Position numbers and translations under genes: made by a program. From positions 1-62,581 of the forward strand of contig JAISGI010000036.1 in the NCBI GenBank assembly GCA_031263095.1: a stretch of DNA of 62,581 nt, read 5' to 3'. The notes beneath the pieces were generated by a model. The model saw nothing but the letters and a program-made list of their open reading frames with translations, searched no databases and had not been told where the DNA came from. Positions 1 to 62,581 of this stretch are shown here, in pieces. How positions within the stretch are numbered: position 1 is the first letter of the stretch; the number at the start of each line of letters is the position of its first letter. Origin of the DNA: Rickettsiales bacterium (GTDB lineage: Bacteria; Pseudomonadota; Alphaproteobacteria; Rs-D84; CACZYB01).

Positions 1-990
1 TATGGAGGCCAAGCTTAAGGCCGAGTGTTCCATATTTGCGACCACGCCGGAAATCTTCTCGGCCGAAATGTTGGCTTTGATTATGAACTGCCCGGTCTTG
101 TCCTCGACCTTGGCAAGTATCTGCTCGGCACGGGTTTCGAGTGCCCCGGCCGCCGCCTGCACAACCGTCCCCGCCTGCGAAAGATTGTCCCTAGCCTCCG
201 CAGTACGGGCAAGTGCGGCCTCGACCGTCGCGTCAAGCTCGCCTTTCTTGGCCGAAACACCATCCAAAATCCTGCCCGTAGTCTCAAGCGTCTGGCCAAG
301 CGAGTACTCAAGCGCGCTCGTCTGCGCAAGTATCCCCTTCGCCGCCGCCGCAGCCTTTTCCTCGGTAATCGCAGAATTCGAAGCAAGCCGCGCCGCATTC
401 TCGCTTAAATTATCAAGCATGGCAGTCGCCTTGCCCTCCAAATCCGCACTCGCCCGCGCCAGCTCCGAGGTAAGGAGGCCAAGCTTGCCCTCATACCCGG
501 TCGCCGCGGCGATTGCGGCCTCCATTGAATCTTTCCCCTCGCGCGTAGTCTTCTCCATCTGGGAATATAAGGAAGACATCGAGGAGACGAGCGAGGCAAG
601 CGCCTCCGATTCGACGCTTATCTTCTGCTTGATTACGGCGATGATTGCGCCCTGGTCGCCGTGCGGGTCGACTATGCTCTGAATAAAGGGATATATGACC
701 TCTCGCTCGTAGTTCGAGTTCATGTTGCGGTCAACATACATTGCAATCATCCATATGAAGCCGACCGGCATTATGGTTCCGGCCAAAAACCCGCCAAACT
801 CGTGCGGAAGCATTTTAAGGAGGGAGGCCGAGGTATAAATGCTGTTCCTCGCGTAATAGATGATAAGCCCCGCCCACACAAGGGACAGCAGTCCGGCAAA
901 ACCATATAGATACGCCGGCCGTATGCGACGATAACCGTAAGTCCGGTTGAACTCGTCGTAGTTGTGTTTAAGCTCTTTGACCGCTGCCAT
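1..990 (-). CDS. hypothetical membrane / coiled-coil protein, C-terminus cut by the window edge; not in the supplied ORF track
   Basis: Hand translation of the reverse strand from ATG at 988-990 gives MAAVKELKHNYDEFNRTYGYRRIRPAYLYGFAGLLSLVWAGLIIYYARN... It contains two hydrophobic segments followed by an Ala/Leu/Glu-rich coiled-coil. I checked it as open over 661-990 and it appears open to position 1. The listed + ORF 2..682 is its Ala/Ser-rich antisense shadow. Confidence 0.5.
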   Translation of the reverse strand, partial: MAAVKELKHNYDEFNRTYGYRRIRPAYLYGFAGLLSLVWAGLIIYYARNSIYTSASLLKMLPHEFGGFLAGTIMPVGFIWMIAMYVDRNMNSNYEREVIYPFIQSIVDPHGDQGAIIAVIKQKISVESEALASLVSSMSSLYSQMEKTTREGKDSMEAAIAAATGYEGKLGLLTSELARASADLEGKATAMLDNLSENAARLASNSAITEEKAAAAAKGILAQTSALEYSLGQTLETTGRILDGVSAKKGELDATVEAALARTAEARDNLSQAGTVVQAAAGALETRAEQILAKVEDKTGQFIIKANISAEKISGVVANMEHSALSLASI

Positions 991-1053
991 TTTTTATTGC
1001 TTTCTTCGGTTATTATGATAGCATATGTTTGCTCTTAAAGCGAGGAAAAAGTT

Positions 1054-1617
1054 TTGTCGATAGCCTTATTGCTGCTGCTTCTGTTCTGCTCCGGCGTGCG
1101 CGCCCAGGGCGCTTTCGAGCAAAGGCACAGCCTTATGCAGACGAAAATCGAGGATTTGAAGGCGGACGAAACCGCCGCCGGCTTCGAGATTAAATCCGCC
1201 GCCGACATGCCCGAGGAGGAGCCACCAGCGCCCGTTCCCGAACCCAAACCCGAACCGGCTCAGCCGCCGCCTCTTCCCGTCTCCGACGGCCGTATAATCC
1301 TAAAGCCCTTGAAACTCGACGCCGCCGCAAGGCGCCGGTATTTCGAGGATGACAATGCGCCCGTACAAGTAGAAACCGCAGGCATCGCCATGGCCCACGT
1401 GGCTTCGTACCTTGACAAGGACGCAGCCCTTGGCGGATATAAAAACCTCTCCGCCAAATACCCGCAGGTCCTGCGCCTCGAACCGTCCATAGCGCACGAG
1501 GAGGTTCCCGGCCGCGGCCTTTTCTATAGGCTCTATTTGATAGGCGACAGGAACGCCTTGGCAAGCCTTTGCTCTGAAATGCATACCTTGAACGATTGGT
1601 GCCTGGTGGTGAAATGA
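1054..1617 (+). CDS. secreted SPOR-domain protein
   Basis: Signal-like N-terminus (SIALLLLLLFCSGVRAQG), a Pro/Glu-rich linker, and a C-terminal SPOR-like segment (GLFYRLYLIGDRNALASLC). Confidence 0.6.
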   Translation: MSIALLLLLLFCSGVRAQGAFEQRHSLMQTKIEDLKADETAAGFEIKSAADMPEEEPPAPVPEPKPEPAQPPPLPVSDGRIILKPLKLDAAARRRYFEDDNAPVQVETAGIAMAHVASYLDKDAALGGYKNLSAKYPQVLRLEPSIAHEEVPGRGLFYRLYLIGDRNALASLCSEMHTLNDWCLVVK

Positions 1618-2426
1618 GCTGTTTGGACGACATAAAAAACGATAGGCTCGAGGTAAGGCTTGCAAAAACGCCCGCGGAAATCCTCGCCGCGCAAAGGCTC
1701 CGCTATCACGTGTTCTTCGAGGAGGACGGCGTAACGAACACTACCCGCGCTGGCGATACCGCAATCCCCACCCACGGGGAAAAAATCGACATAGACGAGT
1801 TCGATGCCGTGTGCGACCACCTGATTGCCATAGACCTGACAACCAACCGCCCGGCCGAGCAAAGCATAGTCGGCACCTATCGGCTGATGCGCAAGGAGGG
1901 CCGCGCCAAAATCGGCAAATGGTACTCCGAAACCGAGTTTAACGTCGAAAAATTCAACACGCTCGAAGGCGAGATACTCGAGCTTGGACGCTCCTGCGTA
2001 GCCAAGTCGCACCGGAACCGCCTTACCATGCAGATGATGTGGAACGCGCTTGCCGCCTACATGTTCGACTATAAAATAGAGCTTATGTTCGGCTGCGGCA
2101 CGTTCCTGGGGACAAACCCGGACGAGTATGCCGACGCGCTCTCCTACCTATACTATAACCACGTCGAAACCGGCGCCATGAAAATATCTGCCAAGGGCGA
2201 AAACGCCCGCCCCATGAACCTGCTTCCCAAGGATGAAATCGACGAGGCCAAGGCCATGGCCCAAATGCCTACCATGATAAAAGGGTATATAAGGATTGGC
2301 GCCAGGATAAGCGATTCTTGCTGGATAGATTGGGGCTTCAACGGCTTCGACGTGTGCATAATATTCGAGACTAAAAACCTCCGCGCCGATTATCTGAAAC
2401 ATTACGAAAGGATGAAGAATGGCTAA
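1614..2426 (+). CDS. olsB: ornithine-lipid N-acyltransferase OlsB-like (GNAT / hemolysin-like family)
   Basis: The motifs LEVRLAKTPAEILAAQRLRYHVFFEE, DEFDAVCDHLIAID, VGTYRLM, ELGRSCVAKSHRN and MFGCGTF match the OlsB family as I recall it. The start was moved to ATG 1614. Confidence 0.75.
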   Translation: MSCLDDIKNDRLEVRLAKTPAEILAAQRLRYHVFFEEDGVTNTTRAGDTAIPTHGEKIDIDEFDAVCDHLIAIDLTTNRPAEQSIVGTYRLMRKEGRAKIGKWYSETEFNVEKFNTLEGEILELGRSCVAKSHRNRLTMQMMWNALAAYMFDYKIELMFGCGTFLGTNPDEYADALSYLYYNHVETGAMKISAKGENARPMNLLPKDEIDEAKAMAQMPTMIKGYIRIGARISDSCWIDWGFNGFDVCIIFETKNLRADYLKHYERMKNG

Positions 2427-3339
2427 GCTCCGCCTCGCCATCTTGGGCATGGGCCGCATAAGCGCCTATCATATCGAGGCTGCAAAGGCAAACGGCCGGT
2501 TCGAGGTCGTATCCACCTGCGACAATTCCAAGGTCGCCTGCGCCGACTATACCAACTTCGCCGAAATGCTTGACAAGGCAAAACCGAACGTCGTGGCGAT
2601 TTGCACCCCCAACGCCATGCACTACGAAAACGCGCTGATGGCATTGAAAGAGGGCGCAAGCGTCATAGTCGAAAAGCCCCTCGCGCTGAAGGTAAGCGAG
2701 GCCGAGCACCTGTTCGAAACCTCCCAAAAGCGCGGCCTGCACGTCTTCCCGGTATATCAGAACCGCTTCAATCCTACAATCGCCGCGGCCAAAACCGCGC
2801 TTGACGAGGGAAAATTCGGCCGCCTGCGCCTGATTTCGGCCAACATCCTGTGGCATAGGGACACCGGATATTATAACTCCTGGCGCGCAGACAAAAGCGG
2901 CGGAGTCGTGATAAATCAGGCCTCGCATTATATAGACTTGATACATTGGTTCGCAGCCGATAAACCGGCCAGTATAAGCACAGAGGACGACGGCCGCACC
3001 GCCGCCGCCGCGATAAGGTTCGAAAACGGCATAATCGCATCGCTGACCGCGACCACCGCCGCGCCAAGCGATTTCGAGGGCTCGCTGACGATAATAGGCG
3101 ACAAGGGACTCGTCAAAATCGCCGGCCCCGCCCTAAATAGCATTGCCGAATGGCAGTTCGCGGACAAGTCGGAAAACCCCGCCGTTTCCTACGATACCAA
3201 ATCCGTCTATGGCTTCGGGCACAAGGAGTTCTATAGGGCCGCAGCCGCTACGCTCGAGGGGCTCGCCCCGTTCCCGATTTCCCACGCTGACGCCCTGAAA
3301 TCTCTTGACCTTTTGCTAAAAATAGCGTATAATAAGTAG
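2419..3339 (+). CDS. Gfo/Idh/MocA family NAD(P)-dependent oxidoreductase
   Basis: N-terminal Rossmann motif [12 protein letters not shown], followed by [12 protein letters not shown], which is typical of this family. Confidence 0.8.
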
Positions 3340-3341
3340 TC

Positions 3342-4592
3342 ATGACAGACGAAAATACTATAAAATATTGCTCGTTTTGCGGCAAGTCTCAGCATGAGGC
3401 GAAAAAGCTTATCGCCGGGCCAAGCGTGTATATCTGCGACAACTGTATCGCGCTCTGCGCTAATATTATAAAGGAGGAGAATAAAAAGGCGCTCGAAACC
3501 GGCGCCAAGGACTCCCCCACGCCCCAGGCCATGTCCGAACACCTCGACGATTATGTGATAGGCCAGTTGCGCGCGAAAAAGACCCTCTCCGTCGCCGTCT
3601 ATAACCATTACAAACGGCTCTACAATACGGAAATCAAGAACGAGGTCGAAATAAGTAAAAGCAACATATTGCTTATCGGCCCCACCGGCTCCGGCAAGAC
3701 TTTGCTTGCAAGCACGCTTGCCAAAATCCTCGACGTTCCGTTCACTATTGCCGACGCCACCACGCTGACCGAGGCTGGATATGTCGGCGAAGATGTCGAG
3801 AATATCCTCGTCCGCCTGCTCCAGGCCACGAATTACGATGTGGCCAAGGCGCAAAAGGGCATAGTCTATATCGACGAGATAGACAAGATTTCAAGGAAGG
3901 GCGAAAATCCCTCGCTTACCCGCGATGTTTCCGGCGAAGGCGTCCAGCAGGCGCTCTTGAAGCTTATCGAGGGCACGACCGTCGCCGTCCCGCCACAGGG
4001 CGGCCGCAAACACCCGCAGCAGGAGTATATCCAGTTCGATACCTCCAACGTGCTCTTCATCTGCGGCGGCGCGTTCGCAGGCATCGACAAGGTGGTCGAG
4101 CAACGCACACGCGAAACCTCCATGGGCTTCGGCGCGAACGTCAAGGGCAAGGAGGACAGGAAAGTCTCCGAACTTCTCGTTATGATAGAGCCCGAGGATA
4201 TAGTCAAATACGGACTCATACCCGAGCTTGTCGGCCGCCTGCCGGTCATCGTCACGCTGGACGAGCTTGACGAGGAGGCACTGGTCAGCATTCTGACCGA
4301 GCCGAAAAACGCCCTCACCAAGCAGTATAAGGCATTGTTCGATATGGAGGGGGTCGAGCTTGAATTCACCGGCGACAGCCTGACCGAAATCGCGCGCCAG
4401 GCGATAAAAAGGAAAACCGGCGCACGCGGCCTGCGCTCGATTGTCGAGAATCTTCTCCTGGACATAATGTTCACCCTGCCCGATTCGAAATCCATCGCGA
4501 AAGTCGTCGTGAACAGGGAGGCTCTGCAGACAGGAGGAAAACCGATTCTCATATACGACAAGGACAAGGAATTGGAAAAGAAAATAGTTTGA
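3342..4592 (+). CDS. clpX: ATP-dependent Clp protease ATP-binding subunit ClpX
   Basis: N-terminal zinc finger CSFCGKS...CDNC, Walker A GPTGSGKT, and the characteristic ClpX motifs ([21 protein letters not shown]). Confidence 0.97.
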
Positions 4593-4599
4593 CGACCCG

Positions 4600-4624
4600 T
4601 CGCCCCGCAAGGGGCGATTTTTTT
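4600..4624 (+). terminator. rho-independent terminator after clpX
   Basis: Stem TCGCCCC, loop GCAA, stem GGGGCGA, followed by T7. Confidence 0.7.
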
Positions 4625-4643
4625 AACAAGAAAGGAGGTTTAT

Positions 4644-4811
4644 ATGCAACATCGCACGAACAAGGAAATCCACCACGAACGCGAACCTTGGTTCCAAATC
4701 GCCCAGTCGTCCATGACGGATACCGAACTGAACCGCCTCAAGGCCATGCTGGACAAGGAAAAGGCAACGGGCGAAATATCCTCTGGAGCAGGGTCAAGCT
4801 TATGGTCATAA
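4644..4811 (+). CDS. small hypothetical protein (55 aa), below the ORF-track size cut-off
   Basis: A strong SD (AAAGGAGG) lies 7 nt upstream of the ATG. Hand translation gives MQHRTNKEIHHEREPWFQIAQSSMTDTELNRLKAMLDKEKATGEISSGAGSSLWS. Confidence 0.35.
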   Translation: MQHRTNKEIHHEREPWFQIAQSSMTDTELNRLKAMLDKEKATGEISSGAGSSLWS

Positions 4812-4950
4812 ACGACGAGCTTCACTGGCGAAGCCGCATGCACAAACCGTCGGCCAATGCCGCTCCAAGCACCGTCGGAGTGGTGATAAATTTTCCATTG
4901 CACGAGCGTATAGCCTCTGCTAGGATTGCCGCCGGCGCCTGCAAAGAATA

Positions 4951-5664
4951 ATGAAACTTACTTATACGGAGAAAATGAAAGTGAACGAAAATATAGTGGC
5001 AATCGACGGACCCGCGGGCGTTGGAAAAGGCACGCTGACCAGGAATTTATGCAACAAGTACGGCTTCGTCGGCCTAGACACCGGAAGCCTTTATAGGGCG
5101 ATAACACTCTACCTTATGCGCCAAGGGTACGATATGGAGAAAATCGACCCGGCGCGTGCGGTCGAGGAGACAAAAAAGATTTCCGACAATCACGAGATAC
5201 TGAAATACGCCGCCGACCCGGAAATCCGCTCCGCCCTCAATTCGAAATATGTATATGTCGTGGCCGACAACGCACCGTTGAGGGAGGTTATAAAGGACTA
5301 CCAGGTCGACTTCGGCCGCAGCCCGCCGCCTCTTGCAAACGGTACACCCGCCAAGGGAGCCGTGGTCGAGGGCAGGGATATAGGAACGATAATCTTCCCC
5401 GACGCGCCCGTGAAAATATTTCTGACCGCCGCGCCGGAAATCAAGGCAAGCCGACGCTACGACGAATACGTGTCCAAGGGCATAGAGGCCGACTATAAAA
5501 GCATACTTGCCGAAATGGTCAAACGCGACGAGGCCGACCGCACACGGAAAGTCGGAACCCTTGTCCCGGCAAAGGACTCGCTTATACTCGACACCTCGGA
5601 CAAGTCGCGCGAAGAGGTGCTTGCCTGGGCCTCGAAAGTCGTCGAAGAACGCCTGAAACTATAA
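4951..5664 (+). CDS. cmk: cytidylate kinase (alternative start ATG 4975)
   Basis: P-loop IAIDGPAGVGKGT, LDTGSLYRA and GRDIGTIIFPDA match Cmk. Confidence 0.9.
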   Translation: MKLTYTEKMKVNENIVAIDGPAGVGKGTLTRNLCNKYGFVGLDTGSLYRAITLYLMRQGYDMEKIDPARAVEETKKISDNHEILKYAADPEIRSALNSKYVYVVADNAPLREVIKDYQVDFGRSPPPLANGTPAKGAVVEGRDIGTIIFPDAPVKIFLTAAPEIKASRRYDEYVSKGIEADYKSILAEMVKRDEADRTRKVGTLVPAKDSLILDTSDKSREEVLAWASKVVEERLKL

Positions 5665-5676
5665 AAATCAAAGCTG

Positions 5677-5754
5677 AAAAAAGGCCAGGGTTCCCCCGGC
5701 CTTTTTTCTCCTACTCCCAATTGAAAATATCGCGAAGCGAGATTTTCAATTGAG
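5677..5754. repeat. bipartite hairpin element, copy E1 (terminator hairpin plus CAATTGAAAA palindrome)
   Basis: The element consists of three parts. First is the hairpin A6-GGCCAGGG-ttc-CCCCGGCC-T6. Second is the linker CTCCTACTCC. Third is the hairpin CAATTGAAAAT-N13-ATTTTCAATTG. The right arm encodes the last codons and stop (CTC AAT TGA) of the minus-strand gene that ends at 5746. Confidence 0.75.
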
Positions 5755-6398
5755 CCTATATATCGAGTACGTAATCTGCTTCGCCGGGTCGTACATTACA
5801 TCCGTTTGAGCAACACCCGGAGTCGTGGTCTTGTCCCAAGTCCAAAATTTATAAACCGCATAGCCGGCAGAGGAGGTGCTAAGCACAATCTCGGCATTGC
5901 TCCCGGTGCCAGTCCATTCGAGGCCGTACGCTATGATAGAGCCGCTGCTTGTAAAAAAGTTGCTCCCGTCGCCTGTCCAGCCAAGCGAATATGCGAATTC
6001 CCGGTCGAAAATGGCCACGCGCGAAACCCTCTGGTTCTGCGCTCCAATCGCAAGGTCGAAACGATAGATTCCAAGGCCAAGCACGCCTCTGCCAAGCACG
6101 GTGCCAAAATTTCCGGCCGCACTGGCGACAAGCTGCCAGCGGCTGACGGCCGGCGTCCCGATACAGGACGAAACCTCGCCAGCTGAGATACTCGGACTGC
6201 CAAGCTTTGGTGCCAGGAATTGGCATGCCTCGGACACGGGCACGGTCGCCCCCTCAGGGCATAGCTCCGGCGTAAAACACGCCGAACAGGTATAATAGTT
6301 TGATGAGTTAGAGTTGTTGGCAGATAGTAGAAGAAGTGCGAATGCTAGGTATTTAGCCTTTTGCCCCCCCCCGTACACTTTTTGTTCATATATGTCAT
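5746..6398 (-). CDS. family-A small secreted Cys-containing protein, copy A1; phase-variable and out of frame with its ATG at the assembled G9
   Basis: ATG ACA TAT ATG AAC AAA AAG TGT ACG-G9 reads MTYMNKKCTGGGKRLNT-stop. The long ORF (..QKAKYLAFALLLLSANNSNSSNYYTCSAC.. to ..IYRLN) joins that ATG only at G10 or G7. A GTG at 6378 is in frame but sits far from the SD. Confidence 0.7.
6364..6372 (-). repeat. poly-G tract (G9 on the coding strand) in the 5' codons of A1
   Basis: C9 counted directly on the + strand. Confidence 0.95.
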
Positions 6399-6446
6399 TG
6401 TCGTCTTTCTCCTTTGGTTAGACTTAGACATGATACAACAAAAAGC

Positions 6447-7016
6447 TTACCTTTTCAAGTTCAACTTTGTGAAATAGAGGGTATCCACAAACCGCCCGTC
6501 CGGCTTGCTGTACCGGTCTTTGATGAAGTGTCCTTCAAGCTTGTACCCCGCACGCTTGGCCACCGCCGCGCTCTTTTTGTTCCGCTCGTCGCAGCGTATG
6601 GAGATTCGCGAAATCCCCGCCTTGAATAGTTCCGCTTCGACAAGCGCCAAGGCTTCGCCCATAAATCCATTGCCCTCCGCTCCCGCGTCAAGCATGTATC
6701 CGATTTCGCACGACCGGTCGCGCCCGCTGAACTTCTGGAAGTCTATCGCACCGACCATCTTGCCACCCGCGAATATGCCATAGTTCAGCATGCCCCACTC
6801 CTTGCGCTCCTTCTCCCAGCGCAAAAGAGCACGAAACTCGTCCTCGGCGCACTTGACCTCAAGCACCCAGTCAAGCCACGGAAGCAGATGCTCCCGGTTC
6901 GCCTGAACAAACGCGAACAACAGCTCCGCACTGGCGAAAGTAGTGGGCAGAGTCCTCAACACCACTCGCTCGCCGACAAGCCTCTTCCGCGCTTTTACAT
7001 ATTTCAAGTCCGTCAT
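6447..7016 (-). CDS. GNAT family N-acetyltransferase (RimJ/RimL-like)
   Basis: Shows the pattern typical of the RimJ/RimL-like acetyltransferase subfamily, including CEIGYMLDAGAEGNGFMGEALALV and KRAGYKLEGHF. Confidence 0.8.
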   Translation of the reverse strand: MTDLKYVKARKRLVGERVVLRTLPTTFASAELLFAFVQANREHLLPWLDWVLEVKCAEDEFRALLRWEKERKEWGMLNYGIFAGGKMVGAIDFQKFSGRDRSCEIGYMLDAGAEGNGFMGEALALVEAELFKAGISRISIRCDERNKKSAAVAKRAGYKLEGHFIKDRYSKPDGRFVDTLYFTKLNLKR

Positions 7017-8206
7017 TTTTCCACCTCATATAACTCTAAATCCGGATACCCGTCCGGATATATGTCCCGCCCGGACTTGTATTTCGTAATCCCGCGCACG
7101 ACAAGATTTTTCTGATATTCCTTCACCGCGCGAAGCGTAGCCCGGCCGAGGATTCCATCCACCGGCGCCCCGATTCGCTCCTGAAGCTCCTTGAGCTGCT
7201 CGATACTTAAAGGACGCACATCCACATCCGGCCGCCGGCTAAGCTCGTCGCCCTTGCCAACGATAGCGTCCGACAAAAGCCCGACCGAAAGCGCATACGA
7301 CACGCTCGCGTTCCACTTCATTATAAGCTTGAAATTCGGATAGACCAAAAACGCCGGCCCTGTGTCCCCCTGCGGCATGACAAGCGCGGCAGAAATGTCC
7401 GAACTCGGCAATTCGCTCCCGTCATACGCGCGAACACCCATCGCCGCCCACTCCGAAACCGTCTTGTACTCATAAAGGTTCACAGCCTCCCAAGCCTCGG
7501 CGTTCTCCTGCGCGAACCGCACCGCACGACCCCACTTCTCGCGCCCGTTCCATCCCATCTGCGAAAGATAGTTCGCGGCCGAGGAAAACGCGTCGGCCAA
7601 ATTGGAGAAAAGGTCGATTTTCTTGTCCCCGCTGCCGTCGATTGCATAGCGGACGAACGTAGAGGGCATGAATTGGAAATTCCCGAACGCCCCCGCCCAA
7701 GAACCTTTCGCCGACGCCGCCAAGTGCCCGTTTCCAACGATTCGCACGAACTCGACAAGCTCGCGCGTGAAGAACTCCGCCCGCCGCCCATCATACGCAA
7801 GCGTGGCAAGCGCACTGGCAAGCGCGAACCCGCCGAAATTCCGGCCATAGTTCGTCTCCATCCCCCAAAACGCGACAAGGATATGAGGCTGTACTTTGTA
7901 CTTGCGCGCGATTTGCTCGAGAAGCTTCGCATGCTTGCGCATCATCTCGCGGCCCGAGGCGATTCGCGCCGGGCTCATCGCCGCATCGTAATACTTCCAA
8001 AAGGATTTGATGAACTCCGGCTGCTTGCGGTCAAGCTCGACGATTTTCGGCTCATAAACAGCAATCGCAAGGACGGAATCGACGGGCGCCTGCGCAAGCT
8101 TGTGCTTTGCCGCCGCCTCGGCCTTGAACCGCCCCGCCCATTCCTCGAAAGTCTCGGCAAACGCCGGAGAGGATATTAGTAACGCGACTAAAAGGAGCGT
8201 CCTCAA
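7013..8206 (-). CDS. lytic murein transglycosylase (MltB/SLT_2-like) with a C-terminal peptidoglycan-binding domain
   Basis: Signal peptide, FWGMETNYG, GAFGNFQFMPSTF, and a C-terminal PG_binding_1-like segment (LQERIGAPVDGILGRATLRAVKEYQ). Confidence 0.85.
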   Translation of the reverse strand: MRTLLLVALLISSPAFAETFEEWAGRFKAEAAAKHKLAQAPVDSVLAIAVYEPKIVELDRKQPEFIKSFWKYYDAAMSPARIASGREMMRKHAKLLEQIARKYKVQPHILVAFWGMETNYGRNFGGFALASALATLAYDGRRAEFFTRELVEFVRIVGNGHLAASAKGSWAGAFGNFQFMPSTFVRYAIDGSGDKKIDLFSNLADAFSSAANYLSQMGWNGREKWGRAVRFAQENAEAWEAVNLYEYKTVSEWAAMGVRAYDGSELPSSDISAALVMPQGDTGPAFLVYPNFKLIMKWNASVSYALSVGLLSDAIVGKGDELSRRPDVDVRPLSIEQLKELQERIGAPVDGILGRATLRAVKEYQKNLVVRGITKYKSGRDIYPDGYPDLELYEVEK

Positions 8207-8730
8207 ATCTTGACCTCAAGCTCTTGGATCTTTTTATCCAGCTCATCTATAATCTCATCCGTGACATCAAGCGACTTGTTGATGATGACAATGGTCTGGG
8301 CATAGAGTATTACGTCGAAGCCATGCTGCTTCCCGACATTGCGCACGATGCCGTCAAGATAGTCCTCCTGAAGCTTTTTAAGCGTATCGACGAAAGCCTT
8401 CTTTATCTTCTGGTCGCGCTCGGCAATCTGCTTGTCGAAGTCGATGACCTCGCGCTGGAAAGCGCCGGCCTCTTTGGCGAAAGCCTCTTGCGACATGACA
8501 AGTTGCTTGGATTTCAGCTCGCTCTCCTTCTTCTCGAACTCCTTGCGCTTTTTCTCTATGTCGGCCTTCATGCCGTCAAGTGCCTTGTCCTTCTGCTTGT
8601 TTATTGAGCGCATGACCTTGGCCTTTTCGTTTATGCGCGAACCATCCATTATCCCGGCCTTGATTGGCGAAGCTTCCTGCGCCGACACCGCGCCAGCAAG
8701 GAACAATAGGGTAAGTAGCATTTTTTTCAT
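8203..8730 (-). CDS. OmpH/Skp family periplasmic chaperone
   Basis: Signal peptide followed by a Lys/Glu-rich coiled-coil of about 175 aa. It lies in an envelope-gene context. Confidence 0.75.
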   Translation of the reverse strand: MKKMLLTLLFLAGAVSAQEASPIKAGIMDGSRINEKAKVMRSINKQKDKALDGMKADIEKKRKEFEKKESELKSKQLVMSQEAFAKEAGAFQREVIDFDKQIAERDQKIKKAFVDTLKKLQEDYLDGIVRNVGKQHGFDVILYAQTIVIINKSLDVTDEIIDELDKKIQELEVKI

Positions 8731-8744
8731 TTTATTTTTCTCCT

Positions 8745-9164
8745 TTATTCATATTTAATTACATAATTCAAGGTTGCCGCCGGCTGCTTGTCCGCGAACG
8801 CGCCGCGCATGTCCGGAGTGCGCTCACCGACAATCGCACGAAGTGCGTTGTACCGCGCGTCCTTTGGAATCTCGGCCCCGTCGCACCAAAGATAGCCCGA
8901 GGGCAATCGCGATGCCGACCATACCGAAACCATACCGACCGGTAATGAGGAAGAGCTTCCCGCGGACATTGTACCGCCGCTTGCCGTACCGCTTGCGTCG
9001 GCCGATTGCTTCTTCGAGCTTGCCGCCCGCTTGGACTTCTTGGCCGCGCGCACGGATTTTTTCGAAGAGCTGGCCCGCGCCGACTTTTTCTTCGCCGCCA
9101 TAGCCTCGTCCGCATTGAACATCGTCAAAAGGGCGAGCACAAGAACCGTCGGAAATATCCTCAT
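8745..9164 (-). CDS. small secreted protein: Lys/Ala/Ser-rich basic spacer plus a phage tail-collar-like domain
   Basis: It starts with the signal peptide MRIFPTVLVLALL and a basic spacer (AKKKSARASSSKKSVRAAKKSKRAASSKK). The C-terminal segment VGMVSVWSASRLPSGYLWCDGAEIPKDARYNALRAIVGERTPDMRGAF fits the tail-collar pattern (W..P.GWL.CDG...Y..L...G...PD.RG). Confidence 0.55.
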   Translation of the reverse strand: MRIFPTVLVLALLTMFNADEAMAAKKKSARASSSKKSVRAAKKSKRAASSKKQSADASGTASGGTMSAGSSSSLPVGMVSVWSASRLPSGYLWCDGAEIPKDARYNALRAIVGERTPDMRGAFADKQPAATLNYVIKYE

Positions 9165-9232
9165 TTTTCCCATCCATAACCTTGGAGGCAATCATACCCT
9201 CGAACTTTCGCATTCGCAAGGAAAATATTTAA

Positions 9233-9259
9233 GAAAAAAGCCCCCTTGCGGAGGCTTTT
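9233..9259 (-). terminator. rho-independent terminator after gap
   Basis: On the minus strand: GCCTCC-gcaa-GGGGGC followed by a T-run. Confidence 0.65.
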
Positions 9260-9261
9260 GA

Positions 9262-10272
9262 CTATTTTATTGTGGCGGCAAGCGCAACAGCGGTGTCGCA
9301 CATGCGGTTGGAAAATCCCCACTCGTTGTCATACCACGATACGACGCGCACAAAATTCCCCTCGATGACCTTGGTCTCGTTTAGGTCGAAAGTGGACGAC
9401 GCCGGATTGTGGATATAGTCGGACGAGACCAGAGGCTTGTCGTTGACCTCGAGGATTCCCTTGAACCGCGGAGTTTTCGACGCCGCGACGATTGCCGCAT
9501 TGACCTCTTCTTCGGTCACGTTCTTTTTCGCCACGAACTTGAAATCGACAAGCGAGACATCCATGGTCGGCACGCGCGTGGACGCGCCGTCAAGCTTGCC
9601 TTTAAGCTCGGGTACAACCTCGCCGATGGCCTTCGCCGCACCGGTCGAGGTCGGAATAATGTTGCACGCCGCCGCACGCGCGCGGTACGGGTCTTTGTGG
9701 AAAGTGTCGACCGTGCGCTGGTCTCCGGTATAGGAGTGGATGGTCGTCATGTACCCATGCGAAATTCCGAACGCTTCGTTCAGCACATATACTACCGGCG
9801 CCAAGCAGTTGGTAGTGCACGACGCATTCGACACGACAAGGTGCTCGGACGTAAGCTTGGTGTGGTTCACGCCATAGACGACGGTCAGATCTGCACCCTT
9901 CGAAGGAGCCGACACAAGCACGCGCTTCGCCCCGGCGGTCAGATGGACAAGAGCTTTTTCCTTGTCGGTGAAAATGCCGGTACACTCGAAAACTATATCT
10001 ACGCCAAGGTCTTTCCAAGGCAAAGTGGTCGGATCCTTGATGGCAAGCATTTTGGGCGACTGCCCGCCGACGACAAGCTTGTCTCCCTCGATTTTGACCG
10101 GAAATGGAAGCTTGCGGTGCACGGTGTCGTACTCCAAAAGCATGGCGTTCGCCTCGGGCGTGGCAAGGTCGTTGATTGCCACGACCTCGATGTCCTTGCG
10201 CCCGGATTCGAGGAGCGCGCGGAAAGTAAGACGCCCGATTCGGCCAAAGCCGTTGATTGCTACTTTTACCAT
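9262..10272 (-). CDS. gap: type I glyceraldehyde-3-phosphate dehydrogenase
   Basis: VKVAINGFGRIGR, the active-site segment SNASCTTNCLAP, and WYDNEWGFS. Confidence 0.96.
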   Translation of the reverse strand: MVKVAINGFGRIGRLTFRALLESGRKDIEVVAINDLATPEANAMLLEYDTVHRKLPFPVKIEGDKLVVGGQSPKMLAIKDPTTLPWKDLGVDIVFECTGIFTDKEKALVHLTAGAKRVLVSAPSKGADLTVVYGVNHTKLTSEHLVVSNASCTTNCLAPVVYVLNEAFGISHGYMTTIHSYTGDQRTVDTFHKDPYRARAAACNIIPTSTGAAKAIGEVVPELKGKLDGASTRVPTMDVSLVDFKFVAKKNVTEEEVNAAIVAASKTPRFKGILEVNDKPLVSSDYIHNPASSTFDLNETKVIEGNFVRVVSWYDNEWGFSNRMCDTAVALAATIK

Positions 10273-10351
10273 GGTGATAATTCCTTTCGTTTGGTTCAGG
10301 TTCGCAAAGAATTATAGCCGACGGCCCGCCCCTTTTCAAGAAGAATTTATG

Positions 10352-11338
10352 TCAGAGGGAACGCCGCAAAAAGAGTATCGTCTCCTCCATATCCTTGGGC
10401 ATCGGCGCCTCGAACTCGAGAGCGACGCCACGCGTAGGATGGATAAAGGCAATGTTCTTGCTGTGCAGCATTTGCCGGCGCAACGAGCCGAGATAATGCT
10501 TTGCGTCCCGGTTCCCGGTCATGTTCATGTACTTGGCCGTGTCCCCGTACATCGCGTCGCCCAGAAGCGGAAAGCCGGAATATTTCATGTGCACGCGTAT
10601 CTGGTGCGTCCGCCCAGTCTCGAGGTTGCACTGGAGCATGGAAATCGGCGGCACCCTCTCACCTTTGAATACCTCGAGAGTCTTATAGCGCGTGATAGCT
10701 TCCTTGCCACCCTCGGTCACCACGCGCATTTCCTGATGAAAACGCGGACTGCGCGCGATATTTTTCTTGATTACGCCAGCCGCAGGCTTGGCCTCGCTCC
10801 ACGCAAGGGCTATATAGTCGCGTCGTACCGCATGAGTTTCGAATTGCCTATACATGGCTATATGCGCAGCATCGGTTTTGCACGCAAGCATGGCACCAGA
10901 AGTATCCTTGTCAAGCCGATGGACAATGCCCGGCCGACCCGCCTCCATGCCGATTGAGGAAAGCTTCCCGCCGGTATGATAAAGCAATGCGTTCACAAGC
11001 GTCCCGTCCTCGACACCCGCCCCACGATGCACGACCATCCCCGCAGCTTTATTCAGAACTATAATATCGTCATCCTCGTAAAGTATGTCAAGCGGCAGGT
11101 CTTGCGGCACCGGCGGCTTGTCCGAAGCGCGCGGAACAATAGTAAGGGTGAATGTATCGCCTGCGGCAATCTTCTTGCTGTTGTCGGCAACTACTTCCTC
11201 GTCCGCGTCAAGCAGATAACCCTCTTTCACAAGCTTTTGCAACCGCGAACGCGACACATTTGGAACAGCCGTCGCAAGCCATTTGTCAAGCCGCTCCCCC
11301 GCCGCTTCGACGGGCACTGTAAGGTTCAAGGTTTCCAT
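10352..11338 (-). CDS. rluD: 23S rRNA pseudouridine synthase, RluA family (RluD-like)
   Basis: N-terminal S4-like domain, the catalytic motif HRLDKDTSG, and TGRTHQIRVH. Confidence 0.85.
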   Translation of the reverse strand: METLNLTVPVEAAGERLDKWLATAVPNVSRSRLQKLVKEGYLLDADEEVVADNSKKIAAGDTFTLTIVPRASDKPPVPQDLPLDILYEDDDIIVLNKAAGMVVHRGAGVEDGTLVNALLYHTGGKLSSIGMEAGRPGIVHRLDKDTSGAMLACKTDAAHIAMYRQFETHAVRRDYIALAWSEAKPAAGVIKKNIARSPRFHQEMRVVTEGGKEAITRYKTLEVFKGERVPPISMLQCNLETGRTHQIRVHMKYSGFPLLGDAMYGDTAKYMNMTGNRDAKHYLGSLRRQMLHSKNIAFIHPTRGVALEFEAPMPKDMEETILFLRRSL

Positions 11339-11959
11339 CTACTTCATCGGCTCTACATAATCGACCACAGGCACTACCTCGGTTCCCGCCTGATTCTCAT
11401 ACTCAAGGACAACCGCGCCCGGAACTTTCGGCTCCTCCGCAACCGGCACAGCGGCGGGTTTCGCAGCCGGGGGATTGGGGGAAATCACATCCGAAACCGA
11501 GCTTCCCGCCTGGCTCGCACCCGTGCGCAAAACCGCCTTGTTCCCGGCGGCCGTTAGCTCCTTCTTCTTGCATTCCTGAATTACAACCTCAAGTTTAGGC
11601 ACGACCGAATTCGGCACCGCACCGGAAATCTTGACCGGACACATCATATAACCCTCAAGCACCGCATTCTTGGGCACGAACTCCCACCTCGGCCGCGTGA
11701 TATAGCCAAGCCGGATTTCCGTCGGCGGCTCAAGACAATAAAGGGTAAGTATATTCTTGCCCGTCTGGGTCTCGTAATACTCGTTCGAATTCTGGGAATA
11801 GCATGGGAAAGCGGTAAGGTAAAACCCGCGCGTGATGTTCTGCGCGTCGGTCGAGTTCACGAATACGCGGTAAGTCTGGTCCGACACACCGAACTGCTTG
11901 ACCCACAAGGCACGGGCGGGCAATGAGGCCAAAAGCAGTATAAATACGAACTTTTTCAT
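11339..11959 (-). CDS. secreted hypothetical protein
   Basis: Signal peptide MKKFVFILLLASLPARA. No domain that I can name. Confidence 0.6.
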   Translation of the reverse strand: MKKFVFILLLASLPARALWVKQFGVSDQTYRVFVNSTDAQNITRGFYLTAFPCYSQNSNEYYETQTGKNILTLYCLEPPTEIRLGYITRPRWEFVPKNAVLEGYMMCPVKISGAVPNSVVPKLEVVIQECKKKELTAAGNKAVLRTGASQAGSSVSDVISPNPPAAKPAAVPVAEEPKVPGAVVLEYENQAGTEVVPVVDYVEPMK

Positions 11960-12001
11960 AAATCCATTATGGAATAAACCCAGCTTGCTGTCAAGAAGTT
12001 G

Positions 12002-12030
12002 TTGACCCCGCCCCGGCTTCGTGGTATAAT
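12002..12030 (+). promoter_or_regulatory. sigma70-type promoter of A2 (-35 TTGACC, 17-nt spacer, extended -10 TGgTATAAT)
   Basis: TTGACC at 12002-12007 and TATAAT at 12025-12030. AGTCTAAC follows 5 nt later, as it does in the other cassette copies. Confidence 0.7.
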
Positions 12031-12057
12031 GCCAAAGTCTAACAAAAGGAGAAGACT

Positions 12058-12673
12058 ATGAACAAAAATCGTACGGGGGGGGGCAAATAAGTATTTAGCT
12101 ACTGCGCTTCTCCTGATTTCCGCCAACCACGCAAACTCCACCAATTATTATACATGTACAAGCTGCGGCGAGAACCGCCTGTTCACACTGGCCGAGGCGA
12201 CAAAATGCCTTGGCGCCGACACCTCCGGCAAATGGGAAAAGATTGTCGAGGCGGAGAACGACCTGGCAAACTCCGGCAAATACAACCGGACAGGAACTCT
12301 CCCGGCGGGAATTTACCGGCTCGAGTCATACAACCGACATTACGGCCTCGGCTCGGCCACGATACAGATTTCCGGCACGAAATACTATGGCATAAACAAC
12401 TCCATTCATCAGGATACGGCAAGGATAGACATAATGAATTCCGCGGTCGCAACCGGAAACGATAGACCGGAGCATAGCGCTTTCAACTGCTCGGTGGATA
12501 TTCCGGCATATTACACTGACGGCCATTGCAACGACGCAGGCATAGCCGAGGCCGACCTTGCCAAACACAATATAAACATAGATTGGAACACTTGGCGCCA
12601 AGTACCCGGCATAACTGCCGCCAATACCGAGACCTGCCTCGGCTGCGCCGCGATTTATAGGTGGAAAGAATAA
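12058..12673 (+). CDS. family-A small secreted Cys-containing protein, copy A2; phase-variable, OFF at G9
   Basis: ATG AAC AAA AAT CGT ACG-G9 reads MNKNRTGGGK-stop. At G8 or G11 it reads MNKNRTGGANKYLATALLLISANHANSTNYYTCTSC... through to ...CAAIYRWKE. The downstream frame is open from the tract to 12673, and track ORF 12434..12673 is its tail. Confidence 0.75.
12075..12083 (+). repeat. poly-G tract G9 in the 5' codons of A2
   Basis: Counted directly. Confidence 0.95.
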
Positions 12674-12681
12674 GGTTTGTC

Positions 12682-12718
12682 AGGGGGCGGAATTTTTCTC
12701 TTTCCCGCCCCCAATTTT
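12682..12718 (+). terminator. terminator after A2, immediately upstream of the A3 promoter
   Basis: GGGGGCGG-N14-CCGCCCCC followed by AATTTTT. The extended -10 TGaTATAAT follows at 12721-12729. Confidence 0.65.
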
Positions 12719-12760
12719 TGTGATATAATAGTATAGTCTAACCAAAGGAGAAAGACAATA

Positions 12761-13304
12761 ATGTTATATATGAACAAAAAGTGTACGGGGGGGGGCAAAT
12801 AAGTATCTGGCTTTAGCGCTTCTCCTAATATCGACTAACTCTCAATCTTCAAATTATTATACTTGTACCAATTGCCTAGTGCCCGAGCTGTGCGCCACAG
12901 GAGCTACGGCCGACTTCGCCAAGTATGATAAAGCGCTGAGCAGGGACGAAGCCGCCGCCGCATTCGGCACTCCGGCCAAGACGCGCTGGCAACTCGTCGC
13001 AAGCGGCAACGTCGATTCCCAACCCTATTCTATATCCTCATCCGGGGTGTATAGGATAACTGAGCGATGGTCCACCGGATTCCAGCCAAACGAATATCGC
13101 GATTCGTTCGCTTTCGCGCTCTCTTCCTCCGACGGTCAAGTAAAAATGGAGGGATGCCCACAAGTGAATCAAGGCAACGCACTTATTAGCCTCTGCAACG
13201 GCCAAGGCTCGCAAGTGCCGGGGATTTCAGACCAAGACATCGACGCCGAACTCCCACCATTTTCAGGAAGCGGATACAAATGGCAGCTATACAGGTTGCA
13301 ATAA
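12761..13304 (+). CDS. family-A small secreted Cys-containing protein, copy A3; phase-variable, OFF at G9
   Basis: ATG TTA TAT ATG AAC AAA AAG TGT ACG-G9 reads ...CTGGGK-stop. At G8 it reads ..TGGANKYLALALLLISTNSQSSNYYTCTNCLVPELCATG... through to YKWQLYRLQ, which is track ORF 12879..13304. Confidence 0.75.
12787..12795 (+). repeat. poly-G tract G9 in the 5' codons of A3
   Basis: Counted directly. Confidence 0.95.
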
Positions 13305-13313
13305 AAGACAGTG

Positions 13314-13360
13314 TGCCCGGCTGCACCGCAGTTTATAGGTGGAAAAGCCAAGGTTTCACC
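13314..13360 (+). pseudogene. orphan 3'-end remnant of an A2-like gene
   Basis: TGCCCGGCTGCACCGCAGTTTATAGGTGGAAAAGCCAAGGTTTCACC aligns with the A2 3' end at 12635-12682 (TGCCTCGGCTGCGCCGCGATTTATAGGTGGAAAGAATAAGGTTTGTCA), with a 1-nt indel. Confidence 0.6.
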
Positions 13361-13373
13361 TATATAAAAACCG

Positions 13374-13456
13374 AAAAACTCCGACGGCATGTACGGCGGA
13401 GTTTTTCTCATTCTTCCAATTGAAAAAGACGGACTACGCGAAGTATTTTTTAGTTG
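13374..13456. repeat. bipartite hairpin element, copy E2 (second hairpin degenerate)
   Basis: The first hairpin is AAAAACTCCG..CGGAGTTTTT and the linker is CTCATTCTTC. The second hairpin is CAATTGAAAAA-N17-ATTTTTTAGTTG. It overlaps the stop codon of the NUDIX gene. Confidence 0.6.
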
Positions 13457-13857
13457 CCCAGCACTCCATAGAAAGCCGCCTCTCCGATATCCGCCCAAGT
13501 GGCGTACTGACCCGAAAACACGCTCTCTATCATAGGTATTTCATCCATATCGTAAAAGGATTTATCTATAAATTCCGCCTCGAACATGAAGACTATCTCG
13601 TGCCCTTGCTTTCCCTCGAAAATGAACAGGCTCTCTTGCGCGCCAAGCTGCCTTCCGATGGTTATCTCCGCCCCGATTTCCTCCTTGAATTCGCGCGCAA
13701 GGGCGGCCCGCATAGGCTCCCCGAACTCGATTCCGCCGCCAAGCATACGGAAATATCGGCTGTTCTTTACCTTGTCTTCCCATATGTTGACAAGATACTT
13801 CCCATCCGCGCGTCTGATAGCCGCAACGACAATGGGTCGGATTGCATTTTCTATCAC
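13450..13857 (-). CDS. NUDIX hydrolase
   Basis: Nudix box GGGIEFGEPMRAALAREFKEEIG. Confidence 0.88.
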   Translation of the reverse strand: MIENAIRPIVVAAIRRADGKYLVNIWEDKVKNSRYFRMLGGGIEFGEPMRAALAREFKEEIGAEITIGRQLGAQESLFIFEGKQGHEIVFMFEAEFIDKSFYDMDEIPMIESVFSGQYATWADIGEAAFYGVLGN

Positions 13858-14495
13858 TATATCTTCTCGTCCGCCAAATCGACCGATAATTTTTCGATTT
13901 TATCCGAGAATTTGAGAATCTTGAACCGGAAGTACGCATCTTCACCGGGGCCAAGCACCTTGGTGTCGATTTCGCGCTCCTGCTCCTGCATGGGTCGCCG
14001 GTCGCGGTTGAGTAGCCGCACGATTATCTTCGGCACCGGCATCGCCTTCTCGGTAGGGTTGATGACTGAGCCGGTCACCATAATATAGTTGTTCATCCCC
14101 TCCTTGAAGAGCTCGGGATTCTTGTTCACCTCTACGTAAAGACGGGTGGTGTCGACTTTCTCCTCCTGCTTGCTGAATACGCCACGACTGGCTGCACCGC
14201 CGCCAGCAAGCTTGTCCACCGCAAGCGTGGCAAGCGCCACGAACGCAGACCCGATTAGGAAAAAGCCGAGGTTTTTAAGACTGAAAATCTTCGCTCCCGC
14301 ACGCGGCTCGGACGCTACGGCAAGACCAAGTCCACGAAGCAACTTGCTCCGCTCCATCTCTGCGGGCTTGTGGGAAACTGCCTCCTCGCGCGACCATACG
14401 AACTCGCACTCCGAACATTGGAAATCCTTGGAATCGTCAAGTAGCAGAGGATCAACGTCGAACTCGGCCTTGCACTTCGGACAGATGATTATCAT
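13857..14495 (-). CDS. MJ0042-type zinc-ribbon membrane protein (DUF3426-like)
   Basis: IIICPKCKAEFDVD...FQCSECEFVW, then a transmembrane segment and a C-terminal beta-rich domain. Confidence 0.75.
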   Translation of the reverse strand: MIIICPKCKAEFDVDPLLLDDSKDFQCSECEFVWSREEAVSHKPAEMERSKLLRGLGLAVASEPRAGAKIFSLKNLGFFLIGSAFVALATLAVDKLAGGGAASRGVFSKQEEKVDTTRLYVEVNKNPELFKEGMNNYIMVTGSVINPTEKAMPVPKIIVRLLNRDRRPMQEQEREIDTKVLGPGEDAYFRFKILKFSDKIEKLSVDLADEKI

Positions 14496-14519
14496 TCCGA
14501 TTCTCCAAGGCCGCTACGG

Positions 14520-15683
14520 CTATTTTTCAAATACCCTGACTTCGTACGCGGGCACGTCGAGCGTGGTCGAAGTAAGCGCTACGCGCGAGGCAGGCAGGCC
14601 CATGTCGGCAAGAGCCTTGGTCACGCCTTTGACATGTTTCTGCGATTCGGCGGCAGACTTGCCACGCGGAGTCACACCAGAAACTTCGAACGTCGCGGAC
14701 GGATTGCGCTCAAGCGCGCGGGAAAGAGCCTGGTAAAGCGGCTCCTCGAATTCCACATCCGGCCTGTCGAACTTGATTGAAACAATGGGACGCGCCGAAC
14801 CGACAGAAGCCGCGCCAGCCGCAGGAGTCAAGGAAACGGGTCCACCCGCAGGACGCCGAAGTCCGACCGGGGAATCGCGCCGCGAAACCGGGGTCGAGGG
14901 CGCCGCCGAGGGATTATAGTCCCGCGCCGCATCCTCTACGAAAGCACCGTACGACTCGTCGCTCGAGAACATCGAGCCGCCGTCGGCGAAGAAGTCGCGG
15001 CTCGACCCGGCGCCGTAAAGCTTGCCGTTCTTGATGTTGAGGGCAAGGTCGTTGAGATTGGACTTTTCCCCGTCGACATAAGCCATCTGCCGCTCGGCTT
15101 CCTTGTCTGCCTGACGCGCGAAAGTGGCGATTTCCCCGCCAAGGGACTTGGCCTCTTCTTCAAGCGCGCGAAGCTGCTTGTGGTCGTCCTCGGTCGCGCC
15201 GCGGATTTTGTAGGACGCTTGGATTGAGCCGACCATGTAATCGACCATAGAGGTGTCCGATTCGATGTCTGCGACCAAACGCTTGATGTCGAAAGCAATC
15301 TCGTTTATGCGCTCAAGCTTGGAACGCGCGGAACGCCACTGATCCATAAGCTCGGGATTGCCGGGCGTCGTGCCCATCTGAAGCTTCGCGCTGATTTGCG
15401 CGACAGTGGTGCGATAGTCGGAAACCGCAGTGTTCGTCTCGGCCCGCATGGATTGCAAAGTCGAGCGCCGCCCTTCGATTACCGAGCGCATCTGCCCCTG
15501 CTCGGCCTTGAAGTTGGCGATTTTGTTCTTGACGAAAGTGCCGCCGAAAGCGCCCTCGCTCGCAGCCGGAGCGCTGGCCGCCGGCTTCGATGAAGCCTCG
15601 CTTCCGAACAAGGTGTCCGAAGTGCTCGAGCACGCGGCAAGTGCGAACGCCGCAATAAACATCGCTATTTTTTTCATTTTCAT
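14520..15683 (-). CDS. coiled-coil lipoprotein with a degenerate OmpA-like C-terminal domain
   Basis: Lipobox FALAAC, a long helical middle region, and the C-terminal segment FEVSGVTPRGKSAAESQKHVKGVTKALADMGLPASRV. Confidence 0.55.
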   Translation of the reverse strand: MKMKKIAMFIAAFALAACSSTSDTLFGSEASSKPAASAPAASEGAFGGTFVKNKIANFKAEQGQMRSVIEGRRSTLQSMRAETNTAVSDYRTTVAQISAKLQMGTTPGNPELMDQWRSARSKLERINEIAFDIKRLVADIESDTSMVDYMVGSIQASYKIRGATEDDHKQLRALEEEAKSLGGEIATFARQADKEAERQMAYVDGEKSNLNDLALNIKNGKLYGAGSSRDFFADGGSMFSSDESYGAFVEDAARDYNPSAAPSTPVSRRDSPVGLRRPAGGPVSLTPAAGAASVGSARPIVSIKFDRPDVEFEEPLYQALSRALERNPSATFEVSGVTPRGKSAAESQKHVKGVTKALADMGLPASRVALTSTTLDVPAYEVRVFEK

Positions 15684-15819
15684 TTGATAGCCCCTAATCT
15701 ATTGTTGCCCTGTAAATTTACAGATGTAGGCACTTTAGCACTTGTTTTGAATAATTTCAATAGAAAAATAAAAGGGAGGCGCGATTTGCACCTCCCTGCA
15801 CTAACGCGGCTTCCGAACT

Positions 15820-16443
15820 TTAGAATGCATAGCGCAAGCCGACCTCCGCTACGCTCTTCCTGATCTTCATGTCGTCGGCGCCGGACTGCGAGGCGCTTCC
15901 CTTGGTGTCGAGGAATTTGTATGCTATATCGACGTTCAAGTTCTCAGATACGTCGAAGGCAAGCCCGGCCATTACGCTCCACGCGAACTTGGCTCCGTGA
16001 GCCACTTCGTCGCTGGCTTCAAACACTACGTTCCCGCTCGCATCATCGGTTTCCGTGACGTCGAGCTTCATATATGTGTCGACCAAGCCAAGCCCTATGC
16101 CTATGAACGGAGTGAAATTGAGCCCTGTCGGAATGTCCCAGTACCCGTTCACCATATAGGACAGATAGTGTGCCTTGAACTTGTCCTGCTCGTTCGTCGT
16201 CCCGTCGTCGTACGAGTAGGTATTGCTGGTGGTGAAGCCGTACCCAAACTCGAACTCGCTCCTGAACTCGCCCGTCTTGACGCCATAGGCAATGCTTATG
16301 CCAAGGTCATCAAGCCTGATGGGCTGGTCGCCATACCTGGCCCAATTATAAGGCAGGCGCGCGCCGACATACTGTTTCACTTCGGCCGAAACCGCAGTGG
16401 AAAAGAACGCCGCCGCAAACGCTATAAGGGATAGTTTCTTCAT
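15820..16443 (-). CDS. outer-membrane beta-barrel protein (OmpA-barrel / opacity-like family)
   Basis: Signal peptide MKKLSLIAFAAAFFSTAVSA, alternating beta-strand pattern, C-terminal ..GLRYAF. Confidence 0.75.
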   Translation of the reverse strand: MKKLSLIAFAAAFFSTAVSAEVKQYVGARLPYNWARYGDQPIRLDDLGISIAYGVKTGEFRSEFEFGYGFTTSNTYSYDDGTTNEQDKFKAHYLSYMVNGYWDIPTGLNFTPFIGIGLGLVDTYMKLDVTETDDASGNVVFEASDEVAHGAKFAWSVMAGLAFDVSENLNVDIAYKFLDTKGSASQSGADDMKIRKSVAEVGLRYAF

Positions 16444-16564
16444 CTTCCTTCCTTTCTTTTTTGTGTCCAAACGCCGTCGGCGCCGGAATAAATTGTAGCG
16501 TTTCAAGGCCGCATTGCCAAGTAGAACATAAGCCTAGGACGCACCGCCTACCACAAAAATCAAA

Positions 16565-16644
16565 GCGAAGAAATCCCGCGGTCTCCGTGGGATTTCTTCT
16601 CACTATTCCAATTGAAAAAGCCGCTTGCGGATTTTTCAATTGAG
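16565..16644. repeat. bipartite hairpin element, copy E3
   Basis: The first hairpin is GAAGAAATCCCGCGG-tct-CCGTGGGATTTCTTC and the linker is TCACTATTC. The second hairpin is CAATTGAAAAA-gccgcttgcgg-ATTTTTCAATTG. Its right arm carries the A4 codons CTC AAT TGA. It is roughly 80 percent identical by eye to E4, in direct orientation. Confidence 0.8.
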
Positions 16645-17212
16645 TTTATACAGTGCTCCATACGCCGCATTCCCAACCTGAAAGTCCGCCTTGCTTATAT
16701 TGGGAACGTTGATTATATCGGAAGTTGCACGCGCCTGCACGAGCATGTTATAGCCTCCTTTGCCCGTTTCGTATATCCAGGAATTGTATCCATAACCAGT
16801 AGAATCTTGGAAATAGTGCAATATGAGAGAATTGACCGGATTTTCAAGCACGACTCCCTCTATATGGAAATTGGAACCGTCTATTGTCGAGACAAGCATG
16901 TATATCCCGGGCGCGATGTCCGGAATGTCCATTCTGCCAAGCGCGCCTATATCCTTTTTATTCTCGCGAACTTTCGTCCATCTGGAAAAGGCCGGACTGC
17001 CAAGACAATCCGTGAACTCCTCAATGCTAAGCACGGCATTGAGCTTGCAGTCCGCGCTGCGTCCAGCATTGACACAAGCCCCCGGCACGGCGCAAGCTGT
17101 GCAGGTATAATAATTAGATGATTGAGAGTTGTTGGCAGATAGTAGGAGAAGCGTTGCGAGTACTATTACTCTATTTGCCCCCCCCCGTACGCTTTTTGTT
17201 CATATATGTCAT
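16636..17212 (-). CDS. family-A small secreted Cys-containing protein, copy A4; phase-variable, OFF at G9
   Basis: ATG ACA TAT ATG AAC AAA AAG CGT ACG-G9 reads ..RTGGGK-stop. At G8 it reads ..TGGANRVIVLATLLLLSANNSQSSNYYTCTACAVPGAC... through to GALYKLN, which is track ORF 16636..17088. Confidence 0.75.
17178..17186 (-). repeat. poly-G tract (G9 on the coding strand) in the 5' codons of A4
   Basis: C9 counted on the + strand. Confidence 0.95.
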
Positions 17213-17308
17213 TATTGTCTTTCTCCTTTGGTTAGACTTATATATTATACCGCATTATAAAGATAAAAGAAAGTAAAAATTCAGATTTTGCCCAGCCAAA
17301 CATAAAAA

Positions 17309-17387
17309 GCGAAAAAATCCCGCGGTCTCCGTGGGATTTTTTCACATATTTCCAATCGAAAAAGAGCTTAGCGACTTTTCGATTGAG
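17309..17387. repeat. bipartite hairpin element, copy E4
   Basis: The first hairpin is GAAAAAATCCCGCGG-tct-CCGTGGGATTTTTTC and the linker is ACATATTTC. The second hairpin is CAATCGAAAAAG-N9-CTTTTCGATTG. It starts directly after the rlpA stop codon. Confidence 0.8.
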
Positions 17388-18584
17388 CTAGTTCACATTC
17401 CACTTGAGCTCGTTGCCATCCTTTAGGATAACACGCGAACCATCTATACCCTTGGCACCGATTGCTTTCTGGACACGCTCGGCCTCGGTCTTGGACGGAA
17501 ATTCGCCAAGCCGGACTTTGTAGAGCGTGTTGCCGTTCTGCACCGCCTTGAATATCTTGACCGGCGCCACACCGACAAGCTTGTTCTTCATCGCCTCGGC
17601 CTTTTCATAGCTGGAGTACGCCGCAACCTGCACGAAATATTCCCCCTCCTCCGGCGAACGCCGAGCAGCGGATGCAGGAGCCACAACGGCCGCAACCTCC
17701 TCTATTACAGGTGTCGGAGCTGGCACTGGAGCGACCGGAGTCGCGGTAAAGTTGTCATGCCCGACATGGCTCTCGCGTGTATAGTTCGGCTGCATCTCGA
17801 CCACGCCGCCATCGGACGCAGGCAGAGGTCTGACCTCCGCAGCAGCTGGGTCGGGCACCGCGCTCTCGGTTCTGGCAAGCGTTATGTCCGGCGAGTATAT
17901 GTCGGTGTTGCCACCCGCAAGGGCAAGCTCTTTCAGGTTCCGGCTCTGCTCGGGCAGTATCTCGACCTTCACGCGCGCCGAGCCCTTCTGCTTGACGCCG
18001 AGCACATCCGCCGCAGCGGACGACAGGTCGATGATTCGGTCGCGCGCAAACGGCCCGCGGTCGTTGATTTTGATAGTAAGCGAAGCACCGTTCTCAAGGT
18101 TCGTCACACGCACAAGCGAGGGCAAGGGAAGCGTCCTGTGCGCAGCAGTGTATTTTGTGGTATCGAAGACTTCGCCATTGCTGGTTGACTTGCCGTGGAA
18201 GTCCGGCCCGTACCACGAGGCGATTCCAACCTCGCTGTACTCGTAGTTCTCATGCGGATAATAGGGAACTCCGTCGATAAGGTAAGGATTACCGATTTTA
18301 TAAGTCCCGCCCGAGGCAAGCGGAGCCGCAGGAGCCGCGGGTGCTGCAGGAACGGGTGCCTGGGTCGGCGCAGATTCTACTGGCTCGGCCGCCTGTGGAA
18401 CCGAGCTGAACTCATCCTCGGTCGGCTGGGCGAAGTTGTCGTCATAGCTCTGCATATCGTTGTAAGAGGGCTCGGCCGCAGCGGGCGCGGGTTTGGTCGC
18501 CGAACGTATCGGCACTTCGCTTCCACGGTATTCGGCGCACGCGGCAAGGACGAACAAAGCTATAAACCAAAGATTCTTTTTCAT
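17388..18584 (-). CDS. rlpA: septal ring lytic transglycosylase RlpA (DPBB plus SPOR domains)
   Basis: Lipobox-like signal MKKNLWFIALFVLAAC, DPBB segment GIASWYGPDFHGKSTSNGEVFD..AAHRTLPLPS..V.NL.NG, and a C-terminal SPOR domain (YFVQVAAYSSYEKAEAMKNKL). Confidence 0.88.
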   Translation of the reverse strand: MKKNLWFIALFVLAACAEYRGSEVPIRSATKPAPAAAEPSYNDMQSYDDNFAQPTEDEFSSVPQAAEPVESAPTQAPVPAAPAAPAAPLASGGTYKIGNPYLIDGVPYYPHENYEYSEVGIASWYGPDFHGKSTSNGEVFDTTKYTAAHRTLPLPSLVRVTNLENGASLTIKINDRGPFARDRIIDLSSAAADVLGVKQKGSARVKVEILPEQSRNLKELALAGGNTDIYSPDITLARTESAVPDPAAAEVRPLPASDGGVVEMQPNYTRESHVGHDNFTATPVAPVPAPTPVIEEVAAVVAPASAARRSPEEGEYFVQVAAYSSYEKAEAMKNKLVGVAPVKIFKAVQNGNTLYKVRLGEFPSKTEAERVQKAIGAKGIDGSRVILKDGNELKWNVN

Positions 18585-18735
18585 CTCTATCTCCTTATTA
18601 CCATATAGAATAGCACAGCCAAGGCACAGTGTCAAGACGCAACTTGGCAAAGACTAAATGCCTTTGACTATATACTTACTTACAAATGGCTTGCAATGTG
18701 GTATGATTCGCTGGTCTAACGATAAGGAGGTACGA

Positions 18736-19053
18736 ATGGACATCAAGGAGCTGACAAAGTTTGTCGAAGAAGACTACAAGGCTTGGAACGACATGTTCAA
18801 GCATCAGGAAAAAAGCACCGAGGCGTTCGTAATCCTCGGCAAGCTCGGCAAAAAGCTGGGCGACCTGGACAAGGAGGTGGCCAAGGAGTTTGGCTTCTGC
18901 CACAAGGAGGCTTTGAAGGAGCCGATGTGCGCCGACCGCAAGCTTGCGGGCCTCGTGATAAATTCTCTGCTCTTGGCGAAAGTCTTGGACATAGATATGG
19001 AGAAGGCTATGAAAGACAAGATGGAGAGAATGCGGGAACACGGAAAAAAATAG
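18736..19053 (+). CDS. hypothetical all-helical cytoplasmic protein
   Basis: SD AAGGAGG lies upstream of ATG 18736. No signal peptide. Any resemblance to MazG-like folds is only vague. Confidence 0.5.
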   Translation: MDIKELTKFVEEDYKAWNDMFKHQEKSTEAFVILGKLGKKLGDLDKEVAKEFGFCHKEALKEPMCADRKLAGLVINSLLLAKVLDIDMEKAMKDKMERMREHGKK

Positions 19054-19126
19054 GACTCTTCAAAACCGTCCCGCAAGCGTTCGGCCAACCGTTGCAAAGA
19101 TTGCCCCGATCGCTTGACACCAAAGG

Positions 19127-19158
19127 GAAAATCCCCCGGGAAACCGGGGGATTTTTTT
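19127..19158 (+). terminator. rho-independent terminator
   Basis: AAAATCCCCCGG-gaaa-CCGGGGGATTTT followed by a T-run. Confidence 0.75.
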
Positions 19159-19163
19159 ATCCC

Positions 19164-19189
19164 TTGACAAATCATGGGGGGGGTAGAAT
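19164..19189 (+). promoter_or_regulatory. candidate promoter with a G8 tract inside the spacer
   Basis: TTGACA (19164-19169), then aatcat-G8 (a 14-nt spacer), then TAGAAT (19184-19189). It lies about 55 nt upstream of the SD and ATG of the gene starting at 19243. Confidence 0.45.
19176..19183 (+). repeat. poly-G tract G8, intergenic, inside the promoter spacer
   Basis: Counted directly. Confidence 0.95.
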
Positions 19190-19242
19190 GCGGTTTGTCC
19201 AGAAAAATTGGATGCAATGTATAACAAAACGAAAGGAAAGAA

Positions 19243-19671
19243 ATGTATAATAAGATAATGCTTGCGGCGGTTGCTGCCATAGCGGTTTCAAGCGGAGCAT
19301 GGGCGGTAAATAAATCAGGCAGGCCGACTAATGCGCCAGCCAAAACCGTAACCGTCAAGTACGGTATAGTAGTAAGCAAGGAATTCGACTTCGGTGCGAA
19401 AGGTTCATGCAATAATGCCACATTCGGCGACCCGGCCAGAGGCGTAAATAAGGAATGCTACAGCGGCCTGGGTGAAAAAATAGCCAGCGAGGGCAAAGGT
19501 TTCACTCGCCCGGACTGCTGCACGGCAGTATTATATGGCAAGCTGACGTCGAAATCCGTACCGATGGGAAGTGCCTGCAACAACGCGACCTTCGGCGACC
19601 CAGCCAAAGGATATAAGAAAGCTTGCTACATTGACGGCCGCAAAGTCGCCGATGAAGGTGGCGAAATCTAG
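19243..19671 (+). CDS. small secreted Cys-rich protein with an internal duplication
   Basis: Signal peptide MLAAVAAIAVSSGAWA. The motif [KG]GSxCNNATFGDPA[RK]G..K.CY occurs twice. Confidence 0.65.
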   Translation: MYNKIMLAAVAAIAVSSGAWAVNKSGRPTNAPAKTVTVKYGIVVSKEFDFGAKGSCNNATFGDPARGVNKECYSGLGEKIASEGKGFTRPDCCTAVLYGKLTSKSVPMGSACNNATFGDPAKGYKKACYIDGRKVADEGGEI

Positions 19672-19684
19672 TAATATACAGACC

Positions 19685-19765
19685 AAAAAAATCCCGGGAT
19701 TTCCCCGGGATTTTTTACACATATTCCACCAATCAAAAGTACCCCAAAGGGGCAACTTTTGATTG
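19685..19765. repeat. bipartite hairpin element, copy E6
   Basis: The first hairpin is AAAAAAATCCCGGG-attt-CCCCGGGATTTTTT and the linker is ACACATATTCCAC. The second hairpin is CAATCAAAAGT-N14-ACTTTTGATTG. Confidence 0.75.
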
Positions 19766-19771
19766 AATTTT

Positions 19772-20473
19772 CTAGAACTGCACTCCGTATTTAACGCCGA
19801 ACACATCGTCGTTATCATCGTTCCCGATGTCGGTCTTGTAATAGACGCTCGCGGCCGAGTTCGCGCTGATTACGAGGTTGCCCTGCACCACGAACCAGAA
19901 GCTGTCGTCAATTCCCTTCTGCGTGTGCTGCTCGTCGTCAAGGGCAAGATAGCCCGAAAACTTGGGCGTGAATTGGTACAGGCCCTCAAGCACGAAATGG
20001 ATTATCGAATCATGATACCCCGACGCTGACAAGCGGTCGAACGTAATCTTTCCGTCATAGGTGTACTTGTCTTTCACCTTGCCGCCACGTACGCCGATTC
20101 CCCAGACGCTCGTATCTCCGGTAGCCGAAACGTCGTCGCTTATGGCGCCGCCTACATGGGCAAGTACATCGAGAAGTTGCCCGCCGCGGTTCAAGGCACT
20201 ATAGTTCGCGCCCAAGTCCCAGTTGCCTACTCCGTCGTCGCGACCCGAGTTCTTGCTCCAGCGGTCGAGGTCGAATCCGAACGACATCGCAAACTTGTTG
20301 GAGAATCCGTATCCGAATGTCTCGAGCGCCTGCAGCCTGTCGTCCGATTTGTTCAGATCCGTTATGGAATAGAACTTGCCTTCCGACGGACGGTAGAACG
20401 GATTTTCGATTCCTACGCCCGCATTGGCGGAAACGGAAGCCAGCAAAAGCCCCGCTGTAAGAAGTTTATTCAT
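19772..20473 (-). CDS. outer-membrane beta-barrel protein
   Basis: Signal peptide MNKLLTAGLLLASVSANA, beta-strand periodicity, C-terminal ..VKYGVQF. Confidence 0.7.
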   Translation of the reverse strand: MNKLLTAGLLLASVSANAGVGIENPFYRPSEGKFYSITDLNKSDDRLQALETFGYGFSNKFAMSFGFDLDRWSKNSGRDDGVGNWDLGANYSALNRGGQLLDVLAHVGGAISDDVSATGDTSVWGIGVRGGKVKDKYTYDGKITFDRLSASGYHDSIIHFVLEGLYQFTPKFSGYLALDDEQHTQKGIDDSFWFVVQGNLVISANSAASVYYKTDIGNDDNDDVFGVKYGVQF

Positions 20474-20534
20474 ATTTTTTTCCTTTCTGGTTTGGTTAAA
20501 CCAAAGGAAATTTTAGCTTGGGAAAAAAGCCTAG

Positions 20535-20849
20535 TCAACCGATTTCTTTTGCCGCGCCTATCCTGCCCTTTACAGCCTCTTGCACTTGAAGCGTCCTGGT
20601 GCGCTTGGCAAGCTCGTCCCGCCCTTTTCTAAACATGCTGTCGCGCCGGGCGGTGTTGACGGCCCTGGCAATCTTGGCCCTCGGCTCGTCCGGAGGCGGC
20701 TCGACCGAGGTTTCAAGAGCCTCCACGTTCGCATCTTCCTTGGGAAAGGGATAGGTGGCGTTCTCATCCCCCTTACCGTCGAAATCCTTTTCTATGGACT
20801 TCTCGGTCGCGAACCCCGGGTTGAAGTTGAAGTCTTTCGGCAAATCCAT
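20535..20849 (-). CDS. hypothetical protein
   Basis: ORF with ordinary composition and no recognisable motif. Confidence 0.4.
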   Translation of the reverse strand: MDLPKDFNFNPGFATEKSIEKDFDGKGDENATYPFPKEDANVEALETSVEPPPDEPRAKIARAVNTARRDSMFRKGRDELAKRTRTLQVQEAVKGRIGAAKEIG

Positions 20850-20913
20850 CTTTTTCTCCTTCTATACGATAATATATAGCATAGAATTAAAAGGAAACAA
20901 GAATAAAAGCTTC

Positions 20914-22173
20914 TTAGGAAAAGATTGCCCGCACGCCCGCTTCGTCCGGCATGCCCTTTGCACGGCCCAAAAGGGTTATGCTCATCCGTCCGGAAAAAAT
21001 CCGTGCCGACGCCTGCGCTATGTCGCCCGGACCGATTGAGTCGATAAGGGAAACGGTCTCGGCCGCCGGCACGACCCGCTTGAAAAGCTGCATGCACCGC
21101 GCGATATGCTTTGCCCGAGCCGACGAATTCTCAAGCGACATTAGAAGCGAGGATTTGTACGTAGCCTTGGCCCGCGCTATTTCCTTGTCGCTCACGCCAA
21201 GCAGGAACCGTCGCATCTCCTCCGCCGTGCGCATAATTACTGTGGCAAGCTTGCCGGGCTCGGTCGAAGCATAGATGTATGCCGCGCCCGCATCCGCATA
21301 TACGTCGGCATACGCGCCTATGTTATAGACAAGGTTGTCCCTCTCGCGTATCGACTGGAAAAGCCGGCTCGACATCCCGCCGCCAAGTATGGCAAGCGCG
21401 ACCGCCTCGGCCATGGCCTCGCGCCGCATAAGCGCGTTCGAGGTCGGAAAGCCAAGCATTATGTTCGTCTGCTCAAGGTCTTTGTGGACGATTCGCGCGC
21501 CTCCGGTATATGAGGAGGAGGGCATCGACGAGAACCCCTGCTCCGCCCGCGCAAAGTATTTCTCGGCCAAGCGGAAAACCTCCTCTGGCCTGACATTGCC
21601 AGATACTACAAGACACATATTCTCCGCCTTGTACTTGTCTAGCATATATGCGCGAAGCGAAGCGCCAGTAGTTGCGCGTATGGTCTCCGGCCGTCCTATT
21701 ACCGGGCGACCAAGCGGAGAGTCCCCGAACGCCGCCTCGTAAAACAGCTCGCCGGTCAAATCGTCCGGATCGTCCTGCGCGGCCAGGTATTCCTGAAGTA
21801 TCACCTCGCACTCCTTGGCCGCCTCCTCTTCGGAAAAAACCGAATTGAAGATTATATCGGACAAAAGCTCGAGGTCGAACTCGAAATGCTCCTTCAGGCT
21901 GCGGATATAATAGAATGTACGGTCTTTGGCGGTATAAGCATTGAGCTCCGCTCCCCTGTCCTCGACCTGCTCGGCTATGTCAAGATAGGTGCGCTCGGAA
22001 GTACCCTTAAACGCCATATGCTCAAGAAAGTGGGAAATTCCGGCCTGCTTGGGCGATTCGCTGGCCGACCCTGCCGAGACCCATACGCCCGCGAACGCCG
22101 ACAGGGCCGAGGGTATATAGTCCGCCGCAACCGCAAGACCGTTTGAAAGGGTATGAACTTCTACGTTTTCCAT
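20914..22173 (-). CDS. M16 family (pitrilysin-like) zinc peptidase
   Basis: Inverted zinc motif HFLEHMAFKGT. Confidence 0.9.
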   Translation of the reverse strand: MENVEVHTLSNGLAVAADYIPSALSAFAGVWVSAGSASESPKQAGISHFLEHMAFKGTSERTYLDIAEQVEDRGAELNAYTAKDRTFYYIRSLKEHFEFDLELLSDIIFNSVFSEEEAAKECEVILQEYLAAQDDPDDLTGELFYEAAFGDSPLGRPVIGRPETIRATTGASLRAYMLDKYKAENMCLVVSGNVRPEEVFRLAEKYFARAEQGFSSMPSSSYTGGARIVHKDLEQTNIMLGFPTSNALMRREAMAEAVALAILGGGMSSRLFQSIRERDNLVYNIGAYADVYADAGAAYIYASTEPGKLATVIMRTAEEMRRFLLGVSDKEIARAKATYKSSLLMSLENSSARAKHIARCMQLFKRVVPAAETVSLIDSIGPGDIAQASARIFSGRMSITLLGRAKGMPDEAGVRAIFS

Positions 22174-22186
22174 TTTTATCCAAAAA

Positions 22187-22206
22187 GGCCGGGGTTGGCC
22201 CCGGCC
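22187..22206 (-). terminator. terminator of the OMP gene that ends at 22231
   Basis: GGCCGGGG-ttgg-CCCCGGCC, with a T-run on the minus strand. Confidence 0.6.
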
Positions 22207-22230
22207 TCTCCATTGAATCGTCTCGATTCG

Positions 22231-22746
22231 TTAAAAATATACGCGGCCCTTGACAAGGAACGAATGTATTTTTATGTCCAGGTCGCCCTCGAACGAGGCG
22301 GGGATATAACGGTACTCGACTCCACCGGCAAGCGGCATCATGGGAATGTCCAGATCAAGCCCGATCATGTATTGCATGCTCGTGTTCGACTCTACACCCG
22401 AGGGTTTCAGGTTGGTCGCACCCAAGCCTAGATAGGGCTTTACGACCGGTATAAGCGGAAGTCCGACATAGGCGTTCACGCCGAACCCGGTAATCTTGTC
22501 CGCGTCCTTGAACCCGTATTGTATGTACTCGACCTCGGCCCGTACGGGGAATAGGGGCACGGGAAGCGCGAAGCCGCCGTATATCGACCAAGCCGCGCCG
22601 GTGTCGAGATCTGAGCTGGGCAGGCCGGACGGATCGACTTTTCCGCTCGACGAGCCGACGCTGAATCCCATATAGCTCATTCCCGCCGACGCTCCGGTCG
22701 AGGCGAGCACAGCCATCACGGCAAGCGTTGCGAATTTCTTGTTCAT
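22231..22746 (-). CDS. small outer-membrane beta-barrel protein
   Basis: Signal peptide MNKKFATLAVMAVLASTGASA, C-terminal ..VKGRVYF. Confidence 0.7.
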   Translation of the reverse strand: MNKKFATLAVMAVLASTGASAGMSYMGFSVGSSSGKVDPSGLPSSDLDTGAAWSIYGGFALPVPLFPVRAEVEYIQYGFKDADKITGFGVNAYVGLPLIPVVKPYLGLGATNLKPSGVESNTSMQYMIGLDLDIPMMPLAGGVEYRYIPASFEGDLDIKIHSFLVKGRVYF

Positions 22747-22825
22747 AGCTTTTCTCCTTGTTTGTTGTTAAAGCCTTGGGTGGGAGTTTATCCTCCGACG
22801 GGCAATCAGTCAAGCGGTAATTCTT

Positions 22826-22979
22826 TTTTGTCCACAAAAAGACGGACAAACGACCGAAATCGCGCGGATATGCTTTACTTCCCACGGCTCAAGATGTTGT
22901 ATTTTCACAACTAAATTTTTTTTATAAAAAAGTGGAAAATTTTTGTGGAAATATTGCAAAAAGGCCTATATGCTTGCAA
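22826..22979. promoter_or_regulatory. AT-rich divergent control region with operator-like repeats
   Basis: The inverted repeats are TTTTGTccACAAAA (22826-22839) and GTTGTattttcACAAC (22896-22911). GTGGAAA is directly repeated at 22932 and 22945. TTGCAAA is directly repeated at 22955 and 22973. Confidence 0.45.
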
Positions 22980-23001
22980 ACGGATAAATAAGGAGCGTCA
23001 G

Positions 23002-24000
23002 ATGGAAGAAATCATTTTTCCGAACAAGATAAGGATTTTGCGTAAGATGTCCGGCAAGTCGATGCAGGACTTGGCCGACCGTCTGGACGTCTCCCTCTCC
23101 GCCATATCCAAGATAGAAAAGGGATATAGAAAGATAAACCAGGAGCAGATGATGACGGTCGCGGACTTCTTGGGCTGCGCCATGACCGACATATTCATAT
23201 CCGAAGACCAGGACGACGAGGCGATACTGGGCATATGGAAGAAAGAGATAGAGCGCCGCGTCAACCAGAACCAGAACAAGGGCCTCAAGATTTTCGGTGC
23301 CGGCCTTCGCTTCCTGCGCTCGAGCAAGGATCTGACCCTTATGGACGTCGCCGACGCCGCGGGCCTCACGCTCTCGGTCTATCACAGGATAGAGATTGGT
23401 CAAAGGGAGATTTACGAGCCCGAGCTTGATTCCATCGCTCGCTCGCTCGGCATGACCTCTCGCGATGTGCTGTCCAAGATATACGAGCTCAAGGAGGACG
23501 GCTCCTTGGACAGGTTCATGAACAGCGTGGCAAGCCCGATAGAGTCGATTGCCAAGATGAGCGATATACTGAAAACGACGGAATCCGTCTATACGCCCGG
23601 TGGCGTGGTCAAGTTCCATAAGGTTCTTATGTACTCCAAGACGCTCGAGAACGGCGACGTCCTAGTGGAAAAGAGCCGCCGCGACTATGCGACCTATCCT
23701 GTCTCTGACAAAAAGGTTGACGGAATATACGCTATCGAGCTATCGAGCCGTCGGCTTGGCAACATCCTGCCCATGCGCTCGATTCTGTTCCTCGACCCGA
23801 ACCAGGCGGTAAGGAGCGGGGACATCGCCGCCCAGGTAATAAGCGATTCCGATGACAGGGCGGTGCTTAGGCTTATAAGCGTGCGCGAGGATATAGACGG
23901 CAAGTTTTATGGCGTTTCCTATAACCCTGACGACAAGAAGCCACTCTCTGGCGCCGAGCTTGCCGGCCTCCACCGCGTCGTGCTTGTCTCTATGAACTAA
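23002..24000 (+). CDS. transcriptional regulator with two XRE-type HTH domains and a C-terminal S24/LexA-like domain
   Basis: The first HTH is IRILRKMSGKSMQDLADRLDVSLSAISKIEKG and the second is LRFLRSSKDLTLMDVADAAGLTLSVYHRIEIG. The C-terminal beta-rich part resembles an S24-like fold, but I cannot point to a clear Ser/Lys dyad. Confidence 0.75.
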   Translation: MEEIIFPNKIRILRKMSGKSMQDLADRLDVSLSAISKIEKGYRKINQEQMMTVADFLGCAMTDIFISEDQDDEAILGIWKKEIERRVNQNQNKGLKIFGAGLRFLRSSKDLTLMDVADAAGLTLSVYHRIEIGQREIYEPELDSIARSLGMTSRDVLSKIYELKEDGSLDRFMNSVASPIESIAKMSDILKTTESVYTPGGVVKFHKVLMYSKTLENGDVLVEKSRRDYATYPVSDKKVDGIYAIELSSRRLGNILPMRSILFLDPNQAVRSGDIAAQVISDSDDRAVLRLISVREDIDGKFYGVSYNPDDKKPLSGAELAGLHRVVLVSMN

Positions 24001-24026
24001 ACGCCGTGCGCTGAGGGGAGGAAAAA

Positions 24027-24770
24027 ATGGCTGAAGAAAAAAAAGACGGGCTTAGCTTCGCTGATTATCAGATTCGGGAAAAGAACCGCATCATAGCCAA
24101 GACTTACCTGAATATATTTCGGCAACTTCACGTGATAGACGCCGGACTGCCGACTCTAAACTCCGAATTCGTGACACTCCCGAACGAGGTGATCGACCTC
24201 CTGCCCGAGGTCTCCGGCGGCCAAAAGCTATGGCAGCATATAAAGAATTTGAAAGACGGCAGCACGCCTATGGACAAAATCGACGCCATGCTGCTTCCGT
24301 TCGGAGGAGAGGTATTCACGGACAAGAAAAAGCTCGCCCTCTATACCGAATACACGCACGCCGCGGACAAGGCTGAAACGGCGCCCGCGTTCATCGTCTC
24401 CGCGCCCGATTCGGCCAAGGGGGACAAGGATGTTCTGGACGCCCTGCGCTCATACAAAAACACGCCCGAGGGGCTCGAGGCGTTCAAGCAGAAAATGTCG
24501 AAATTCGGTGCGAACTGGCGCCAAGGTATAGATGATGTCCTTGCCGTTTCGACTGCAAAGGACAAGGATGAGCTTGTAAAGACATTCGATGGCCTGAAAA
24601 CATTCGACACCGCTCTCTCCCTGTGGCAGGAGGCCGCATCCGTGGTCAAGACTCCGACCGCCCCCGGCCTGGCCAAGGCTGGCGCCAATATGGTCGAGTA
24701 TGAGAAGTATCTGCCCATGTTCGGCCCCGCCGGAACCGAACTGCTGAACAAGCTGAAAGGCCTTAAATGA
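24027..24770 (+). CDS. hypothetical cytoplasmic protein, paralogous module shared with the next gene
   Basis: No signal peptide. The C-terminal MVEYEKYLPMFGPAGTELLNKLKG matches MKEFGEYLPKFGLEGSRLLEKLHA in the next ORF. Confidence 0.6.
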   Translation: MAEEKKDGLSFADYQIREKNRIIAKTYLNIFRQLHVIDAGLPTLNSEFVTLPNEVIDLLPEVSGGQKLWQHIKNLKDGSTPMDKIDAMLLPFGGEVFTDKKKLALYTEYTHAADKAETAPAFIVSAPDSAKGDKDVLDALRSYKNTPEGLEAFKQKMSKFGANWRQGIDDVLAVSTAKDKDELVKTFDGLKTFDTALSLWQEAASVVKTPTAPGLAKAGANMVEYEKYLPMFGPAGTELLNKLKGLK

Positions 24771-25603
24771 ATTTGAAAGGGCTATTTGGCAGGCTGTTTG
24801 ACAAAAAGGCACAAGACCCCGACGTTGGCACGGCGCTCTTGGCGTTCAAGGGCAACATGGAAAGCTTGAACACTCTGAAGTCCGCCGCAACCGCACTTTT
24901 CGGCTCAAGCTGGCAGTCCCACCTAAAGACGTATATATTGACGCTTCCAGACACGGACAGGACGGCGTTACTTGCCAAGCTGGACGAGGCGGCCGAGTAT
25001 GACCGGGCGGTCGGCCTCTGGCGCTCGGCCGAGCGGCTGCTCCGTGGCATCGACCTGCCCGTAGCTATGGACGCCAAGATGAAAGAGTTCGGGGAGTATC
25101 TGCCCAAGTTCGGACTCGAGGGCTCCCGCCTCCTAGAAAAGCTGCACGCGAAATTCAAGCCGGAACCGCAATCCGAGCCCGAGCAGGAATCAGAGCCTAT
25201 GCCCGAACCCGAGCCGATTCTCCACAAGGTCGAGCTGAAACCCACACCCGAACAAAAACCGGTAAATTCGCCAATCATCAAATCCGTCAATCAGGAAATC
25301 TCCGATTGGGACATAGAGAATTTCATCAGATTGAAAAATTTTGTGGAGTCCTCACGCGAAATCATGCCCGCGATAGTACTCTCCTCCGGCGCCAAGTCGC
25401 TCGAGGAATATCAAAGCTACGGCTTTGTGCTGGACGCCTACGCTGCCGCCATAGCCAAAGCGCGCGAAATCCTGGCAAAGCCCGCCCAAACGCTCGCCCG
25501 CTACTTCCCCGGTGGCAAGGAGGAGCTCGGCGGGATAATAGCAGGGCTCGAAGCCGAAATGAAAGGCGAGATTTCTGTTGCGCCCAAGGAAAATGACGTA
25601 TAG
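24767..25603 (+). CDS. hypothetical cytoplasmic protein with a Pro/Glu-rich linker
   Basis: ATGA overlap with the upstream gene. It shares the module described above and has the linker PEPQSEPEQESEPMPEPEP. Confidence 0.6.
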   Translation: MNLKGLFGRLFDKKAQDPDVGTALLAFKGNMESLNTLKSAATALFGSSWQSHLKTYILTLPDTDRTALLAKLDEAAEYDRAVGLWRSAERLLRGIDLPVAMDAKMKEFGEYLPKFGLEGSRLLEKLHAKFKPEPQSEPEQESEPMPEPEPILHKVELKPTPEQKPVNSPIIKSVNQEISDWDIENFIRLKNFVESSREIMPAIVLSSGAKSLEEYQSYGFVLDAYAAAIAKAREILAKPAQTLARYFPGGKEELGGIIAGLEAEMKGEISVAPKENDV

Positions 25604-25615
25604 GATGATGGTGAA

Positions 25616-26902
25616 ATGAAAGCTCTCAAATTCCTGCTGTTGCTTACCTTTTTCTCCTCCTGCGAGGACACGGGCGAATACGTGGTCGAATATACGCAGA
25701 TACAGCCGGGGAGTCCCGCCGCGCCCGCCCAGCGCCCCGTGCCCAAGGTGCCTGTCGTCCCGATATACGAGCGTAAAATCCCGCGCACGTTCGAGAATGT
25801 TGAGAAGTTCAATCTGGAAATCGAGGCGCGCTGCCGCGTTGATTGGGCAAGCCAGCACCTGATCTCGTCCGAGCCGTTCTCACGCGATAGCTTCAAGCTC
25901 GAGCGTACGGACAAGGGCGATCCCCTGCCCACGCTGAATGTGGAAAACCTGTCGTTCAAGGACAAGACCGCGTCCGAGGTAATGGGTATGCTTCTCAAGA
26001 ATACCGGTATCCGCCTGAACGCAACCGATATATTTACCAAAAGGCTTGAGGCAACGGGCATCGGAGGCAACCTGGCCCAAGTCCTCGACCTCGTAGCCTC
26101 AATGGGCAGCGTATATTATACATACGACAGTCGCACGAAAAGCCTCGAACTGAAGCGCCACGCGTCTTTCAATCTTCAGGTGCCCCTTTCGGACGAGGCT
26201 GTCTTGGCGGTCGAAGACGCACTCCGCGGCGCCGACATCGACGGTATAGTTGTGGACTGGGAGGATAGGACGCTGATATTTAACGGCGATTCGGTGGTCG
26301 AGGATAGGGCAAGGAACACCATAGCCAAACTCTCGCTAGAGAATTATCTGATAGCCTACGACGTCAACGTCTTCCGCGCCTATCCCAAAACCGGCGGGTC
26401 GATAGAGTGGCAGCATATCCTGAAAGCGTTCGATAAAGGCTCGGTCAAGCTCTCGCAAAAGGGGGTCATCGGCCGCGCGCTGGTCGTGGGGCCTAACTTC
26501 AACGCAAGCTCGCTGGCCGAGTTTTTGTACCCTAGGGCCGACACAGCGCTAATCTCCGCCGGAACGTTCGTTATGCCAGAACGGTGGCAGGGCCGCTTCG
26601 ACATAGGGCGCTGCACGCGCGATGTCGAGTACGAGACCGACTTGGGCGTACTGGCCGAGGCTCGCTTTACCGCAGACAAGGATACGGTCGGACGCATAGA
26701 CGCGACAGTGGTGCTAAGGACTGCCGCCGGAGACATAGCCAAATATTCCACCCCCGTGCGCCTCGGCAACAACATACTGATAATCGGAATCCCGACCCAG
26801 TACTTCGCGTCCGGCACTACAACCGAGCTTCCCCCGACGACCGAACTTATAGTCCTGATAAGCCCGCGCATAATCCGCATAGTAAAGCCGGAGGCTAAAT
26901 GA
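25616..26902 (+). CDS. secretin-family-like outer-membrane lipoprotein
   Basis: Lipobox LTFFSSC. An N0-like segment (NLSFKDKTASEVMGMLLKNTGIRLNATD) is followed by an N1-like segment (LQVPLSDEAVLAVEDALRG..IVVDWEDRTLIFNGD). The C-terminal tail TELIVLISPRIIRIV is typical of secretins. Confidence 0.55.
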   Translation: MKALKFLLLLTFFSSCEDTGEYVVEYTQIQPGSPAAPAQRPVPKVPVVPIYERKIPRTFENVEKFNLEIEARCRVDWASQHLISSEPFSRDSFKLERTDKGDPLPTLNVENLSFKDKTASEVMGMLLKNTGIRLNATDIFTKRLEATGIGGNLAQVLDLVASMGSVYYTYDSRTKSLELKRHASFNLQVPLSDEAVLAVEDALRGADIDGIVVDWEDRTLIFNGDSVVEDRARNTIAKLSLENYLIAYDVNVFRAYPKTGGSIEWQHILKAFDKGSVKLSQKGVIGRALVVGPNFNASSLAEFLYPRADTALISAGTFVMPERWQGRFDIGRCTRDVEYETDLGVLAEARFTADKDTVGRIDATVVLRTAAGDIAKYSTPVRLGNNILIIGIPTQYFASGTTTELPPTTELIVLISPRIIRIVKPEAK

Positions 26903-28146
26903 GCTTCGAATCCCTAGTCGCTTTCAAGTACCTCAAATCCAAACGCAAGGACGGGTTTATCTCGATAATAACCTGGCTCTCGCTTATAGGCATAATGCTT
27001 GGCGTCGCGACATTGGTGATAGTGATGTCCGTAATGAACGGCTTCCGCGAGGAGATGATGGCCAAGATAATGGGCATGAACGGCCACGTGATTGTCATGC
27101 CAAAGTACGGCAAGGTCTCCATGCCGGAGTATAAGGAAATCAAGGCAAAAATAGAAAGTCTGCTGCCCTCCCACATCTCCCAACCTCCGGTTCCTATGGT
27201 CGAGGCGCAGGTAATGGTAAGCAGCGCTAACGCCTCCGGCGGCGCGATTATGCGCGGCATTGCGCTTGACGATATGGCCTCCATAAAACCCTTGGCCAAG
27301 GGACTGCTCGAAACCAACATTTCCCAAATCACCGCGGACGAGGTGCTGATAGGCTACCAGCTCGGCAACAAGCTTGGCCTCCTCGCCGGTGACAACATAA
27401 CCATAACCTCGCCAAGGGGGAACCAGACCGCGTTCGGCACCATCCCGCGCATGAAAGCCTTCGCCATAGGAGCAACGTTCAAAAGCGGCATGTCCATATA
27501 CGACAGCACATTCGTCTTCGCACCATTGGCGCTTATGCAGAACTTCCTCGACATGGAGGGCAAGGTCTCCCATATCGAGGTGTTCCTGAAGAACCCCGAC
27601 GCCTCACGCACCGCCGCACAAGCGTTGGCAGCTAACCTCCCCGGCTATCGGCTCTATACCTGGCAGGAGCAAAACTCAAGCTTTGTAAGCGCCCTGAACG
27701 TCGAGCGCAACGTCATGTTCATAATTCTGACGCTTATAATCTTGGTCGCAAGCTTCAATATAATCTCAAGCCTTGTCATGCTGGTCAAGGACAAGTCAAG
27801 GGACATAGCCGTCTTCCGCACTCTCGGCGCCACGCGCGGCTCGGTAATGCGGATATTCATAATCGCAGGCGGAGCCATAGGCGTTGCGGGCACAATCCTA
27901 GGCCTCTCCTTGGGCCTTGTGGTAAGCTATAATATAGAGTGGGTACGCCAGCTTTTCCAAACCCTGACCGGCACGAAATTGTTCCCCGACGACGTGTACT
28001 TCCTCTCCGAACTGCCAAGCCGCGTCGACTACGCCGAGGTCATGGGCGTCGGCGCCATGTCACTCTTGATTTCGTTCTTGGCCACAATCTACCCATCCCG
28101 CAAAGCCGCGAAACTCCTGCCCGTGGAGGTGCTTAGATATGAGTAG
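26899..28146 (+). CDS. lolE: lipoprotein-releasing ABC transporter permease (LolC/LolE family)
   Basis: N-terminus FESLVAFKYLKSKRK.GFISIITWLSLIGIMLGVA, a periplasmic MacB-like domain, and a C-terminal FtsX-type transmembrane bundle. ATGA overlap with the upstream gene. Confidence 0.9.
   Translation: MSFESLVAFKYLKSKRKDGFISIITWLSLIGIMLGVATLVIVMSVMNGFREEMMAKIMGMNGHVIVMPKYGKVSMPEYKEIKAKIESLLPSHISQPPVPMVEAQVMVSSANASGGAIMRGIALDDMASIKPLAKGLLETNISQITADEVLIGYQLGNKLGLLAGDNITITSPRGNQTAFGTIPRMKAFAIGATFKSGMSIYDSTFVFAPLALMQNFLDMEGKVSHIEVFLKNPDASRTAAQALAANLPGYRLYTWQEQNSSFVSALNVERNVMFIILTLIILVASFNIISSLVMLVKDKSRDIAVFRTLGATRGSVMRIFIIAGGAIGVAGTILGLSLGLVVSYNIEWVRQLFQTLTGTKLFPDDVYFLSELPSRVDYAEVMGVGAMSLLISFLATIYPSRKAAKLLPVEVLRYE
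28123..28145 (+). repeat. 23-bp direct repeat, copy 1 (lolE 3' end)
   Basis: GTGGAGGTGCTTAGATATGAGTA is identical to 28265-28287. Confidence 0.95.
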
Positions 28147-28173
28147 CTCCAAGCAAACCATACAAAACAAGCC

Positions 28174-28258
28174 GTGCGAAACCTGCGGCGTGTACGTAGG
28201 TTTCGCACACCTATTCCCCACTCGAAAAAGCGAGCACAGCGCTGATTTTTCGATTGAG
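28174..28258. repeat. bipartite hairpin element, copy E7, inserted between lolE and lolD
   Basis: The first hairpin is GTGCGAAACCT-N13-AGGTTTCGCAC, with no flanking T-run. The linker is ACCTATTCCCCAC. The second hairpin is TCGAAAAA-N16-TTTTTCGA, followed by TTGAG. Confidence 0.75.
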
Positions 28259-28264
28259 TATTCA

Positions 28265-28287
28265 GTGGAGGTGCTTAGATATGAGTA
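28265..28287 (+). repeat. 23-bp direct repeat, copy 2 (lolD start region)
   Basis: GTGGAGGTGCTTAGATATGAGTA. It contains the lolD ATG at 28281. Confidence 0.95.
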
Positions 28288-28964
28288 ATATATTGGAGCT
28301 CCGCGGTATCCACAAATCCTTCGGCAAAGGCGAGTCCAAGGCGACAATCCTCGACAACGCCTCGCTCGAGCTGAAACAGGGTGAAGCCGTGGCGCTTACG
28401 GGCCCAAGCGGCTCCGGCAAGTCGACGCTCCTCTACATAGCAGGCCTGCTCGACAACGCGGACAAGGGCGACATTATAATAGACGGCGCCGACTGCGCCA
28501 AGCTTGACGATACCGCCCGCACGCTCCTAAGGCGCGAGAAGCTGGGCTTCGTGTACCAACAGCATAACCTTTTCGCGGATTTCACCGCGCTCGAGAATGT
28601 GGCCATCCCGCTGATGATAGCCGGACGCCCGCACGAGGAGGCGCGCGCCACAGCCGCCAAATACCTTAAAAAACTTGGGCTCTCCCACCGCGAGAATGGC
28701 CGCGCTACCGAGCTTTCCGGCGGCGAAGCGCAAAGGGTGGCCATAGCCCGCGCGCTTGTCTTGAAACCCAAAATTCTGCTTGCGGACGAGCCGACGGGAA
28801 ACCTCGACCCCAAGAACTCCGAACACGTCTTCGAAATGCTCATATCCCTTGCAAACGAGGAGGGAATGGCAGCGCTTGTGGCGACCCATAACCCCACGCT
28901 TGCAAAGCGCCTCGCCCGCCAGGTCTCGGTCATAAACGGCAGACTAAGCGCCGCCAAACAATAA
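28281..28964 (+). CDS. lolD: lipoprotein-releasing ABC transporter ATP-binding protein
   Basis: Walker A GPSGSGKST, ABC signature LSGGEAQRVAIARAL, Walker B ILLADEPTGNLD. Confidence 0.92.
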   Translation: MSNILELRGIHKSFGKGESKATILDNASLELKQGEAVALTGPSGSGKSTLLYIAGLLDNADKGDIIIDGADCAKLDDTARTLLRREKLGFVYQQHNLFADFTALENVAIPLMIAGRPHEEARATAAKYLKKLGLSHRENGRATELSGGEAQRVAIARALVLKPKILLADEPTGNLDPKNSEHVFEMLISLANEEGMAALVATHNPTLAKRLARQVSVINGRLSAAKQ

Positions 28965-29043
28965 TTTCAATTGAGTTATTATGCTTGATTTTCAAGCGAT
29001 AAATGGATACAATACCCAAAAATCCTACTAATGAGGTGCCAAA

Positions 29044-29616
29044 GTGTCCAAGGAAAACGCGAACCTGATAAGGCCCGGCTGGGTAATCCGCAACAACGGC
29101 AAGCAATATACCGTCATGAACATACAGATAGTCCAGCCCGGCAAGGGCGGGGCGTTCATACAGGTCGAAATGCGAGACCTTGAAACCGGCCTTAAAACCT
29201 CCGAACGCTGGCGCACCGCCGACACGGTCGAGAAGCTCCTGGCCGAGGACAAGGACTTCCAGTTCCTATATAACGAGGGCGCGGGCGCCGTCTTCATGGA
29301 CTCCGAAACGTTCGAGCAGATAACAGTCGCAACCGACATCATCGGCGACGACCGGGCCAAGCTCTTGAGCGACGGAATGATAGTCGTCATAAGCTTTGTC
29401 GAGGGCCGCCCCGTCTCGGTCAAACTGCCCAAGAACGCAACCGTCAAAGTGGCCGAAACCGAACCGGTCGTCAAGGGCCAGACAGCCACGGGAAGCTTCA
29501 AGCCCGCCATGACCGAGAACGGCATCCGCGTCATGGTGCCGCAGTTCATCGACGCCGGAGACGAGCTTGTCATCTCCACCGACGATTTGAGCTACATCGA
29601 ACGCGCGAAAAAATAG
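29044..29616 (+). CDS. efp: elongation factor P (GTG start)
   Basis: IRPGWVIRNNGKQYTV.N.Q.VQPGKGGAFIQVEMRDL.TG matches EF-P. Confidence 0.95.
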   Translation: MSKENANLIRPGWVIRNNGKQYTVMNIQIVQPGKGGAFIQVEMRDLETGLKTSERWRTADTVEKLLAEDKDFQFLYNEGAGAVFMDSETFEQITVATDIIGDDRAKLLSDGMIVVISFVEGRPVSVKLPKNATVKVAETEPVVKGQTATGSFKPAMTENGIRVMVPQFIDAGDELVISTDDLSYIERAKK

Positions 29617-29647
29617 GTTTTTGTTTTTCATTTTTTTCTCCATTTCA

Positions 29648-30021
29648 GTACCCACGCTTGAGGCAAAGGGTAGATAAGTGCTACCAGAGGGAATCCTGGA
29701 ACGGGTAATTGGTTCCGGGAAAGCCAAAGGCGCCAGCCGCGGAAATTCTTTCGGGAAGAAGTCCGCGTAAAGGTTTAGTCCACAAGGACAAGGGTAAGCA
29801 TGCGCAAACCCTAACCAAGTCGCCCCTTGGGAGGTGACGAAGCCGCCCTTCGGCCAAAAGAATGCGAGTCGCATCCAGCTGGAGCCTCCGCCTGGCGACT
29901 CTCTACCGAGAGCCACTATTTTACGGTCTGGGAGGCGTAAAACCCTCTTATTCAAGGAGGGAGTAGAAAGACAGCAATAGCACTGTAGTATAAACCTTTT
30001 CGCCTGAAGCAGTGTGGGTAC
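29648..30021. ncRNA. candidate large structured RNA (~375 nt) of unknown class; strand unresolved
   Basis: The ends can pair: GTACCCACGCTTGAGGC (29648-29664) with GCCTGAAGCaGTGTGGGTAC (30002-30021). At least 10 compact internal hairpins are enclosed, for example GGTAG/CTACC, CGCGGA/TCCGCG, CTCTC-tacc-GAGAG, TTTTACG/CGTAAAA and CCCTC/GAGGG. The track ORF 29266..29955(-) has no credible protein features. Confidence 0.4.
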
Positions 30022-30087
30022 ACTTTCCTTCGCTTTTCTAAAGCTGACATACTATATAGCACAAACATAGAACAATGTCAAGAGAAA

Positions 30088-30259
30088 AATAAATCCTCTG
30101 TCATCCCTGCACTCACCTTGTCATCCCCGCACGCACTTTTGTCATTCCCGCACCTCCTCTTGTCATCCCCGCGCAGGCGGAAATCCGGTTGCCAACAGTG
30201 CCTGAATATTTAGAATAAGCAATCGGATTTCCGCCTCCGCGGAAATGACAATAAATCCT
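30088..30259. mobile_element. MITE-like element with 10-bp target-site duplication, TGTCAT...ATGACA termini and a reiterated left end
   Basis: The element is flanked by AATAAATCCT at 30088-30097 and again at 30250-30259. The inverted repeat is GTCATCCCCGCGCAGGCGGAAATCCG (30162-30187) against CGGATTTCCGCCTCCGCGGAAATGAC (30224-30249), 23 of 26 matching. The left end is repeated four times (TGTCATCCCYGCRC at 30099, 30119, 30140 and 30161). Confidence 0.6.
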
Positions 30260-30299
30260 TAAATGCCCTGGCTTTTTTTGTTGCCAATATTCCCAACCC

Positions 30300-30461
30300 C
30301 TGCTATTATATCCCCGTGGCGAAGAGATTCGCCGCTGAGGATATCAACCTCTTAGCTAAAGACTCCAGCCTAGGCTGGAGGGTGGGAAATATATTGAATA
30401 CCCGCGCTATTCTAGCTAATAGTTTGATACCTCCAGCCGTTTCAGTAAGAGCGGCTTTTTT
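30300..30461 (+). ncRNA. candidate structured cis-regulatory element or sRNA ending in a terminator
   Basis: GAGGATATCAA (30337-30347) pairs with TTGATACCTC (30424-30433). An inner hairpin is CTCCAGCC-tag-GCTGGAG. The terminator is AGCCG-N12-CGGCT followed by T5 (30435-30461). Confidence 0.3.
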
Positions 30462-30573
30462 GGTTGGAGAGCGGAGGAATACCCAATACTCCGCAGGCCG
30501 CCCACAATCGGCTCAAAAAAACCTCCAACCCTCTATGGGTCGGCATCCCTGTAAAATGCCGACCCTTTATTTT
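30462..30573 (+). ncRNA. candidate small RNA with a strong terminator
   Basis: GGTTGGAG (30462-30469) pairs with CTCCAACC (30523-30530) and encloses the hairpin GCGGAG-N12-CTCCGC. The terminator is GGGTCGGCAT-N9-ATGCCGACCC followed by TTTATTTT (30537-30573). Confidence 0.35.
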
Positions 30574-30603
30574 AGACAATTTCCCATTTTCCGCAAATAA
30601 CTA

Positions 30604-30632
30604 TTGACAAAATCGTTGCCGTACCCTATATT
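30604..30632 (+). promoter_or_regulatory. sigma70-type promoter of the gene starting at 30655
   Basis: TTGACA, 17-nt spacer, TATATT. Confidence 0.6.
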
Positions 30633-30654
30633 TTGTCTAAACAAGAGGGGTAAA

Positions 30655-31188
30655 ATGAAAAAACTGGTATTCGTCATAGCCTTGTGCCTGTTCCCGACTG
30701 CCCTGCAAGCCGAACCGCCGGCCACCCAGCCGGTCTCTTTCGGGTGGGAGCTCTCGCCAAGCTACTATAGCCTCAAGCAGACCGGGGTCAAGAACGTGGG
30801 CGACCTCGAAACCGTGTATTTGTCCGAACACGTGAACACTTTCGGCGCTTTCATCGGCCTCGACGTCAAGTTTTACGGCATGTTCAGGATTTTCACAAGT
30901 ATCGAAACGTTCGAGGACTACGGCGGCGGCGGCTTCATGCCGTACGAGGGAATCTACGCTTTCGGAGCCGAGTTCAAATGGCGAAATATCGTCCTCGGCG
31001 CCGCGCACGACTGCACCCACCCGATAATAAGTGCGGCCCAAGGCAACGGCCGCAACTTCACGAACAGCCGGCAAAGCATAAGCGCGCAAACCTCGACTTT
31101 CGCGGGCGCCTCCTCGGATGACGCATTGTACAAGGAGGGCGCCAACACCCGCATCTACGTCCGCATCCGCGGCGGATTTGGGTGGTAG
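30655..31188 (+). CDS. secreted / outer-membrane hypothetical protein
   Basis: Signal peptide MKKLVFVIALCLFPTALQA, beta-rich sequence, aromatic C-terminus ..IRGGFGW. Confidence 0.6.
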   Translation: MKKLVFVIALCLFPTALQAEPPATQPVSFGWELSPSYYSLKQTGVKNVGDLETVYLSEHVNTFGAFIGLDVKFYGMFRIFTSIETFEDYGGGGFMPYEGIYAFGAEFKWRNIVLGAAHDCTHPIISAAQGNGRNFTNSRQSISAQTSTFAGASSDDALYKEGANTRIYVRIRGGFGW

Positions 31189-31200
31189 CGCCCCGTATGG

Positions 31201-32329
31201 CTATTGTATCGCCCTGACGGCATTTACGCACTCGTCGATTTCCTTGAAAAGCTTGTCCACCTCAAGCATGCCGACAACGCCCGCCGCGCCCGAGGCAAGT
31301 CCGCCGACCGCCGCCACGCCCGAGGTTATCATTCCCCCGACGCCCGAGCCAAGCTTGCCTATGCCCTTTGCTTCCTGATGGGCGAGCTTGCTCTTGACCT
31401 CGGCATCGGCCAAGGCATAGTTCTTGCCGCGATTATAATCCGCGTCTTGCAGATACTTCGCATACGCGTCATCGTCCCAAGTCCACGAAGCCATGTCCAC
31501 CGCCAGTCTCGAGTTGTCGTTGTAAGTAGCTATCAGGTTGCCCAAGGTCGAGCCATAAAGCACCGGCTTGTCGCTCGTGCAGGTGGTGGAAGCAATGGGC
31601 GCGAACTTGACGGAGGTCTCGGTAAAGGTTATGTCATCGGACGAGCAGCCCTCTATGCTGTCGTGCGCGTCGAGTATCTGGGCGGCAAGCTCGACTTGGT
31701 CGTCAAGAAGACTGTCCATATCCCTGTCTATGTCCGCTTTACTTTTGTAGTTGGCCATTACCGCGCCCTTCATTGTTTCGGGAAGCGAACCGAGCGCCGC
31801 GCCCATATCGGCGTTGTTGCCCTCTTTTATGAAAGCGTCCTCTCTGGCAATCGAGGCTTTCGCATGCTCCTCTTTCGCCTTTTTAAGATCGCTCGAGTTT
31901 TTAATCTGCCCGGCAAGGTTCAGGCCGCCGCCGATAAGGGACGCCGCACCGCCGCCTATTGAAAAGCCAAGCGCAACCTGAAGCGTCTGCTTGTCGCGTA
32001 TTTTCCCGCACGCGGTTTTCGCTTTGTTGATAAGGGCCCAAGTCTCCGCGCCCGCACCCACGCTTGCAACGGCTATTCCGACATCCCCGGCCGGAGCTTC
32101 GTAGGTCGAAGCCACAGGCTCCGCCGCAACGCTTTCCGCCGTGGGAACAGCCGCAGGATTGTTGTGTATAGCGCCGCCGCCGGCTGCAACCGCGCCACTG
32201 GAGCGCCTGGAAACAGGAGCCTTTGGCCGGTTGTCCCGCCTCTGCGCTCCGGCTTCACCGCCGATTGCCGAGATTAAAACTAAAAGGGAAAGACTATACG
32301 CCCCCCCCCGTGCACAGTTTGTTCGTCAT
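31201..32329 (-). CDS. family-B secreted glycine-zipper / coiled-coil protein, copy B1; phase-variable, OFF at G9
   Basis: ATG ACG AAC AAA CTG TGC ACG-G9 reads MTNKLCTGGGV-stop. At G8 it reads MTNKLCTGGAYSLSLLVLISAIGGEAGAQRR... and joins track ORF 31201..32115. It is paralogous to the gene at 39461..40588: both have the ACGKI motif, Gly-zipper segments, and a C-terminal ..EIDEC..A.. tail. Confidence 0.7.
32301..32309 (-). repeat. poly-G tract (G9 on the coding strand) in the 5' codons of B1
   Basis: C9 counted on the + strand. Confidence 0.95.
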
Positions 32330-32382
32330 CGTCTTCTCCTTTTCATTAGACTAGGATATTATACCACAAAAACGTCCGTGAG

Positions 32383-34749
32383 TCAAGAACGAAGTTCGCC
32401 GCCAAGTTTTACGCCCGCCGCAACGGCCGCATTGAACACCGCCGCAATCTCCGCATCATCAAGGGTCTTCTCCGTCGAACCAATGACAAGCCGAACTCCT
32501 ATCGCCCGCCGCTCGCCAAGCTCCGCACCGGTATAGACATCGAATATCGACACCCCGCGGACAAGCGGGTTCTTGAGTGCAACTATTGAGGCCTTGACTT
32601 CGCCCGCGCCGACCGTTGGCCCGAAAAGCATGGAAAACTCGCGCGTGCTTGCGGGAAATTCCGAAATCTGGGCGGGCTTCTTCGCCGTCCCTTTCGCTTC
32701 TTTGACCGGCAACGCACCAAGGTCAAGCTCGAAAAACACCGCCTTGCCGCGAAGATCGAATTTCTTGGCCGCAATGGGGTGGACTTCGCCGAAAATCCCG
32801 ACCTGCACAGGGCCAAGTAGCACCCGCGCCGAGGCATGCGGGTTCGCCCATTCGGGCACCCCCTCGCGCGCAAGCTTGAGCCTCTCGAACGAAAGACCGT
32901 ACAGGGCAAGAACCGCCGCCATATCCGCCTTCATGTCGTAAATCGAGAATTCGCGCGCGCCGACCTCCCACGCACCCTCCGCGACCGGCCCAAAACGCAC
33001 CGCGCTCGCATAGGTCTTCTGCTCGCCCGGATTGGCGCCATGAAACACCGGCCCGATTTCGAAGAGAGAGACCGACCGCACTCCGCGCGCATTGTTCGCC
33101 GCCACCGCGTCAAGCAAATTCGGTAAAATAGAAGTACGCATTTCGTCAAGCTCGGAGGTTATAGGATTCGCAACCCGCACACCCGCGCCCCCAAACTGCT
33201 TCAAGGAATTGGTGAAGCTCCAGGTGTACGCTTCGACAAGGCCGCGCATGGCCAACTCCCGCCTCGCCCGCGCAAGCCGCGATTGAGAGGCCGCAAGCAC
33301 CGGCGCGGGAGCCCCCTCCGCAACGACCGACACCGCAGGCAACTTGTCATACCCATACACGCGGATAAGCTCCTCGGTTATGTCTTCTTTTATGGCAATG
33401 TCCGCCCGCCACGACGGAGGAGTGATGAGGAGCGCGGCGCCCTTTTCCTTCACCTCGCACCCAAGCCGCTTCAAAATCGAGGCCATCTCCGGAACAGGCA
33501 TGTCAAGCCCGATTCGCTGCGCGAAATGCGCCACCGGAAACTCGACCACATAGGGCTTGTAAGGATTGGCACCAGTCCGTATGACCTCGCTCGCCTCCCC
33601 GCCCGCAACGGACAAAACAAGCGCACTCGCCGCCTCCATGCCCCAGTCGGTGGAAGACGGGTCGATACCCCGCTCGAACCGGTATTTCGACTCGGACGAA
33701 AGGCCAAGCCGCCGCGCCGTCGCACGTATCGCCACCGGCTCGAAATACGCCGACTCGAGGAGGATGTTGCGCGTGTCGAGGCCGCACGCCGACGCCGCTC
33801 CACCCATTACACCGGCAAGCGATTGCACACCAACGTCATCCCGTATCACAACGTCGCCCGCCGCCAAAGTATATTCGTTCCCGTCCAAGGCAAGGAACTT
33901 CTCGCCACCCTTGGCATGCGCAACCACCAACGAGCCTTTTATCTTGTCCGCATCAAACACATGCACAGGCCGACACCATTCGTTCAGAGCATAATTCGTT
34001 ATATCGACAAGCGCCGAAATGCTGCGATTCCCGATTGCCGCCAAGTATGCGGCAAGCCATTCAGGAGAAGCACCATTCGCAACGCCGCGTATGTGCCGGA
34101 TATTGAATTCCTTGGCAACATCAAGCGCCTCATTGCGCACTTTTATAGGCGAAACAAACGCACCCGCAACCGGCTTGACATCCAAGGGAATGAACTCCCC
34201 ATACCCGCCGGCGGCCAAGTCGCGCGCAATCCCGATTACGCCCAAATAGTCCGGCCGATTGGACGTCACCTCCGCATCATAAATCACATCCGCAGGCAGA
34301 TATTTTGCCACCGCCTCGCCAGCCTTCGCCGACGGCGCAAGCTCCAAAATCCCGTCATGCTCATCCCCAAGCCCAAGCTCGCGTATCGAGCACATCATGC
34401 CTTGCGATTCCACCCCGCGAATCTTCCCGGCCTTGAGCCGCTCGCCAGTCGAGGGAATAATGTCCCCCGGCCGCGACAAAACACCTTTAAGGCCGACGCG
34501 CACGTTCGGCGCACCGCATACGATTTGCAGCTCAGCCGTGCCCGTCGAAACTTTCAAAAGGTGCAGATGATCCGAATCCGGATGCATCTCGCACGAAACA
34601 ATCTCGCCAACTATAAACGGGGCAAGCGGCGCGGCCTTATCCTCCATTTCCTCGATTTCAAGGCCGAGGAGCGTAAGCCCGTCGCGAATTTCCGCCGCGC
34701 TCGCCTCCGTCCGCAAATATTTTTTAAGCGCGCTAAGTGTGAATTTCAT
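32383..34749 (-). CDS. pheT: phenylalanine--tRNA ligase beta subunit
   Basis: 788 aa, with the tRNA-binding, B3/4, B5 and FDX-ACB domain order. It lies immediately downstream of pheS. Confidence 0.97.
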   Translation of the reverse strand: MKFTLSALKKYLRTEASAAEIRDGLTLLGLEIEEMEDKAAPLAPFIVGEIVSCEMHPDSDHLHLLKVSTGTAELQIVCGAPNVRVGLKGVLSRPGDIIPSTGERLKAGKIRGVESQGMMCSIRELGLGDEHDGILELAPSAKAGEAVAKYLPADVIYDAEVTSNRPDYLGVIGIARDLAAGGYGEFIPLDVKPVAGAFVSPIKVRNEALDVAKEFNIRHIRGVANGASPEWLAAYLAAIGNRSISALVDITNYALNEWCRPVHVFDADKIKGSLVVAHAKGGEKFLALDGNEYTLAAGDVVIRDDVGVQSLAGVMGGAASACGLDTRNILLESAYFEPVAIRATARRLGLSSESKYRFERGIDPSSTDWGMEAASALVLSVAGGEASEVIRTGANPYKPYVVEFPVAHFAQRIGLDMPVPEMASILKRLGCEVKEKGAALLITPPSWRADIAIKEDITEELIRVYGYDKLPAVSVVAEGAPAPVLAASQSRLARARRELAMRGLVEAYTWSFTNSLKQFGGAGVRVANPITSELDEMRTSILPNLLDAVAANNARGVRSVSLFEIGPVFHGANPGEQKTYASAVRFGPVAEGAWEVGAREFSIYDMKADMAAVLALYGLSFERLKLAREGVPEWANPHASARVLLGPVQVGIFGEVHPIAAKKFDLRGKAVFFELDLGALPVKEAKGTAKKPAQISEFPASTREFSMLFGPTVGAGEVKASIVALKNPLVRGVSIFDVYTGAELGERRAIGVRLVIGSTEKTLDDAEIAAVFNAAVAAGVKLGGELRS

Positions 34750-34752
34750 GTC

Positions 34753-35808
34753 TTATCTCCTGCTCAAACCGGCTGCCATAGTCGGCACATCGCCGGGCTC
34801 GAATCCATAGTGGGCAAGCCAGCGCACATCGTTCTCGAAGAACCGCCGCATGTCGTTTATGCCGTACTTGAGCATGGCGATTCGCTCTATCCCCGTGCCG
34901 AACGCGAAACCCTGGTACACCTCCGGGTCAACCCCCACCGCGCGAAGGACGTTAGGGTGCACCATCCCGCAGCCGAGAATCTCGAGCCACCGCTTGCCCT
35001 CGCGCCCGATTTTAAGCTCGCCGTTCTCGAAAGTGCAGCGTATGTCCATCTCGGCCGACGGCTCGGTAAAGGGGAAAAAGTGCGGCCTGAACTGCACCGG
35101 CACATCGTCCGTCTCGAAAAACGCCTTGAGGAAGTCGATAAGACAACCCTTCAGGTGCGACATGTTCACTCCGCGGTCGATGTATAGTCCCTCGATTTGC
35201 TGGAACATAGGGGAATGCGTGGCGTCCCAGTCGCGCCGATACACCCGCCCCATGGTGATGATTTTGATAGGCGCGCCATGCTCCTCCATCGCGCGGATTT
35301 GCACGTCCGAAGTCTGCGTGCGCAAGAGGTTCCCACCCTCGATAAAGAACGTATCCTGCGTGTCCCGCGCCGGATGCTCGGGCGGAAAGTTTAGCGCGGC
35401 GAAATTGTGGAAATCGTCCTCGATGTCCGGCCCGTCCGCCATCTTGAATCCCATTGCGCCGAAGATTTGAACAATCTCGTCCCTGACCTGCGAAAGCGGA
35501 TGAATCCGCCCGCCCGCAGTGTTCTCGTATGAAAGCGAAACGTCCATAGGCGAGGCCGCAAGCCGAGCGTTTATTTCGACGGCCTCAAGCTCCTCGCGCC
35601 GGGATTCAAGCGCCGAGGTTATTTCCTCGCGAGCAAGGTTTAAGGTCGCACCAGCGGCCTTGCGCTCCTCCTCCGGCAACCCGCCAAGAGTCTTGAGTTC
35701 AAGCGTCAACGCGCCCGACTTCCCAAGCACTCCGACACGCAAATCCTCGACTTCGCGCACAGTTTTCGCAAGCGCAACTTCGGAAAGTATTTTATCTTTG
35801 TCAAACAT
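34753..35808 (-). CDS. pheS: phenylalanine--tRNA ligase alpha subunit (a duplicated upstream in-frame start exists at 35856)
   Basis: Class II aaRS motifs (HPARDTQDTFF, MGRVYRRD, GFAFGTGIERIAM). Confidence 0.95.
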   Translation of the reverse strand: MFDKDKILSEVALAKTVREVEDLRVGVLGKSGALTLELKTLGGLPEEERKAAGATLNLAREEITSALESRREELEAVEINARLAASPMDVSLSYENTAGGRIHPLSQVRDEIVQIFGAMGFKMADGPDIEDDFHNFAALNFPPEHPARDTQDTFFIEGGNLLRTQTSDVQIRAMEEHGAPIKIITMGRVYRRDWDATHSPMFQQIEGLYIDRGVNMSHLKGCLIDFLKAFFETDDVPVQFRPHFFPFTEPSAEMDIRCTFENGELKIGREGKRWLEILGCGMVHPNVLRAVGVDPEVYQGFAFGTGIERIAMLKYGINDMRRFFENDVRWLAHYGFEPGDVPTMAAGLSRR

Positions 35809-35876
35809 GTTCTTCCTCCAATAAAAATCGGAAAGTATTTTATCTTTGTCAAACATGTTCTTCCTCCAATAAAAAA
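35781..35876. repeat. 2 x 48-bp tandem duplication covering the pheS SD, ATG and first 9 codons
   Basis: Units 35781-35828 and 35829-35876 are identical at 47 of 48 positions. Confidence 0.95.
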
Positions 35877-35927
35877 GGGAGCGTGCGCCCCCTTTATTAT
35901 AATATAAATCTGCATCAGGCGCAAGTG

Positions 35928-36293
35928 TTATGCTTTCCTGATTATAAATCGCTTCACATTCTCGACCACCGCGTCGAACGCCGAGGGTTCGGAAACTGCC
36001 ATGTCGGCAAGCACCTTGCGGTCAAGCTCGACCTTCGCCGCCGCAAGCGCATGCATGAAGTCGGAATAGACAAGCCCGCGCTCGCGCACAGCCGCGTTGA
36101 TTCGCGCAATCCAAAGCGAGCGGAAATTCGACTTTTTCTTCTTGCGGTCGCGATAGGCATACTGCAGGCCCTTTTCGACCCGCTCGTGCGCAATGCGATA
36201 GCAAGACGAAGCCCGGCCGCGGTACCCCTTGGCAAGCTCCAGAACTTTTTTGTGGCGGGCTTTTTTGGTCAGCCCTCTTTTTACACGTGCCAT
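35928..36293 (-). CDS. rplT: 50S ribosomal protein L20
   Basis: [27 protein letters not shown]. Confidence 0.97.
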
Positions 36294-36303
36294 TTTCCGC
36301 CTC

Positions 36304-36507
36304 CTATTTCAGCCCGTAGGGCATAAGCATTCCGACAAGCTTCGCATCGCCTTTGGAAAGGTATTGCGGGTGGACTGCTTCGGTTAGAGAGCGGTGCGAC
36401 TTGCGCCGCATAAAGTGGTTGTGCCCGGCGCGCGAGGCTTTTATCTTGCCCTTGGCGGTAAGGCGGAAGCGCAGCTTTAAGGCACTTTTTGTCTTCAGTT
36501 TTGGCAT
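36304..36507 (-). CDS. rpmI: 50S ribosomal protein L35
   Basis: [29 protein letters not shown]. Confidence 0.9.
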
Positions 36508-36574
36508 TTTCATCTCCGATCATAATGGCGGCAAGGCAGCCAATTTAAGCCCGACGCGCCGTTCAAGTCTCCAA

Positions 36575-36602
36575 ATCTTACCACAAAGCCCCTATTTGTC
36601 AA
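36575..36602 (-). promoter_or_regulatory. candidate promoter of the rpmI-rplT-pheST operon
   Basis: On the minus strand: TTGACA, 16-nt spacer, TAAGAT. Confidence 0.5.
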
Positions 36603-36620
36603 GAAAAATAAGTTTTATCC

Positions 36621-36649
36621 TTGACCTCTCTCCGTTCGCACCGTATAAT
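36621..36649 (+). promoter_or_regulatory. near-consensus promoter of fabI
   Basis: TTGACC (36621-36626), 17-nt spacer, TATAAT (36644-36649). Confidence 0.7.
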
Positions 36650-36680
36650 TCTAAAAGTTTAACTAACAGGAGTTTCTATT

Positions 36681-37526
36681 ATGAACGGGTTTATGCAAGG
36701 GAAAAAAGGCATAATCTTCGGTATAGCCAACAATATGTCGATGGCTTGGGGCATTGCCCAGGCCGTGCACGAGCAGGGCGCGACCGTCGCTGTCAACTAC
36801 ATGGGCGAGATTATGGAAAAGCGCGTGCGCCCGCTTGCCGAGTCTATCGACGCGCCGATAATCCTGCCTGCCAACGTCCAGGACGACAAGAGCCTTGACG
36901 AGTTTTTCGCAGAGGTTCAAAAGAAGTTCGGCAAAATCGACTTCCTCCTCCACGCGATTGCCTTTTCCGACAAGGCCGAGCTTTCCGGACTGTATGTCGA
37001 GAATACCACGCGCGAGAATTTCAAGAATACTATGGATATTTCCGTCTATTCCTTCACCGACCTTGCAAGGCGCGCAAGCCGCATTATGAACGAGGGCGGA
37101 TCTATCTTGACGCTGACCTATCTGGGCGGCGAAACCTATATCCCGAACTATAACGTCATGGGCGTTGCCAAGGCCGCGCTCGACTGCTCGGTCAAATATC
37201 TGGCAAGCGACTTGGGCGCCAAGGGCATCCGCGTGAACGCCATTTCCGCCGGGCCAATCAAGACGCTGGCAAGCTCGGGCATAGACGACTTCAAGCTCAT
37301 GATGAAATGGAACGAGTATAATTCCTTCCTCGGCCGCAACATGACTATGGAGGATGTAAGCAAGGCCGGCATGTTCATGCTCTCCGACCTGTCCTCCGGC
37401 ATTACGGGCGAAGTCCTGCACGTCGATTGCGGCTATCACGCCCAAGGCATGGTCAACCTGAACCACGTCAAGGAATCCGGCGACTTGCTGCTAGAGTACG
37501 CGGGAAGACTGGATAAAAAGGAATAG
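36681..37526 (+). CDS. fabI: enoyl-ACP reductase FabI
   Basis: GKKGIIFGIANNMSMAWGIA, and a Tyr/Lys catalytic region (YNVMGVAKAALD). Confidence 0.93.
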   Translation: MNGFMQGKKGIIFGIANNMSMAWGIAQAVHEQGATVAVNYMGEIMEKRVRPLAESIDAPIILPANVQDDKSLDEFFAEVQKKFGKIDFLLHAIAFSDKAELSGLYVENTTRENFKNTMDISVYSFTDLARRASRIMNEGGSILTLTYLGGETYIPNYNVMGVAKAALDCSVKYLASDLGAKGIRVNAISAGPIKTLASSGIDDFKLMMKWNEYNSFLGRNMTMEDVSKAGMFMLSDLSSGITGEVLHVDCGYHAQGMVNLNHVKESGDLLLEYAGRLDKKE

Positions 37527-37531
37527 CAGGG

Positions 37532-39112
37532 GTGGCGGAGGAAAAGTACAAGGTTCTGGCGCGCAAATATCGGCCGTCCTCCCTGCCCGAGCTTATCGGG
37601 CAGGAGGTTCTGGTAAGGACGCTTACCAACGCCATAGCCCAAAACCGCCTCCACCACGCCTATATTTTCACAGGGATAAGGGGAGTAGGTAAAACCTCGA
37701 CCGCCCGCATTCTGGCCAAGTCCCTCAACTGCTCCGCCCAGGACGGGCCAAGCGTCGAACCCTGCGGCAAGTGCGAGAATTGCCAGGCGATTAAAGAAGA
37801 CCGCCACATGGACGTAATCGAAATGGACGCCGCCTCCCATACCTCGGTCGACGACATACGCGAGATTATCGACGGAGCGCAGTACAAGCCCACCATGGCC
37901 CGCTATAAGGTGTACATTATAGACGAAGTGCACATGCTCTCGAAATCCGCTTTCAACGCTATACTGAAAACGCTCGAGGAGCCGCCGCCCTACGTCAAGT
38001 TCATATTCGCCACGACCGAAATTCGCAAGGTTCCGCCGACCGTGCTATCAAGGTGCCAGCGGTTCGATTTGGCCGCGGTCGAGCCGGAGACGCTCTCCGC
38101 CCACTTCAAGAAAATCGCCAGCTTGGAGGGGATAAGCATAGACGACGACGCACTCTCGATTGTCGCCAAGGTCGCCGACGGCTCGGTCAGGGACGGGCTC
38201 TCTTTCCTCGATCAAATCATCGCCAATTCTATCGAGGATGACAAGGCCATAACCGCCGCCGACGTCGCCAAAATCCTGGGCCTCTCGGCACGCGGAGCAA
38301 CGCTCGACCTGTTCGACGCAATCGCCGCCGCCGATACCAAGGGCGCTCTCGTGATACTTGAAAACGCGCAGAAAGCAGGCGCCGACCCGGTAATGCTGCT
38401 TGGCGACTTGCTCGAGGTTGTGCATTTTCTGACCAGGACCAAGGTCCAGCCCGACTCCCTCTCCTCGCTTCCCATGACCGGGGCCGAGCAGGAACGCCTC
38501 CGCGAAATGGCGGCCAAGCTCTCGATAGCCACGCTCGCCCGCACATGGCAGATGTTGATAAAAGCCTTCGACGAAATGGCCATAGCTCCCTCGCCCGCCG
38601 CCGCGCTTGAAATGGCGGTGATAAGGATAGCGCACATCGGCACCCTGCCCTCTCCCGCCGAGGTCATAGCAAAAATCGAATCCGGCGCTTCCTCGGCTGA
38701 GGAACAAAAAAAAAAATTAGCTCTGTCGCAGGATGACGCCGCACCCACTCCGCTCTCGCTCGAAACATCCGAAGCCCTCTCCGCGCTTTTGAAATCCAAG
38801 CGCAGCTTCCTCCTTTCCCAAGACGTCGAAAAGTACGCAAGGTTTGTAGGATTTGACGGCGGCGCCCTGCGCCTGAATTTCGCGCCCTCCGCGCCCCGAG
38901 AGATTGTCTCGAACCTCAACGCCTTCTTCGCCGAAAACCATATGAACATAAAGGTGGAAAAGTCGGACGAGCCGGGCGCTCCCACGGTTGCCGAGGCCGC
39001 CGAAACCCTGTTCAACACACAGGTGGCCGAGTTTGCGTCAAACCCGATACTCAAGGAGATTCTGGAAATTTTCCCCAATTCTTATGTTGCAAAAATAGAA
39101 ACCGCGGTCTAG
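37532..39112 (+). CDS. dnaX: DNA polymerase III subunit tau (and possibly gamma through recoding)
   Basis: ARKYRP..L.ELIGQE, Walker A GIRGVGKTS, zinc module C..C..C..C, DEVHMLS, and SRC motif LSRCQRF. Confidence 0.95.
   Translation: MAEEKYKVLARKYRPSSLPELIGQEVLVRTLTNAIAQNRLHHAYIFTGIRGVGKTSTARILAKSLNCSAQDGPSVEPCGKCENCQAIKEDRHMDVIEMDAASHTSVDDIREIIDGAQYKPTMARYKVYIIDEVHMLSKSAFNAILKTLEEPPPYVKFIFATTEIRKVPPTVLSRCQRFDLAAVEPETLSAHFKKIASLEGISIDDDALSIVAKVADGSVRDGLSFLDQIIANSIEDDKAITAADVAKILGLSARGATLDLFDAIAAADTKGALVILENAQKAGADPVMLLGDLLEVVHFLTRTKVQPDSLSSLPMTGAEQERLREMAAKLSIATLARTWQMLIKAFDEMAIAPSPAAALEMAVIRIAHIGTLPSPAEVIAKIESGASSAEEQKKKLALSQDDAAPTPLSLETSEALSALLKSKRSFLLSQDVEKYARFVGFDGGALRLNFAPSAPREIVSNLNAFFAENHMNIKVEKSDEPGAPTVAEAAETLFNTQVAEFASNPILKEILEIFPNSYVAKIETAV
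38706..38716 (+). promoter_or_regulatory. A11 slippery run inside dnaX, a candidate recoding site
   Basis: The zero frame reads CAA AAA AAA AAA TTA. The +1 frame reads TAG at 38718-38720. The -1 frame reads ATT AGC TCT GTC GCA GGA TGA, ending at 38736. Confidence 0.5.
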
Positions 39113-39136
39113 AATACCGAAAAAAGGAGATTCCAC

Positions 39137-39457
39137 ATGGTAAATTTGAACGAGCTGGTCGAGCAGGCGCGCGCGATGCAGGAAAAGGTGCGCTTGGCGC
39201 AGGAGGAGCTGGAAAAGATAGACGTCGAGGGCGTCGCTGTCGGCCCCGCCACCGCCTTGGTCAAGGTCACGATGAGCTGCCTCAAGGTTGCCAAGCGCGT
39301 ATCCATAGACCCGTCCCTCATTGCTGTCGAGCAAAAGGAAAACCTCGAGGATCTTTTGGTCGCCGCGTTCAACAACGCCAAGGAAAAGGCCGAGGAAATC
39401 TCGACCGCCACCATGGAAGAGGCCACCGGCGGCCTCCAGCTTCCCGCCGGGGTATAA
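39137..39457 (+). CDS. ybaB: nucleoid-associated protein YbaB/EbfC
   Basis: 106 aa, directly after dnaX, with the family-typical N-terminus (LVEQARAMQEKVRLAQEEL). Confidence 0.9.
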   Translation: MVNLNELVEQARAMQEKVRLAQEELEKIDVEGVAVGPATALVKVTMSCLKVAKRVSIDPSLIAVEQKENLEDLLVAAFNNAKEKAEEISTATMEEATGGLQLPAGV

Positions 39458-39460
39458 TGG

Positions 39461-40588
39461 CTATAGGGCCTTCGCCGCTTTCTGACACTCTTCTATCTCT
39501 TTCTCAAGCTGCGAGAATTGGGCAATGCCTATGCCTCCGGTGATGGCCGATGCCAACCCGCCAGCAGTCGCAAGGCCAGCGGTTATAATGCCGCCCGTCC
39601 CGGTCGCAAGCTTGCCAAGACCCTTTGGCTCTGGCCTGCCGCCGGCCTTTATTATGCCGTCTTTTTTGGCCAGCTCGGACAGTCTTTCGACAACACCCTG
39701 TTTTAATGTATCGAACTGTACTTTGCTTTCGACGATATCATCCTCCTTGAAATTTTGGAAGAAACCTTCGGGTAGCGTACCCGTAAGCTCAGAATTCGAA
39801 CTATTGTACACGCATGAGGCGGAGTACTTGACCCGTATCGAAGCTGTTACAAGTATGCCATATGTTAAAGTCTCGTCATAACTATCCAAAGCTTCTCTTA
39901 GTGATTTATAAACTTTACCGCAATCCATCTCATTACCAACAATTCCTCTGATCTTATTGGCTTCCTCATTGACATCCATTCTAATATCGCGGACAGAGGC
40001 AAGACACTCATCGATAGTAATCTCCTCGCAATTATTGGCTATGTAGTAGGAGAAAAATCTGATGTCGTAGTAATCATAATCACTATCATCATAGAAATAC
40101 CTATTTATATAGTATGCCAAGTATTCGGCGTCAAATCCAAGCCCCTCGGCGTCGCCTCCCTCCTCCTCGGCCTTCTTCTCGTCAAACCTGTTCTTCACCT
40201 GCCCGACGAAGTTGAGGCCGCCCGCAAGGGTCGAAACGCCGCCGCCCGCGACCCCGCCAATCATAAGGCCTTTAATTTGCCTAAGGTCGATTTTGCCGCA
40301 CGCGGATTTTGCCTCTCCGGAAGATTGCTGAGCTTGGGCAAGCTTGGCCTCCGAGTCCGACAGGCTTCGCCTTAGCCGGGCGATTTCGGCGTCCCTGTCT
40401 ATCGCCTGCTGCTGAAGCCTTAGGATTTCGCCGGAGTCGGCCGAGGGCTGGACTATTGGTTGGCTTGCGCCGGAGCTCCCGGGCGACCCGCGCGCGCGTT
40501 GCGCTCTTCCGGCCGACGCGCCTGCGGATACAAGGGTGAAGATAGCCAGAAAGACCAGGCTATCCGCCAATCTTCCACCCCCCCCCAT
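39461..40588 (-). CDS. family-B secreted glycine-zipper / coiled-coil protein, copy B2; the poly-G tract includes the start codon and is in frame at G9
   Basis: AT-G9-T reads ATG GGG GGG GGT GGA.., giving MGGGGRLADSLVFLAIFTLVSAGASA (a signal peptide). A weak SD (AGGA) lies 4 nt upstream. The upstream ATG at 40605 would join only at G10. Confidence 0.7.
   Translation of the reverse strand: MGGGGRLADSLVFLAIFTLVSAGASAGRAQRARGSPGSSGASQPIVQPSADSGEILRLQQQAIDRDAEIARLRRSLSDSEAKLAQAQQSSGEAKSACGKIDLRQIKGLMIGGVAGGGVSTLAGGLNFVGQVKNRFDEKKAEEEGGDAEGLGFDAEYLAYYINRYFYDDSDYDYYDIRFFSYYIANNCEEITIDECLASVRDIRMDVNEEANKIRGIVGNEMDCGKVYKSLREALDSYDETLTYGILVTASIRVKYSASCVYNSSNSELTGTLPEGFFQNFKEDDIVESKVQFDTLKQGVVERLSELAKKDGIIKAGGRPEPKGLGKLATGTGGIITAGLATAGGLASAITGGIGIAQFSQLEKEIEECQKAAKAL
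40578..40586 (-). repeat. poly-G tract (G9 on the coding strand) overlapping the B2 start codon
   Basis: C9 counted on the + strand. Confidence 0.95.
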
Positions 40589-40642
40589 ATATTCCTGATA
40601 TTCATAAAAGTACTATACCACCAAAACGCCGCCCGTACAACC

Positions 40643-41239
40643 CTAAATATTCTTGCGCCCCCTAAGAGCCTCTTCGATTGTGCCCGAGTCGAGATAGTCA
40701 AGCTCCCCGCCGATGGGCACCCCGTGCGCAAGCTCGGTAATCTTCACGCCCGTATCCTGCACAAGTTGGGCAATGTAATGTGCGGTAATCTTGGCGTCAA
40801 TAGTGGCGGGCAGGGCAAGCACGACCTCTTCGATTCCCTCGCCCGCGATTCGCTCCGCAAGACCCGAAAGGTTCAAGTCCTTGGGCTCCACCCCGCTTAT
40901 GGCGGACAAAACGCCGCCGATAACGTGATAGCGCCCCTTGAAGAACCCACCTCTCTCGAACGCCCAAAGCGAGGTTATGTCCGCAACCACGCACAAAATC
41001 CGACTGTCCCGGCTCGCGTCCCGGCATATCGAGCATGGCGAGCAGGTGTCGAAGTTCCCGCACACCGGACACTTCGTTATGTCCGCCGCAACCTTGGCAA
41101 GCGCCTCGATAAGAGGCAAAAGCTTGTCTTCGCGGTGGGAGATAAGACTGATTGTGGCCCGCGTCGCCCCGCGCGCGCCGAACCCCTGGATTTTCGAGAG
41201 TACGGAAATAAGCTCCTGTATCGGCCCGTTCTTATCCAT
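40643..41239 (-). CDS. recR: recombination protein RecR
   Basis: Zinc finger CPVCGNFDTCSPCSIC and a Toprim-like region (ILCVVADITSLWAFER). The start was moved to MDKNGPIQELI. Confidence 0.93.
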   Translation of the reverse strand: MDKNGPIQELISVLSKIQGFGARGATRATISLISHREDKLLPLIEALAKVAADITKCPVCGNFDTCSPCSICRDASRDSRILCVVADITSLWAFERGGFFKGRYHVIGGVLSAISGVEPKDLNLSGLAERIAGEGIEEVVLALPATIDAKITAHYIAQLVQDTGVKITELAHGVPIGGELDYLDSGTIEEALRGRKNI

Positions 41240-42104
41240 CGGCAAGCTTCCGCGCAACCGCCCTGTTCTTCTCGCGGTACGGCGATTCGGAAAGCAGCAT
41301 GTAGATAAGCGCCTCCTCGTAGCCTTGAAGGGTGCCGCAGTCAAGGTACGTTTCCTCCCGCCCGATTGGGAAAGTCCGTATCGCCATGGCGGAGTCTTCA
41401 CGCACAATGGAGTTGAGCGAGTCCGCGAAATGCAGCTCGCCGGCAAAGGGCTTGTCCATGGCAAGCGCCAACGCCTCGCCCACCCGCGCATCAAGTATGG
41501 CAAGCGAATGGTACGCCTCGCGCGAAGTTGAGCTCTCGGGCTTCTCGCGGAACACGCCGTTTTCGATTATGCCCCAGCGCCGCGGGTCTTCGACTTCGCG
41601 CGTAATGATAAGGTTGCCGCCCCGCCCGTCGGAAATATATTTCTCAAGAGCACGGGTAATCGCAGGCTTGCCCTTCGAAAGCACCATGTCGTCCGGAAGC
41701 CGCACCGCCAGGTGCCGCCCAGGCGAGGACTTCGCCACCAACCCGATTGCGTGGCCAATGCCAAGCGGCGCCGACTGGATGACATAGCGCACCTCGACGT
41801 CCGCGGGCAGGTAAAGGCTCTGGAGAAGCTCAAGCCCGATAATGTTCCCCGACCGCTCGAACTTGTCCTCGATGTCCTTTTCCCGCGCAAAGCAGGTTTC
41901 AAAAGACTCCTTCGCACGCTCGTCCGACACCACGATTGTTATGTGTTTAAGGCCCGCCGCAATCGGCTCCTTGATGATATAGTCGATAACCTTGCGCGAG
42001 CCGAACGGGACAAGGGATTTATGAGGAATCCCCTTGGAATGAGGGTAATTGCGCGTCGATTTCCCCGCGGCCAAGATTACGAATTCTATATCCGACGGGC
42101 TCAT
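41232..42104 (-). CDS. sugar-phosphate nucleotidyltransferase (GalU-like fold)
   Basis: FVILAAGKSTRNYPHSKGIPHKSLVPF resembles the G-x-G-T-R nucleotidyltransferase loop. It is paralogous to the next gene. Confidence 0.7.
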   Translation of the reverse strand: MSPSDIEFVILAAGKSTRNYPHSKGIPHKSLVPFGSRKVIDYIIKEPIAAGLKHITIVVSDERAKESFETCFAREKDIEDKFERSGNIIGLELLQSLYLPADVEVRYVIQSAPLGIGHAIGLVAKSSPGRHLAVRLPDDMVLSKGKPAITRALEKYISDGRGGNLIITREVEDPRRWGIIENGVFREKPESSTSREAYHSLAILDARVGEALALAMDKPFAGELHFADSLNSIVREDSAMAIRTFPIGREETYLDCGTLQGYEEALIYMLLSESPYREKNRAVARKLADG

Positions 42105-43186
42105 TTCGCGCCCTCCTCGCGCCGGATGTTGTTCTCCACGCGCGGCAGGATAAGCTTGATGAACTTGAAGTTGTCCCGCGCGAACCTGCTCTCGGCAAGC
42201 AGGGTATAGATAAGCGCCTTCTCGTACCCTTCGATTGAGCCGCAGTCAAGATATATGTCCGAATCTTTCATCTGCACCGTGCGCACTTTCATCTTGCGCG
42301 GATTCTTCTCGATTATACGGTTGAGCGCGGGTATGAAAGTATGCTCGCCGCCGATAAGCCCCTCGATTTTCTCGCCCGCCTCGGCCCGCTTCGCCTCGGA
42401 AAGAAGCTCCTCGCACACCTCCTTGTCGAAGATGAAGAAACCGTTCACCGCCTCGTGCGATACCATGTCGACGGGCTTTTCCACATAATAGCCCTTGCTT
42501 ATTACGCCCCACCGCGACGGATCTTTCACGTACCGGGTGATGGCCATGTTGCCCCTGCCTCCCTCAAGCACGTACCTGGCCACCGCACGCCGATACATCG
42601 GCACCCTGTCCTCCGGATACTTGGCAAAGCGGTCTGCAACGAATATGTCGTCCGGCCAGATCATGACGACGTTCCTGCCACTCTCGCGTATCGGCTCATA
42701 GGCGACCGCAGTCGCATGCCCGGTGCCAAGCGGCTGACGCTGCACCACGTACTTTATTTCGACGTCTTCCGGTATGTATAGGCTTTGTAGAAGCTCGAGG
42801 CGCGTGGTGTCGCCCTTTCTCATGAACTTGTTCTCGATTTCCGGCTCGCGCTTGAAGCACGCCTCGAACGCGGTGATAACGCTGTCGTCCGAAACTACGA
42901 TTGTGATGTGCTTGCCGCCCGCGACGATAATCTGACGCATAACCTCGTCTATGACCTTGCGCGAACCAAAGGGGACAAGCGACTTGTGCGGCAACCCCTT
43001 GGAATGCGGATAGTTGCGCGTCGATTTCCCGGCGGCAAGTATCACGAACTCGAGGTTCGAGGCGTCAATCTTCCGGTTGTATATGTTCTCGGGGTTGATT
43101 ATCCTGCGCTTTATGGAATACCAAATGCGAGATATAAGACCTTTAAGGCCATGGCCCTTGATGGGCCCAGCGAAAATTTCGTCCAT
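42101..43186 (-). CDS. sugar-phosphate nucleotidyltransferase paralog with an N-terminal extension
   Basis: FVILAAGKSTRNYPHSKGLPHKSLVPF. ATGA-type overlap with the downstream paralog. Confidence 0.65.
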   Translation of the reverse strand: MDEIFAGPIKGHGLKGLISRIWYSIKRRIINPENIYNRKIDASNLEFVILAAGKSTRNYPHSKGLPHKSLVPFGSRKVIDEVMRQIIVAGGKHITIVVSDDSVITAFEACFKREPEIENKFMRKGDTTRLELLQSLYIPEDVEIKYVVQRQPLGTGHATAVAYEPIRESGRNVVMIWPDDIFVADRFAKYPEDRVPMYRRAVARYVLEGGRGNMAITRYVKDPSRWGVISKGYYVEKPVDMVSHEAVNGFFIFDKEVCEELLSEAKRAEAGEKIEGLIGGEHTFIPALNRIIEKNPRKMKVRTVQMKDSDIYLDCGSIEGYEKALIYTLLAESRFARDNFKFIKLILPRVENNIRREEGAK

Positions 43187-43325
43187 TCGGACCTCTTTTT
43201 ATTTTCAAACGAGGGAAATTATAGTTTGTTTTGAGGGTATGGTCAAGGATTTTATCATAACGGCTCTCCGCATGGCCACGCACCCGTCATCCTGGCGCGG
43301 CTCGCTTGCCCGCCGTTTTCCAAGA

Positions 43326-43514
43326 CTAACGCGAGCCTATTCCAGACTGTATCGCCTCGGCAAGACGTATGAATTTCTGCAGGTTGGGATAGTGCTTGCA
43401 CTTGGTTTCCTTGCAAGCGAGAGTATCTTCGGCGACCGGCTTGCAAGGGGCGCAATATTCTTTGAACCGATTGGCGCAATTCGTCGCATTATCCAAGACT
43501 TCTTTAACTGTCAT
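43326..43514 (-). CDS. small Cys-rich hypothetical protein (62 aa)
   Basis: SD AGGTGA lies upstream of the ATG. The protein begins MTVKEVLDNATNCANRFKEYCAPCKPVAEDTLACKETKCKH.. and has 6 Cys. Confidence 0.35.
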   Translation of the reverse strand: MTVKEVLDNATNCANRFKEYCAPCKPVAEDTLACKETKCKHYPNLQKFIRLAEAIQSGIGSR

Positions 43515-43619
43515 GATTTCACCTGTTTTGTATAATCTCGACATTATAGCCGAACTCTGGAAAATATCAAATAAAAAAACCGGAAAAATACGCTCTTTGA
43601 ATTCCAGTTTTTTTATTTC

Positions 43620-43648
43620 TTGACATTTTATATTCATTTGTCTAAAAT
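43620..43648 (+). promoter_or_regulatory. promoter placing the ATG at the predicted transcription start (leaderless candidate)
   Basis: TTGACA, 17-nt spacer, TAAAAT, then 7 nt to ATG 43656. Confidence 0.5.
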
Positions 43649-43655
43649 ATAGGAC

Positions 43656-43895
43656 ATGATGAAGAAATTCATGATACTTTTGGTTTTTCTCGCCCTGACC
43701 GCGCCGCTCGAGGCCAGGCGCCACCCAAAGCCGCACGGCAAGCCGACCAAGCGGCCCGAGGCTCGCCGCGACACCCGGCCGCGCAGGACGAAAACCATTC
43801 TGGCCAAACGCGGCCAGATGCCGAATTACAAGAAAGGCAAGAACCCGTTCCGCACGCGCCCCAATCCGCGGACGAAAGTCAACATGTACCGCTGA
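43656..43895 (+). CDS. small, highly basic secreted protein
   Basis: Signal peptide MMKKFMILLVFLALTAPLEA followed by an Arg/Lys/Pro-rich 58-aa tail. Confidence 0.5.
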   Translation: MMKKFMILLVFLALTAPLEARRHPKPHGKPTKRPEARRDTRPRRTKTILAKRGQMPNYKKGKNPFRTRPNPRTKVNMYR

Positions 43896-44072
43896 AATCT
43901 CCTAAACAAGTTGAATAAACTCCGTAGGGAAGACGCGGCGAGCCAAAGGCGAGTAAGCGTCCGGGCCCCTGCGGGGTTTATTTGCAAATTGCCCTGCGGG
44001 GTAAAATAAGCCATATACATTTAAGTCCCGAACAGCCCCCGGCTGTTCGGGCAGGCCGAAATGCGCGATTTT

Positions 44073-45173
44073 TTAGTTTAGTATCCCATGCAAAATTTCC
44101 GCCGCCCGCGCCGACGGCGAAAGCCCGCCTTTCGGTGCAATAGCTTGCCGCAGGGCCAAGACGTCCCGCCTGTACTCCGCCATCTTCTTCGGCGACCTGA
44201 TAAGGTCAAGCAGCGCACCCGCAAGCTTATCGCCCATAGCATCGCCTTGGATAAGCTCCGCAACCATCCGCCGGCCAAGTATTATGTTCGGCAAAGTCAC
44301 ATCCCGTATTTTCACAAGCCTTTTCGCAATGAAGTACGTAAGCGGCGAGGTTTTATAAGTCGCCACGCACGGCACTCCCAAGGCCGCAAGCTCCAAGACG
44401 GCAGTGCCCGAAATCGAAATCGCGCCCGCACACTCGGCAAATGCCTTGATACGCGCCTCACGCCCAGCGACAATCTTGGGTTTCACACACCACCGCGCCG
44501 TCTCCGAACGTACGAATTTCTCGGACGTAGCGACCACAGGCATGACGATTCGCACGCCCGGCCGCGCCGCTTGGATAATCTCCGCCGCGCGCTCGAAAAC
44601 AGGCAGCAGGCGCCGCGCCATAGCCGCGCGCGAACCCGGCAGCATGACGATAGAGCTCCCCGCCGCACGCTTCACGGCAAGCTCGGCTATAGGGTGCCCG
44701 ACCGCAAAAGTCCTAAGCCCGTGGCGCGTAAAATACTTCCGCTCGAACGGGAAAAAGCAAAGCAGATAGTTAAAAATCCGCGCGAATTTCCGCGCCCGCT
44801 TGGGCTTCCACGCCCACACCTGCGGCGCCACATAGTGCACGCACACCAACCCGGGCATAACCCGCTTCACGCGCTTGACAACCGCAGTGCAAAACCCCGG
44901 CGAGTCGACGCTCAGGAGCATATCAGGCTTCTCCGCGACAACGGCGGCCACAGTCTGCCTTACCCGCCGCCAAATGGTAAAGAACCGCGCAAGCACTTCG
45001 AACAATCCCATGACCGCGATGTCGCGTATGTTGAAAAGGGACTTGAAACCGCGAAACCGCGACATCTCCTCGCCGCCGACGCCGACGAACCGCACGCCGT
45101 CCATGTTGGCCATAATCCCGGCACCCAAAATATCGCCCGAGGCCTCCCCGGCTATGATGAAGATTTTCTTCAT
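44073..45173 (-). CDS. lpxB: lipid-A-disaccharide synthase
   Basis: MKKIFIIAGEASGD.LGA, with LpxB family length and pattern. Confidence 0.9.
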   Translation of the reverse strand: MKKIFIIAGEASGDILGAGIMANMDGVRFVGVGGEEMSRFRGFKSLFNIRDIAVMGLFEVLARFFTIWRRVRQTVAAVVAEKPDMLLSVDSPGFCTAVVKRVKRVMPGLVCVHYVAPQVWAWKPKRARKFARIFNYLLCFFPFERKYFTRHGLRTFAVGHPIAELAVKRAAGSSIVMLPGSRAAMARRLLPVFERAAEIIQAARPGVRIVMPVVATSEKFVRSETARWCVKPKIVAGREARIKAFAECAGAISISGTAVLELAALGVPCVATYKTSPLTYFIAKRLVKIRDVTLPNIILGRRMVAELIQGDAMGDKLAGALLDLIRSPKKMAEYRRDVLALRQAIAPKGGLSPSARAAEILHGILN

Positions 45174-46183
45174 TCGGCTATTTTAGCATTTTTCCGAAGC
45201 GATTGCAACTTCATGATTTGCTCCCACGCAGCGGCAAGCGCAAAGGACAATAGCACGCAGTACACGGCGTAATGCCGCTTGCCAATCGTGAAATGGCCGA
45301 GTATGGCAAACGCCGCCGCTTGGAACACATACGCGCCATAGCAGTATTTCGATACATGCCCAACCCACGAAAATCTGTTCAGCCATGAAAATATCGCCCC
45401 CGCCGACGTCGCCATGCCAAGCAAAAGAATGGAGAATACGGCGACAAGCTGTATGTCCAAACTGCCTGCGCTTTTCGAGAAAATCAACGCGTTGAAGATA
45501 AAGCCAAGACCAAGGACGCTCGCCGCTGTCCATACCCAATATCCGCCCCGCGCGGGTTTGATGTGCACCGCTATTTCGCGCAGGATTATGCCAAGTCCCA
45601 TGCCGGCGACGGCGCGCGCAATCGACCTGGGAAAGGCATTGAACATCACGCCGGCATGCACGCCCAAGCTGCCGAAATTCGCTTCTAACGCCGTATAGCA
45701 AAGCCAAGCAACAACGGCCGTAAGGAACAGAAGTTTCCTCCGTTCGAAATGCAAAAGCGCGAAATAGAACAGCATACTTGTCCAGAAATACGCACACACA
45801 AACCACGCGAAGAAATTCACGCTACGGCCAGGCAGTCCTACGTTCACAAGCATAAGCAGGCTCGATATGATGTCTTTGTTCCAATCCTGGCCAAGCGCCA
45901 GCAAAAGGATTATGCTTGCCGCATAGGCTGGCCACAGCCGCCAGAACCGCCGCAACGCGAACTCCTTGAACGTAAGCGGCCGCCGGATAAACCCGTCGTA
46001 CAGCAGGTATCCGCCTATTATAAAGAAAAAATCTACTATTATATCGGTCGGGCGCAGGTATCGGGCTTCCCACCACCTGTCGAATACCCCGTGCCTAAGT
46101 ATTATAAGTATTGTGAACAGGATCCGGAGGAATTCTATAGACCATATTGCCCCCCCCTTATGTTTATCCTGTAATTTCAACAT
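45170..46183 (-). CDS. acyltransferase family 3 (OafA/YrhL-like) membrane protein; G8 tract in codons 9-12, in frame as assembled
   Basis: It starts MLKLQDKHKGGAIWSIEFLRILFTILIILRHG and has many transmembrane segments. The tract reads AAG GGG GGG GCA. Confidence 0.8.
   Translation of the reverse strand: MLKLQDKHKGGAIWSIEFLRILFTILIILRHGVFDRWWEARYLRPTDIIVDFFFIIGGYLLYDGFIRRPLTFKEFALRRFWRLWPAYAASIILLLALGQDWNKDIISSLLMLVNVGLPGRSVNFFAWFVCAYFWTSMLFYFALLHFERRKLLFLTAVVAWLCYTALEANFGSLGVHAGVMFNAFPRSIARAVAGMGLGIILREIAVHIKPARGGYWVWTAASVLGLGFIFNALIFSKSAGSLDIQLVAVFSILLLGMATSAGAIFSWLNRFSWVGHVSKYCYGAYVFQAAAFAILGHFTIGKRHYAVYCVLLSFALAAAWEQIMKLQSLRKNAKIAE
46150..46157 (-). repeat. poly-G tract (G8 on the coding strand) in the acyltransferase 5' codons
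   Basis: C8 counted on the + strand. Confidence 0.95.
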
Positions 46184-46184
46184 A

Positions 46185-47813
46185 TTACTTGCCCGCGCGC
46201 GACGCCTCGATAAGCTGGGAGTATGCCCCCTCCTCAGTAAGGATTGACGCCGCCGCATCAAGCGCAAGCTCGCTCACCCGCGCGAACGGATAAGAGGCCG
46301 GACAGGCCGCCCGCACCCGCTCTACATCCGGCGCCACGGGCGATTTTATGCGAGGACGGTTGTCCTGAAACTTGCCAAGCTTCACGCTGTCGAGAAAGCT
46401 TGTAATGTCGTCGGCCGAGACCATATAGTAAAGGCATACAAGCGGCGACAACCCGACTTTGGATAACGGATAGCCGTCCATGGAGTATATGGACTTGACC
46501 GCGAAGCTCGCCTTGCGCCCGTCGGAAATATCGAAAGTCTGCTCTATGTTGCCGTTGCCGAAGGTCGGACTGCCCACGCTGACCGCACGCTTTTTGTTGT
46601 CGAGGATGAAAGCGAAAGCCTCGGCCGCGCCGCGCGTGGTGTTGTTGGCGATTACGACTATGGGCTTGCCGTTCGCGGCGTCGCCGGATTTCGCGGTATA
46701 GGCCTGGCTCGGCTTGCCGTCAGCACCTACCGTAAGCATGATGTCCCCGCCGTCGATGAAGAGGTTCGCGGCCTCCACAGCCTCCTCGCCCTCGCCGTTC
46801 ACTACCGCGCGCACGTCGATGATAATGCCCTTGTCGGACGAAACGTTCACAAGCGCGTTCGAGATTTCCTTGGCCGAGCCCTTCTTGAAGTTGTGTACGA
46901 CGACGACCGGAATCCCGTTCTTTTTTAAGACCGAGACCGAACGGAACTCCGCCTTGTTCTTGCGCACGAAAGTCTCGCCCGGCCTGCCCGAGATGTAGGA
47001 TACATAGTTGAGTCCGGTAATCGCCTCGCCTCCGCCGCCTATCGCCGCCTCGAACTCCTCGTCCGTCATGTCGGAAACAGGCATGGTATCGACATGGGTT
47101 ATGGCGTCCCCCTCTGCTATTTGAGACATCGAGATTGGCGAACCGGCAAGGATGCTAAGCACTTGTGCCCCGAACGGCAGCCGCCGCCACGTAATGCCAA
47201 GCGTGGTCGCACCCGTTGCTCCGTCGTCTTCAAGCACGCCGCGCTCGCTGTACTTCGCGTTGGAATCAAGCGATTTGAGCATGTATAAGGCGCTTATGTG
47301 ATAGAGCCGCTCCGGCGACATCTCGGCAAGCTCGCGGTTGCTGTCGCGCAAAGTAGCGATTATATTGACAATTGCGTTCGCCCACTCGGTCGGGCTGTTC
47401 GCCGCCGGCCGCGCGAAATTACCCAGAAGCTTGAGCTTCTTCGTATGTAAAAGTATGCGCGTGTCCGTGGTCGTAAGCTGCACCTCGCTGGTGAATGGAT
47501 CAAGCGATTCTATAATCCGCCCGGCCATGTCCTCGTACTTTACCGGCACCACGAAATTGTCGTGCACGACTTCGAAAAGCTTCTCATAGAACGCGCGCGA
47601 GGCTTCGATTGGAAACCCGCCAAGCTTGTCCGAGCCCTTTGTCCAGTACTCGCCCTCTTTGTATGTGTGTTTGTCAAGCTCGGCGCGAGGCAGGGGCTTG
47701 ACCCTGACTTCGCCCTCGGAATCTATGCTGTTGATTATCACGTTCTGCTGCGCCGCCGAAAGTGGCAGACAGGCAAGCACCGCAACCGCGATAAGGCCAA
47801 GGACTCTCCTCAT
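46185..47813 (-). CDS. S41 (C-terminal processing peptidase) family homolog with a PDZ domain; the catalytic dyad appears substituted
   Basis: Signal peptide MRRVLGLIAVAVLACLPLSA and S41-like architecture. The region that normally reads ..GSASASE.. is NNTTRGAAE. The ..TFGKG.. lysine motif is TFGNG. Confidence 0.75.
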   Translation of the reverse strand: MRRVLGLIAVAVLACLPLSAAQQNVIINSIDSEGEVRVKPLPRAELDKHTYKEGEYWTKGSDKLGGFPIEASRAFYEKLFEVVHDNFVVPVKYEDMAGRIIESLDPFTSEVQLTTTDTRILLHTKKLKLLGNFARPAANSPTEWANAIVNIIATLRDSNRELAEMSPERLYHISALYMLKSLDSNAKYSERGVLEDDGATGATTLGITWRRLPFGAQVLSILAGSPISMSQIAEGDAITHVDTMPVSDMTDEEFEAAIGGGGEAITGLNYVSYISGRPGETFVRKNKAEFRSVSVLKKNGIPVVVVHNFKKGSAKEISNALVNVSSDKGIIIDVRAVVNGEGEEAVEAANLFIDGGDIMLTVGADGKPSQAYTAKSGDAANGKPIVVIANNTTRGAAEAFAFILDNKKRAVSVGSPTFGNGNIEQTFDISDGRKASFAVKSIYSMDGYPLSKVGLSPLVCLYYMVSADDITSFLDSVKLGKFQDNRPRIKSPVAPDVERVRAACPASYPFARVSELALDAAASILTEEGAYSQLIEASRAGK

Positions 47814-47830
47814 TTTCCCTCCCCCTCTTC

Positions 47831-48721
47831 TCATTCCTTCAGCTTCTTGAACATCAAAAGCGTCGAGGTCGATATGAATACGCTCGACCACGTGCCGACA
47901 ATTACGCCGAAAATCATTATGGCCGAAAATCCGCGGAGCACTTCTCCGCCGAACATGTATATCGCGACAAGCGCCAAAAGCGTCGTAAGCCCGGTCAGAA
48001 CCGTGCGGCTGAACGTCTCGTTTATCGACATGTCGATGACCTCGGCAATCGGCATCGCCCTGTGCTTTTTAAGATTCTCGCGTATCCGGTCGTATATGAC
48101 CACCGTGTCGTTGATTGAATATCCCGCAAGGGTGAGAAGCGCGGCAAGCGTCGTAAGCTCGAACCCTATGCGCATAATGCTCATAAGCGCAAGCGCCAAA
48201 AGAACGTCATGCGCTATGGACAGCAGAGAGCCGACCGCGAACGGCAACTCGAACCTCATGCCTATATAAAGGGAAATGACAAGGATAGAGAGGATGACCG
48301 CGATAATCCCGTCGCGTATAAGATCCGCACCCACCTTTGGCCCGACAATCTGCGTATTGCGGTACTCCACACTGTCCCCGAGAATGGATTTGAGCTGGTT
48401 CAGCTCGCCAAGCATAAGCCCTTCGTCCTTGTCCCCTTTGGCAAGGTAAATCGACACAAGGTCGCCTGTATTCCCAAGCGCCTGTATCCGCGGGGCAAGC
48501 TCGGCCAACTGCTTGCGCATTTCTTCGACATCCGCCGGCCCGCGGGTTTTTGCTTCCACAAGAACGCCGCCGGAAAAGTCTATGCCATACGCGAACGATT
48601 TGGTGAAGATTATCGCGCACGCCGCAATGCACATCGCGGCCGTAATGGCCAGGAAAAACCGGGTATGCTTCATAATCTTGAAGTGCGTCTCTATGGGGAT
48701 AAGGTTGACAAGCTTGAACAT
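47831..48721 (-). CDS. secF: protein translocase subunit SecF
   Basis: GIDFSGG, six transmembrane segments, YSINDTVVIYDRIREN. Confidence 0.9.
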   Translation of the reverse strand: MFKLVNLIPIETHFKIMKHTRFFLAITAAMCIAACAIIFTKSFAYGIDFSGGVLVEAKTRGPADVEEMRKQLAELAPRIQALGNTGDLVSIYLAKGDKDEGLMLGELNQLKSILGDSVEYRNTQIVGPKVGADLIRDGIIAVILSILVISLYIGMRFELPFAVGSLLSIAHDVLLALALMSIMRIGFELTTLAALLTLAGYSINDTVVIYDRIRENLKKHRAMPIAEVIDMSINETFSRTVLTGLTTLLALVAIYMFGGEVLRGFSAIMIFGVIVGTWSSVFISTSTLLMFKKLKE

Positions 48722-48723
48722 CG

Positions 48724-49023
48724 CTATTCCCCCTCGATTATCTTTGGTACAGTGAAGAATTCGTGGGACGGGTCGGGCGCCGGCGCATTGGCAAGGATTT
48801 CCGAGGCAATGTCCCCGTCGTTTATCACGTCCGCACGCCGCGGCAGGGGAAATTCCGCCGTGGTCGATATAGGCTCGACGCCGGAAACATCCACTTCGTC
48901 AAGCACTTTTATCCATTCGAGGACGCTCTCAAGCTCGGGAATCATCCTCTCGGCAAGCGTATCCGGCATGCCTATGCGAACCATTTTGGCGTTGGCCTTG
49001 ACTTTTTCCTTGTTGAAATACAT
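48724..49023 (-). CDS. gatC: Asp/Glu-tRNA amidotransferase subunit C
   Basis: 99 aa, with the GatC pattern (..PELESVLEWIKVLDEVDVSGVEP). Confidence 0.88.
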   Translation of the reverse strand: MYFNKEKVKANAKMVRIGMPDTLAERMIPELESVLEWIKVLDEVDVSGVEPISTTAEFPLPRRADVINDGDIASEILANAPAPDPSHEFFTVPKIIEGE

Positions 49024-49113
49024 GTCGTGCTCATTTTAACCCGCGACCGCGCCAAAGTCAATACAATATCGACGCTTGACAGACGCTTCGGCTTTGGTGT
49101 AATATTGCAAATT

Positions 49114-49539
49114 ATGAGCAAAACTCTTTACATAGAAGACATCAAGAGGATTCTTCCCCACCGCTATCCGTTCCTGCTTGTGGACAGGGTGATAGACGTC
49201 GAGGACGGCGTGCGCGGCACCGGAATAAAGAACGTGACCGTGAACGAGGAATTCTTCAACGGCCATTTTCCAACCAAACCGGTCATGCCGGGCGTTTTGA
49301 TGCTCGAGGCCATAGCCCAGACCGCGGTGCTTGTCGGCTCCTACGGACAGGAGGGGCGCATGGTGTACCTGACTGGCATAGACGAGGCAAGGTTCAAGGC
49401 CCAGGTCGTCCCCGGCGACCAGCTTCATATCAAGGTCGAAAAAACCGCCGCCCGCAGCACGTTCGAGAAGTGGAAGGCCGAAATCTACGTCGACGGCAAG
49501 CTCTGCGTCTCCGCCTCCCTCTCCGCAATGAAAAGTTAA
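49114..49539 (+). CDS. fabZ: 3-hydroxyacyl-ACP dehydratase FabZ
   Basis: LPHRYPFLLVDRV, FFNGHFP..PVMPGVL..EA.AQ. Confidence 0.95.
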   Translation: MSKTLYIEDIKRILPHRYPFLLVDRVIDVEDGVRGTGIKNVTVNEEFFNGHFPTKPVMPGVLMLEAIAQTAVLVGSYGQEGRMVYLTGIDEARFKAQVVPGDQLHIKVEKTAARSTFEKWKAEIYVDGKLCVSASLSAMKS

Positions 49540-49607
49540 ATTACAAAAAGTCTGACCTGACCCAGCCCGGCGAACTTCGGAGTTTGGTGCAGGTGCTAGG
49601 CGCTTTC

Positions 49608-49656
49608 ATAAAAATTACGCCGCAAGCGTACTTGAGCTACGTGCGGACGTAATTTT
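49608..49656. terminator. bidirectional terminator between fabZ and rubrerythrin
   Basis: AAAAATTACGCCGCA-N17-TGCGGACGTAATTTTTT. Confidence 0.6.
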
Positions 49657-49697
49657 TTGAAAAGCCGACGCAGATGCGCCGAAATACGAAGTTCCTA

Positions 49698-50273
49698 CTA
49701 GACCCACGAACGGTTGGGAGCAAAATACGCCTGCGGATGCGCACACGCCGGACACGCCGCCGGCGCCTCTTTCCCGACATGCAGATAGCCGCAGTTCAGA
49801 CACTCCCAAACGATTTCCTCGGGCTTGCTGAACATGGTGCCGGTCTTGATTTCGTTCAAGAGCTCAAGATAGCGCTGCTCGTGGTGCTTTTCCGCGATTG
49901 CTATGTGCCGCATGGCGGACGCGACCGCGGCGAAGCCCTCTTGCTCGGCAACATCGGCGAACGAGGGATACATGTGCGAGTATTCTTCGCGCTCGCCGTT
50001 GGCCGCCTCGACCAGGTTCTCGATTGTCGAGCCGATTACGCCCGCGGGATAGGAGGCCTTTATCTCGACCGCCCCGCCCTCAAGGAACTTGAACAGACGC
50101 TCGGCATGCTCTTTCTCCTGGCTTGCGGTTTCTTCGAACAGGTGCTGTACTTGGACATATCCGTCCTTTTTGGCCTGCGAAGCGAAGAATGTATAACGGT
50201 TCCTCGCCTGCGCCTCGCCCGCGAAAGCGGTAAGTATATTTACTTCAGTCTTAGTGCCTTTTATCGACGCCAT
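49698..50273 (-). CDS. rubrerythrin
   Basis: Ferritin-like di-iron EE..H motifs plus a C-terminal rubredoxin-like C..C...C..C (CLNCGY..CPACAHP). Confidence 0.93.
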   Translation of the reverse strand: MASIKGTKTEVNILTAFAGEAQARNRYTFFASQAKKDGYVQVQHLFEETASQEKEHAERLFKFLEGGAVEIKASYPAGVIGSTIENLVEAANGEREEYSHMYPSFADVAEQEGFAAVASAMRHIAIAEKHHEQRYLELLNEIKTGTMFSKPEEIVWECLNCGYLHVGKEAPAACPACAHPQAYFAPNRSWV

Positions 50274-50329
50274 ATTTTTCTCCTTTTTTGTTATTTATAG
50301 GAATGTTTATAACACGGGGCAAAACCAGA

Positions 50330-50358
50330 TTGCAAGAATAAATTTAATGTGCTATACT
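50330..50358 (+). promoter_or_regulatory. promoter placing the ATG at the predicted transcription start (leaderless candidate)
   Basis: TTGCAA, 17-nt spacer, TATACT, then 7 nt to ATG 50366. No SD is present. Confidence 0.5.
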
Positions 50359-50365
50359 ATTGGGC

Positions 50366-51424
50366 ATGAGGAAACTTCTGCTATTGCTGCTTGCGCTTTC
50401 GTTCGCGCTCTCTGCCGCCCCGCCTGAGAAAAGGCCCAAGGCCAAGCGCGCCGCCGGTGGTGCGAAAAAGACACCCGCAAGGACGGCAAGCCGCGCCGCA
50501 AGGGTCGAGGGAGACGCCCAAGCCGAAAGCGCACCCGTCATGCCCGCCGCAAATTCCGCGGACTTCTCCGCCTGCATGGATAACTGGTGCAAGTCCGAGA
50601 TGTTCCCGGACAAGGGCCGCTGCCGCTGCAGCTCGCAGCTGCCCAAAATCGAAAAAGTCCTGCGTGACATCGAGCGCGCGCAGAACGAGGCGGACGAAAT
50701 GGGCCGCAAATTGGCCGTAAGGATGAACGTCGAGAATACAGCGGCGGTCGAGGGTGCTATGGGCTCAATCGCCGACAATATCGCAGGGATAGAGAACAAG
50801 GCCAAGACCATGGCCGCCGCGCGTATCGACGCCAGGTCGAACGTGGCCGAGGGCGCCGCGCTTTATAATTATGCCGAGGATAAATGCACGCCCTCGCTCG
50901 CCTCCGCTTCCGAGGACGAACAGGAAGGGCGCAAAAAGGAATACATGACCGCGGTCGAAAAGGACTGCGGCGCCTACACCACGATTCTCAAGGAAAAGGC
51001 CGACGCCGTGTCCGACCTCTTGGCCCAGGCGCAAAAGAATCAGGAAATGTTCAACGAGCAGGAGCATAAGAAACGAAACATGCTCGATCTCGGCACCTGC
51101 CGCATAGAATACGAAAGCTGCCTCAAAATGGAATGCGGCCTCAACTTCCATAATTGCCGCCAGGACCACCTCGAGGATATGGCCATAAAGAAATGCGACG
51201 CCCTCAACGCCGGCAAGTGCGAGGATACCAAGGCCGTCATAATGCTCGAGATGAAAAACTACGTCAAACGCGAAGTGCGAAAGGACGACCTCGCCATGAA
51301 CTGCACGGTCGAGGGCGCCTCGATAATCGAGGGTAAATGCATGAAGGACAACAAGCCCTACGCGGCCAAGGGCTGGCGTATCGACGGCTATCCGACCGCA
51401 ACGGATCTAAGGGGAGCGTTCTGA
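50366..51424 (+). CDS. family-C secreted protein C1: signal peptide, Lys/Ala-rich basic spacer, Cys-rich coiled-coil domain
   Basis: MRKLLLLLLALSFALSA, then KRPKAKRAAGGAKKTPARTASRAAR, then ADFSACMDNWC, and 14 Cys in total. Confidence 0.7.
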   Translation: MRKLLLLLLALSFALSAAPPEKRPKAKRAAGGAKKTPARTASRAARVEGDAQAESAPVMPAANSADFSACMDNWCKSEMFPDKGRCRCSSQLPKIEKVLRDIERAQNEADEMGRKLAVRMNVENTAAVEGAMGSIADNIAGIENKAKTMAAARIDARSNVAEGAALYNYAEDKCTPSLASASEDEQEGRKKEYMTAVEKDCGAYTTILKEKADAVSDLLAQAQKNQEMFNEQEHKKRNMLDLGTCRIEYESCLKMECGLNFHNCRQDHLEDMAIKKCDALNAGKCEDTKAVIMLEMKNYVKREVRKDDLAMNCTVEGASIIEGKCMKDNKPYAAKGWRIDGYPTATDLRGAF

Positions 51425-52599
51425 TGAGAAAAGCTCTTGCCATACTGCTGACCCTCCTGCTCGCCCTGCCAGCAAGCGCGGCGAAAAAGGGCGAAAAGGG
51501 CGCCAAACGCGCGGCAAGCGGCGGCAAGTCCGGCGCTAAATCCTCGGCCAAAGGGGGCGGAGGCGGCAAAAAGGGCGGCTCCTCCAAGGGCGCCGCGTCC
51601 ATGGGCAAGGGTGCGCCCAAACCAGACGCAAGCAAGAAAAACAAAAAATCTTCCTCATCATCTTCCGTCGAGGCGCCCGACCCGGCCATAGCCTGCCTGC
51701 AAACCGGCCTGCCCGAACTTGCGACCGGCCCCTGCGAATTCCTTGTGCCCGAGGATTTGCAGAAAAGCCTGAAAGAGCCGTTCCTCTGCGTCTATAACTC
51801 AAGCTCCTCCACCAATGCCGAAAGCGTGTACGAATACTATACCCAGCAGAATTACGGAGTGTCCGAGTCCCGCGTCAAGGCCGACAGCTCTGTCGTCGAC
51901 CTCAAGTACAAGAACAAGGGGCTATATAAATACTACGAATACCTGCTTGACGAGATTAAAAAGGGCGACCTCAAGGAAAACAAGATATTCGACGAAATCA
52001 CCGAAACCGTGACCGAGCACATGGACGCGCCCCTTGACGCGACGAAATACATCGACGCCAAGAATATCGAATCCGTCCAAATCTCGCTCGACATTGCAAG
52101 GGGCGATATTACAAGGTGCCAGGAGGCCGCGGACAAGATTGCCGAGGACTGCGGCGCCAACACCTCGCAGGAGGCCCATGCAAAAATAGACTCCTCATGC
52201 CTTGCCTACGAGGCCGCCTTGGCCAAACGCGCAGGCGATAAAAAGGTCGAGGCCCTGCGCCACGAAAAGGAAATCTACGACGCTCTGCTCCAACGCGTCG
52301 GCGCGAATAACAATGCCGAGGAGATAATACTGAAGGCCAAGCAAAAGGCGCTCGAGAACAAGGCCTTAAAGGAAAGTATCGAGAAAAAGGCCGAGGCCGC
52401 AAACGACGATAGTATCGCCGCCGCCAAAGCCAAGGCCGCGGAAACCCAGGCAAAATTGGATGCCGCGACAAAGGAGACCGAACGCCCCGAAGTTCCCGCC
52501 GCCACTACAGACGCGCAAGACGGAGAAAATCCTGAGGGGACAGCTGCTCAGCCCGCAACTCCGGCCGAAGACCAGCCGACAGAAGAGCCTGCTCAGTAA
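51424..52599 (+). CDS. family-C-like secreted protein C2: signal peptide, Lys/Gly/Ser-rich basic spacer, coiled-coil, acidic tail
   Basis: The TGATG junction gives a 1-nt overlap with C1. It starts MRKALAILLTLLLALPASA, followed by AKKGEKGAKRAASGGKSGAKSSAKGGGGGKKGG. Confidence 0.65.
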   Translation: MRKALAILLTLLLALPASAAKKGEKGAKRAASGGKSGAKSSAKGGGGGKKGGSSKGAASMGKGAPKPDASKKNKKSSSSSSVEAPDPAIACLQTGLPELATGPCEFLVPEDLQKSLKEPFLCVYNSSSSTNAESVYEYYTQQNYGVSESRVKADSSVVDLKYKNKGLYKYYEYLLDEIKKGDLKENKIFDEITETVTEHMDAPLDATKYIDAKNIESVQISLDIARGDITRCQEAADKIAEDCGANTSQEAHAKIDSSCLAYEAALAKRAGDKKVEALRHEKEIYDALLQRVGANNNAEEIILKAKQKALENKALKESIEKKAEAANDDSIAAAKAKAAETQAKLDAATKETERPEVPAATTDAQDGENPEGTAAQPATPAEDQPTEEPAQ

Positions 52600-53314
52600 A
52601 AATACCTTTAAGCGACTGCCTAAGCATTTTGCGCCGCTGCCCGAACGCGGCCTTTGCAATCTCTTCGACCCTCGCGAGTTCCGCAACACTCGGCCTCTCG
52701 GCCAAACGCGTAAATCCCACCACGGACGAGACCACTTTCGGCGCCGGCACAAAACACCTTGGCGCTACGTCGAACAAAACGCGGCATGAATAGGCAAGCT
52801 GCGCCAGAACCGAAATCCGGCCATAGTCCCTGCTGTGCGGCCGCGCGCAAATCCGCCGCGCCACCTCTTTCTGGAACATAAGGGTCATCGACGGCACGCG
52901 CTCGGCCATAAAAACCCACCGCACAAGCAACGGCACACTTATGTTGTACGGCAGATTGGCGCAAATCCGCACCTCCTCTCCAAAGGCAGAAAAGTCCACC
53001 TCCATCGCGTCCGCCTGTATGATTTCAAGCCGCTCACCATAAACACCGCGAATCTCCTCCAAAATGCCAATCGCGCGAGCGTCAAGCTCGATTGCCACTA
53101 CTTTCGCCGCACCATTGGCAAGCAAAGAACGCGTAAGCCCCGCCGGCCCCGGCCCGACCTCGACCACCACGGAACCGGCCAAACCCGGCACCGCCCGCGC
53201 GATTCGGTCGGTAATATTGAGGTCGCAGATGAAATTCTGCCCCATGGTTTTCAAAGCCCTGAGCCCGTACCGCTCTATAAAGTCCGCAACCTGCGGCAAC
53301 CCGTCGTAATCCAT
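52505..53314 (-). CDS. rsmA: 16S rRNA (adenine1518/1519-N6)-dimethyltransferase
   Basis: LGQNFICD, SAM motif VVEVGPGPAGLT, NLPYNIS. Confidence 0.9.
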   Translation of the reverse strand: MDYDGLPQVADFIERYGLRALKTMGQNFICDLNITDRIARAVPGLAGSVVVEVGPGPAGLTRSLLANGAAKVVAIELDARAIGILEEIRGVYGERLEIIQADAMEVDFSAFGEEVRICANLPYNISVPLLVRWVFMAERVPSMTLMFQKEVARRICARPHSRDYGRISVLAQLAYSCRVLFDVAPRCFVPAPKVVSSVVGFTRLAERPSVAELARVEEIAKAAFGQRRKMLRQSLKGIFTEQALLSAGLRPELRAEQLSPQDFLRLARL

Positions 53315-53372
53315 ACGGGCAAGGATACCCCAACCCTTGCAACATTGCAATATTTATGATATAATCAGGCCC

Positions 53373-53945
53373 ATGACAAGAAAAGACATACGCGGCGCCA
53401 GCATGGTCGAGCTTTTGCTCTACATCGGCATAATAATCACCGTGACGCTCGCCGGCGTCAAGTTCCAAAGCCAGGCCATAGAAAAGACACGCCAGGCCGA
53501 GCTCCAGATGACCCTTTCCGACGCCGAGAAAAAGATAAACGAGCTCTACCTCGGCCGCCCCTGGGGTACGATGACCGAGGGGGAGCGGGCAAAGTACCTG
53601 CTCGAGCGCGGCGTAAGCCTCACCTCGCCGTGGAAATCCGGCATGCAGGACTATGGCACGGGCGCGAACGGCAGGAAGCTCCTCGGCAACATGACCGTCT
53701 CGACAAGCGACGGGATAAGCAGCAATAGCGCGATTCGCATGCCCCACTTCGCCGTGCACGTCAAGAACCTGCCACGGCCAAGCTGCATCTGGGTCGCCAC
53801 TTCGCAATCCTCCGTCGCCGCCTGCGTTTCGGTCAACAACGCGGTAGCGGTGTCCGAAACCGACTGCATAAGGGAAATCGGCACCGCCACTTCCCGCTGC
53901 GACAGGGACAATAACGAGGTTATAGTGTTCTTCAGGAAAGAGTGA
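53373..53945 (+). CDS. type IV pilin-like (class III signal peptide) protein
   Basis: MTRKDIRG|ASMVELLLYIGIIITVTLAGV has Gly at -1, Glu at +5 and a hydrophobic helix. Two Cys pairs are present in the C-terminal domain. Confidence 0.65.
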   Translation: MTRKDIRGASMVELLLYIGIIITVTLAGVKFQSQAIEKTRQAELQMTLSDAEKKINELYLGRPWGTMTEGERAKYLLERGVSLTSPWKSGMQDYGTGANGRKLLGNMTVSTSDGISSNSAIRMPHFAVHVKNLPRPSCIWVATSQSSVAACVSVNNAVAVSETDCIREIGTATSRCDRDNNEVIVFFRKE

Positions 53946-53946
53946 T

Positions 53947-54574
53947 ATGCGAACTTCAAAACTACCCCCCCCCATTCGTCGCCGCGATTCTCTGCCTGAT
54001 CTCCTTGGTCGCCCGCGCAAGCGTCAAGCCGCAGGCGACGTTTTCCCCGGCCGAGCTTGCTAGGTCGATAACCGGCTCGCGCGCCCAGGAAGTAAAGATT
54101 GACGAACAGCTGAAAGCCCAGGTCGCGGCCGTCAGACAGGCCTCCGAGAATTTCAAGGCCGCCCAACTCGCCTACGCCGAAAAACTTAAATCCATAAAGA
54201 ATTCCATAGCCGAGCTGAAAAACAAGAAACGGGGTATCGGCAAGGATAGGAAAAAACTGAACCGCGAGCTTTCAAGAACAGGCCAGAACATCAAACGCAG
54301 ATACGGCGCCCTGAACCGCACGGGCGGGAAATCTTCGGCGGAATATACAGCCGTCAAGGCCGAGGTCGAACGCTACAACCAGGCGGTAAAACAGATAAAC
54401 GAGCAAAAACGCAACATCGCGGCCCTCAAGTCCGCCGAGCAGCGTATCAAGCTCTTCGACAAGGCCGCCGCAAGACAATCCTCGCACTCCGACCGCTCCG
54501 CCGACAAAATGGCCGACCGGCTCGCCACTGTCCAAGACGCGGTCGATGGCCTTCGCGGCGATATAGGAATATGA
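53947..54574 (+). CDS. secreted basic coiled-coil protein; phase-variable, with C9 out of frame with the SD-linked ATG
   Basis: SD AGGAAAGAG lies upstream of ATG 53947. At C9 it reads MRTSKLPPPIRRRDS... and stops after 38 codons. At C8 it reads MRTSKLPPPFVAAILCLISLVARA, a signal peptide joined to the 200-aa ORF. The track start GTG 53942 overlaps the pilin stop codon. Confidence 0.6.
53965..53973 (+). repeat. poly-C tract C9 in the 5' codons
   Basis: Counted directly. Confidence 0.95.
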
Positions 54575-54593
54575 AGCGGACAAATAAGGTTTC

Positions 54594-55565
54594 CTACCAC
54601 TCCAAGCTAACGGTACCGCCCTCGTTCACGAACTCTCCATCCGGATAATAGCATTTTCCATACACGGGCGAGCCGCGCACCTCGTACGAGCTTGCCATAA
54701 GCCCGATTCCGCCGGCAAGCCCGTCCGAGGCGGCTCCCACGAACGCTCCGCCGATTTTTTGGCCTGTGGTGGAGCCCGACGCCGCTCCGAAAAATCCGCC
54801 AAGCGCGCCGATTGCCGCACCGCCAAGCGTGCTCGCAAGATTTGTCTTGAAATTGTTCTTGGCAGCCGCCGCTTCGCCGTCCCTGTCCTCCATGCAGTCT
54901 TCTTTGCCAAAGACCGAGGCAAGACAGACAAAGCCCCGCTCGCCAAGGTACAGGGTCTTCGATTCGTTGTCCTCGCACCCGACGTTCGCGGCGATTTTGA
55001 CGCCGCTGCCTCCGCTCGGCCTGTCCGCATACCGCTTGAAAGTGATTTTGATTGCGCACGCCGCCCGCGCAGTGTCCCAAAGCCCGCCTTTCTTGTTGCA
55101 CCAATCCTTCTGCTCGGCGAAAAGGAAATCGCCGCTGAAATAGGCCGAATACTCTTTTGCGCGCGATTCGTCGGCGATATGAACCTTGCACTCGGCGAAG
55201 GCTTTGTTGGCCAATGCTTCGTCGTAATAGCATAGAACGTTCGGAGGTCGCCCGCGCCCGTCGCCGCAAAAGCCTGACATGCAGACCTTGAAATCGGCAA
55301 AGTCCTCGGTTTCCACCACGGGCAGCATCGGAGGCGGACGGGCGACAACGGCGGGCTCTTCTTCCGCAGGCGCAAAGGCCGAGGCAGCAGAAGCTTCCGC
55401 CGCGCGCTTGGCAAGGGCAAGCTTGCCCGCGGCCTTTTTCTGAAGCTTGACCTTCGCGTTCCCGCCGTTTCCCTTTTTCTTGCCCGCCCGCATGGCGTCC
55501 TGGGAAAATAATGTGGAGGCGCCAAACATGACGAAAAAGTTTGTTATAAGGAAAATTCTCAACAC
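54594..55565 (-). CDS. family-C secreted protein C3: signal peptide, Lys/Ala-rich basic spacer, Cys-rich domain, C-terminal glycine zipper
   Basis: GTG start with SD GGAGGAG. It has the spacer KKKGNGGNAKVKLQKKAAGKLALAKRAAEA, then FADFKVCMSGFC, then GGAAIGALGGFFGAASGS..GGAFVGAASDGLAGGIG. Confidence 0.7.
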   Translation of the reverse strand: MLRIFLITNFFVMFGASTLFSQDAMRAGKKKGNGGNAKVKLQKKAAGKLALAKRAAEASAASAFAPAEEEPAVVARPPPMLPVVETEDFADFKVCMSGFCGDGRGRPPNVLCYYDEALANKAFAECKVHIADESRAKEYSAYFSGDFLFAEQKDWCNKKGGLWDTARAACAIKITFKRYADRPSGGSGVKIAANVGCEDNESKTLYLGERGFVCLASVFGKEDCMEDRDGEAAAAKNNFKTNLASTLGGAAIGALGGFFGAASGSTTGQKIGGAFVGAASDGLAGGIGLMASSYEVRGSPVYGKCYYPDGEFVNEGGTVSLEW

Positions 55566-55597
55566 CCAAGCTCCTCCACAAAAGCCGCATCATTTAC

Positions 55598-55703
55598 GGC
55601 TGGAGCTCAGCACTGTAACACAACTTATACAGCATTAGGTATTTGGATATTTCCCAATTCTCCAGCCAAAGCTGGAAGTTGTGTTAGAAATAGGGTGCTG
55701 AGC
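55598..55703 (-). promoter_or_regulatory. structured 5' leader of C3 with mutually exclusive pairings
   Basis: GGCTGGAG (55598-55605) and GCTGG (55671-55675) both complement CTCCAGCC (55660-55667). GCTCAGCAC (55605-55613) pairs with GTGCTGAGC (55695-55703). AACACAACTT (55617-55626) pairs with AAGTTGTGTT (55676-55685). Confidence 0.4.
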
Positions 55704-55764
55704 CCTGCGTCGTATCTCTACGCCACGTTTTTCATGATAACAGCTATTGGGATGATAATCAACC

Positions 55765-55797
55765 AAAAAAATCCCGGGTTCTTCCCGGGATTTTTTT
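55765..55797. terminator. bidirectional terminator overlapping the LysM gene stop codon
   Basis: AAAAAAATCCCGGG-ttct-TCCCGGGATTTTTTT. Confidence 0.75.
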
Positions 55798-56905
55798 ATT
55801 TCTTCTTCGACTCTTTGACGGCCTTCGCGCCCGCGCGCCCGTTCTTCTTCAAATCGCCGTACTTCGCGCTGGATTTGGAGGGCAGAGTGAACGCCTGCCG
55901 TTCATAGATTTTATCCGGGTCGGCAATCTGCGACCGGTTCGCCTCGAATATTACCACATAGTCGGCGCCGCGCCCGTATTCCTTGAGCGCGATGTTCCAC
56001 AGGTTGTCCCCGCGCTTGATTACGACCGCGGTGTTCTTCTCGTCTATGAAAGCCGGCGCAAACTTGTACACTACGCGCTTCGCAACCTTGCCGTTCGCGC
56101 CAAGCATGTCCGCACGCACGGAATATTTCTTCCCTGCCTCAAGCTTGTACTCCTTGTCGACCGACCAAGCGCCGGTTTCGTCGGAGTCGGCCGAGGCCAA
56201 CAACACGCCCTCTATATAAAGGTTGACCTTCGAGTTTTTAAGCACGAAACCCGAAGCTTTGAAAGCGCCGTCCTCGGCATAGTCGATTTTCTCGACCCGA
56301 AGCGCGCCGATGTTCTGGCCCTTGGGGGCTTTGATAACGCGCGAAGCATTCTTGCCGCCCATCACTACGCCAACCTCTTCGCCCGGTTTTTTGGAAACGT
56401 GTAGGAGCGCGCTCTGCTTGCTGCGGATTTTTGTGCCGTCCGCCGCGATTACGAAAAGCGAAAGTTTGCGGTCGCCTACCGGCAGGGCTTTCTTTGGCAG
56501 GAACACCCATTGCCCGTTCTCGTCCGCAGTTTCGGTACCAATCTCGCGCTCGTTATCAAGGATGTGAACCACGTCCTTCGGCGCCGCGCGGCCCGAGACT
56601 ACGATTTCGCCGTTCTCCATGCGCACGACGTCGAACGACGGCGCAATTGTGTCGGGAACCGCCTTGACGGAAGAATCCGCGACATTCACTTCGTTCGGCT
56701 TGTCATTTTTAAGGATTGAGGAAACAAGAAAGCAAAGACCCGCGATTACGATAATCGCGCCAAGGGCGATTGCCACGCTCTTCTTGTCCTTGCAGAAACG
56801 GCCGAAACGGTCGCGCTTTATCGCCTCCGGAAGGCGGTTCGGCTGCGTCGCTTGTGCACGGTTAGGCTCGGTCGCGGGCGAAAGCGTGGGCTCTTTTTTT
56901 TCCAT
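55796..56905 (-). CDS. LysM-domain peptidoglycan-binding membrane protein
   Basis: SD AAAGGAG, a single transmembrane segment (VAIALGAIIVIAGLCFLV), Ig-like repeats, and a C-terminal LysM domain (IKRGDNLWNIALKEYG...IADPDKIY..Q.FTLP). Confidence 0.8.
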   Translation of the reverse strand: MEKKEPTLSPATEPNRAQATQPNRLPEAIKRDRFGRFCKDKKSVAIALGAIIVIAGLCFLVSSILKNDKPNEVNVADSSVKAVPDTIAPSFDVVRMENGEIVVSGRAAPKDVVHILDNEREIGTETADENGQWVFLPKKALPVGDRKLSLFVIAADGTKIRSKQSALLHVSKKPGEEVGVVMGGKNASRVIKAPKGQNIGALRVEKIDYAEDGAFKASGFVLKNSKVNLYIEGVLLASADSDETGAWSVDKEYKLEAGKKYSVRADMLGANGKVAKRVVYKFAPAFIDEKNTAVVIKRGDNLWNIALKEYGRGADYVVIFEANRSQIADPDKIYERQAFTLPSKSSAKYGDLKKNGRAGAKAVKESKKK

Positions 56906-56988
56906 ATCAGGACTCCTTTTAAGTTCTTTGATAGCCAAAAATATCCATTTTTTATACAAATGTCAATATATTTTTGTCGAAAATAGAG

Positions 56989-58005
56989 CTAGATGTTTTC
57001 CCCGTCCTGACTTAAAAGAATTGCCACCTTTTTGGTACTCGGAATATTATATAGCACGATAAGCGCGATTATCATGATTGGCACGCACAGGAACATGCCC
57101 GCGAATCCCCAAATCCATCCCCATATTACGAGAGAGAATATTAGGGCCAAGGGGCTTATCCCGACCGACGCGCCCAGTATGCGCGGCTCCAAAAAGTTGC
57201 CAAGCCCGACCTGAATTGCGGTTATCCCGCCAGCGACAATTGCAATCGGCGCAATCTGCCCGTCGAACTGCAACACGGCAAGCACGATGGGCGGAATGGA
57301 CGCGACGGCAGAGCCTATGGTGGGCATATAGTTGAACGCGAACATAAGCATTGCCCAAAACAGCGCGAAGTCGAGCCCTACATGCTTCATCACCGCATAC
57401 GCAAGCACCGCGGTCAAAATGCCCGAGCCGGTCTTTATGAACAGATACGTGCGTATTTTAGAGAGTATCTTCTCGACCATCGCCTTGTCGAATGCCTTCT
57501 TCCCCTTGAATACCAGCGGGAGTTTTTTATACATCGACTTTTCTTCAAGCAAAAGGAACGCAAGGTATATGATGACCATGACTATGCCGCGGATAAGCCC
57601 CGCCCCCTCGGCAAGCACCGAGTTGGCAAGTTTTTTCAGATCTACTTCGCCAAGGATTTTATCTATGTTAAAGCTTGTCCCGGCCCAAGCATTAAACCGC
57701 GCGACTATGCTCTCAAGATTCGGCTGATACTTGGCAAAGCTGTGCGACGCCTCGGCAAGGTTCGAAACTATTACGGCCATAACCGCCCACGCAATCCCGC
57801 CGATAAAGAGGATTGAAAGCGGACGCGCGATAAGGCCAAGTGCCGCCGGCGCCTTCGTCCGCGCTACAAGCCCCTTGAACGAGCTCTCGAGAAGCCATAT
57901 AAGTACCCACAGGAACAGAGCCATCACGAACGGCAAAAATATCGCCTTGCCCACATGCAATACATATATGAGCGCAAGGAACAGAAGTACGTTGGTGGAT
58001 TTCAT
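56989..58005 (-). CDS. AI-2E family transporter (PerM/UPF0118)
   Basis: Multiple transmembrane segments and the family-typical C-terminal block (LALIFSLVIWGWIWGFAGMFLCVP). Confidence 0.85.
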   Translation of the reverse strand: MKSTNVLLFLALIYVLHVGKAIFLPFVMALFLWVLIWLLESSFKGLVARTKAPAALGLIARPLSILFIGGIAWAVMAVIVSNLAEASHSFAKYQPNLESIVARFNAWAGTSFNIDKILGEVDLKKLANSVLAEGAGLIRGIVMVIIYLAFLLLEEKSMYKKLPLVFKGKKAFDKAMVEKILSKIRTYLFIKTGSGILTAVLAYAVMKHVGLDFALFWAMLMFAFNYMPTIGSAVASIPPIVLAVLQFDGQIAPIAIVAGGITAIQVGLGNFLEPRILGASVGISPLALIFSLVIWGWIWGFAGMFLCVPIMIIALIVLYNIPSTKKVAILLSQDGENI

Positions 58006-58015
58006 TTTCCTCTCC

Positions 58016-58123
58016 TTAGTTTGCAGGGTAAGTCCGCGGATAGCGCGCCTCGGCAGGCTTGTCAAGCTGCCCCTTTACCCCGCATGCGCCCAAGACCAGC
58101 AAAAGTATCAGCACCCGTCTCAT
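58016..58123 (-). CDS. small lipoprotein (35 aa), LptM/YifL-like; not in the ORF track
   Basis: ATGA overlap with the msbA stop codon. Hand translation gives MRRVLILLLVLGACGVKGQLDKPAEARYPRTYPAN, with lipobox LGAC followed by G.KG.L..P. Confidence 0.5.
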   Translation of the reverse strand: MRRVLILLLVLGACGVKGQLDKPAEARYPRTYPAN

Positions 58124-59883
58124 TTGCCCCCCTTGAACTGCATGTTGTATAGTTTCGCATACTCGCCCTTTTTGGCAAGCAGGGTTTTGTGAGTGCCCGA
58201 TTCGACCACCTTTCCGCGCGCGATGACATAGATTTTGTCCGCGTTCACGATTGTCGAAAGCCTGTGCGCAATCACAAGCGTGGTGCGGTTCTTCATAAGG
58301 TTGTCAAGGGCCGCCTGCACCGCCGCCTCCGATTCGGTGTCAAGGGCCGACGTCGCCTCGTCCAGGAGGAGTATCGGAGCGTCCTTGATTATCGCCCGCG
58401 CAATGGAAATCCGCTGCTTCTGCCCGCCGGACAGGAGCACGCCCCGCTCGCCTATCTTGGTGTCGTATCCCTGCGGCGCCTCCATGATAAAGCCGTCCGC
58501 GTTCGCCATCTTGGCCGCCCGCACTATTTCAGCCTGGCTTACCTCTTTCTTCGCGTTCTCGCCCCGGCCGTAAAGGATGTTGTTGCGTATCGTGTCGTCG
58601 AAAAGTATCACGTCCTGGCTGACAAGCGATATCGCCGCGCGAAGCGACTTCTGCTTGATTTTCCGGATGTCCATGCCGTCGAGCGTTATCGAGCCGGCCG
58701 ATATGTCGAAGAACCGCGGGATAAGGCTTGCGATAGTGCTCTTCCCGCCGCCCGACGCACCGACCAGCGCGACCGTCTTTCCAGCAGGGATTGAGAGGTT
58801 TATGTCCTTTAGCACAGACTTGCCCGCCTCGTACGCAAAGCTCACGTCCTTGAACTCTATGTTCCCCTTGGGCTTTTTAAGCTCCACGGCCTTGGGCGCG
58901 TCGGCAATCTCCGGCTTGGTATCCAAAAGCTCGTACACACGTACGGCCGCGACCATGGCCATCTGGAACTGCACGCGAAAGTTCACAAGGGATTTCAAGG
59001 GCTTATATACGCTTACCCACGCGCCGAGGAATGTCACGAACCCGCCGGTGGTAAGCGTGCCCTGGGTCACCTGCCACCCGCCGAATATGATTATGCCCGA
59101 AATCACTATGCCGGAAAGCCCCTCGATTATCGGGTTCATCGAGGATTGCACCTTGGTTATGCCTATCCCCGTGTCGAACATGGTCTTGAGCGTCCCTTTA
59201 AGATACTCCGCCTCGTAATGCTCCATGCCATAGGATTTTATGATTTTGATGTTCTGGAACGACTCCGATATTTTGGACATGAAGTCCGCGCTCTGCTGGG
59301 TGTTGGCGGTCATTACGGACTTTATCTTGCGGCTCGCCCGCTTGATGAGTAGCGCACCGATTGGGAATATTACGACCACGAACAAGAACGTCCGCCATGA
59401 GTAAAATATCATTATCCCGAACATGGCGATTGTGGTGATGAAGTCCTTGAATACGGTCGTGATGAAAGTGATTGCGATTTGGGAAATCGAGTTCGTCTCA
59501 TTCACTACCTTGGATAACATCTGCCCCGACGAATTCTTGTTGAAGAAAGCCATGTCCAAGGTCAAAAGGTGCGAGAACACCTGCGACCGTATGGACATGA
59601 TTGTCTTCTGCGTAATATAGGACATGATAAGCGTCTGGGCATAGTAAAGCCCGCCTTTAAGGAAATACACGCCCGTTATCTGCGCGCACAGGAAACGCAG
59701 CATTTTCGAGTTCTGATCCGCAAACCCCTTGTCAAATATCGGTTGGAGGAGCGACACCGCATACGCCTCCGACATCGCGATAAGCGAGGTAAGCACGATT
59801 GCCGCGACAAGCTGGGGAATATACTTCCGCGTGTGTTCGCGCCATATCCGGCGCAGTATCTTTGGATTCTTGGCTTTTTCCAT
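58120..59883 (-). CDS. msbA: lipid A export ABC transporter, fused permease/ATPase (MsbA-like)
   Basis: Six N-terminal transmembrane helices, Walker A GASGGGKST, signature LSGGQKQRISIARA, Walker B ILLLDEATSALD. Confidence 0.88.
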   Translation of the reverse strand: MEKAKNPKILRRIWREHTRKYIPQLVAAIVLTSLIAMSEAYAVSLLQPIFDKGFADQNSKMLRFLCAQITGVYFLKGGLYYAQTLIMSYITQKTIMSIRSQVFSHLLTLDMAFFNKNSSGQMLSKVVNETNSISQIAITFITTVFKDFITTIAMFGIMIFYSWRTFLFVVVIFPIGALLIKRASRKIKSVMTANTQQSADFMSKISESFQNIKIIKSYGMEHYEAEYLKGTLKTMFDTGIGITKVQSSMNPIIEGLSGIVISGIIIFGGWQVTQGTLTTGGFVTFLGAWVSVYKPLKSLVNFRVQFQMAMVAAVRVYELLDTKPEIADAPKAVELKKPKGNIEFKDVSFAYEAGKSVLKDINLSIPAGKTVALVGASGGGKSTIASLIPRFFDISAGSITLDGMDIRKIKQKSLRAAISLVSQDVILFDDTIRNNILYGRGENAKKEVSQAEIVRAAKMANADGFIMEAPQGYDTKIGERGVLLSGGQKQRISIARAIIKDAPILLLDEATSALDTESEAAVQAALDNLMKNRTTLVIAHRLSTIVNADKIYVIARGKVVESGTHKTLLAKKGEYAKLYNMQFKGGK

Positions 59884-59885
59884 GT

Positions 59886-61757
59886 CTATATGCCCGCAAG
59901 CGTCGGCTCGAAGGTCGAGGTTCTCTCGATAGCCTTTTTCTTCTTCGCCGAGTCCTTTTTGATAGCAACCTTTTTCCCGCCGATTATGGCCTTTACCTCC
60001 TCGCCGGTCAAGGTCTCGTATTCCAAAAGCGCGGACGCAAGCTTCTCAAGCGAGGCCTTGTTCTTGATAATGGTGTCGTGTGCAAGCTTGTACCCTGTCT
60101 CGACCATGGCCTTGACCTCCGCGTCGATAAGCCGCGCCGTCTCGTCCGAAATGTTCGCGCGCGATTCGATTCCCTCGAACGACGGCGACATTTCCCCATA
60201 AAATACATGGCCAAGCTTGTCCGATAGCCCCCAACGGGTAATGGAATTGCGCGCCAAATTGGTCGCATTGTAGATGTCCGACTCGGCGCCCGTAGTAATC
60301 TTGCCCACACCGAAGAATATCTCCTCCGCCGCGCGCCCGGCCATGGATACCGCGATGTCCGAACGGATAGCGGTAATGTTCCGGCTTACCTTGTCCCGCT
60401 CCGGCAGGTTCTGCACCATGCCCAAGGCCGCCCCGCGCGGCACGATTGTGACCTTGTGGATTGGGTCGACCTCCGGGAGCAGAGCCGAGCATATCGCATG
60501 CCCCGCCTCGTGGTACGCGGTCATCTTTATCTCTTCTTTGGTTTGGGTAAGGGACGAACGCTCCATTCCCATAAGAATCTTGTCCCGCGCATACTCGAAA
60601 TCCTCCTGCGTGACAGTCTTGCGCGAGAATCGGGCAGCCGCAAGCGCCGCCTCGTTCACAAGGTTGGCAAGCTCCGCGCCCGAAAACCCCGGCGTCCCGC
60701 GCGCCACCGCCCCCGCATCGACCGAGGAGGCGATTTTAATCTCGCTTATGTACTTTTTAAGTATGGCCTCGCGCCCCTTTATGTCCGGCAGGCTGATATA
60801 AACTTGCCGGTCGAACCGCCCTGGACGCAAAAGCGCTTCGTCAAGCACATCCGCCCGATTCGTCGCCGCGACCAGGATTATGCCTTCGTTCGTCTCGAAC
60901 CCGTCCATTTCGACAAGAAGTTGGTTCAGCGTCTGCTCACGCTCGTCGTTCCCGCCGCCATATCCCGAACCGCGGTGCCGCCCAACCGCGTCGATTTCGT
61001 CGATGAAGATAAGGCACGGCGCCCGCTTCTTGGCCGATTCGAACAGCGAACGTACACGCGAAGCGCCCACACCCACGAACATTTCCACAAAATCCGACCC
61101 GCTCATGGACAGGAACGGCACTCCGGCCTCACCCGCAATCGCCCGCGCAAGCAACGTTTTTCCAGTACCAGGAGGGCCGACAAGCAACACGCCCTTTGGA
61201 ATGCGCGCCCCGATTCGCGAGTATTTTTCAGGATCCGAGAGAAAGTCCACAACCTCCTCGACCTCCTTTTTCGCTTCGTCAATGCCAAGCACATCCTTGA
61301 ACGTAACGCGACCGTAATTCGGCTCAAGGATTCGCGCCTGATTCTTGAAGAACTGGAACCCGCCACCGCCAGCACCGCCGCCGCGAACGCTCTTGAATAT
61401 CATGACAAGCACCGCTATCCATAATAGGGTGCCCAAAAGGTCTATCACGCGCCCGAATGTCATTCCCCCGTCGGCAAGCTTGACCTCGGTCTTCGCGCCC
61501 GATTCCTCGAGAAGCTCGAACATCCGGTTCGTGGGGATTATGCGGGCCGAAAATGGTTTTCCGTCCTTGAGTTTCCCCTCCACATACTCGCCGCGGATGA
61601 CTATTTCCGATATTTCCTTCGCGCGGGCTTTCGAAAGGAGGTCGGAATAGGCTATTTCCTCCTCCGCCTTGGGCTTTGGGGTTGAATCCGCGCGGAAAAT
61701 CCCGATTGCAAGGGCCAGCGCAATTGCGATGATATAGAAGTTGCGAAAATTTCTCAT
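59886..61757 (-). CDS. ftsH: ATP-dependent zinc metalloprotease FtsH
   Basis: Walker [36 protein letters not shown] zinc motif. The start was moved to [10 protein letters not shown], because the 200-codon upstream extension in the track is Arg/Ser-rich junk that overlaps tilS. Confidence 0.97.
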
Positions 61758-61776
61758 ACGGTTTAGTCTATACTTT

Positions 61777-62581
61777 ATGCAGGCAAAGTTCAATACAAAA
61801 ATGGATATTCTGGCGGACGGGCATAGGTTCGCGATAGCGCTTTCCGGCGGCTCCGATTCGATGGCCTTGGCACTTCTTGCCGCGAATTGGGCGAAAACGC
61901 GCGACGTCGAGGTTATTACGCTCACCGTTGACCACCGCCTACGCGCGGAAAGCGCACACGAGGCAAAATGGGTCGGCACGCAGATGTCCGCCCGCGGCAT
62001 ACGGCACGAAATCCTTACATATAAAGGCCGCCTGCCCACGAAAAATATAGAGGCCGCCGCAAGGGAATATAGATACAAACTCCTCTGCGACTGGTGCAGG
62101 GCGAACGCCGTGGACGCACTTCTTGTCGCGCATAACTCGGACGAGCAGGCCGAGACGTTTTTAATGAACCTTTCGCGCGGCAGCGGTGTTTCCGGCCTCG
62201 CCGCCATGTCCGAACGCGCAGGAATAGGCGGCATTCCCGTCCTGCGCCCGCTTTTGGAGTTCAAGAAAGCCGACCTGCAACGCTTCCTCCGCACCAAGCA
62301 CCAGGAATGGATAGAAGACCCGATGAACCGGGACGAAAGGTTCAAGCGCGTGCGCATGCGCGGCCTCCTGAAACGGCTCGAACTCTCACCCGAGCGTATC
62401 GCCCTGACGGTCGAGAATATGGCCCGCGCAAAGGAGGCATTGGAATTCTACGCGGACGAGCTGCTGGCCGCACCGCTGACTGTCGAACGCCTGAAATCCG
62501 CACCCGAAGACACGGCCTTGCGCGCGCTCGCCAAGGTTCTGATCGGCAAATACCACCCGCGCCTCTCCTCGCTCAAGACGC
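61777..62581 (+). CDS. tilS: tRNA(Ile)-lysidine synthase, 3'-truncated by the window edge; not in the ORF track (alternative start 61801)
   Basis: Hand translation gives MQAKFNTKMDILADGHRFAIALSGGSDSMALALLAANWAK..., containing the PP-loop SGGxDS, followed by VAHNSDEQAETFLMNLSRGSG. Confidence 0.85.
   Translation, partial: MQAKFNTKMDILADGHRFAIALSGGSDSMALALLAANWAKTRDVEVITLTVDHRLRAESAHEAKWVGTQMSARGIRHEILTYKGRLPTKNIEAAAREYRYKLLCDWCRANAVDALLVAHNSDEQAETFLMNLSRGSGVSGLAAMSERAGIGGIPVLRPLLEFKKADLQRFLRTKHQEWIEDPMNRDERFKRVRMRGLLKRLELSPERIALTVENMARAKEALEFYADELLAAPLTVERLKSAPEDTALRALAKVLIGKYHPRLSSLKT

Follow-up and report, generated by a model that had tools for sequence, protein, structure and literature searches.

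The opa genes of Neisseria and the outer-membrane protein genes of Helicobacter pylori each have their own promoter and a slippage repeat in the signal-peptide codons, and they are switched independently by frameshifting. In the vlp genes of Mycoplasma hyorhinis, a conserved promoter-5′UTR-signal-peptide block with a poly-A switch is joined to divergent mature regions. In Neisseria porA (poly-G) and opc (poly-C) and Bordetella fim (poly-C), the tract sets the length of the -35/-10 spacer, and its common lengths straddle the functional range of 16–18 nt. The genome of Campylobacter jejuni NCTC11168 carries ~29 tracts in 1.64 Mb, i.e. ~1 per 57 kb. The contingency tracts of C. jejuni are G8–G11, with a mutational bias that holds them mainly to G9–G10 (PMC8355987). 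Among Alphaproteobacteria, mononucleotide SSRs early in the ORF of Bartonella badE have been shown experimentally to drive host adaptation (PMC11466379), and poly(G-C)-tract genes of Ehrlichia (Rickettsiales) are predicted contingency loci (PMC4885862).

The DNA analyzed here (the window, 62,581 nt of a MAG from a rare uncultured alphaproteobacterium) has the features of a contingency-locus design. A run search returned nine G/C runs of at least 8 nt, seven of 9 nt and two of 8 nt, each at the position reported for it in the preliminary description (Table 1). The G+C run-length spectrum is bimodal, with 1190, 206, 46, 1, 0, 2 and 7 runs of 3, 4, 5, 6, 7, 8 and 9 nt, respectively. Extrapolation from length 5 with a decay of ~0.2 per added base predicts ~0.45 runs of at least 8 nt, against the nine observed (Poisson P(≥9) ~1e-9), and ~980 kb of RluD-anchored metagenome loci of other bacteria, a comparison set that left out two loci tied to this analysis, contained one such run. 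All nine tracts reach the length of ~7–8 nt or more that is used to define poly-G/C contingency loci, and their local density is ~1 per 7 kb. Eight had been placed in the first ~12 codons of signal-peptide or acyltransferase genes. This was in agreement with our analysis, in which all eight coding tracts have their first base within codons 2–10 after the ATG and their last by codon 12 (binomial P ~4e-11, with the ‘first 12 codons’ making up 3.8% of the window). As had also been proposed, the housekeeping genes identified in the window (clpX, gap, pheST, dnaX, ftsH, msbA, lolCE, lpxB, recR and secF) contain no tract, and none was found in its ~14 other signal-peptide genes. Over-representation combined with exclusion from core genes is the pattern of homopolymeric-tract contingency loci.

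Table 1. Positions of the tracts and of the genes and promoters that carry them
Feature	Position	Strand	Details
A1 tract	6364–6372	-	G9; codons 6–9 or 9–12 from ATG at 6389 or 6398
A1 gene with 5′ module	5746–6435	-	-10 TATCAT 6430–6435; leader AGTCTAACCAAAGGAGAA 6407–6424; ATGs 6398, 6389; OFF at G9, in frame at G10 or G7
A2 tract	12075–12083	+	G9
A2 gene with promoter	12002–12673	+	TTGACC-N17-TATAAT 12002–12030; leader 12036–12053; ATG 12058; OFF at G9, ON at G8 or G11
A3 tract	12787–12795	+	G9
A3 gene	12724–13304	+	-10 12724–12729; leader 12735–12752; ATGs 12761, 12770; OFF at G9, ON at G8 or G11
A4 tract	17178–17186	-	G9
A4 gene	16636–17259	-	-10 17244–17249; leader 17221–17238; ATGs 17212, 17203; OFF at G9, ON at G8 or G11
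Tract-bearing promoter	19164–19189	+	TTGACA 19164–19169; G8 19176–19183; TAGAAT 19184–19189; TTGACA-N14-TAGAAT
Signal-peptide gene	19243–19671	+	142-aa secreted protein (MYNKIMLAAVAAIAVSSGAWA...); no Pfam family
B1 tract	32301–32309	-	G9
B1 gene with promoter	31201–32386	-	TTGACT-N17-TATAAT 32358–32386; A-type leader 32334–32352; ATG 32329; OFF at G9, ON at G8 or G11
B2 tract	40578–40586	-	G9; first G used by start codon 40586–40588
B2 gene	39461–40617	-	-10 TATAGT 40612–40617; ATG 40588; second ATG 40605
Acyltransferase tract	46150–46157	-	G8; codons 9–12
Acyltransferase family 3 gene	45170–46183	-	PF01757, E 1.7e-17; ON at G8
53947 gene tract	53965–53973	+	C9; codons 7–9
53947 gene, secreted coiled-coil protein	53942–54574	+	ATG 53947 OFF at C9, ON at C8 or C11 (MRTSKLPPPFVAAILCLISLVARA...)

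We infer, with a probability of about 0.75, that the nine tracts switch in length and act as slipped-strand phase-variation switches, i.e. as homopolymeric contingency loci. During replication, slipped-strand mispairing would add or remove one G. In the eight coding tracts, the slip would decide whether the Shine-Dalgarno-linked ATG is read in the frame of the signal peptide and mature protein, and in the ninth it would alter the distance between the -35 and -10 boxes. The loci would switch reversibly and independently of one another, so that a clonal population would contain many combinations drawn from A1–A4, B1/B2, the acyltransferase of the LPS operon, the pilin-adjacent protein and the secreted protein with the tract-bearing promoter. 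The tracts would be hypermutable and their products presumably surface-exposed, and a host, phage or predator might act as the selective agent. The targets are best explained as secreted proteins specific to the lineage, together with an acyltransferase linked to LPS and a protein encoded next to a pilin gene. The tract positions, the frames, the early stops in the wrong frames, the intact ORFs, the statistical excess of tracts, the shared 5′ module and the N-terminal ‘truncation’ of most homologue annotations in a sister MAG are all directly established. The slipped-strand phase variation proposed in the preliminary description is thus partly supported: the architecture (tract length, frames, stops and intact ORFs) is compatible with it, but no tract-length polymorphism was seen at the four tracts that could be compared between the MAG and a Logan assembly of one read set. 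No regulator linking the loci was found, and the term ‘network’ is better replaced by ‘phasome’, a set of independent loci.

As had been described, the assembled length of six of the eight coding tracts (in A1, A2, A3, A4, B1 and the 53947 gene) places the ATG outside the frame of the long ORF; B2 and the acyltransferase gene are in frame. A1 and the 53947 gene also have in-frame GTG starts, the former at 6376–6378 without a Shine-Dalgarno sequence and the latter at 53942–53944 with a poor signal-peptide n-region. The ATG frame of A1 reads MTYMNKKCTGGGKRLNT and then stops, with a 208-codon ORF following in another frame, and that of A2 reads MNKNRTGGGK and then stops. The ATG frame of the six OFF genes ends 1–29 codons past the tract. 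In five of these six, both wrong frames close within 10 codons (two frames stop at 17 and 38 codons), and in A2–A4 and B1 the third frame closes within 10 codons as well. The preponderance of out-of-frame genes, the shortening of most tract genes by gene callers, the origin of the contig from a MAG and the breaks of Logan contigs near two tracts could indicate that the OFF genes are pseudogenes, already dead or still decaying, or that homopolymer sequencing or assembly errors produced a pattern without function. We consider this quite improbable. Decaying pseudogenes would not combine such early stops with a remaining frame that is open for 172–368 codons with no second lesion, and the promoter, Shine-Dalgarno sequence, ATG and signal peptide have been kept among the paralogues. 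Runs of 6–7 nt are nearly absent from the window, and therefore the tracts do not represent the upper end of a loose length distribution. The computed corrections confirm that a change of one base restores each OFF gene (G10 in A1, G8 in A2–A4 and B1, C8 in the 53947 gene), and they are opposite in sign, +1 nt in A1 and -1 nt in A2–A4 and B1, so that neither a uniform assembly error nor a single recoding rule explains both. By the computed in-frame lengths, a 1-nt change would toggle translation in eight genes and alter promoter spacing in one. The uniform G9 and mostly OFF state, earlier regarded as odd, is in fact expected, because any tract length leaves two frames in three OFF (P = 0.47 for at least six of eight OFF under random phase) and tracts in C. 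jejuni equilibrate under mutation at G9–G10 (PMC8355987).

The Logan assembly of SRR14710921, a read set that is possibly the MAG's own source, has the same lengths at all four tracts that it covers, namely A2 (contig L001), B2 (L085), the G8 of the promoter (L086) and the tract at 53965, where the length follows from an identical 210-aa GTG-start product, including YPPPF, encoded there. Lengths that are reproduced in a second assembly are not assembler noise; because the reads may be those of the MAG, however, the comparison weighs little either way. One of the breaks, that of contig L083, falls in a 34-nt stretch common to A1 and A3 (an exact repeat, as judged from the sequences), which argues against an error at the tract. 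A point against phase variation is that no ON-frame product of A1–A4, B1 or the 53947 gene was found among ~15 billion public proteins. The only A1-like homologue outside the window is a protein of the sister MAG LBL52 (P0003; ...TTNGGGQKAKY...), with NGGGQKAKY at the same place. This MAG contains ~8 paralogues, most of them on one 105-kb contig. Most are annotated from internal starts (e.g. MPELC and MPGVC) without a signal peptide, and two have an ordinary signal peptide and no Gly run. The tract is retained in paralogues with only 25–40% identity, and apparently also in the sister MAG.

Identical lengths in the two assemblies and the uniform G9 of the module genes would also be expected if the tracts acted at the RNA level, through polymerase stutter on G9 or a ribosome shift on GGG-GGG-GGG, which would give constitutive low expression from fixed DNA with no heritable switching. 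Homopolymer slippage also appears to be used in dnaX of this genome, where an A11 run (38706–38716) is followed by immediate stops in both shifted frames. The shift needed is nevertheless +1 in A1, -1 in A2–A4 and B1 and 0 in B2 and the acyltransferase gene, so the fixed shift of a programmed transcriptional or ribosomal slippage site is not found here; nor would a single recoding rule account for B2 and the acyltransferase gene, which are already in frame at equal or nearly equal tract lengths. For the promoter-spacer tract this mode of action is impossible, and tracts long enough for stutter are also unstable in replication, hence both mechanisms would coexist. RNA-level slippage as the sole explanation is therefore unlikely.

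The phase-variation reading is further supported by the arrangement of the 5′ ends. A1–A4 are paralogous small cysteine-containing secreted proteins, and the B1 protein is unrelated to them; the promoter, 5′UTR and signal-peptide module of B1, however, is homologous to that of the A family. This module of ~150 nt, common to two unrelated protein families, comprises the -10 box, the 5′UTR (AGTCTAAC(C)AAAGGAGAA), the ATG followed by MNKK-type codons, the G9 tract and the signal peptide. The 5′ stretches of the five genes are 65–88% identical, compared with 25–40% identity of the mature parts of the A proteins and an unrelated mature part in B1. The leader was found on tract genes only. What speaks against the reading is that the consensus shows each of the five module genes in the OFF state. 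A4 has a second TATAAT at 17254–17259. Each of the five genes carries a promoter of its own and, within the signal-peptide codons, a slippage-prone repeat; this is the arrangement of the opa-type multigene families. As in Neisseria opa and H. pylori, the families are paralogous and secreted or surface-located with the repeat in the signal-peptide region, but the repeat is a G homopolymer here and CTCTT or CT there. Neither the A nor the B proteins match any Pfam family, and the system works like opa without being a member of the Opa/Hop beta-barrel families. The module also resembles the vlp/vsp-type systems of Mycoplasma, in which a conserved promoter/5′UTR/signal-peptide block with a homopolymer is likewise joined to divergent mature regions; theirs is a promoter poly-A with lipoproteins, whereas the tract here is a coding poly-G and a lipobox is absent.

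The family is multigene and clustered, with four genes in 11 kb here and ~8 in the sister MAG. This clustering, together with 5′ and 3′ ends that are conserved around a variable middle, is also reminiscent of silent donor cassettes for gene conversion, as in Anaplasma msp2/p44 and Neisseria pilS, with the tract incidental. The nearest named relative is labelled Rickettsiales, which would fit such a system. Donor cassettes lack their own promoter, start codon and signal peptide, however, and every copy here has its own -10 box, 5′UTR, Shine-Dalgarno sequence, ATG and complete signal peptide. The cassette explanation, which would also leave unexplained why the sole lesion is always G9 at the same codon, is very improbable.

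Among described phase-variation systems, the C. jejuni ‘phasome’ shares with the window many independent G/C tracts of 8–11 nt, mostly at the 5′ ends of ORFs with a few intergenic, an association with surface-structure genes and a mixture of ON and OFF states within one genome. It differs in genome composition (~30% GC in Campylobacterota, 55% in this alphaproteobacterial MAG) and in its targets, which are glycosyltransferases there and orphan secreted proteins here; five loci here share one module, and switching here is predicted from sequence. The homopolymers early in adhesin or surface-protein ORFs of Bartonella and Ehrlichia are closer in phylogeny, being also from Alphaproteobacteria, but they belong to other protein families in vector-borne pathogens, with no shared switch module reported. 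With switching shown experimentally in the former (PMC11466379) and predicted in the latter (PMC4885862), the earlier claim of novelty for the lineage was too strong. The design itself is already known; what stands out here is that several loci share a switch module and that the tracts lie so densely.

The ninth tract follows closely on a terminator hairpin and precedes the signal-peptide gene, which is predicted to be governed by the tract-bearing promoter. Its earlier placement between -35-like and -10-like hexamers was correct, with TTGACA and TAGAAT flanking the G8. As in porA, opc and fim, tract length here sets the -35/-10 spacer, but at G8 this spacer is only 14 nt, 2–4 nt below the usual 16–18 nt (which needs G10–G12) and three steps from the 17-nt optimum. 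The short spacer counts against the phase-variation reading, and a consensus promoter scan called no promoter at this site.

B1 and B2 are paralogous glycine-rich helical secreted proteins (28% identity, E 5e-21). At G9, B2 is in frame and ON when read from the ATG that overlaps the tract; its second ATG, located 19 nt upstream, is in frame at G7/G10, and only G8 and G11 are OFF lengths. The acyltransferase gene has an S41 peptidase gene on one side and lpxB on the other; its stop codon overlaps with the start of lpxB. The C9 of the 53947 gene is the sole poly-C on a coding strand among the tracts, and a type IVb pilin gene (53373–53945, PF08805) is located directly upstream.

The window (62,581 nt, GC 55.2%) contains nine G/C homopolymers of at least 8 nt, seven of 9 nt and two of 8 nt, and a run scan matched exactly all nine positions claimed in the preliminary description. 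Counts of G and C runs taken together were 1190, 206, 46, 1, 0, 2 and 7 for lengths of 3 to 9 nt, i.e. they drop ∼five-fold with each added base, are close to zero at 6-7 nt, and are then followed by nine tracts at 8-9 nt. Extrapolation from length 5 gives an expected number of ∼0.45 runs of at least 8 nt (Poisson P for nine or more ∼1e-9). The local density is nine tracts in 63 kb, and a comparison set of ∼980 kb, comprising loci of other bacteria anchored on the housekeeping protein RluD and leaving out two loci tied to this analysis, contained one G/C run of at least 8 nt. This run is a G9 in locus L051, which lies ∼14 nt upstream of a divergently oriented ATG on a contig with a GC content of 58.5%.

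A gene map based on codon usage comprises 63 genes in the window. The eight coding tracts start in codons 2-10 after the ATG and end by codon 12, in agreement with the earlier claim that they occupy the first ∼12 codons. This part of the genes accounts for 3.8% of the window, and the probability of finding at least eight of nine tracts in it is ∼4e-11. No tract was found in the identified housekeeping genes of the window (clpX, gap, pheS/T, dnaX, ftsH, msbA, lolCE, lpxB, recR and secF), for which the claim that housekeeping genes are free of tracts holds, or in ∼14 other signal-peptide genes, two OMP beta-barrels among them. Two A8 runs are located in early codons of other genes (see table) and may be plain lysine codons or further slippage-prone starts. 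Scans of the window for Rfam families and tRNAs gave no hits. The ninth tract is located, as had been described, between -35-like and -10-like hexamers, in a promoter that follows a terminator hairpin and precedes a gene for a 142-aa signal-peptide protein (gene 19243). At G8 the spacer of this promoter is 14 nt, which is below the working range, and G10-G12 would be needed.

Coordinates of the promoter tract and of other features discussed in the text (window positions unless a contig is named)
Feature	Position	Strand	Remark
Promoter	TTGACA 19164-19169, G8 19176-19183, TAGAAT 19184-19189	+	Tract between hexamers
B2 start	40586-40605	-	Start ATG includes first G of tract
Acyltransferase operon	44073-47813	-	S41 peptidase, acyltransferase-3 gene (G8), lpxB
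dnaX	37532-39112		526 codons
A11 in dnaX	38706-38716	+	∼codon 392
A8 run	24037-24044	+	Codons 3-6 of gene 24027-24770 (MAEEKKDG…)
A8 run	56894-56901	-	Codons 3-6 of gene 55796-56905 (MEKKEPT…), bacterial Ig-like domain protein
G9 in L051	1001-1009 (Ga0118677_10069159)
G12 in L002	7349-7360 (CASGAK010000079.1)

At the assembled lengths, six of the eight coding tracts are OFF, with the Shine-Dalgarno-linked ATG out of frame with the long ORF, as originally assigned (A1-A4, B1 and the gene at 53947); B2 and the acyltransferase gene are in frame. In A1, one of four paralogous genes for small secreted proteins (A1-A4), the ATG frame is translated into MTYMNKKCTGGGKRLNT*, and a tract of G10 or G7 would bring the long ORF into frame with it. 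In A2, A3, A4 and B1 (B1 and B2 are glycine-rich helical paralogues), the ATG frame reaches a stop one or two codons past the tract (…GGGK*, …GGGV*), the third frame stops within 10 codons, and it takes G8 or G11 to read the ORF from the ATG. The ATG frame of the 53947 gene stops after 38 codons at C9, and a textbook signal peptide (MRTSKLPPPFVAAILCLISLVARA) is encoded with C8 or C11. An in-frame GTG is present in A1 and in the 53947 gene, and the NCBI annotation of the latter begins at this codon. B2 has a second ATG, located 19 nt upstream of the first and ∼6 nt past the -10 box, close to the predicted 5' end of the transcript. With G7 or G10 this second ATG is in frame, leaving a single OFF phase out of three, and since the two ATGs are in different frames, two-thirds of the tract phases would yield protein, with differing N-termini.

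The best explanation of the tracts is probably classical slipped-strand phase variation at multiple independent loci, to which we assign a probability of ∼0.75. This reading is based on the length and placement of the tracts, the early stops in the wrong frames and the intact ORFs, and also on the opposite corrections needed in A1 versus A2-A4 and the conservation of tract and 5' module across diverged paralogues. The intact ORFs, together with complete expression signals, contradict two other readings: that the genes are pseudogenes or the tracts an artefact, which is quite improbable, and that they are silent recombination cassettes, which we regard as highly improbable. RNA-level slippage, with constitutive low expression, gains plausibility from an A11 site in dnaX. 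The mixed shift directions are at odds with this reading, which is unlikely. The dnaX site is followed by near-immediate stops in both shifted frames (NKKKN*, TKKKISSVAG*), and by analogy its layout is that of a tau/gamma slippage site, as in Thermus (A9 transcriptional slippage) and E. coli (-1 frameshift). Two properties of the tracts that had been called odd are in fact expected. With random phase, two-thirds of lengths are OFF, so the probability of at least six of eight OFF tracts is 0.47, and the uniform G9 length has a parallel in C. jejuni, in which insertions prevail at G8 and deletions at G11 and longer, so that tracts are held mainly at G9-G10 (PMC8355987).

Exact-protein look-ups for tract neighbours returned DNA in five cases, namely the short contigs L001, L083, L085 and L086 of the Logan assembly of SRR14710921 and a 5'-truncated JGI contig (L084); look-ups of pheT, lpxB, the pilin gene and all sister-MAG proteins gave no record. 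The Logan assembly, whose read set may be the MAG's own, was the sole other sequence source. Identity of its contigs to the window is 99.3-100%, and the tract lengths agree (A2, 9; B2, 9; promoter tract, 8). The GTG-start product of the 53947 gene is encoded in the Logan assembly without any difference, and the tract of this gene is therefore C9 in both assemblies. No length difference was thus observed at these four tracts between the window and an assembly that may derive from the same reads, and the identical lengths show that they are not assembler noise. Exact look-ups of twelve ON-frame constructs in ∼15 billion public proteins found none. Logan contig ends near tracts were rejected as a sign of length heterogeneity: L083 ends in a 34-nt stretch common to A1 and A3, and L001 ends 4 nt past the tract, not at the branch point that a length bubble would produce. 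Whereas L001 and L085 show no difference from the window, L083 differs from positions 6396-8725 at 17 of 2330 positions, which points to at least two strains, or to a recombinant segment, in the population sampled.

The A1-A4 paralogues (33-41% identical to A1 in an initial alignment of the corrected sequences, 25-40% in a later alignment) contain conserved NYYTCxxC, CIGTPxKSRW, PGIYR.D, TPGIT and IYKLN motifs. B1 and B2 (28% identity, E 5e-21) represent a helical family with glycine-rich segments that is unrelated to A. A1-A4 and B1 have a common 5' block, composed of a TG-extended TATAAT, a 5'UTR (AGTCTAAC(C)AAAGGAGAA(A)GAC), ATG, AACAAA…G(T/C)AC, G9 and a similar signal peptide (CTGGANKYLALALLLISA versus CTGGAYSLSLLVLISA), and all five occurrences of the leader motif in the window are on these genes. 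In the 75 nt 5' of the tract, A1, A3 and A4 are 85-88% identical to each other, A2 and B1 are 65-71% identical to these three, and B2 is unrelated. The block is carried by A1-A4 and B1, and B2 and the A-type sister-MAG proteins P0016 and P0017 have other signal peptides; on this basis, the block could tentatively be viewed as a portable switch module of ∼150 nt (extended -10 box, fixed 5'UTR, ATG, G9 and signal peptide) grafted by recombination onto unrelated secreted-protein families, a possible but rather doubtful scenario. If it were true, an uncultured alphaproteobacterium that is not a classical pathogen would have a phasome several times denser than that of Campylobacter. In larger relatives (P0032, P0038, P0039 and P0040), the A-family domain is C-terminal and located behind other N-terminal regions, which in P0038 and P0040 have cysteine-rich repeats of the CP(A/S)GTY type. 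The A domain may therefore be a C-terminal building block that can be reused, with IYKLN or IYRW at its end.

The organism is rare. In a collection of 5.8 billion clustered proteins, the A and B families have very few homologues, which come almost exclusively from a single MAG labelled 'Rickettsiales bacterium' (locus tags LBL52_…), the lineage's only recognisable relative, and from short JGI contigs; an exhaustive HMM search gave 29 family members. The closest relative of A1, P0003, has the sequence …KPKEKTDDKELTTNGGGQKAKYIAFALLLL…, in which the translated leader precedes three glycines at the position of the tract. Among the ∼8 paralogues of the sister MAG, P0016 and P0017 have ordinary signal peptides and no Gly run, and the remaining ones are annotated from internal starts (MPELC…, MPGVC…, MTKDC…, MNKMSSLEE…) without a signal peptide, the expected gene-caller output when the 5' end is out of frame. 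A1, A3, A4 and B1 of the window are likewise called from internal starts. G tracts are probably present in the sister MAG as well. Since gene callers take no account of the tract, most public-database members of the two families would carry wrong, internal start sites. In a metagenome scan anchored on RluD, the closest relatives were no more than 52-57% identical and had no tracts, a viral-contig scan gave no match, and a scan of GTDB representatives for the leader followed by G7 gave one unrelated AT-rich match only. In locus L002, from an uncultured AT-rich bin, a G12 is located ∼11 codons into a prepilin-type gene (…KAFTLAEVLITLGIIGIIAAM…), with a TAG right after the tract in the ATG frame; a tract of G11 would bring the pilin sequence back into frame. 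Found by chance through its match to the leader pattern, this is a putative independent poly-G pilin switch in an unrelated bacterium.

The predicted system would work like the phasome of C. jejuni. It resembles Neisseria opa and H. pylori OMP genes in having the repeat in signal-peptide codons of a paralogous family, and porA/opc/fim in having a tract in the promoter spacer, but its products do not belong to Opa, Hop or other known protein families. The novelty originally claimed stands only in part: homopolymer contingency loci are already documented in Alphaproteobacteria, as early mononucleotide SSRs have been experimentally shown for Bartonella badE (PMC11466379) and poly(G-C)-tract genes predicted in Ehrlichia (PMC4885862), and the uncultured lineage is still a point of interest. 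Noteworthy, besides this lineage, are the switch module common to unrelated families and the local tract density. Pfam and NCBIfam gave no match for the A family, the B family, gene 19243 and the 53947 gene, and Foldseek searches of the PDB with unreliable AlphaFold models (pLDDT 52 for A and 38 for B) gave none below E 0.25. If reads confirm switching, poly-G contingency loci would be extended to a rare, uncultured, moderately GC-rich alphaproteobacterial lineage, and the two orphan families would be the molecules this organism most needs to vary, making them candidate surface antigens, phage receptors or host-interaction factors. In that case, the shared promoter-leader-tract-signal-peptide module would also illustrate the spread of a switch between unrelated genes. 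The products of the tract genes have signal peptides. The 53947 gene comes after a type IVb pilin gene (PF08805), and lpxB shares an operon with the acyltransferase gene (PF01757). Because the stop codon of the latter overlaps the start of lpxB, an OFF frameshift might have a polar effect on this essential lipid A gene.

What the first reader, a model, noticed from the sequence alone, without database searches (positions are those of the whole stretch)
12002..12100. Portable promoter-leader-SD-start-polyG module shared by two unrelated protein families
The same ~75-95-bp 5' module occurs at 12022-12095(+), 12721-12810(+), ~6340-6450(-), ~17165-17250(-) and ~32295-32365(-). Its order is: -10 box (TATAAT, often TGgTATAAT), exactly 5 nt, AGTCTAAC(C/A)AAAGGAGAA(A)GAC, ATG(..)AACAAAAAG(T/C)GTACG-G9-C. 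A degenerate version (TGGTATAGT ... AT-G9) heads the gene ending at 40588. Downstream of the tract, family A (NYYTC.xC small proteins) and family B (glycine-zipper/coiled-coil proteins) are unrelated. The regulatory and N-terminal module therefore appears to have spread independently of the cargo. Copies lie in both orientations: A1 and A4 on the minus strand, A2 and A3 on the plus strand. They could also act as inverted homologous substrates for inversions or gene conversion.
Basis: seen in the sequence. Interest (0 to 1): 0.8.

Follow-up and report, generated by a model that had tools for sequence, protein, structure and literature searches.

The report
Shared poly-G on/off switch cassette
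Five genes for secreted proteins from two unrelated families, in an uncultured Rickettsiales-like bacterium, begin with the same ~70-base promoter-leader-start segment ending in a run of nine Gs; this looks like a classic slipped-strand on/off (phase-variation) switch, a known kind of device seen here in a little-known lineage.

Summary
A 53-69-nt module (extended -10 box, exactly 5 nt, AGTCTAA(C/T), AAAGGAGAA Shine-Dalgarno, GAC, ATG, AACAAA, ACG) followed by G9 heads A1, A2, A3, A4 and B1. A profile built from A1-A4 without the G tract finds B1 at E=4e-7. The "degenerate" sixth copy (B2, 40588) is not detected; it shares only the promoter box and an ATG-G9.

At G9, five of the six genes are out of frame with their long, fully open cargo ORFs. 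A2, A3, A4 and B1 need G8 or G11, A1 needs G7 or G10, and B2 is in frame. This is the anatomy of slipped-strand phase variation.

The 62.6-kb window holds nine G/C tracts of 8 or more (2.5 expected), all at gene 5' ends.

The cargo families are real and unrelated to each other. Relatives of both occur in MAGs labelled "Rickettsiales bacterium". One MAG has at least 12 family-A paralogs, many called from after the signal peptide, and one ORF reads through a module-like sequence.

Movement between families is plausible but rests on one gene. Tract-length variation, transcription starts and inversions could not be tested.

The parts
6364..6447 (-). A1 module: TATCAT -10 box, GTCTA, AGTCTAACC, AAAGGAGAAAGAC, ATG at 6398 and 6389, AACAAAAAGTGTACG, G9 at 6364-6372
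   Evidence: E=2.6e-22
5746..6363 (-). A1 cargo (family A, NYYTCSAC...IYRLN). It is in frame with the SD-led ATG only at G10 or G7. At G9 only a GTG without a Shine-Dalgarno, 6 nt before the tract, is in frame.
12002..12083 (+). A2 module (the reported site): TTGACC -35 box at 12002, TGGTATAAT at 12022-12030, AGTCTAAC at 12036, SD, ATG at 12058, G9 at 12075-12083. Short leader form.
12084..12673 (+). A2 cargo (family A, ...AAIYRWKE subfamily). In frame at G8 or G11. At G9 translation stops after MNKNRTGGGK.
12715..12795 (+). A3 module: TGATATAAT, AGTCTAACC, SD, ATG at 12761 and 12770, G9 at 12787-12795. It follows directly after the A2 terminator hairpin.
12796..13304 (+). A3 cargo, in frame at G8 or G11. 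Its 3' flank (about 13300-13400) keeps a remnant of an A2-type C-terminus and terminator.
17178..17257 (-). A4 module: CGGTATAAT, AGTCTAACC, SD, ATG at 17212 and 17203, G9 at 17178-17186
16636..17177 (-). A4 cargo, in frame at G8 or G11. Its 3' end and hairpins are 81% identical to those of A1.
32301..32372 (-). B1 module: TGGTATAAT, ATCCT, AGTCTAATG, AAAAGGAGAAGAC, ATG at 32329, ACGAACAAACTGTGCACG, G9 at 32301-32309. Short leader form, like A2.
   Evidence: E=4.2e-7 with a profile made from family A only
31201..32300 (-). B1 cargo (family B: conserved ACGKI..GGLN.aGQiKN near the N-terminus, variable centre, glycine-zipper C-terminus). In frame at G8 or G11.
40578..40628 (-). B2 5' region: TTTTGGTGGTATAGT promoter box and ATG-G9 (tract 40578-40586), with no AGTCTAA and no AAAGGAGAA. 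Not a module copy. The gene (39461-40588) is in frame at G9.
   Evidence: (no hit)
18699..18738 (+). Promoter-leader half of the module without a G tract: TGGTATGAT, 5 nt, GGTCTAAC, GATAAGGAGG, 6 nt, ATG. It heads a 105-aa protein with no signal peptide.
   Evidence: (E=0.13)
53965..53973 (+). C9 tract in codons 7-9 of another secreted-protein gene with a different leader. The SD-led ATG at 53947 is in frame only at C8 or C11.
46150..46157 (-). G8 tract in the 5' end of an Acyl_transf_3 membrane protein gene (ATG at 46183), currently in frame
19176..19183 (+). G8 tract between TTGACA and TAGAAT, upstream of the secreted-protein gene 19243-19671

Best explanation
The module is the common 5' expression-and-switch cassette of a set of phase-variable ('contingency') genes for secreted or surface proteins. 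The host is an uncultured, Rickettsiales-like Gram-negative bacterium.

How it works. An extended -10 promoter (TGnTATAAT; the -35 box is not conserved) should start transcription at or next to the A/G of AGTCTAA. This start is inferred from spacing. A 22-35-nt leader carries a strong Shine-Dalgarno (AAAGGAG) 6-10 nt before the ATG. The first 6-9 codons (M(TY)MNKK(C/R)T) form the charged start of a signal peptide and run straight into a G9 tract. Gain or loss of one G by slipped-strand mispairing during replication puts the ATG in or out of frame with the cargo (inferred). At the assembled G9, A1-A4 and B1 are OFF and stop 1-8 codons after the tract; B2 is ON. Each gene would switch independently, so a population would display many combinations of these proteins.

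Origin. The cassette, from -10 box to tract, is the most conserved part of each locus. It is kept by selection on its signals and probably also by recombination between paralogs. B1 most likely acquired it, or kept it from a common 5' ancestor, by recombination at the 5' end.

Shown here: the sequence anatomy, the frames, the excess and placement of tracts, the unrelatedness of the cargo, and family expansion in a related genome. Inferred: the transcription start, actual switching, and the route by which B1 got the cassette.
For: Frames: all six tracts are G9. A2, A3, A4 and B1 read through only at G8 or G11, A1 at G7 or G10, and B2 at G9. Cargo frames are open for 169-366 codons after the tract.

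Tract excess: 9 G/C tracts of 8 or more against 2.5 expected, and 7 of 9 or more against 0.7 expected. None of 200 Markov simulations reached these numbers. All nine lie within about 30 nt of a start codon or inside a promoter.

Products: signal peptides are followed by the conserved mature start (A)NYYTCxxC. Homologs P0009 and P0011 show MKK...AGA|ANYY(T/S)C. A further tract lies in an Acyl_transf_3 gene.

Module conservation: 94-96% nucleotide identity over 65-67 nt between genes whose proteins are 34-53% identical. B1 is found at E=4e-7.

Each gene looks like its own transcription unit, with promoter-like and terminator-like sites on either side.

Second genome: at least 12 family-A paralogs carry LBL52_ locus tags of one 'Rickettsiales bacterium' MAG. 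Five of them (P0012-P0016) are called from the first start codon after NYYTCxxC, exactly like the window's own OFF-state calls P0006 and P0007. P0008 reads ...CDIILYVKPKEKTDDKELTTNGGGQKAKY, which is the -10 box, GTC.AA, CCAAAGGAGAAA, GACGAC and a Gly3 tract translated in the cargo frame. It aligns to window 6417-5935.

A modal length of nine, with insertions predominating at G8 and deletions at G11, is documented for Campylobacter jejuni poly-G tracts (PMC3401435).
Against: No tract-length polymorphism was seen. Only consensus sequence is available, and the one extra contig (L001) is 100% identical, comes from sample SRR14710921 and also has G9. No DNA of the related MAG could be fetched, so its OFF states and its module are inferred from protein calls. 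No experimental transcription start or protein data exist. The uniform G9 could also be read as a fixed feature decoded by polymerase slippage. Cross-family sharing rests on B1 alone.
Confidence: 0.75

Rival explanations
1. The cassette is not portable. The A-B1 similarity reflects a shared regulatory design (a promoter / initial-transcribed-sequence / SD consensus, or an operator for one regulator) used by several co-regulated genes, to which poly-G tracts were added independently.
For: GTCTAA is rare in the window: 10 occurrences against about 30 expected for a hexamer. Eight of the ten sit just downstream of -10-like boxes, including genes without G tracts at 18714, 30635 and 43640. g18736 has the same -10 box, 5-nt spacing, GTCTAAC, SD and 6-nt spacing to ATG as B1, with 27 of 40 positions identical without gaps, but no tract. 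Other genes (B2, X1, X2) have tracts behind different leaders.
Against: The A-B1 match continues past the SD into the coding start (GAC, ATGA, AACAAA, ACG-G9-C) and scores E=4e-7, while g18736 scores only E=0.13. The match also includes positions with no obvious signal function.
Confidence: 0.3
2. The G9 tracts are decoded without DNA change. RNA-polymerase slippage or ribosomal frameshifting on the G run would give constant low-level expression of all copies, so the genes are not truly OFF.
For: The same genome has an A11 run at codon ~391 of dnaX, where loss of one A gives a stop two codons later. This is the classic tau/gamma slippage arrangement. All tracts have the same length, in the window and apparently in the LBL52 ortholog of A1 (GGG in P0008).
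Against: A1 needs one extra base while A2-A4 and B1 need one fewer, and B2 needs none. No single directional frameshift serves all of them. Slippage on G/C runs is less established than on A/T runs (background knowledge). A uniform modal G9 is also what mutational bias produces in C. jejuni (PMC3401435).
Confidence: 0.12
3. The frameshifts are sequencing or assembly errors at homopolymers, or the genes are decaying pseudogenes of a reduced symbiont genome.
For: Homopolymers are error-prone. The contig comes from a metagenome, and five of six genes are disrupted at the tract.
Against: An independent unitig assembly of the sample gives the same G9 at A2. Errors would not produce the same length at genes that need different corrections. 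Cargo frames stay open for 169-366 codons, and promoter, SD and tract sit at the same place in all copies and in a second genome. The excess and the 5' placement of tracts are not what random decay would give.
Confidence: 0.06
4. The opposed copies serve mainly as substrates for programmed inversions or cassette exchange (a shufflon-like system), and that is why they are conserved.
For: Copies lie in both orientations. A1 and A4 also share an 81%-identical 3' module, and A3 keeps a remnant of an A2-type 3' end, so cargo has been exchanged between conserved flanks at some time.
Against: No recombinase domain appeared among about 45 window proteins scanned. An inversion between A1 and A2 would only flip housekeeping genes and would not re-pair promoters with cargo. 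Each copy already has its own promoter. Unitigs agree with the contig arrangement.
Confidence: 0.08

Closest known systems
Neisseria opa genes (about 11 loci; CTCTT repeats in the leader-peptide coding sequence)
   Same: A multigene family of surface proteins scattered over the chromosome. Each copy has its own promoter and a slippage-prone repeat inside the signal-peptide coding region that sets the reading frame, giving independent stochastic ON/OFF switching (PMC3745409).
   Different: The repeat here is a G homopolymer, not a pentamer. The cargo families are new and unrelated to Opa. The same 5' cassette also heads a member of a second, unrelated family.
Campylobacter jejuni poly-G/C contingency loci
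   Same: G/C homopolymers of about 8-11 in 5' coding regions of surface-related genes, with a modal length of nine. C. jejuni G8 reporter tracts mutated mainly by insertion and G11 tracts by deletion (PMC3401435). An acyltransferase-type surface-modifying gene is among the targets here too.
   Different: C. jejuni has 29 such loci in the whole genome of strain NCTC11168 (PMC4965091 abstract). Here there are 9 in 62.6 kb. C. jejuni tracts are not embedded in a shared promoter-leader cassette.
Mycoplasma vsp/vpma (and vlp) variable lipoprotein loci
   Same: [quoted passage not shown] In M. hyorhinis vlp, a homopolymer tract controls ON/OFF.
   Different: vsp and vpma switch by Xer-type site-specific inversion onto a single promoter. 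The vlp tract is in the promoter spacer. Those proteins are lipoproteins with a lipobox. Here every copy has its own promoter, the tract is in the coding start, no lipobox is present and no recombinase was seen.
Borrelia burgdorferi 'upstream homology box' / Erp (OspE, OspF, Elp) genes
   Same: A conserved upstream box and leader peptide are shared by subfamilies with different mature proteins; Elp stands for 'OspE/F-like leader peptide' (PMC12242104; titles of Marconi 1996 and Akins 1999 cited). This is the closest precedent for a promoter-plus-leader module spread over different cargo.
   Different: The Borrelia genes have no repeat switch, sit on cp32 prophage plasmids and encode lipoproteins. 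The original papers could not be read here, so the comparison rests on secondary citations and background knowledge.

Membership tests
Simple-sequence-repeat contingency locus (slipped-strand phase variation) | Hypermutable repeat (G/C homopolymer of about 8 or more) | tested here: met
   G9 at A1-A4, B1 and B2; also C9, G8 and G8 elsewhere
Simple-sequence-repeat contingency locus (slipped-strand phase variation) | The repeat is placed so that +/-1 unit switches the frame between a short stop and a long intact ORF | tested here: met
   In-silico G7-G11 translations. Cargo frames stay open for 169-366 codons.
Simple-sequence-repeat contingency locus (slipped-strand phase variation) | Tracts over-represented and concentrated at 5' ends of surface-related genes | tested here: met
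   9 against 2.5 expected (8 or more) and 7 against 0.7 expected (9 or more); 0 of 200 simulations reached these. All lie at gene starts or promoters. Signal peptides were judged by inspection and by homologs; Acyl_transf_3 hit.
Simple-sequence-repeat contingency locus (slipped-strand phase variation) | Observed tract-length polymorphism within or between populations | not testable with these tools
   Only consensus sequence is available. L001 comes from sample SRR14710921, is 100% identical to the window and has G9. Indirect hint: truncated gene calls in the LBL52 MAG.
Multigene families with a conserved 5' UTR + leader-peptide cassette and divergent cargo (opa, vsp/vpma, Borrelia UHB/Erp type) | 5' non-coding region and N-terminal coding region much more conserved than the rest, across members with unrelated mature parts | tested here: met
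   94-96% nucleotide identity in the module against no nucleotide similarity in the cargo. A and B are unrelated by BLASTP. Profile hit on B1 at E=4e-7.
Multigene families with a conserved 5' UTR + leader-peptide cassette and divergent cargo (opa, vsp/vpma, Borrelia UHB/Erp type) | Lipoprotein signal peptide (lipobox) as in vsp/vpma and Erp | tested here: not met
   No L-x-x-C lipobox. Homologs indicate cleavage after A-x-A before (A)NYYTC.
Site-specific inversion shufflon (vsa/vsp/vpma type) | Dedicated recombinase, and a single expression site exchanged among silent copies | tested here: not met
   Every copy has its own promoter-like site. No recombinase domain appeared in the Pfam/NCBIfam scans of about 45 window proteins. 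The rest of the genome was not seen.
Programmed frameshift / transcriptional slippage site | One defined direction of shift restores the frame at every copy | tested here: not met
   A1 needs +1 nt, A2-A4 and B1 need -1 nt, and B2 needs none.

The most novel reading that the evidence does not exclude
The promoter-leader-start-polyG segment is a transferable 'switch cassette'. By short-patch recombination it can be grafted onto the 5' end of unrelated secreted-protein genes, making any of them stochastically switchable. In this lineage it would have spread over several cargo families, with conserved 3' modules and cargo remnants marking the exchanges.
Probability: 0.25. Interest if true: 0.65.

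Novelty: new member of a known kind. Interest (0 to 1): 0.45.

Why it matters
If the switch operates as inferred, this uncultured Rickettsiales-like bacterium varies its surface with an unusually dense set of poly-G contingency genes: nine tracts in 62.6 kb. These include two new families of secreted proteins, one of which has at least 12 paralogs in a related genome.

That would point to strong, fluctuating selection from a host or from phages. I am not aware of repeat-based phase variation being described in such a lineage, but I did not check this.

There is a practical consequence. Gene callers truncate or mis-start these genes, both in the window's own calls and in the LBL52 MAG, so the families are invisible to routine annotation.

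The shared cassette could also show whether switchability can be passed from one gene family to another. The present evidence for that is a single gene.

Tried and rejected
- **Genome scan.** An exact-pattern scan of 185,579 species genomes for AGTCTAAN{2,3}AAAGGAGAAN{0,1}GAC gave 13 single chance hits in unrelated taxa. The source organism and its relatives were not recovered.
- **Metagenome and viral scans.** The JGI metagenome scan with the module plus G7 gave one hit in purine-rich unrelated DNA. A viral-contig scan gave five SD-like chance hits without G tracts.
- **Encoding contigs.** Window proteins returned only 100%-identical unitigs from sample SRR14710921 that break at the repeats. 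Every LBL52 MAG protein tried was not on record. Three other contigs were recovered: L017 (family-B relative P0005) lacks its 5' end, and L018 and L019 (A2-like genes in other MAGs) have ordinary signal peptides and no module.
- **Word-index protein search.** Family A alone found nothing. Only the full HMMER scan found relatives.
- **Structure and family searches.** AlphaFold on family A with four sequences gave pLDDT 49.7, so no fold search was run. PDB profile searches found nothing for A and only noise for B. Pfam found nothing for A or B. Rfam found nothing in the window.
- **RNA folding.** Folding the first 100 nt of each transcript gave a 4-5-bp GUCU...AGAC hairpin and pairing of the G tract with CUUCUCC. 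The z-scores were only +0.1 to -1.8, so no structure is claimed.
- **Silent cassettes.** tblastn with all family members found no further A or B fragments in the window.
- **Sample accessions.** A literature search for them found nothing.

Full report
**1. What is in the sequence**

Reading the five sites shows one common order:
- a T-rich stretch;
- an extended -10 box (TGGTATAAT in A2 and B1, TGATATAAT in A3, CGGTATAAT in A4, TTGTATCAT in A1);
- exactly 5 nt;
- AGTCTAA(C/T);
- a strong Shine-Dalgarno, AAAGGAGAA, followed by GAC;
- an ATG;
- AACAAA and 4-5 more bases, then ACG and nine Gs followed by C.

A1, A3 and A4 carry a long leader form, with an extra GACAATAATGACATAT that adds a second in-frame ATG. 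A2 and B1 carry a short form.

The 18-mer core occurs four times against 0.04 expected. A profile built from A1-A4 with the G tract removed recovers B1 at E=4.2e-7, and nothing else in the window scores below E=0.1.

Among A1, A3 and A4 the module is 94-96% identical over 65-67 nt. Similarity continues at 88-92% through the signal peptide to NYYTCxxC and then becomes undetectable at the nucleotide level. For B1 the similarity ends at the tract.

Family A proteins are 29-53% identical to each other, and B1 and B2 are 27% identical. A and B share nothing beyond the module-encoded first ~20 residues.

The sixth, 'degenerate' copy (B2) is not found by the profile. It shares only the promoter box (CGTTTTGGTGGTATAGT against CGTTTTTGTGGTATAAT in B1) and an ATG fused to G9.

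**2. What the G tract does**

I translated each locus with G7 to G11.

| Gene | Tract in assembly | In frame with the SD-led ATG at | State at assembled length |
|---|---|---|---|
| A1 | G9 | G7 or G10 | OFF |
| A2 | G9 | G8 or G11 | OFF |
| A3 | G9 | G8 or G11 | OFF |
| A4 | G9 | G8 or G11 | OFF |
| B1 | G9 | G8 or G11 | OFF |
| B2 | G9 | G9 | ON |

The cargo frames are open for 169-366 codons after the tract. In the OFF genes translation ends 1-8 codons after the tract, for example MNKNRTGGGK-stop in A2.

The window has nine G/C tracts of 8 or more, where a first-order Markov model gives 2.5. It has seven of 9 or more, where 0.7 is expected. None of 200 simulations reached either number (one search agrees).

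All nine tracts lie at gene 5' ends. Six are the A and B genes. The other three are:
- a C9 in codons 7-9 of another secreted protein gene, whose SD-led ATG at 53947 needs C8 or C11;
- a G8 in the start of an Acyl_transf_3 gene;
- a G8 between TTGACA and TAGAAT upstream of a secreted protein gene.

This is the standard anatomy of slipped-strand (simple-sequence-repeat) phase variation. A modal length of nine, with G8 tracts biased to insertions and G11 to deletions, is what Bayliss et al. measured in Campylobacter jejuni (PMC3401435).

Each A gene looks like its own transcription unit. Promoter-like sites fit the modules of A1 and A2, and terminator-like hairpins follow A1, A2 and A4.

**3. 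The cargo and the organism**

Neither family matches Pfam, PDB or, for A, a usable AlphaFold model.

A full HMMER scan of 1.84 billion representative proteins with the family-A profile found 26 hits. The credible ones are small proteins that share NYYTCxxC, L(T/S)LxEAxxxIGTPxKSRW, PG(I/V)YR, TPGIT and a C-terminal (I/L)Y(K/R)L(N/D).

Twelve of them carry LBL52_ locus tags of a single MAG that NCBI labels 'Rickettsiales bacterium', and eight of those lie on one 105-kb contig. Family B has a homolog in the same MAG (LBL52_00345) and one in a JGI metagenome. Both show conserved ends and a variable centre.

The window itself is ordinary chromosome of a Gram-negative bacterium. It carries ClpX, GAPDH, PheST, DnaX, RecR, LpxB, MsbA, LolCDE, SecF and FtsH.

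Three features of the LBL52 proteins bear on the finding:
- P0009 and P0011 have plain signal peptides (MKK...AGA|ANYY(T/S)C) without a Gly run. The cargo therefore exists without the module, and the mature N-terminus is (A)NYYTC.
- P0012-P0016 are called from the first possible start codon after NYYTCxxC ((M/V/L)P(E/G)xC), exactly like the window's own OFF-state calls P0006 and P0007. This suggests their true starts are also out of frame.
- P0008 is 44% identical to A1 and begins ...TCDIILYVKPKEKTDDKELTTNGGGQKAKY. Read as DNA, that is TGTGATATAAT, GTCAAR, CCAAAGGAGAAA, GACGAC and three Gly codons, followed by the same CAAAAGGCTAAATAC as A1. tblastn aligns it to window 6417-5935, through the tract and the Shine-Dalgarno.

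The module is therefore conserved in a second genome whose cargo has diverged to 44%. That argues for selection on the cassette and not only for recent gene conversion. The DNA of that MAG could not be obtained, so these three points are inferences from protein calls.

**4. Is the module portable?**

Evidence for:
- One family-B gene carries the full module, in the short form also seen in A2.
- The cargo occurs without it (P0009, P0011).
- The promoter-leader half occurs, with identical spacing, on a cytoplasmic-looking gene at 18736 that has no tract.
- The family shows other signs of exchange between conserved flanks. A1 and A4 share an 81%-identical 3' module of about 130 nt, including the palindrome CAATTGAAAA...TTTTCAATTG across the stop codon. 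The 3' flank of A3 keeps a remnant of an A2-type C-terminus and terminator.

Reasons for caution:
- Cross-family sharing rests on B1 alone.
- GTCTAA occurs only 10 times in the window, and 8 of these lie just after -10-like boxes, three of them at genes without tracts. Part of the shared sequence may therefore be a regulatory or initiation signal common to a set of genes.
- The module scans of genomes, metagenomes and viral contigs gave only chance hits, so no further cargo families could be sought.

I put the 'transferable switch cassette' reading at about 0.25 and the 'shared regulatory design' reading at about 0.3. The remainder is common descent of the 5' end with later divergence.

**5. 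Rivals to phase variation**

- **Sequencing error or pseudogenes.** This is unlikely. An independent unitig assembly gives the same G9, genes needing opposite corrections have the same length, and the cargo frames are intact.
- **Polymerase or ribosome slippage.** This cannot be excluded. The genome seems to use an A11 slippage site in dnaX. However, the copies need shifts in different directions.
- **Inversions between opposed copies.** Nothing supports them. No recombinase was found in the window, each copy has its own promoter, and flipping the 6.4-12.0 kb segment would not re-pair promoters with cargo.
- **RNA structure.** Folding gave nothing significant, and Rfam gave nothing.

**6. Comparison with known systems**

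In function this is closest to the Neisseria opa design: a repeat in the leader-peptide coding sequence of each member of a dispersed family (PMC3745409). It is also close to Campylobacter poly-G loci.

The pairing of a conserved 5' UTR and N-terminus with unrelated cargo has precedents. One is Mycoplasma vsp/vpma (PMC2268961). Another is the Borrelia upstream-homology-box / Erp genes (the original papers were not readable).

It differs from the Mycoplasma and Borrelia systems in having no lipobox, no recombinase and one promoter per copy.

I class it as a new member of a known kind (contingency-gene families), in an unusual lineage and with new cargo families. The cross-family cassette is a modest and still thinly supported twist.

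**7. Verdict**

The most likely mechanism is slipped-strand ON/OFF switching through a shared promoter-leader-start-polyG cassette (confidence 0.75). Interest is 0.45.

Noticed in passing
window 38706-38716 (+), inside dnaX 37532-39112: An A11 run lies at codon ~391 of the DNA polymerase III gamma/tau gene. Loss of one A gives a stop two codons later (..EEQKKN*) and gain of one gives a stop after 8 codons. This looks like a tau/gamma slippage site.
   Followed up: partly
window 46150-46157 (-): A G8 tract sits in the first dozen codons of an Acyl_transf_3 membrane acyltransferase gene (ATG at 46183). It is in frame at G8 and is a likely phase-variable surface-modification gene.
   Followed up: partly
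window 53947-54574 (+), tract 53965-53973: A C9 tract encodes PPP in the signal peptide of a coiled-coil secreted protein. The SD-led ATG at 53947 is in frame only at C8 or C11, while a GTG at 53942 without a Shine-Dalgarno is in frame at C9. The leader differs from the module.
   Followed up: partly
window 19165-19195 (+): A G8 tract lies between TTGACA and TAGAAT (14-nt spacer) upstream of the secreted-protein gene 19243-19671. It may be a promoter-spacer switch; the spacer would reach 17 nt only at G11.
   Followed up: no
window 13290-13400 (+) against 12615-12700 (+): The 3' flank of A3 keeps a remnant of an A2-type C-terminus (CPGCTAVYRWK against CLGCAAIYRWKE) and terminator. This is a sign that the A3 cargo replaced an A2-like body.
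   Followed up: partly
window 5660-5790 (-) and 16550-16680 (-): A1 and A4 share an 81%-identical 3' module of about 130 nt. It includes a palindrome CAATTGAAAA..TTTTCAATTG spanning the stop codon, followed by a second hairpin and GCTTTGATTTTT.
   Followed up: partly
window 18714, 30635, 43640 (+) and the module copies: The hexamer GTCTAA occurs only 10 times on both strands (about 30 expected). Eight occurrences lie just downstream of -10-like boxes, including three genes without G tracts. It may be a common initial-transcribed or regulatory element.
   Followed up: partly
window 53357-53945 (+): TGATATAAT is followed 7 nt later by an ATG at 53373, a leaderless position. The product starts MTRKDIRGASMVELLLY, which looks prepilin-like, but it has no NCBIfam hit. 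It lies directly upstream of the C9-tract gene.
   Followed up: partly
window 40588-40612 (-): B2 has a second ATG at 40605, six nt after its -10 box (a leaderless position), that is in frame at G7 or G10. B2 would therefore be OFF in only one of the three frames.
   Followed up: no
window 5746-6378, 12879-13304, 16636-17088, 31201-32115 (existing gene calls P0001, P0007, P0006, P0002): Database gene calls for the window's own A and B genes start after the signal peptide or are fragments, because of the tract frameshift. The same pattern appears in the LBL52 MAG annotation, so these families are systematically mis-annotated.
   Followed up: yes
window 8745-9191 (-) and 15820-16506 (-): A small secreted protein with a phage tail collar domain and an Opacity/OMP beta-barrel family porin lie among the phase-variable genes.
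   Followed up: no

Follow-up and report, generated by a model that had tools for sequence, protein, structure and literature searches.

Short palindromes that occur in several copies just 3' of genes, built as a fixed mosaic of two hairpins, are known as REP and BIME elements in enterobacteria and as RIMEs and Sm-repeats in rhizobia. To our knowledge, REPs make no target duplication. The QMITEs of Coxiella are small non-coding repeats of another type, and the Correia elements of Neisseria and the palindromic elements of Rickettsia are also MITEs of a similar kind. A further class of locus that will concern us is the contingency gene, of which the opa genes of Neisseria and the vlp/vsp genes of Mycoplasma form families.

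What such repeats do has been described in several ways. For REP elements, roles in mRNA stabilisation, in transcription termination and in ribosome stalling when the element lies within 15 nt of a stop codon have been reported (PMC5082802). RIMEs and Sm-repeats were annotated in an alphaproteobacterium as intergenic repeats with conserved secondary structure (PMC2573895). QMITE1 and QMITE2 form stable stems and run into the final codons of functional genes, some of them supplying the stop codon; their insertions are marked by direct repeats, which are 2-11 nt long (PMC5896051). The poly-G genes of Campylobacter are simple-sequence contingency loci (PMC6321876).

Below we describe a two-hairpin element that resembles the first of these groups in its layout and differs from it in several respects, together with a gene, A4, that lies between two of its copies.

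A repeat pair around A4 and its family

The DNA analysed here (the window) is the 62,581 nt of contig JAISGI010000036.1 from a Rickettsiales bacterium (assembly GCA_031263095.1). Within it the stretch 16440-17420 was examined on both strands. An earlier note on this DNA had pointed to two copies of a bipartite hairpin element, E3 and E4, on either side of A4, and had suggested that the gene entered, or can leave, by recombination between them. The features are listed here; hp1 and hp2 are the two hairpins of the element, and bit scores refer to a covariance model, R1, which was built from five copies and searched across the window.

5661-5757, minus strand: E1 (98 bits), at the 3' end of A1 (5746-6398), with the TGA stop 4 nt inside hp2
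13358-13461, minus strand: E2 (66 bits), at the 3' end of the NUDIX gene 13450-13857, which is convergent with A3
15820-16443, minus strand: outer-membrane beta-barrel gene downstream of A4 (Pfam OMP_b-brl), with its own promoter-like site at 16492-16520 found by a promoter scan
16552-16647, minus strand: E3 (102 bits), at the 3' end of A4; hp2 (16609-16642) holds the A4 stop, and the tail GCTTTGATTTTT is as in E1
16636-17212, minus strand: A4 coding region, not in frame in the sequence given; its product is a beta-rich secreted protein from an orphan family
17178-17186, minus strand: G9 tract, codons 6-9 of A4, read as a translational phase-variation switch
17213-17260, minus strand: promoter/5'UTR module of A4, with the -10 hexamer TATAAT at 17244-17249 and the leader AGTCTAACCAAAGGAGAAAGAC, which includes the Shine-Dalgarno sequence; common to A1-A5
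17296-17390, minus strand: E4 (98.6 bits), at the 3' end of rlpA; hp2 CAATCGAAAAG..CTTTTTCGATTG (17353-17385), linker, hp1 AAAAAATCCCACGGAGACCGCGGGATTTTTT, T-rich tail
17388-18584, minus strand: rlpA, for a septal-ring lytic transglycosylase lipoprotein (Pfam DPBB_1 and SPOR), its C-terminus conserved with homologues
19670-19770, minus strand: E5 (86 bits), 6 nt past the stop of an OMP-like gene (19772-20473) and convergent with the gene at 19243-19671
28123-28287, minus strand: E6 with its flanking duplications (insert 28146-28264; R1 hit 28159-28261, 45 bits), a degenerate copy between lolC/E and lolD

The layout drawn in the earlier note is confirmed. The 25-mer AAATCCCGCGGTCTCCGTGGGATTT occurs at exactly two sites in the window, 16571-16595 and 17315-17339, both on the plus strand, and 100 shuffles gave no match to it with up to 3 mismatches permitted. 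A repeat finder places it within a repeat of 74 nt and 81% identity at an offset of 744 nt (16562-16635 versus 17306-17379), and the covariance model gives the full-length copies as 16552-16647 and 17296-17390. E3 and E4 are thus direct copies in the same orientation with a common 25-nt core. E4 adjoins the rlpA stop (TAG, 17388-17390), which lies 2 nt before its hp2; the A4 stop (TGA, 16636-16638) is within E3, 4 nt inside hp2; and between the copies there is solely A4 with its conserved -10/5'UTR module. Both fold as two strong hairpins, E3 with -36.9 kcal/mol (z -5.7) and E4 with -35.3 kcal/mol (z -4.7).

E3 and E4 are no private pair, being members of a family with six copies in the window. 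R1 gives exactly six hits there, all in one orientation. Five of them are at the 3' ends of minus-strand genes, namely A1, the NUDIX gene, A4, rlpA and the OMP-like gene, so that A genes account for just two of the six copies. In E1, E2 and E3 the stop codon lies 4-8 nt inside hp2; in E4 and E5 it ends 2-6 nt before hp2. The sixth copy, E6, has the orientation of the other five although it lies within plus-strand genes.

Read in the sense of the gene, the element consists of hp2, a linker of ~10 nt with the consensus GGAAnAnTGnG, and hp1. The first hairpin, which begins no more than a few bases from the stop codon or includes it, is a long AT-rich stem (CAATYGAAAA ... TTTTCRATTG) with a short GC stem as its cap; its pattern occurs four times where none is expected. 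The second hairpin, hp1, is composed of an A-tract, a GC-containing stem and a T-tract and is followed by a T-rich tail, a form typical of bidirectional intrinsic terminators. In E1-E5 the stem of hp1 is 11-15 bp long, GC pairs included, with the A-tract on its 5' side, the T-tract on its 3' side and the T-rich tail behind. All five therefore have the GC stem with an immediate T tract by which intrinsic terminators are recognised. A terminator scanner saw only sub-hairpins, because the T-tract of hp1 belongs to the extended stem.

The paired structure is conserved beyond the sequence. In an alignment of the copies 92% of the cells in stems are paired, and both sides have changed in 17 of 30 pairs; this level of pairing and covariation was reached by none of 500 shuffles, and controls in which the structure was slid along the alignment showed 36-57% pairing. 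For instance, CAATTG/CAATTG has become CAATCG/CGATTG in E4 and CAATCA/TGATTG in E5. Folding energies are -35 to -42 kcal/mol (z -4.7 to -6.7) for E1, E3, E4 and E5, while the whole-element fold of E2 is without significance (-24.4 kcal/mol, z -1.6).

How does this element compare with those already described? Like REP/BIME and RIME/Sm-repeats it is a short palindrome of conserved structure, present in six copies in 62 kb, situated at gene ends and built as a fixed mosaic of two hairpins. Unlike them it has no sequence similarity to REP, BIME or RIME and no Rfam family (none at the gathering threshold, and noise only at E <= 1), and one of its hairpins is a canonical A/T-tract bidirectional terminator. 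No RAYT-type transposase was found among ~55 ORFs scanned in the window. A specific pattern for the element had no match in JGI metagenome contigs; a pattern for hp2 only found just unrelated palindromes in a collection of genome contigs; and blastn of the A4 cassette against plasmids and phages gave no match. The element is new and lineage-restricted, and it works like the intergenic mosaic palindromes of the REP/BIME/RIME class. It is unusual in its constant association with a canonical terminator, in the one orientation common to all copies and in the long target duplication around E6.

It is not an integron cassette. An ORF followed by a structured imperfect palindrome, and direct repeats around a single gene, do recall a cassette array in which the elements would be attC sites, and the elements stand in direct orientation at the 3' ends of co-oriented ORFs. 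The likeness is superficial. None of the six copies has a core site, be it RYYYAAC or GTTRRRY, on either strand, and the scanned ORFs of the 62 kb yielded no integrase. These two results effectively refute the suggestion. Moreover A4 is preceded by a promoter of its own, A/T-tract terminators form part of the elements, and the neighbours are housekeeping genes (rlpA, and the lolCD genes around E6). An integron-like origin is thus exceedingly improbable.

E4 with rlpA, E3 with A4

If the bracket is not a cassette of that type, to which genes do its two arms belong? The C-terminus of RlpA, ..GNELKWNVN, is conserved with homologues, which means that E4 starts right after the native stop. A second rlpA with an element is found on L124, a GC-rich contig from the MAG of a 'Rickettsiales bacterium'; the two RlpA proteins have no more than 46% identity. 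The only strong R1 hit on that contig (50.5 bits, E = 3e-8) is on the rlpA strand; the element starts 2 nt past the rlpA stop, with the hp2 stem 6 nt past it, and has the same linker and an ATCCCA-type hp1. Downstream of it are a convergent gene and then mutL. No A gene is present on the contig. Since an element directly follows the rlpA stop there without an A gene, we regard E4 as rlpA's own element, old and resident. In L126, the closest GC-rich relative, other hairpins follow rlpA and not the R1 element. Either, then, the association of rlpA with the element is old and was lost in L126, or it was acquired twice.

The contig L124 also bears on the empty site, rlpA followed by a single element copy, that the earlier note had advised looking for. 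It has the single element and lacks the A gene, and to that extent it fits. It is, however, distant, and synteny downstream of rlpA is not conserved between it and the window, so that it is not an empty site in the strict sense. No relative close enough for a strict one was found in the collections searched, GTDB representatives included; the best non-self matches there have 52-60% identity for RlpA and 62% for LolD.

The other arm goes with A4. A4 has three stretches in common with its paralogue A1. The first (92% over 77 nt) takes in the -10, the leader and the signal-peptide region; the second is the ...Y(K/R)LN-TGA junction, which lies within hp2; the third is the tail GCTTTGATTTTT of the element. 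Upstream the similarity ends at the -10 region, and there A1 adjoins a GNAT gene with no element copy. From these shared stretches we recognise a common unit made of promoter, gene and the gene's own 3' element; it runs from the -10 region to just past that element and includes the downstream copy only. Because A1 has the same gene/element junction and no copy upstream, E3 belongs to A4. Given that L124 has rlpA and a single element without an A gene, A4 and its own element are most likely an addition in this lineage, placed downstream of the resident element of rlpA. A-like genes of another contig, L123, are not followed by an R1 element, so the link between A genes and element would be a young one. 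We also considered that the insertion of A4 might have duplicated E4 as its target and so produced E3. This was rejected: the hp2, the stop junction and the tail of E3 match the element of A1 and not E4.

E3 and E4 are nevertheless the closest pair in the family, with 74% identity overall versus 41-62% for the other pairs. The excess lies in hp1 (31 of 33 positions). In hp2, E3 is nearer to E1 (74%) and to E6 (71%) than to E4 (68%). Counted by segment, 35 of 38 positions are identical between E3 and E4 in hp1 and 32 of 49 in hp2 plus linker (Fisher p = 0.004). Two of the three mismatches in the hp1 segment are in the stem and make up one compensatory pair, and the two hp1 stems have in common an idiosyncratic A.C position (G.U on the other strand). 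This looks like a short patch of gene conversion between neighbours 744 bp apart, and the two copies have probably exchanged sequence. As the ATCCCA-type hp1 is conserved behind rlpA in L124, the direction would probably have been from E4 to E3. Alternatively, the identity of hp1 could stem from a duplication at the time of insertion and not from later conversion.

Let us now return to the suggestion that A4 enters or leaves by recombination between element copies. For example, a circular intermediate of A4 and one element might join the element of rlpA; on the way out, recombination between the copies would delete A4 and restore one element. Some of the observations suit such a scheme. Direct repeats enclose one self-contained gene, the GC content of the A4 region (39-51%) is below that of its flanks (55-64%), and rlpA stands with a single element and no A gene in L124. 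The hp1 patch suggests that copies have exchanged sequence, the 3' end of A3 is a mosaic with its breakpoint at a remnant hp2 arm, and the element family has inserted elsewhere, as E6. The repeats themselves fit it badly, though: their longest unbroken identity is 25 nt, with 19% divergence over 74 nt, and 25 nt of uninterrupted identity is a poor substrate for reciprocal RecA-dependent recombination. Nor do the other members of the family look like cassettes, since A1 has a 3' copy only and A2, A3 and A5 are not bracketed by element copies. No recombinase was found among the ORFs scanned in the window, E4 is rlpA's own, E3 is no duplicate of E4, and three of the six are found behind unrelated genes or as an interruption of them.

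Adjacency is also to be expected by chance. With five element-bearing genes among ~36 minus-strand genes (an estimate from the ORF lists), at least two will be neighbours with P = 0.47; within the cluster at 5.6-20.5 kb P is 0.85. With such values it is unsurprising that E3 and E4 stand next to each other. We consider it quite unlikely that A4 is exchanged in this manner. The earlier suggestion finds support in part, in that A4 with its element was probably added and the copies probably exchanged a patch; nothing marks the bracket as the mechanism of entry or exit.

Our preferred reading, to which we give a probability of about 0.6, is that the bracket is mostly a matter of two neighbouring genes each with its own terminator element, and not a dedicated mobile cassette. 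The rlpA and OMP genes have a promoter-like site each, and A4 has the conserved -10 of its family. Having promoter-like sites of their own, the three genes are taken to be independent transcription units, with a putative terminator at the end of each. The elements would then be lineage-specific bipartite hairpins serving as 3'-end modules of transcription units. E4 would terminate rlpA and shield the A4 promoter from read-through; E3 would do the same for A4 and shield the OMP gene downstream. By analogy with REP elements, hp2, close to the stop as it is, may stabilise the 3' end of the mRNA or damp translation. As to history, E4 would have been resident and E3 would have arrived with an A gene as a unit of promoter, gene and element. 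If so, the bracket is a by-product of an A unit lying directly downstream of a gene that already ended in an element, and the near-identity of hp1 is due to later gene conversion between E3 and E4.

Two practical points can be made. The element could be useful as a marker of transcription-unit ends when this uncultured alphaproteobacterial lineage is annotated. In addition, the locus is a warning that direct repeats around a gene need not signal a mobile cassette.

E6 and the possible mobility of the element

E6 lies between lolC/E (26899-28146) and lolD (ATG at 28281), in the opposite sense to both. It is flanked by a perfect 23-bp direct duplication, GTGGAGGTGCTTAGATATGAGTA, at 28123-28145 and 28265-28287, and each copy of the duplication holds the end of lolC (VLRYE-stop) together with the Shine-Dalgarno sequence and start of lolD. 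In the relatives L120 and L121 the lolC-lolD junction is uninterrupted and the genes overlap. The junction of L120, GTGTTGCGCTATGAATAA, is an 8-nt overlap, exactly the form reconstructed for the window. From the duplication and the uninterrupted junction in relatives it follows that members of the family have inserted: on at least one occasion a structured terminator element entered an essential operon and duplicated an overlapping stop/start junction. The hp1 of E6 has lost its A/T tracts, as expected if termination within the operon is selected against.

To judge from E6, the element can insert in an orientation of no use to the 3' end of any gene, and part of the family may therefore be selfish and not functional. 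A purely gene-3'-end role would also leave unexplained that all six copies, E6 included, have a common absolute orientation. One might go further and suppose that the elements are selfish mobile repeats of MITE or REP type which reached the ends of rlpA and A4 in separate events, with a terminator shape that is incidental or simply tolerated there; for A4 the bracket would then mean nothing. In favour of this are the insertion of E6 with its 23-bp target duplication into an essential operon that is uninterrupted in L120 and L121, the shared orientation, and the overlap of elements with the 3' ends of genes, as with the Coxiella MITEs (PMC5896051).

Other observations fit MITEs less well. Copies E1-E5 have no target duplication beyond chance, which leaves one copy in six with a duplication, and at 23 bp this is much longer than the 2-11 nt of QMITEs; with regard to REPs it is the presence of a target duplication at E6 that differs. 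Terminal inverted repeats were not found at the ends of the element. Its inverted repeats are the internal hairpin arms, and the two ends of the E6 insert (GCTCCAAGC... and ...GAGTATTCA) do not form an inverted repeat. Among the ~55 ORFs scanned in the 62 kb no transposase or RAYT-like domain was found, and no IS was seen in the window. The strong compensatory change argues that the structure is under selection. One element copy is conserved at an orthologous position in distant genomes, behind rlpA in the window and in L124, and E1 and E3 are related by descent together with their genes. A purely selfish origin of the two copies is on these grounds rather unlikely.

A combination of these ideas can also be imagined, which we hold to be very doubtful. 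The element could be a strand-specific mobile terminator module that inserts at or next to stop codons by an unusual mechanism, with duplications of ~23 bp, and its dispersed copies could act as portable homology by which the phase-variable A units are moved about the chromosome, converted and reshuffled; E4-A4-E3 would then be a snapshot of this process. Were mobility and strand-specificity borne out, the element would illustrate in compact form how terminators can spread as repeats.

A4 as a candidate contingency gene

The wider context of A4 is of more interest than the bracket. A4 belongs to a five-member gene family for surface or secreted proteins, all of them OFF at G9. A1-A5 start with the common module ..TATAAT..AGTCTAACCAAAGGAGAAAGAC..ATG, continue with MNKK(R/C)T and then have the G9 tract. 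With G9, all five are out of frame; the tract that would be in frame is G8 for A2-A5 and G10 for A1. As sequenced, A4 gives MNKKRTGGGK* and stops after 10 codons. With G8 or G11 it gives a full protein of 188-191 aa, in the case of G8 with a signal peptide. We considered a sequencing error as the source of G9 and judged it unlikely, because A1 needs +1 and A2-A5 need -1.

A homopolymer of at least ~8 in the 5' coding region, whose length shifts the frame, is the mark of a contingency gene, and A4 has it. We infer that A4 is such a gene, switched OFF and ON by slippage of G9 in the signal-peptide region. As in known contingency loci, the homopolymer of the A genes follows closely on the start codon and falls within the signal-peptide region; like contingency families, the A genes share a promoter/5'UTR/leader module, and their mature parts are hypervariable. 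They differ from the loci cited above in being an orphan family and in that a single length, G9, leaves every one of the five OFF. Tract length does differ between assemblies of a relative's contig, where a promoter tract is G9 in one and G12 in the other (L119 versus L120).

When the frame is corrected, A1-A4 encode proteins with a signal peptide and a conserved NYYTCxxC start. They end in ..LY(K/R)L(N/Q), A2 in ..IYRWKE, and their middles are very divergent. A5 shares only the 5' module with A1-A4.

A word-indexed search for homologues of A4 returned A4 itself only. A profile search gave 27 proteins, of which the majority are paralogues from a single MAG of a 'Rickettsiales bacterium' (locus tags LBL52_). 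The annotation of many of these relatives begins at the same internal start, and this suggests frameshifts in them as well. There were no Pfam, NCBIfam or PDB sequence matches to the A4 family, and the 5' pattern of the A genes had no match in JGI metagenome contigs. An AlphaFold2 model of A4 from 16 sequences is all-beta with a pLDDT of 73.8, and it has no fold match in the PDB (best E = 0.5). A model from four sequences was unusable (pLDDT 41.7) and was set aside.

The leader module also occurs in another genome: an identical one is found at 1-45 of L123, on the minus strand, beside an A-like gene. Two further observations belong to this context. The genome segment is dense in G/C tracts. 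The 5'UTR module is conserved between genomes while the proteins are only ~15-31% identical.

Homopolymer tracts as candidate switches

The 62.6 kb of the window contain nine homopolymeric runs of G or C, each 8-9 nt long, at the following positions.

G/C homopolymer tracts in the window
9 nt: 6364-6372, 12075-12083, 12787-12795, 17178-17186, 32301-32309, 40578-40586, 53965-53973
8 nt: 19176-19183, 46150-46157

Five of these tracts lie behind the leader shared by the A family (the paralogous genes A1-A5). All five are G9, and the gene is out of frame in every one; the frame would be restored by G10 in A1 and by G8 in A2-A5. Gene 39461-40588 likewise appears to be OFF with its G9 tract and would be ON with G10. 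For an uncultured alphaproteobacterium, this is a high density of candidate phase-variable genes.

Upstream of the gene at 19243-19671, TTGACA and TAGAAT hexamers (19160-19190) are separated by a G8 tract, which looks like a promoter-spacer switch. The same design is found in relatives. In L120, one of two assemblies of a relative's contig, positions ~19505-19530 read TTGACA..G9..TAAATT, and a second case, TTGACT.C12..TATAAT, lies at ~16580-16615. The length of this second tract differs between the assemblies, being G12 in L120 versus G9 in L119.

The A-family leader and the 3' end of A3

The A-family leader AGTCTAACCAAAGGAGAAGAC..ATG (17213-17240) is virtually identical, if one base longer, to that on the minus strand at 1-45 of L123, a contig of a related organism with A-like genes, while the A proteins of the two organisms are only ~15-31% identical. 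Since the 5'UTR is thus conserved far above the coding sequence, it may carry a regulatory function.

The 3' end of A3 (13290-13360) is a mosaic: it has an end of the A1/A4 type (..LYRLQ-stop, with CAATAAAAG as a remnant hp2 arm), and after it, in another frame, comes a C-terminus of the A2 type (..PGCTAVYRWK). This suggests that the A paralogues have recombined near their 3' ends.

Orientation of the hairpin elements

The bipartite element (hp2 stem-loop, linker and terminator-like hairpin hp1) has the same absolute orientation in all six copies (5661-28264), including E6, the degenerate copy within plus-strand genes. No copy lies 3' of any of the ~25 plus-strand genes in the window. The shared orientation may reflect strand-specific insertion, or simply local gene orientation. 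The left junction of E6 begins with the 8 nt AGCTCCAA (28145-28152), whose reverse complement, TTGGAGCT, is found within lolD (28293-28300), just past the right copy of E6's 23-bp duplication (region 28123-28300). The match may be due to chance, or may have been left by the mechanism of insertion.

Other duplications and a domain match

The start region of pheS (35780-35875) contains a perfect 48-bp tandem duplication that runs from the Shine-Dalgarno sequence through the start codon and codons 1-9 (MFDKDKILS), which gives the gene two in-frame starts. Two adjoining paralogous NTP-transferase genes (41232-43186), sharing stretches of 69-176 nt at 74-78% identity, are a tandem gene duplication. 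Surrounded by housekeeping genes, 8745-9191 encodes a small secreted-looking protein (148 aa) that matches the phage tail-collar domain PF07484 (E = 8e-6).
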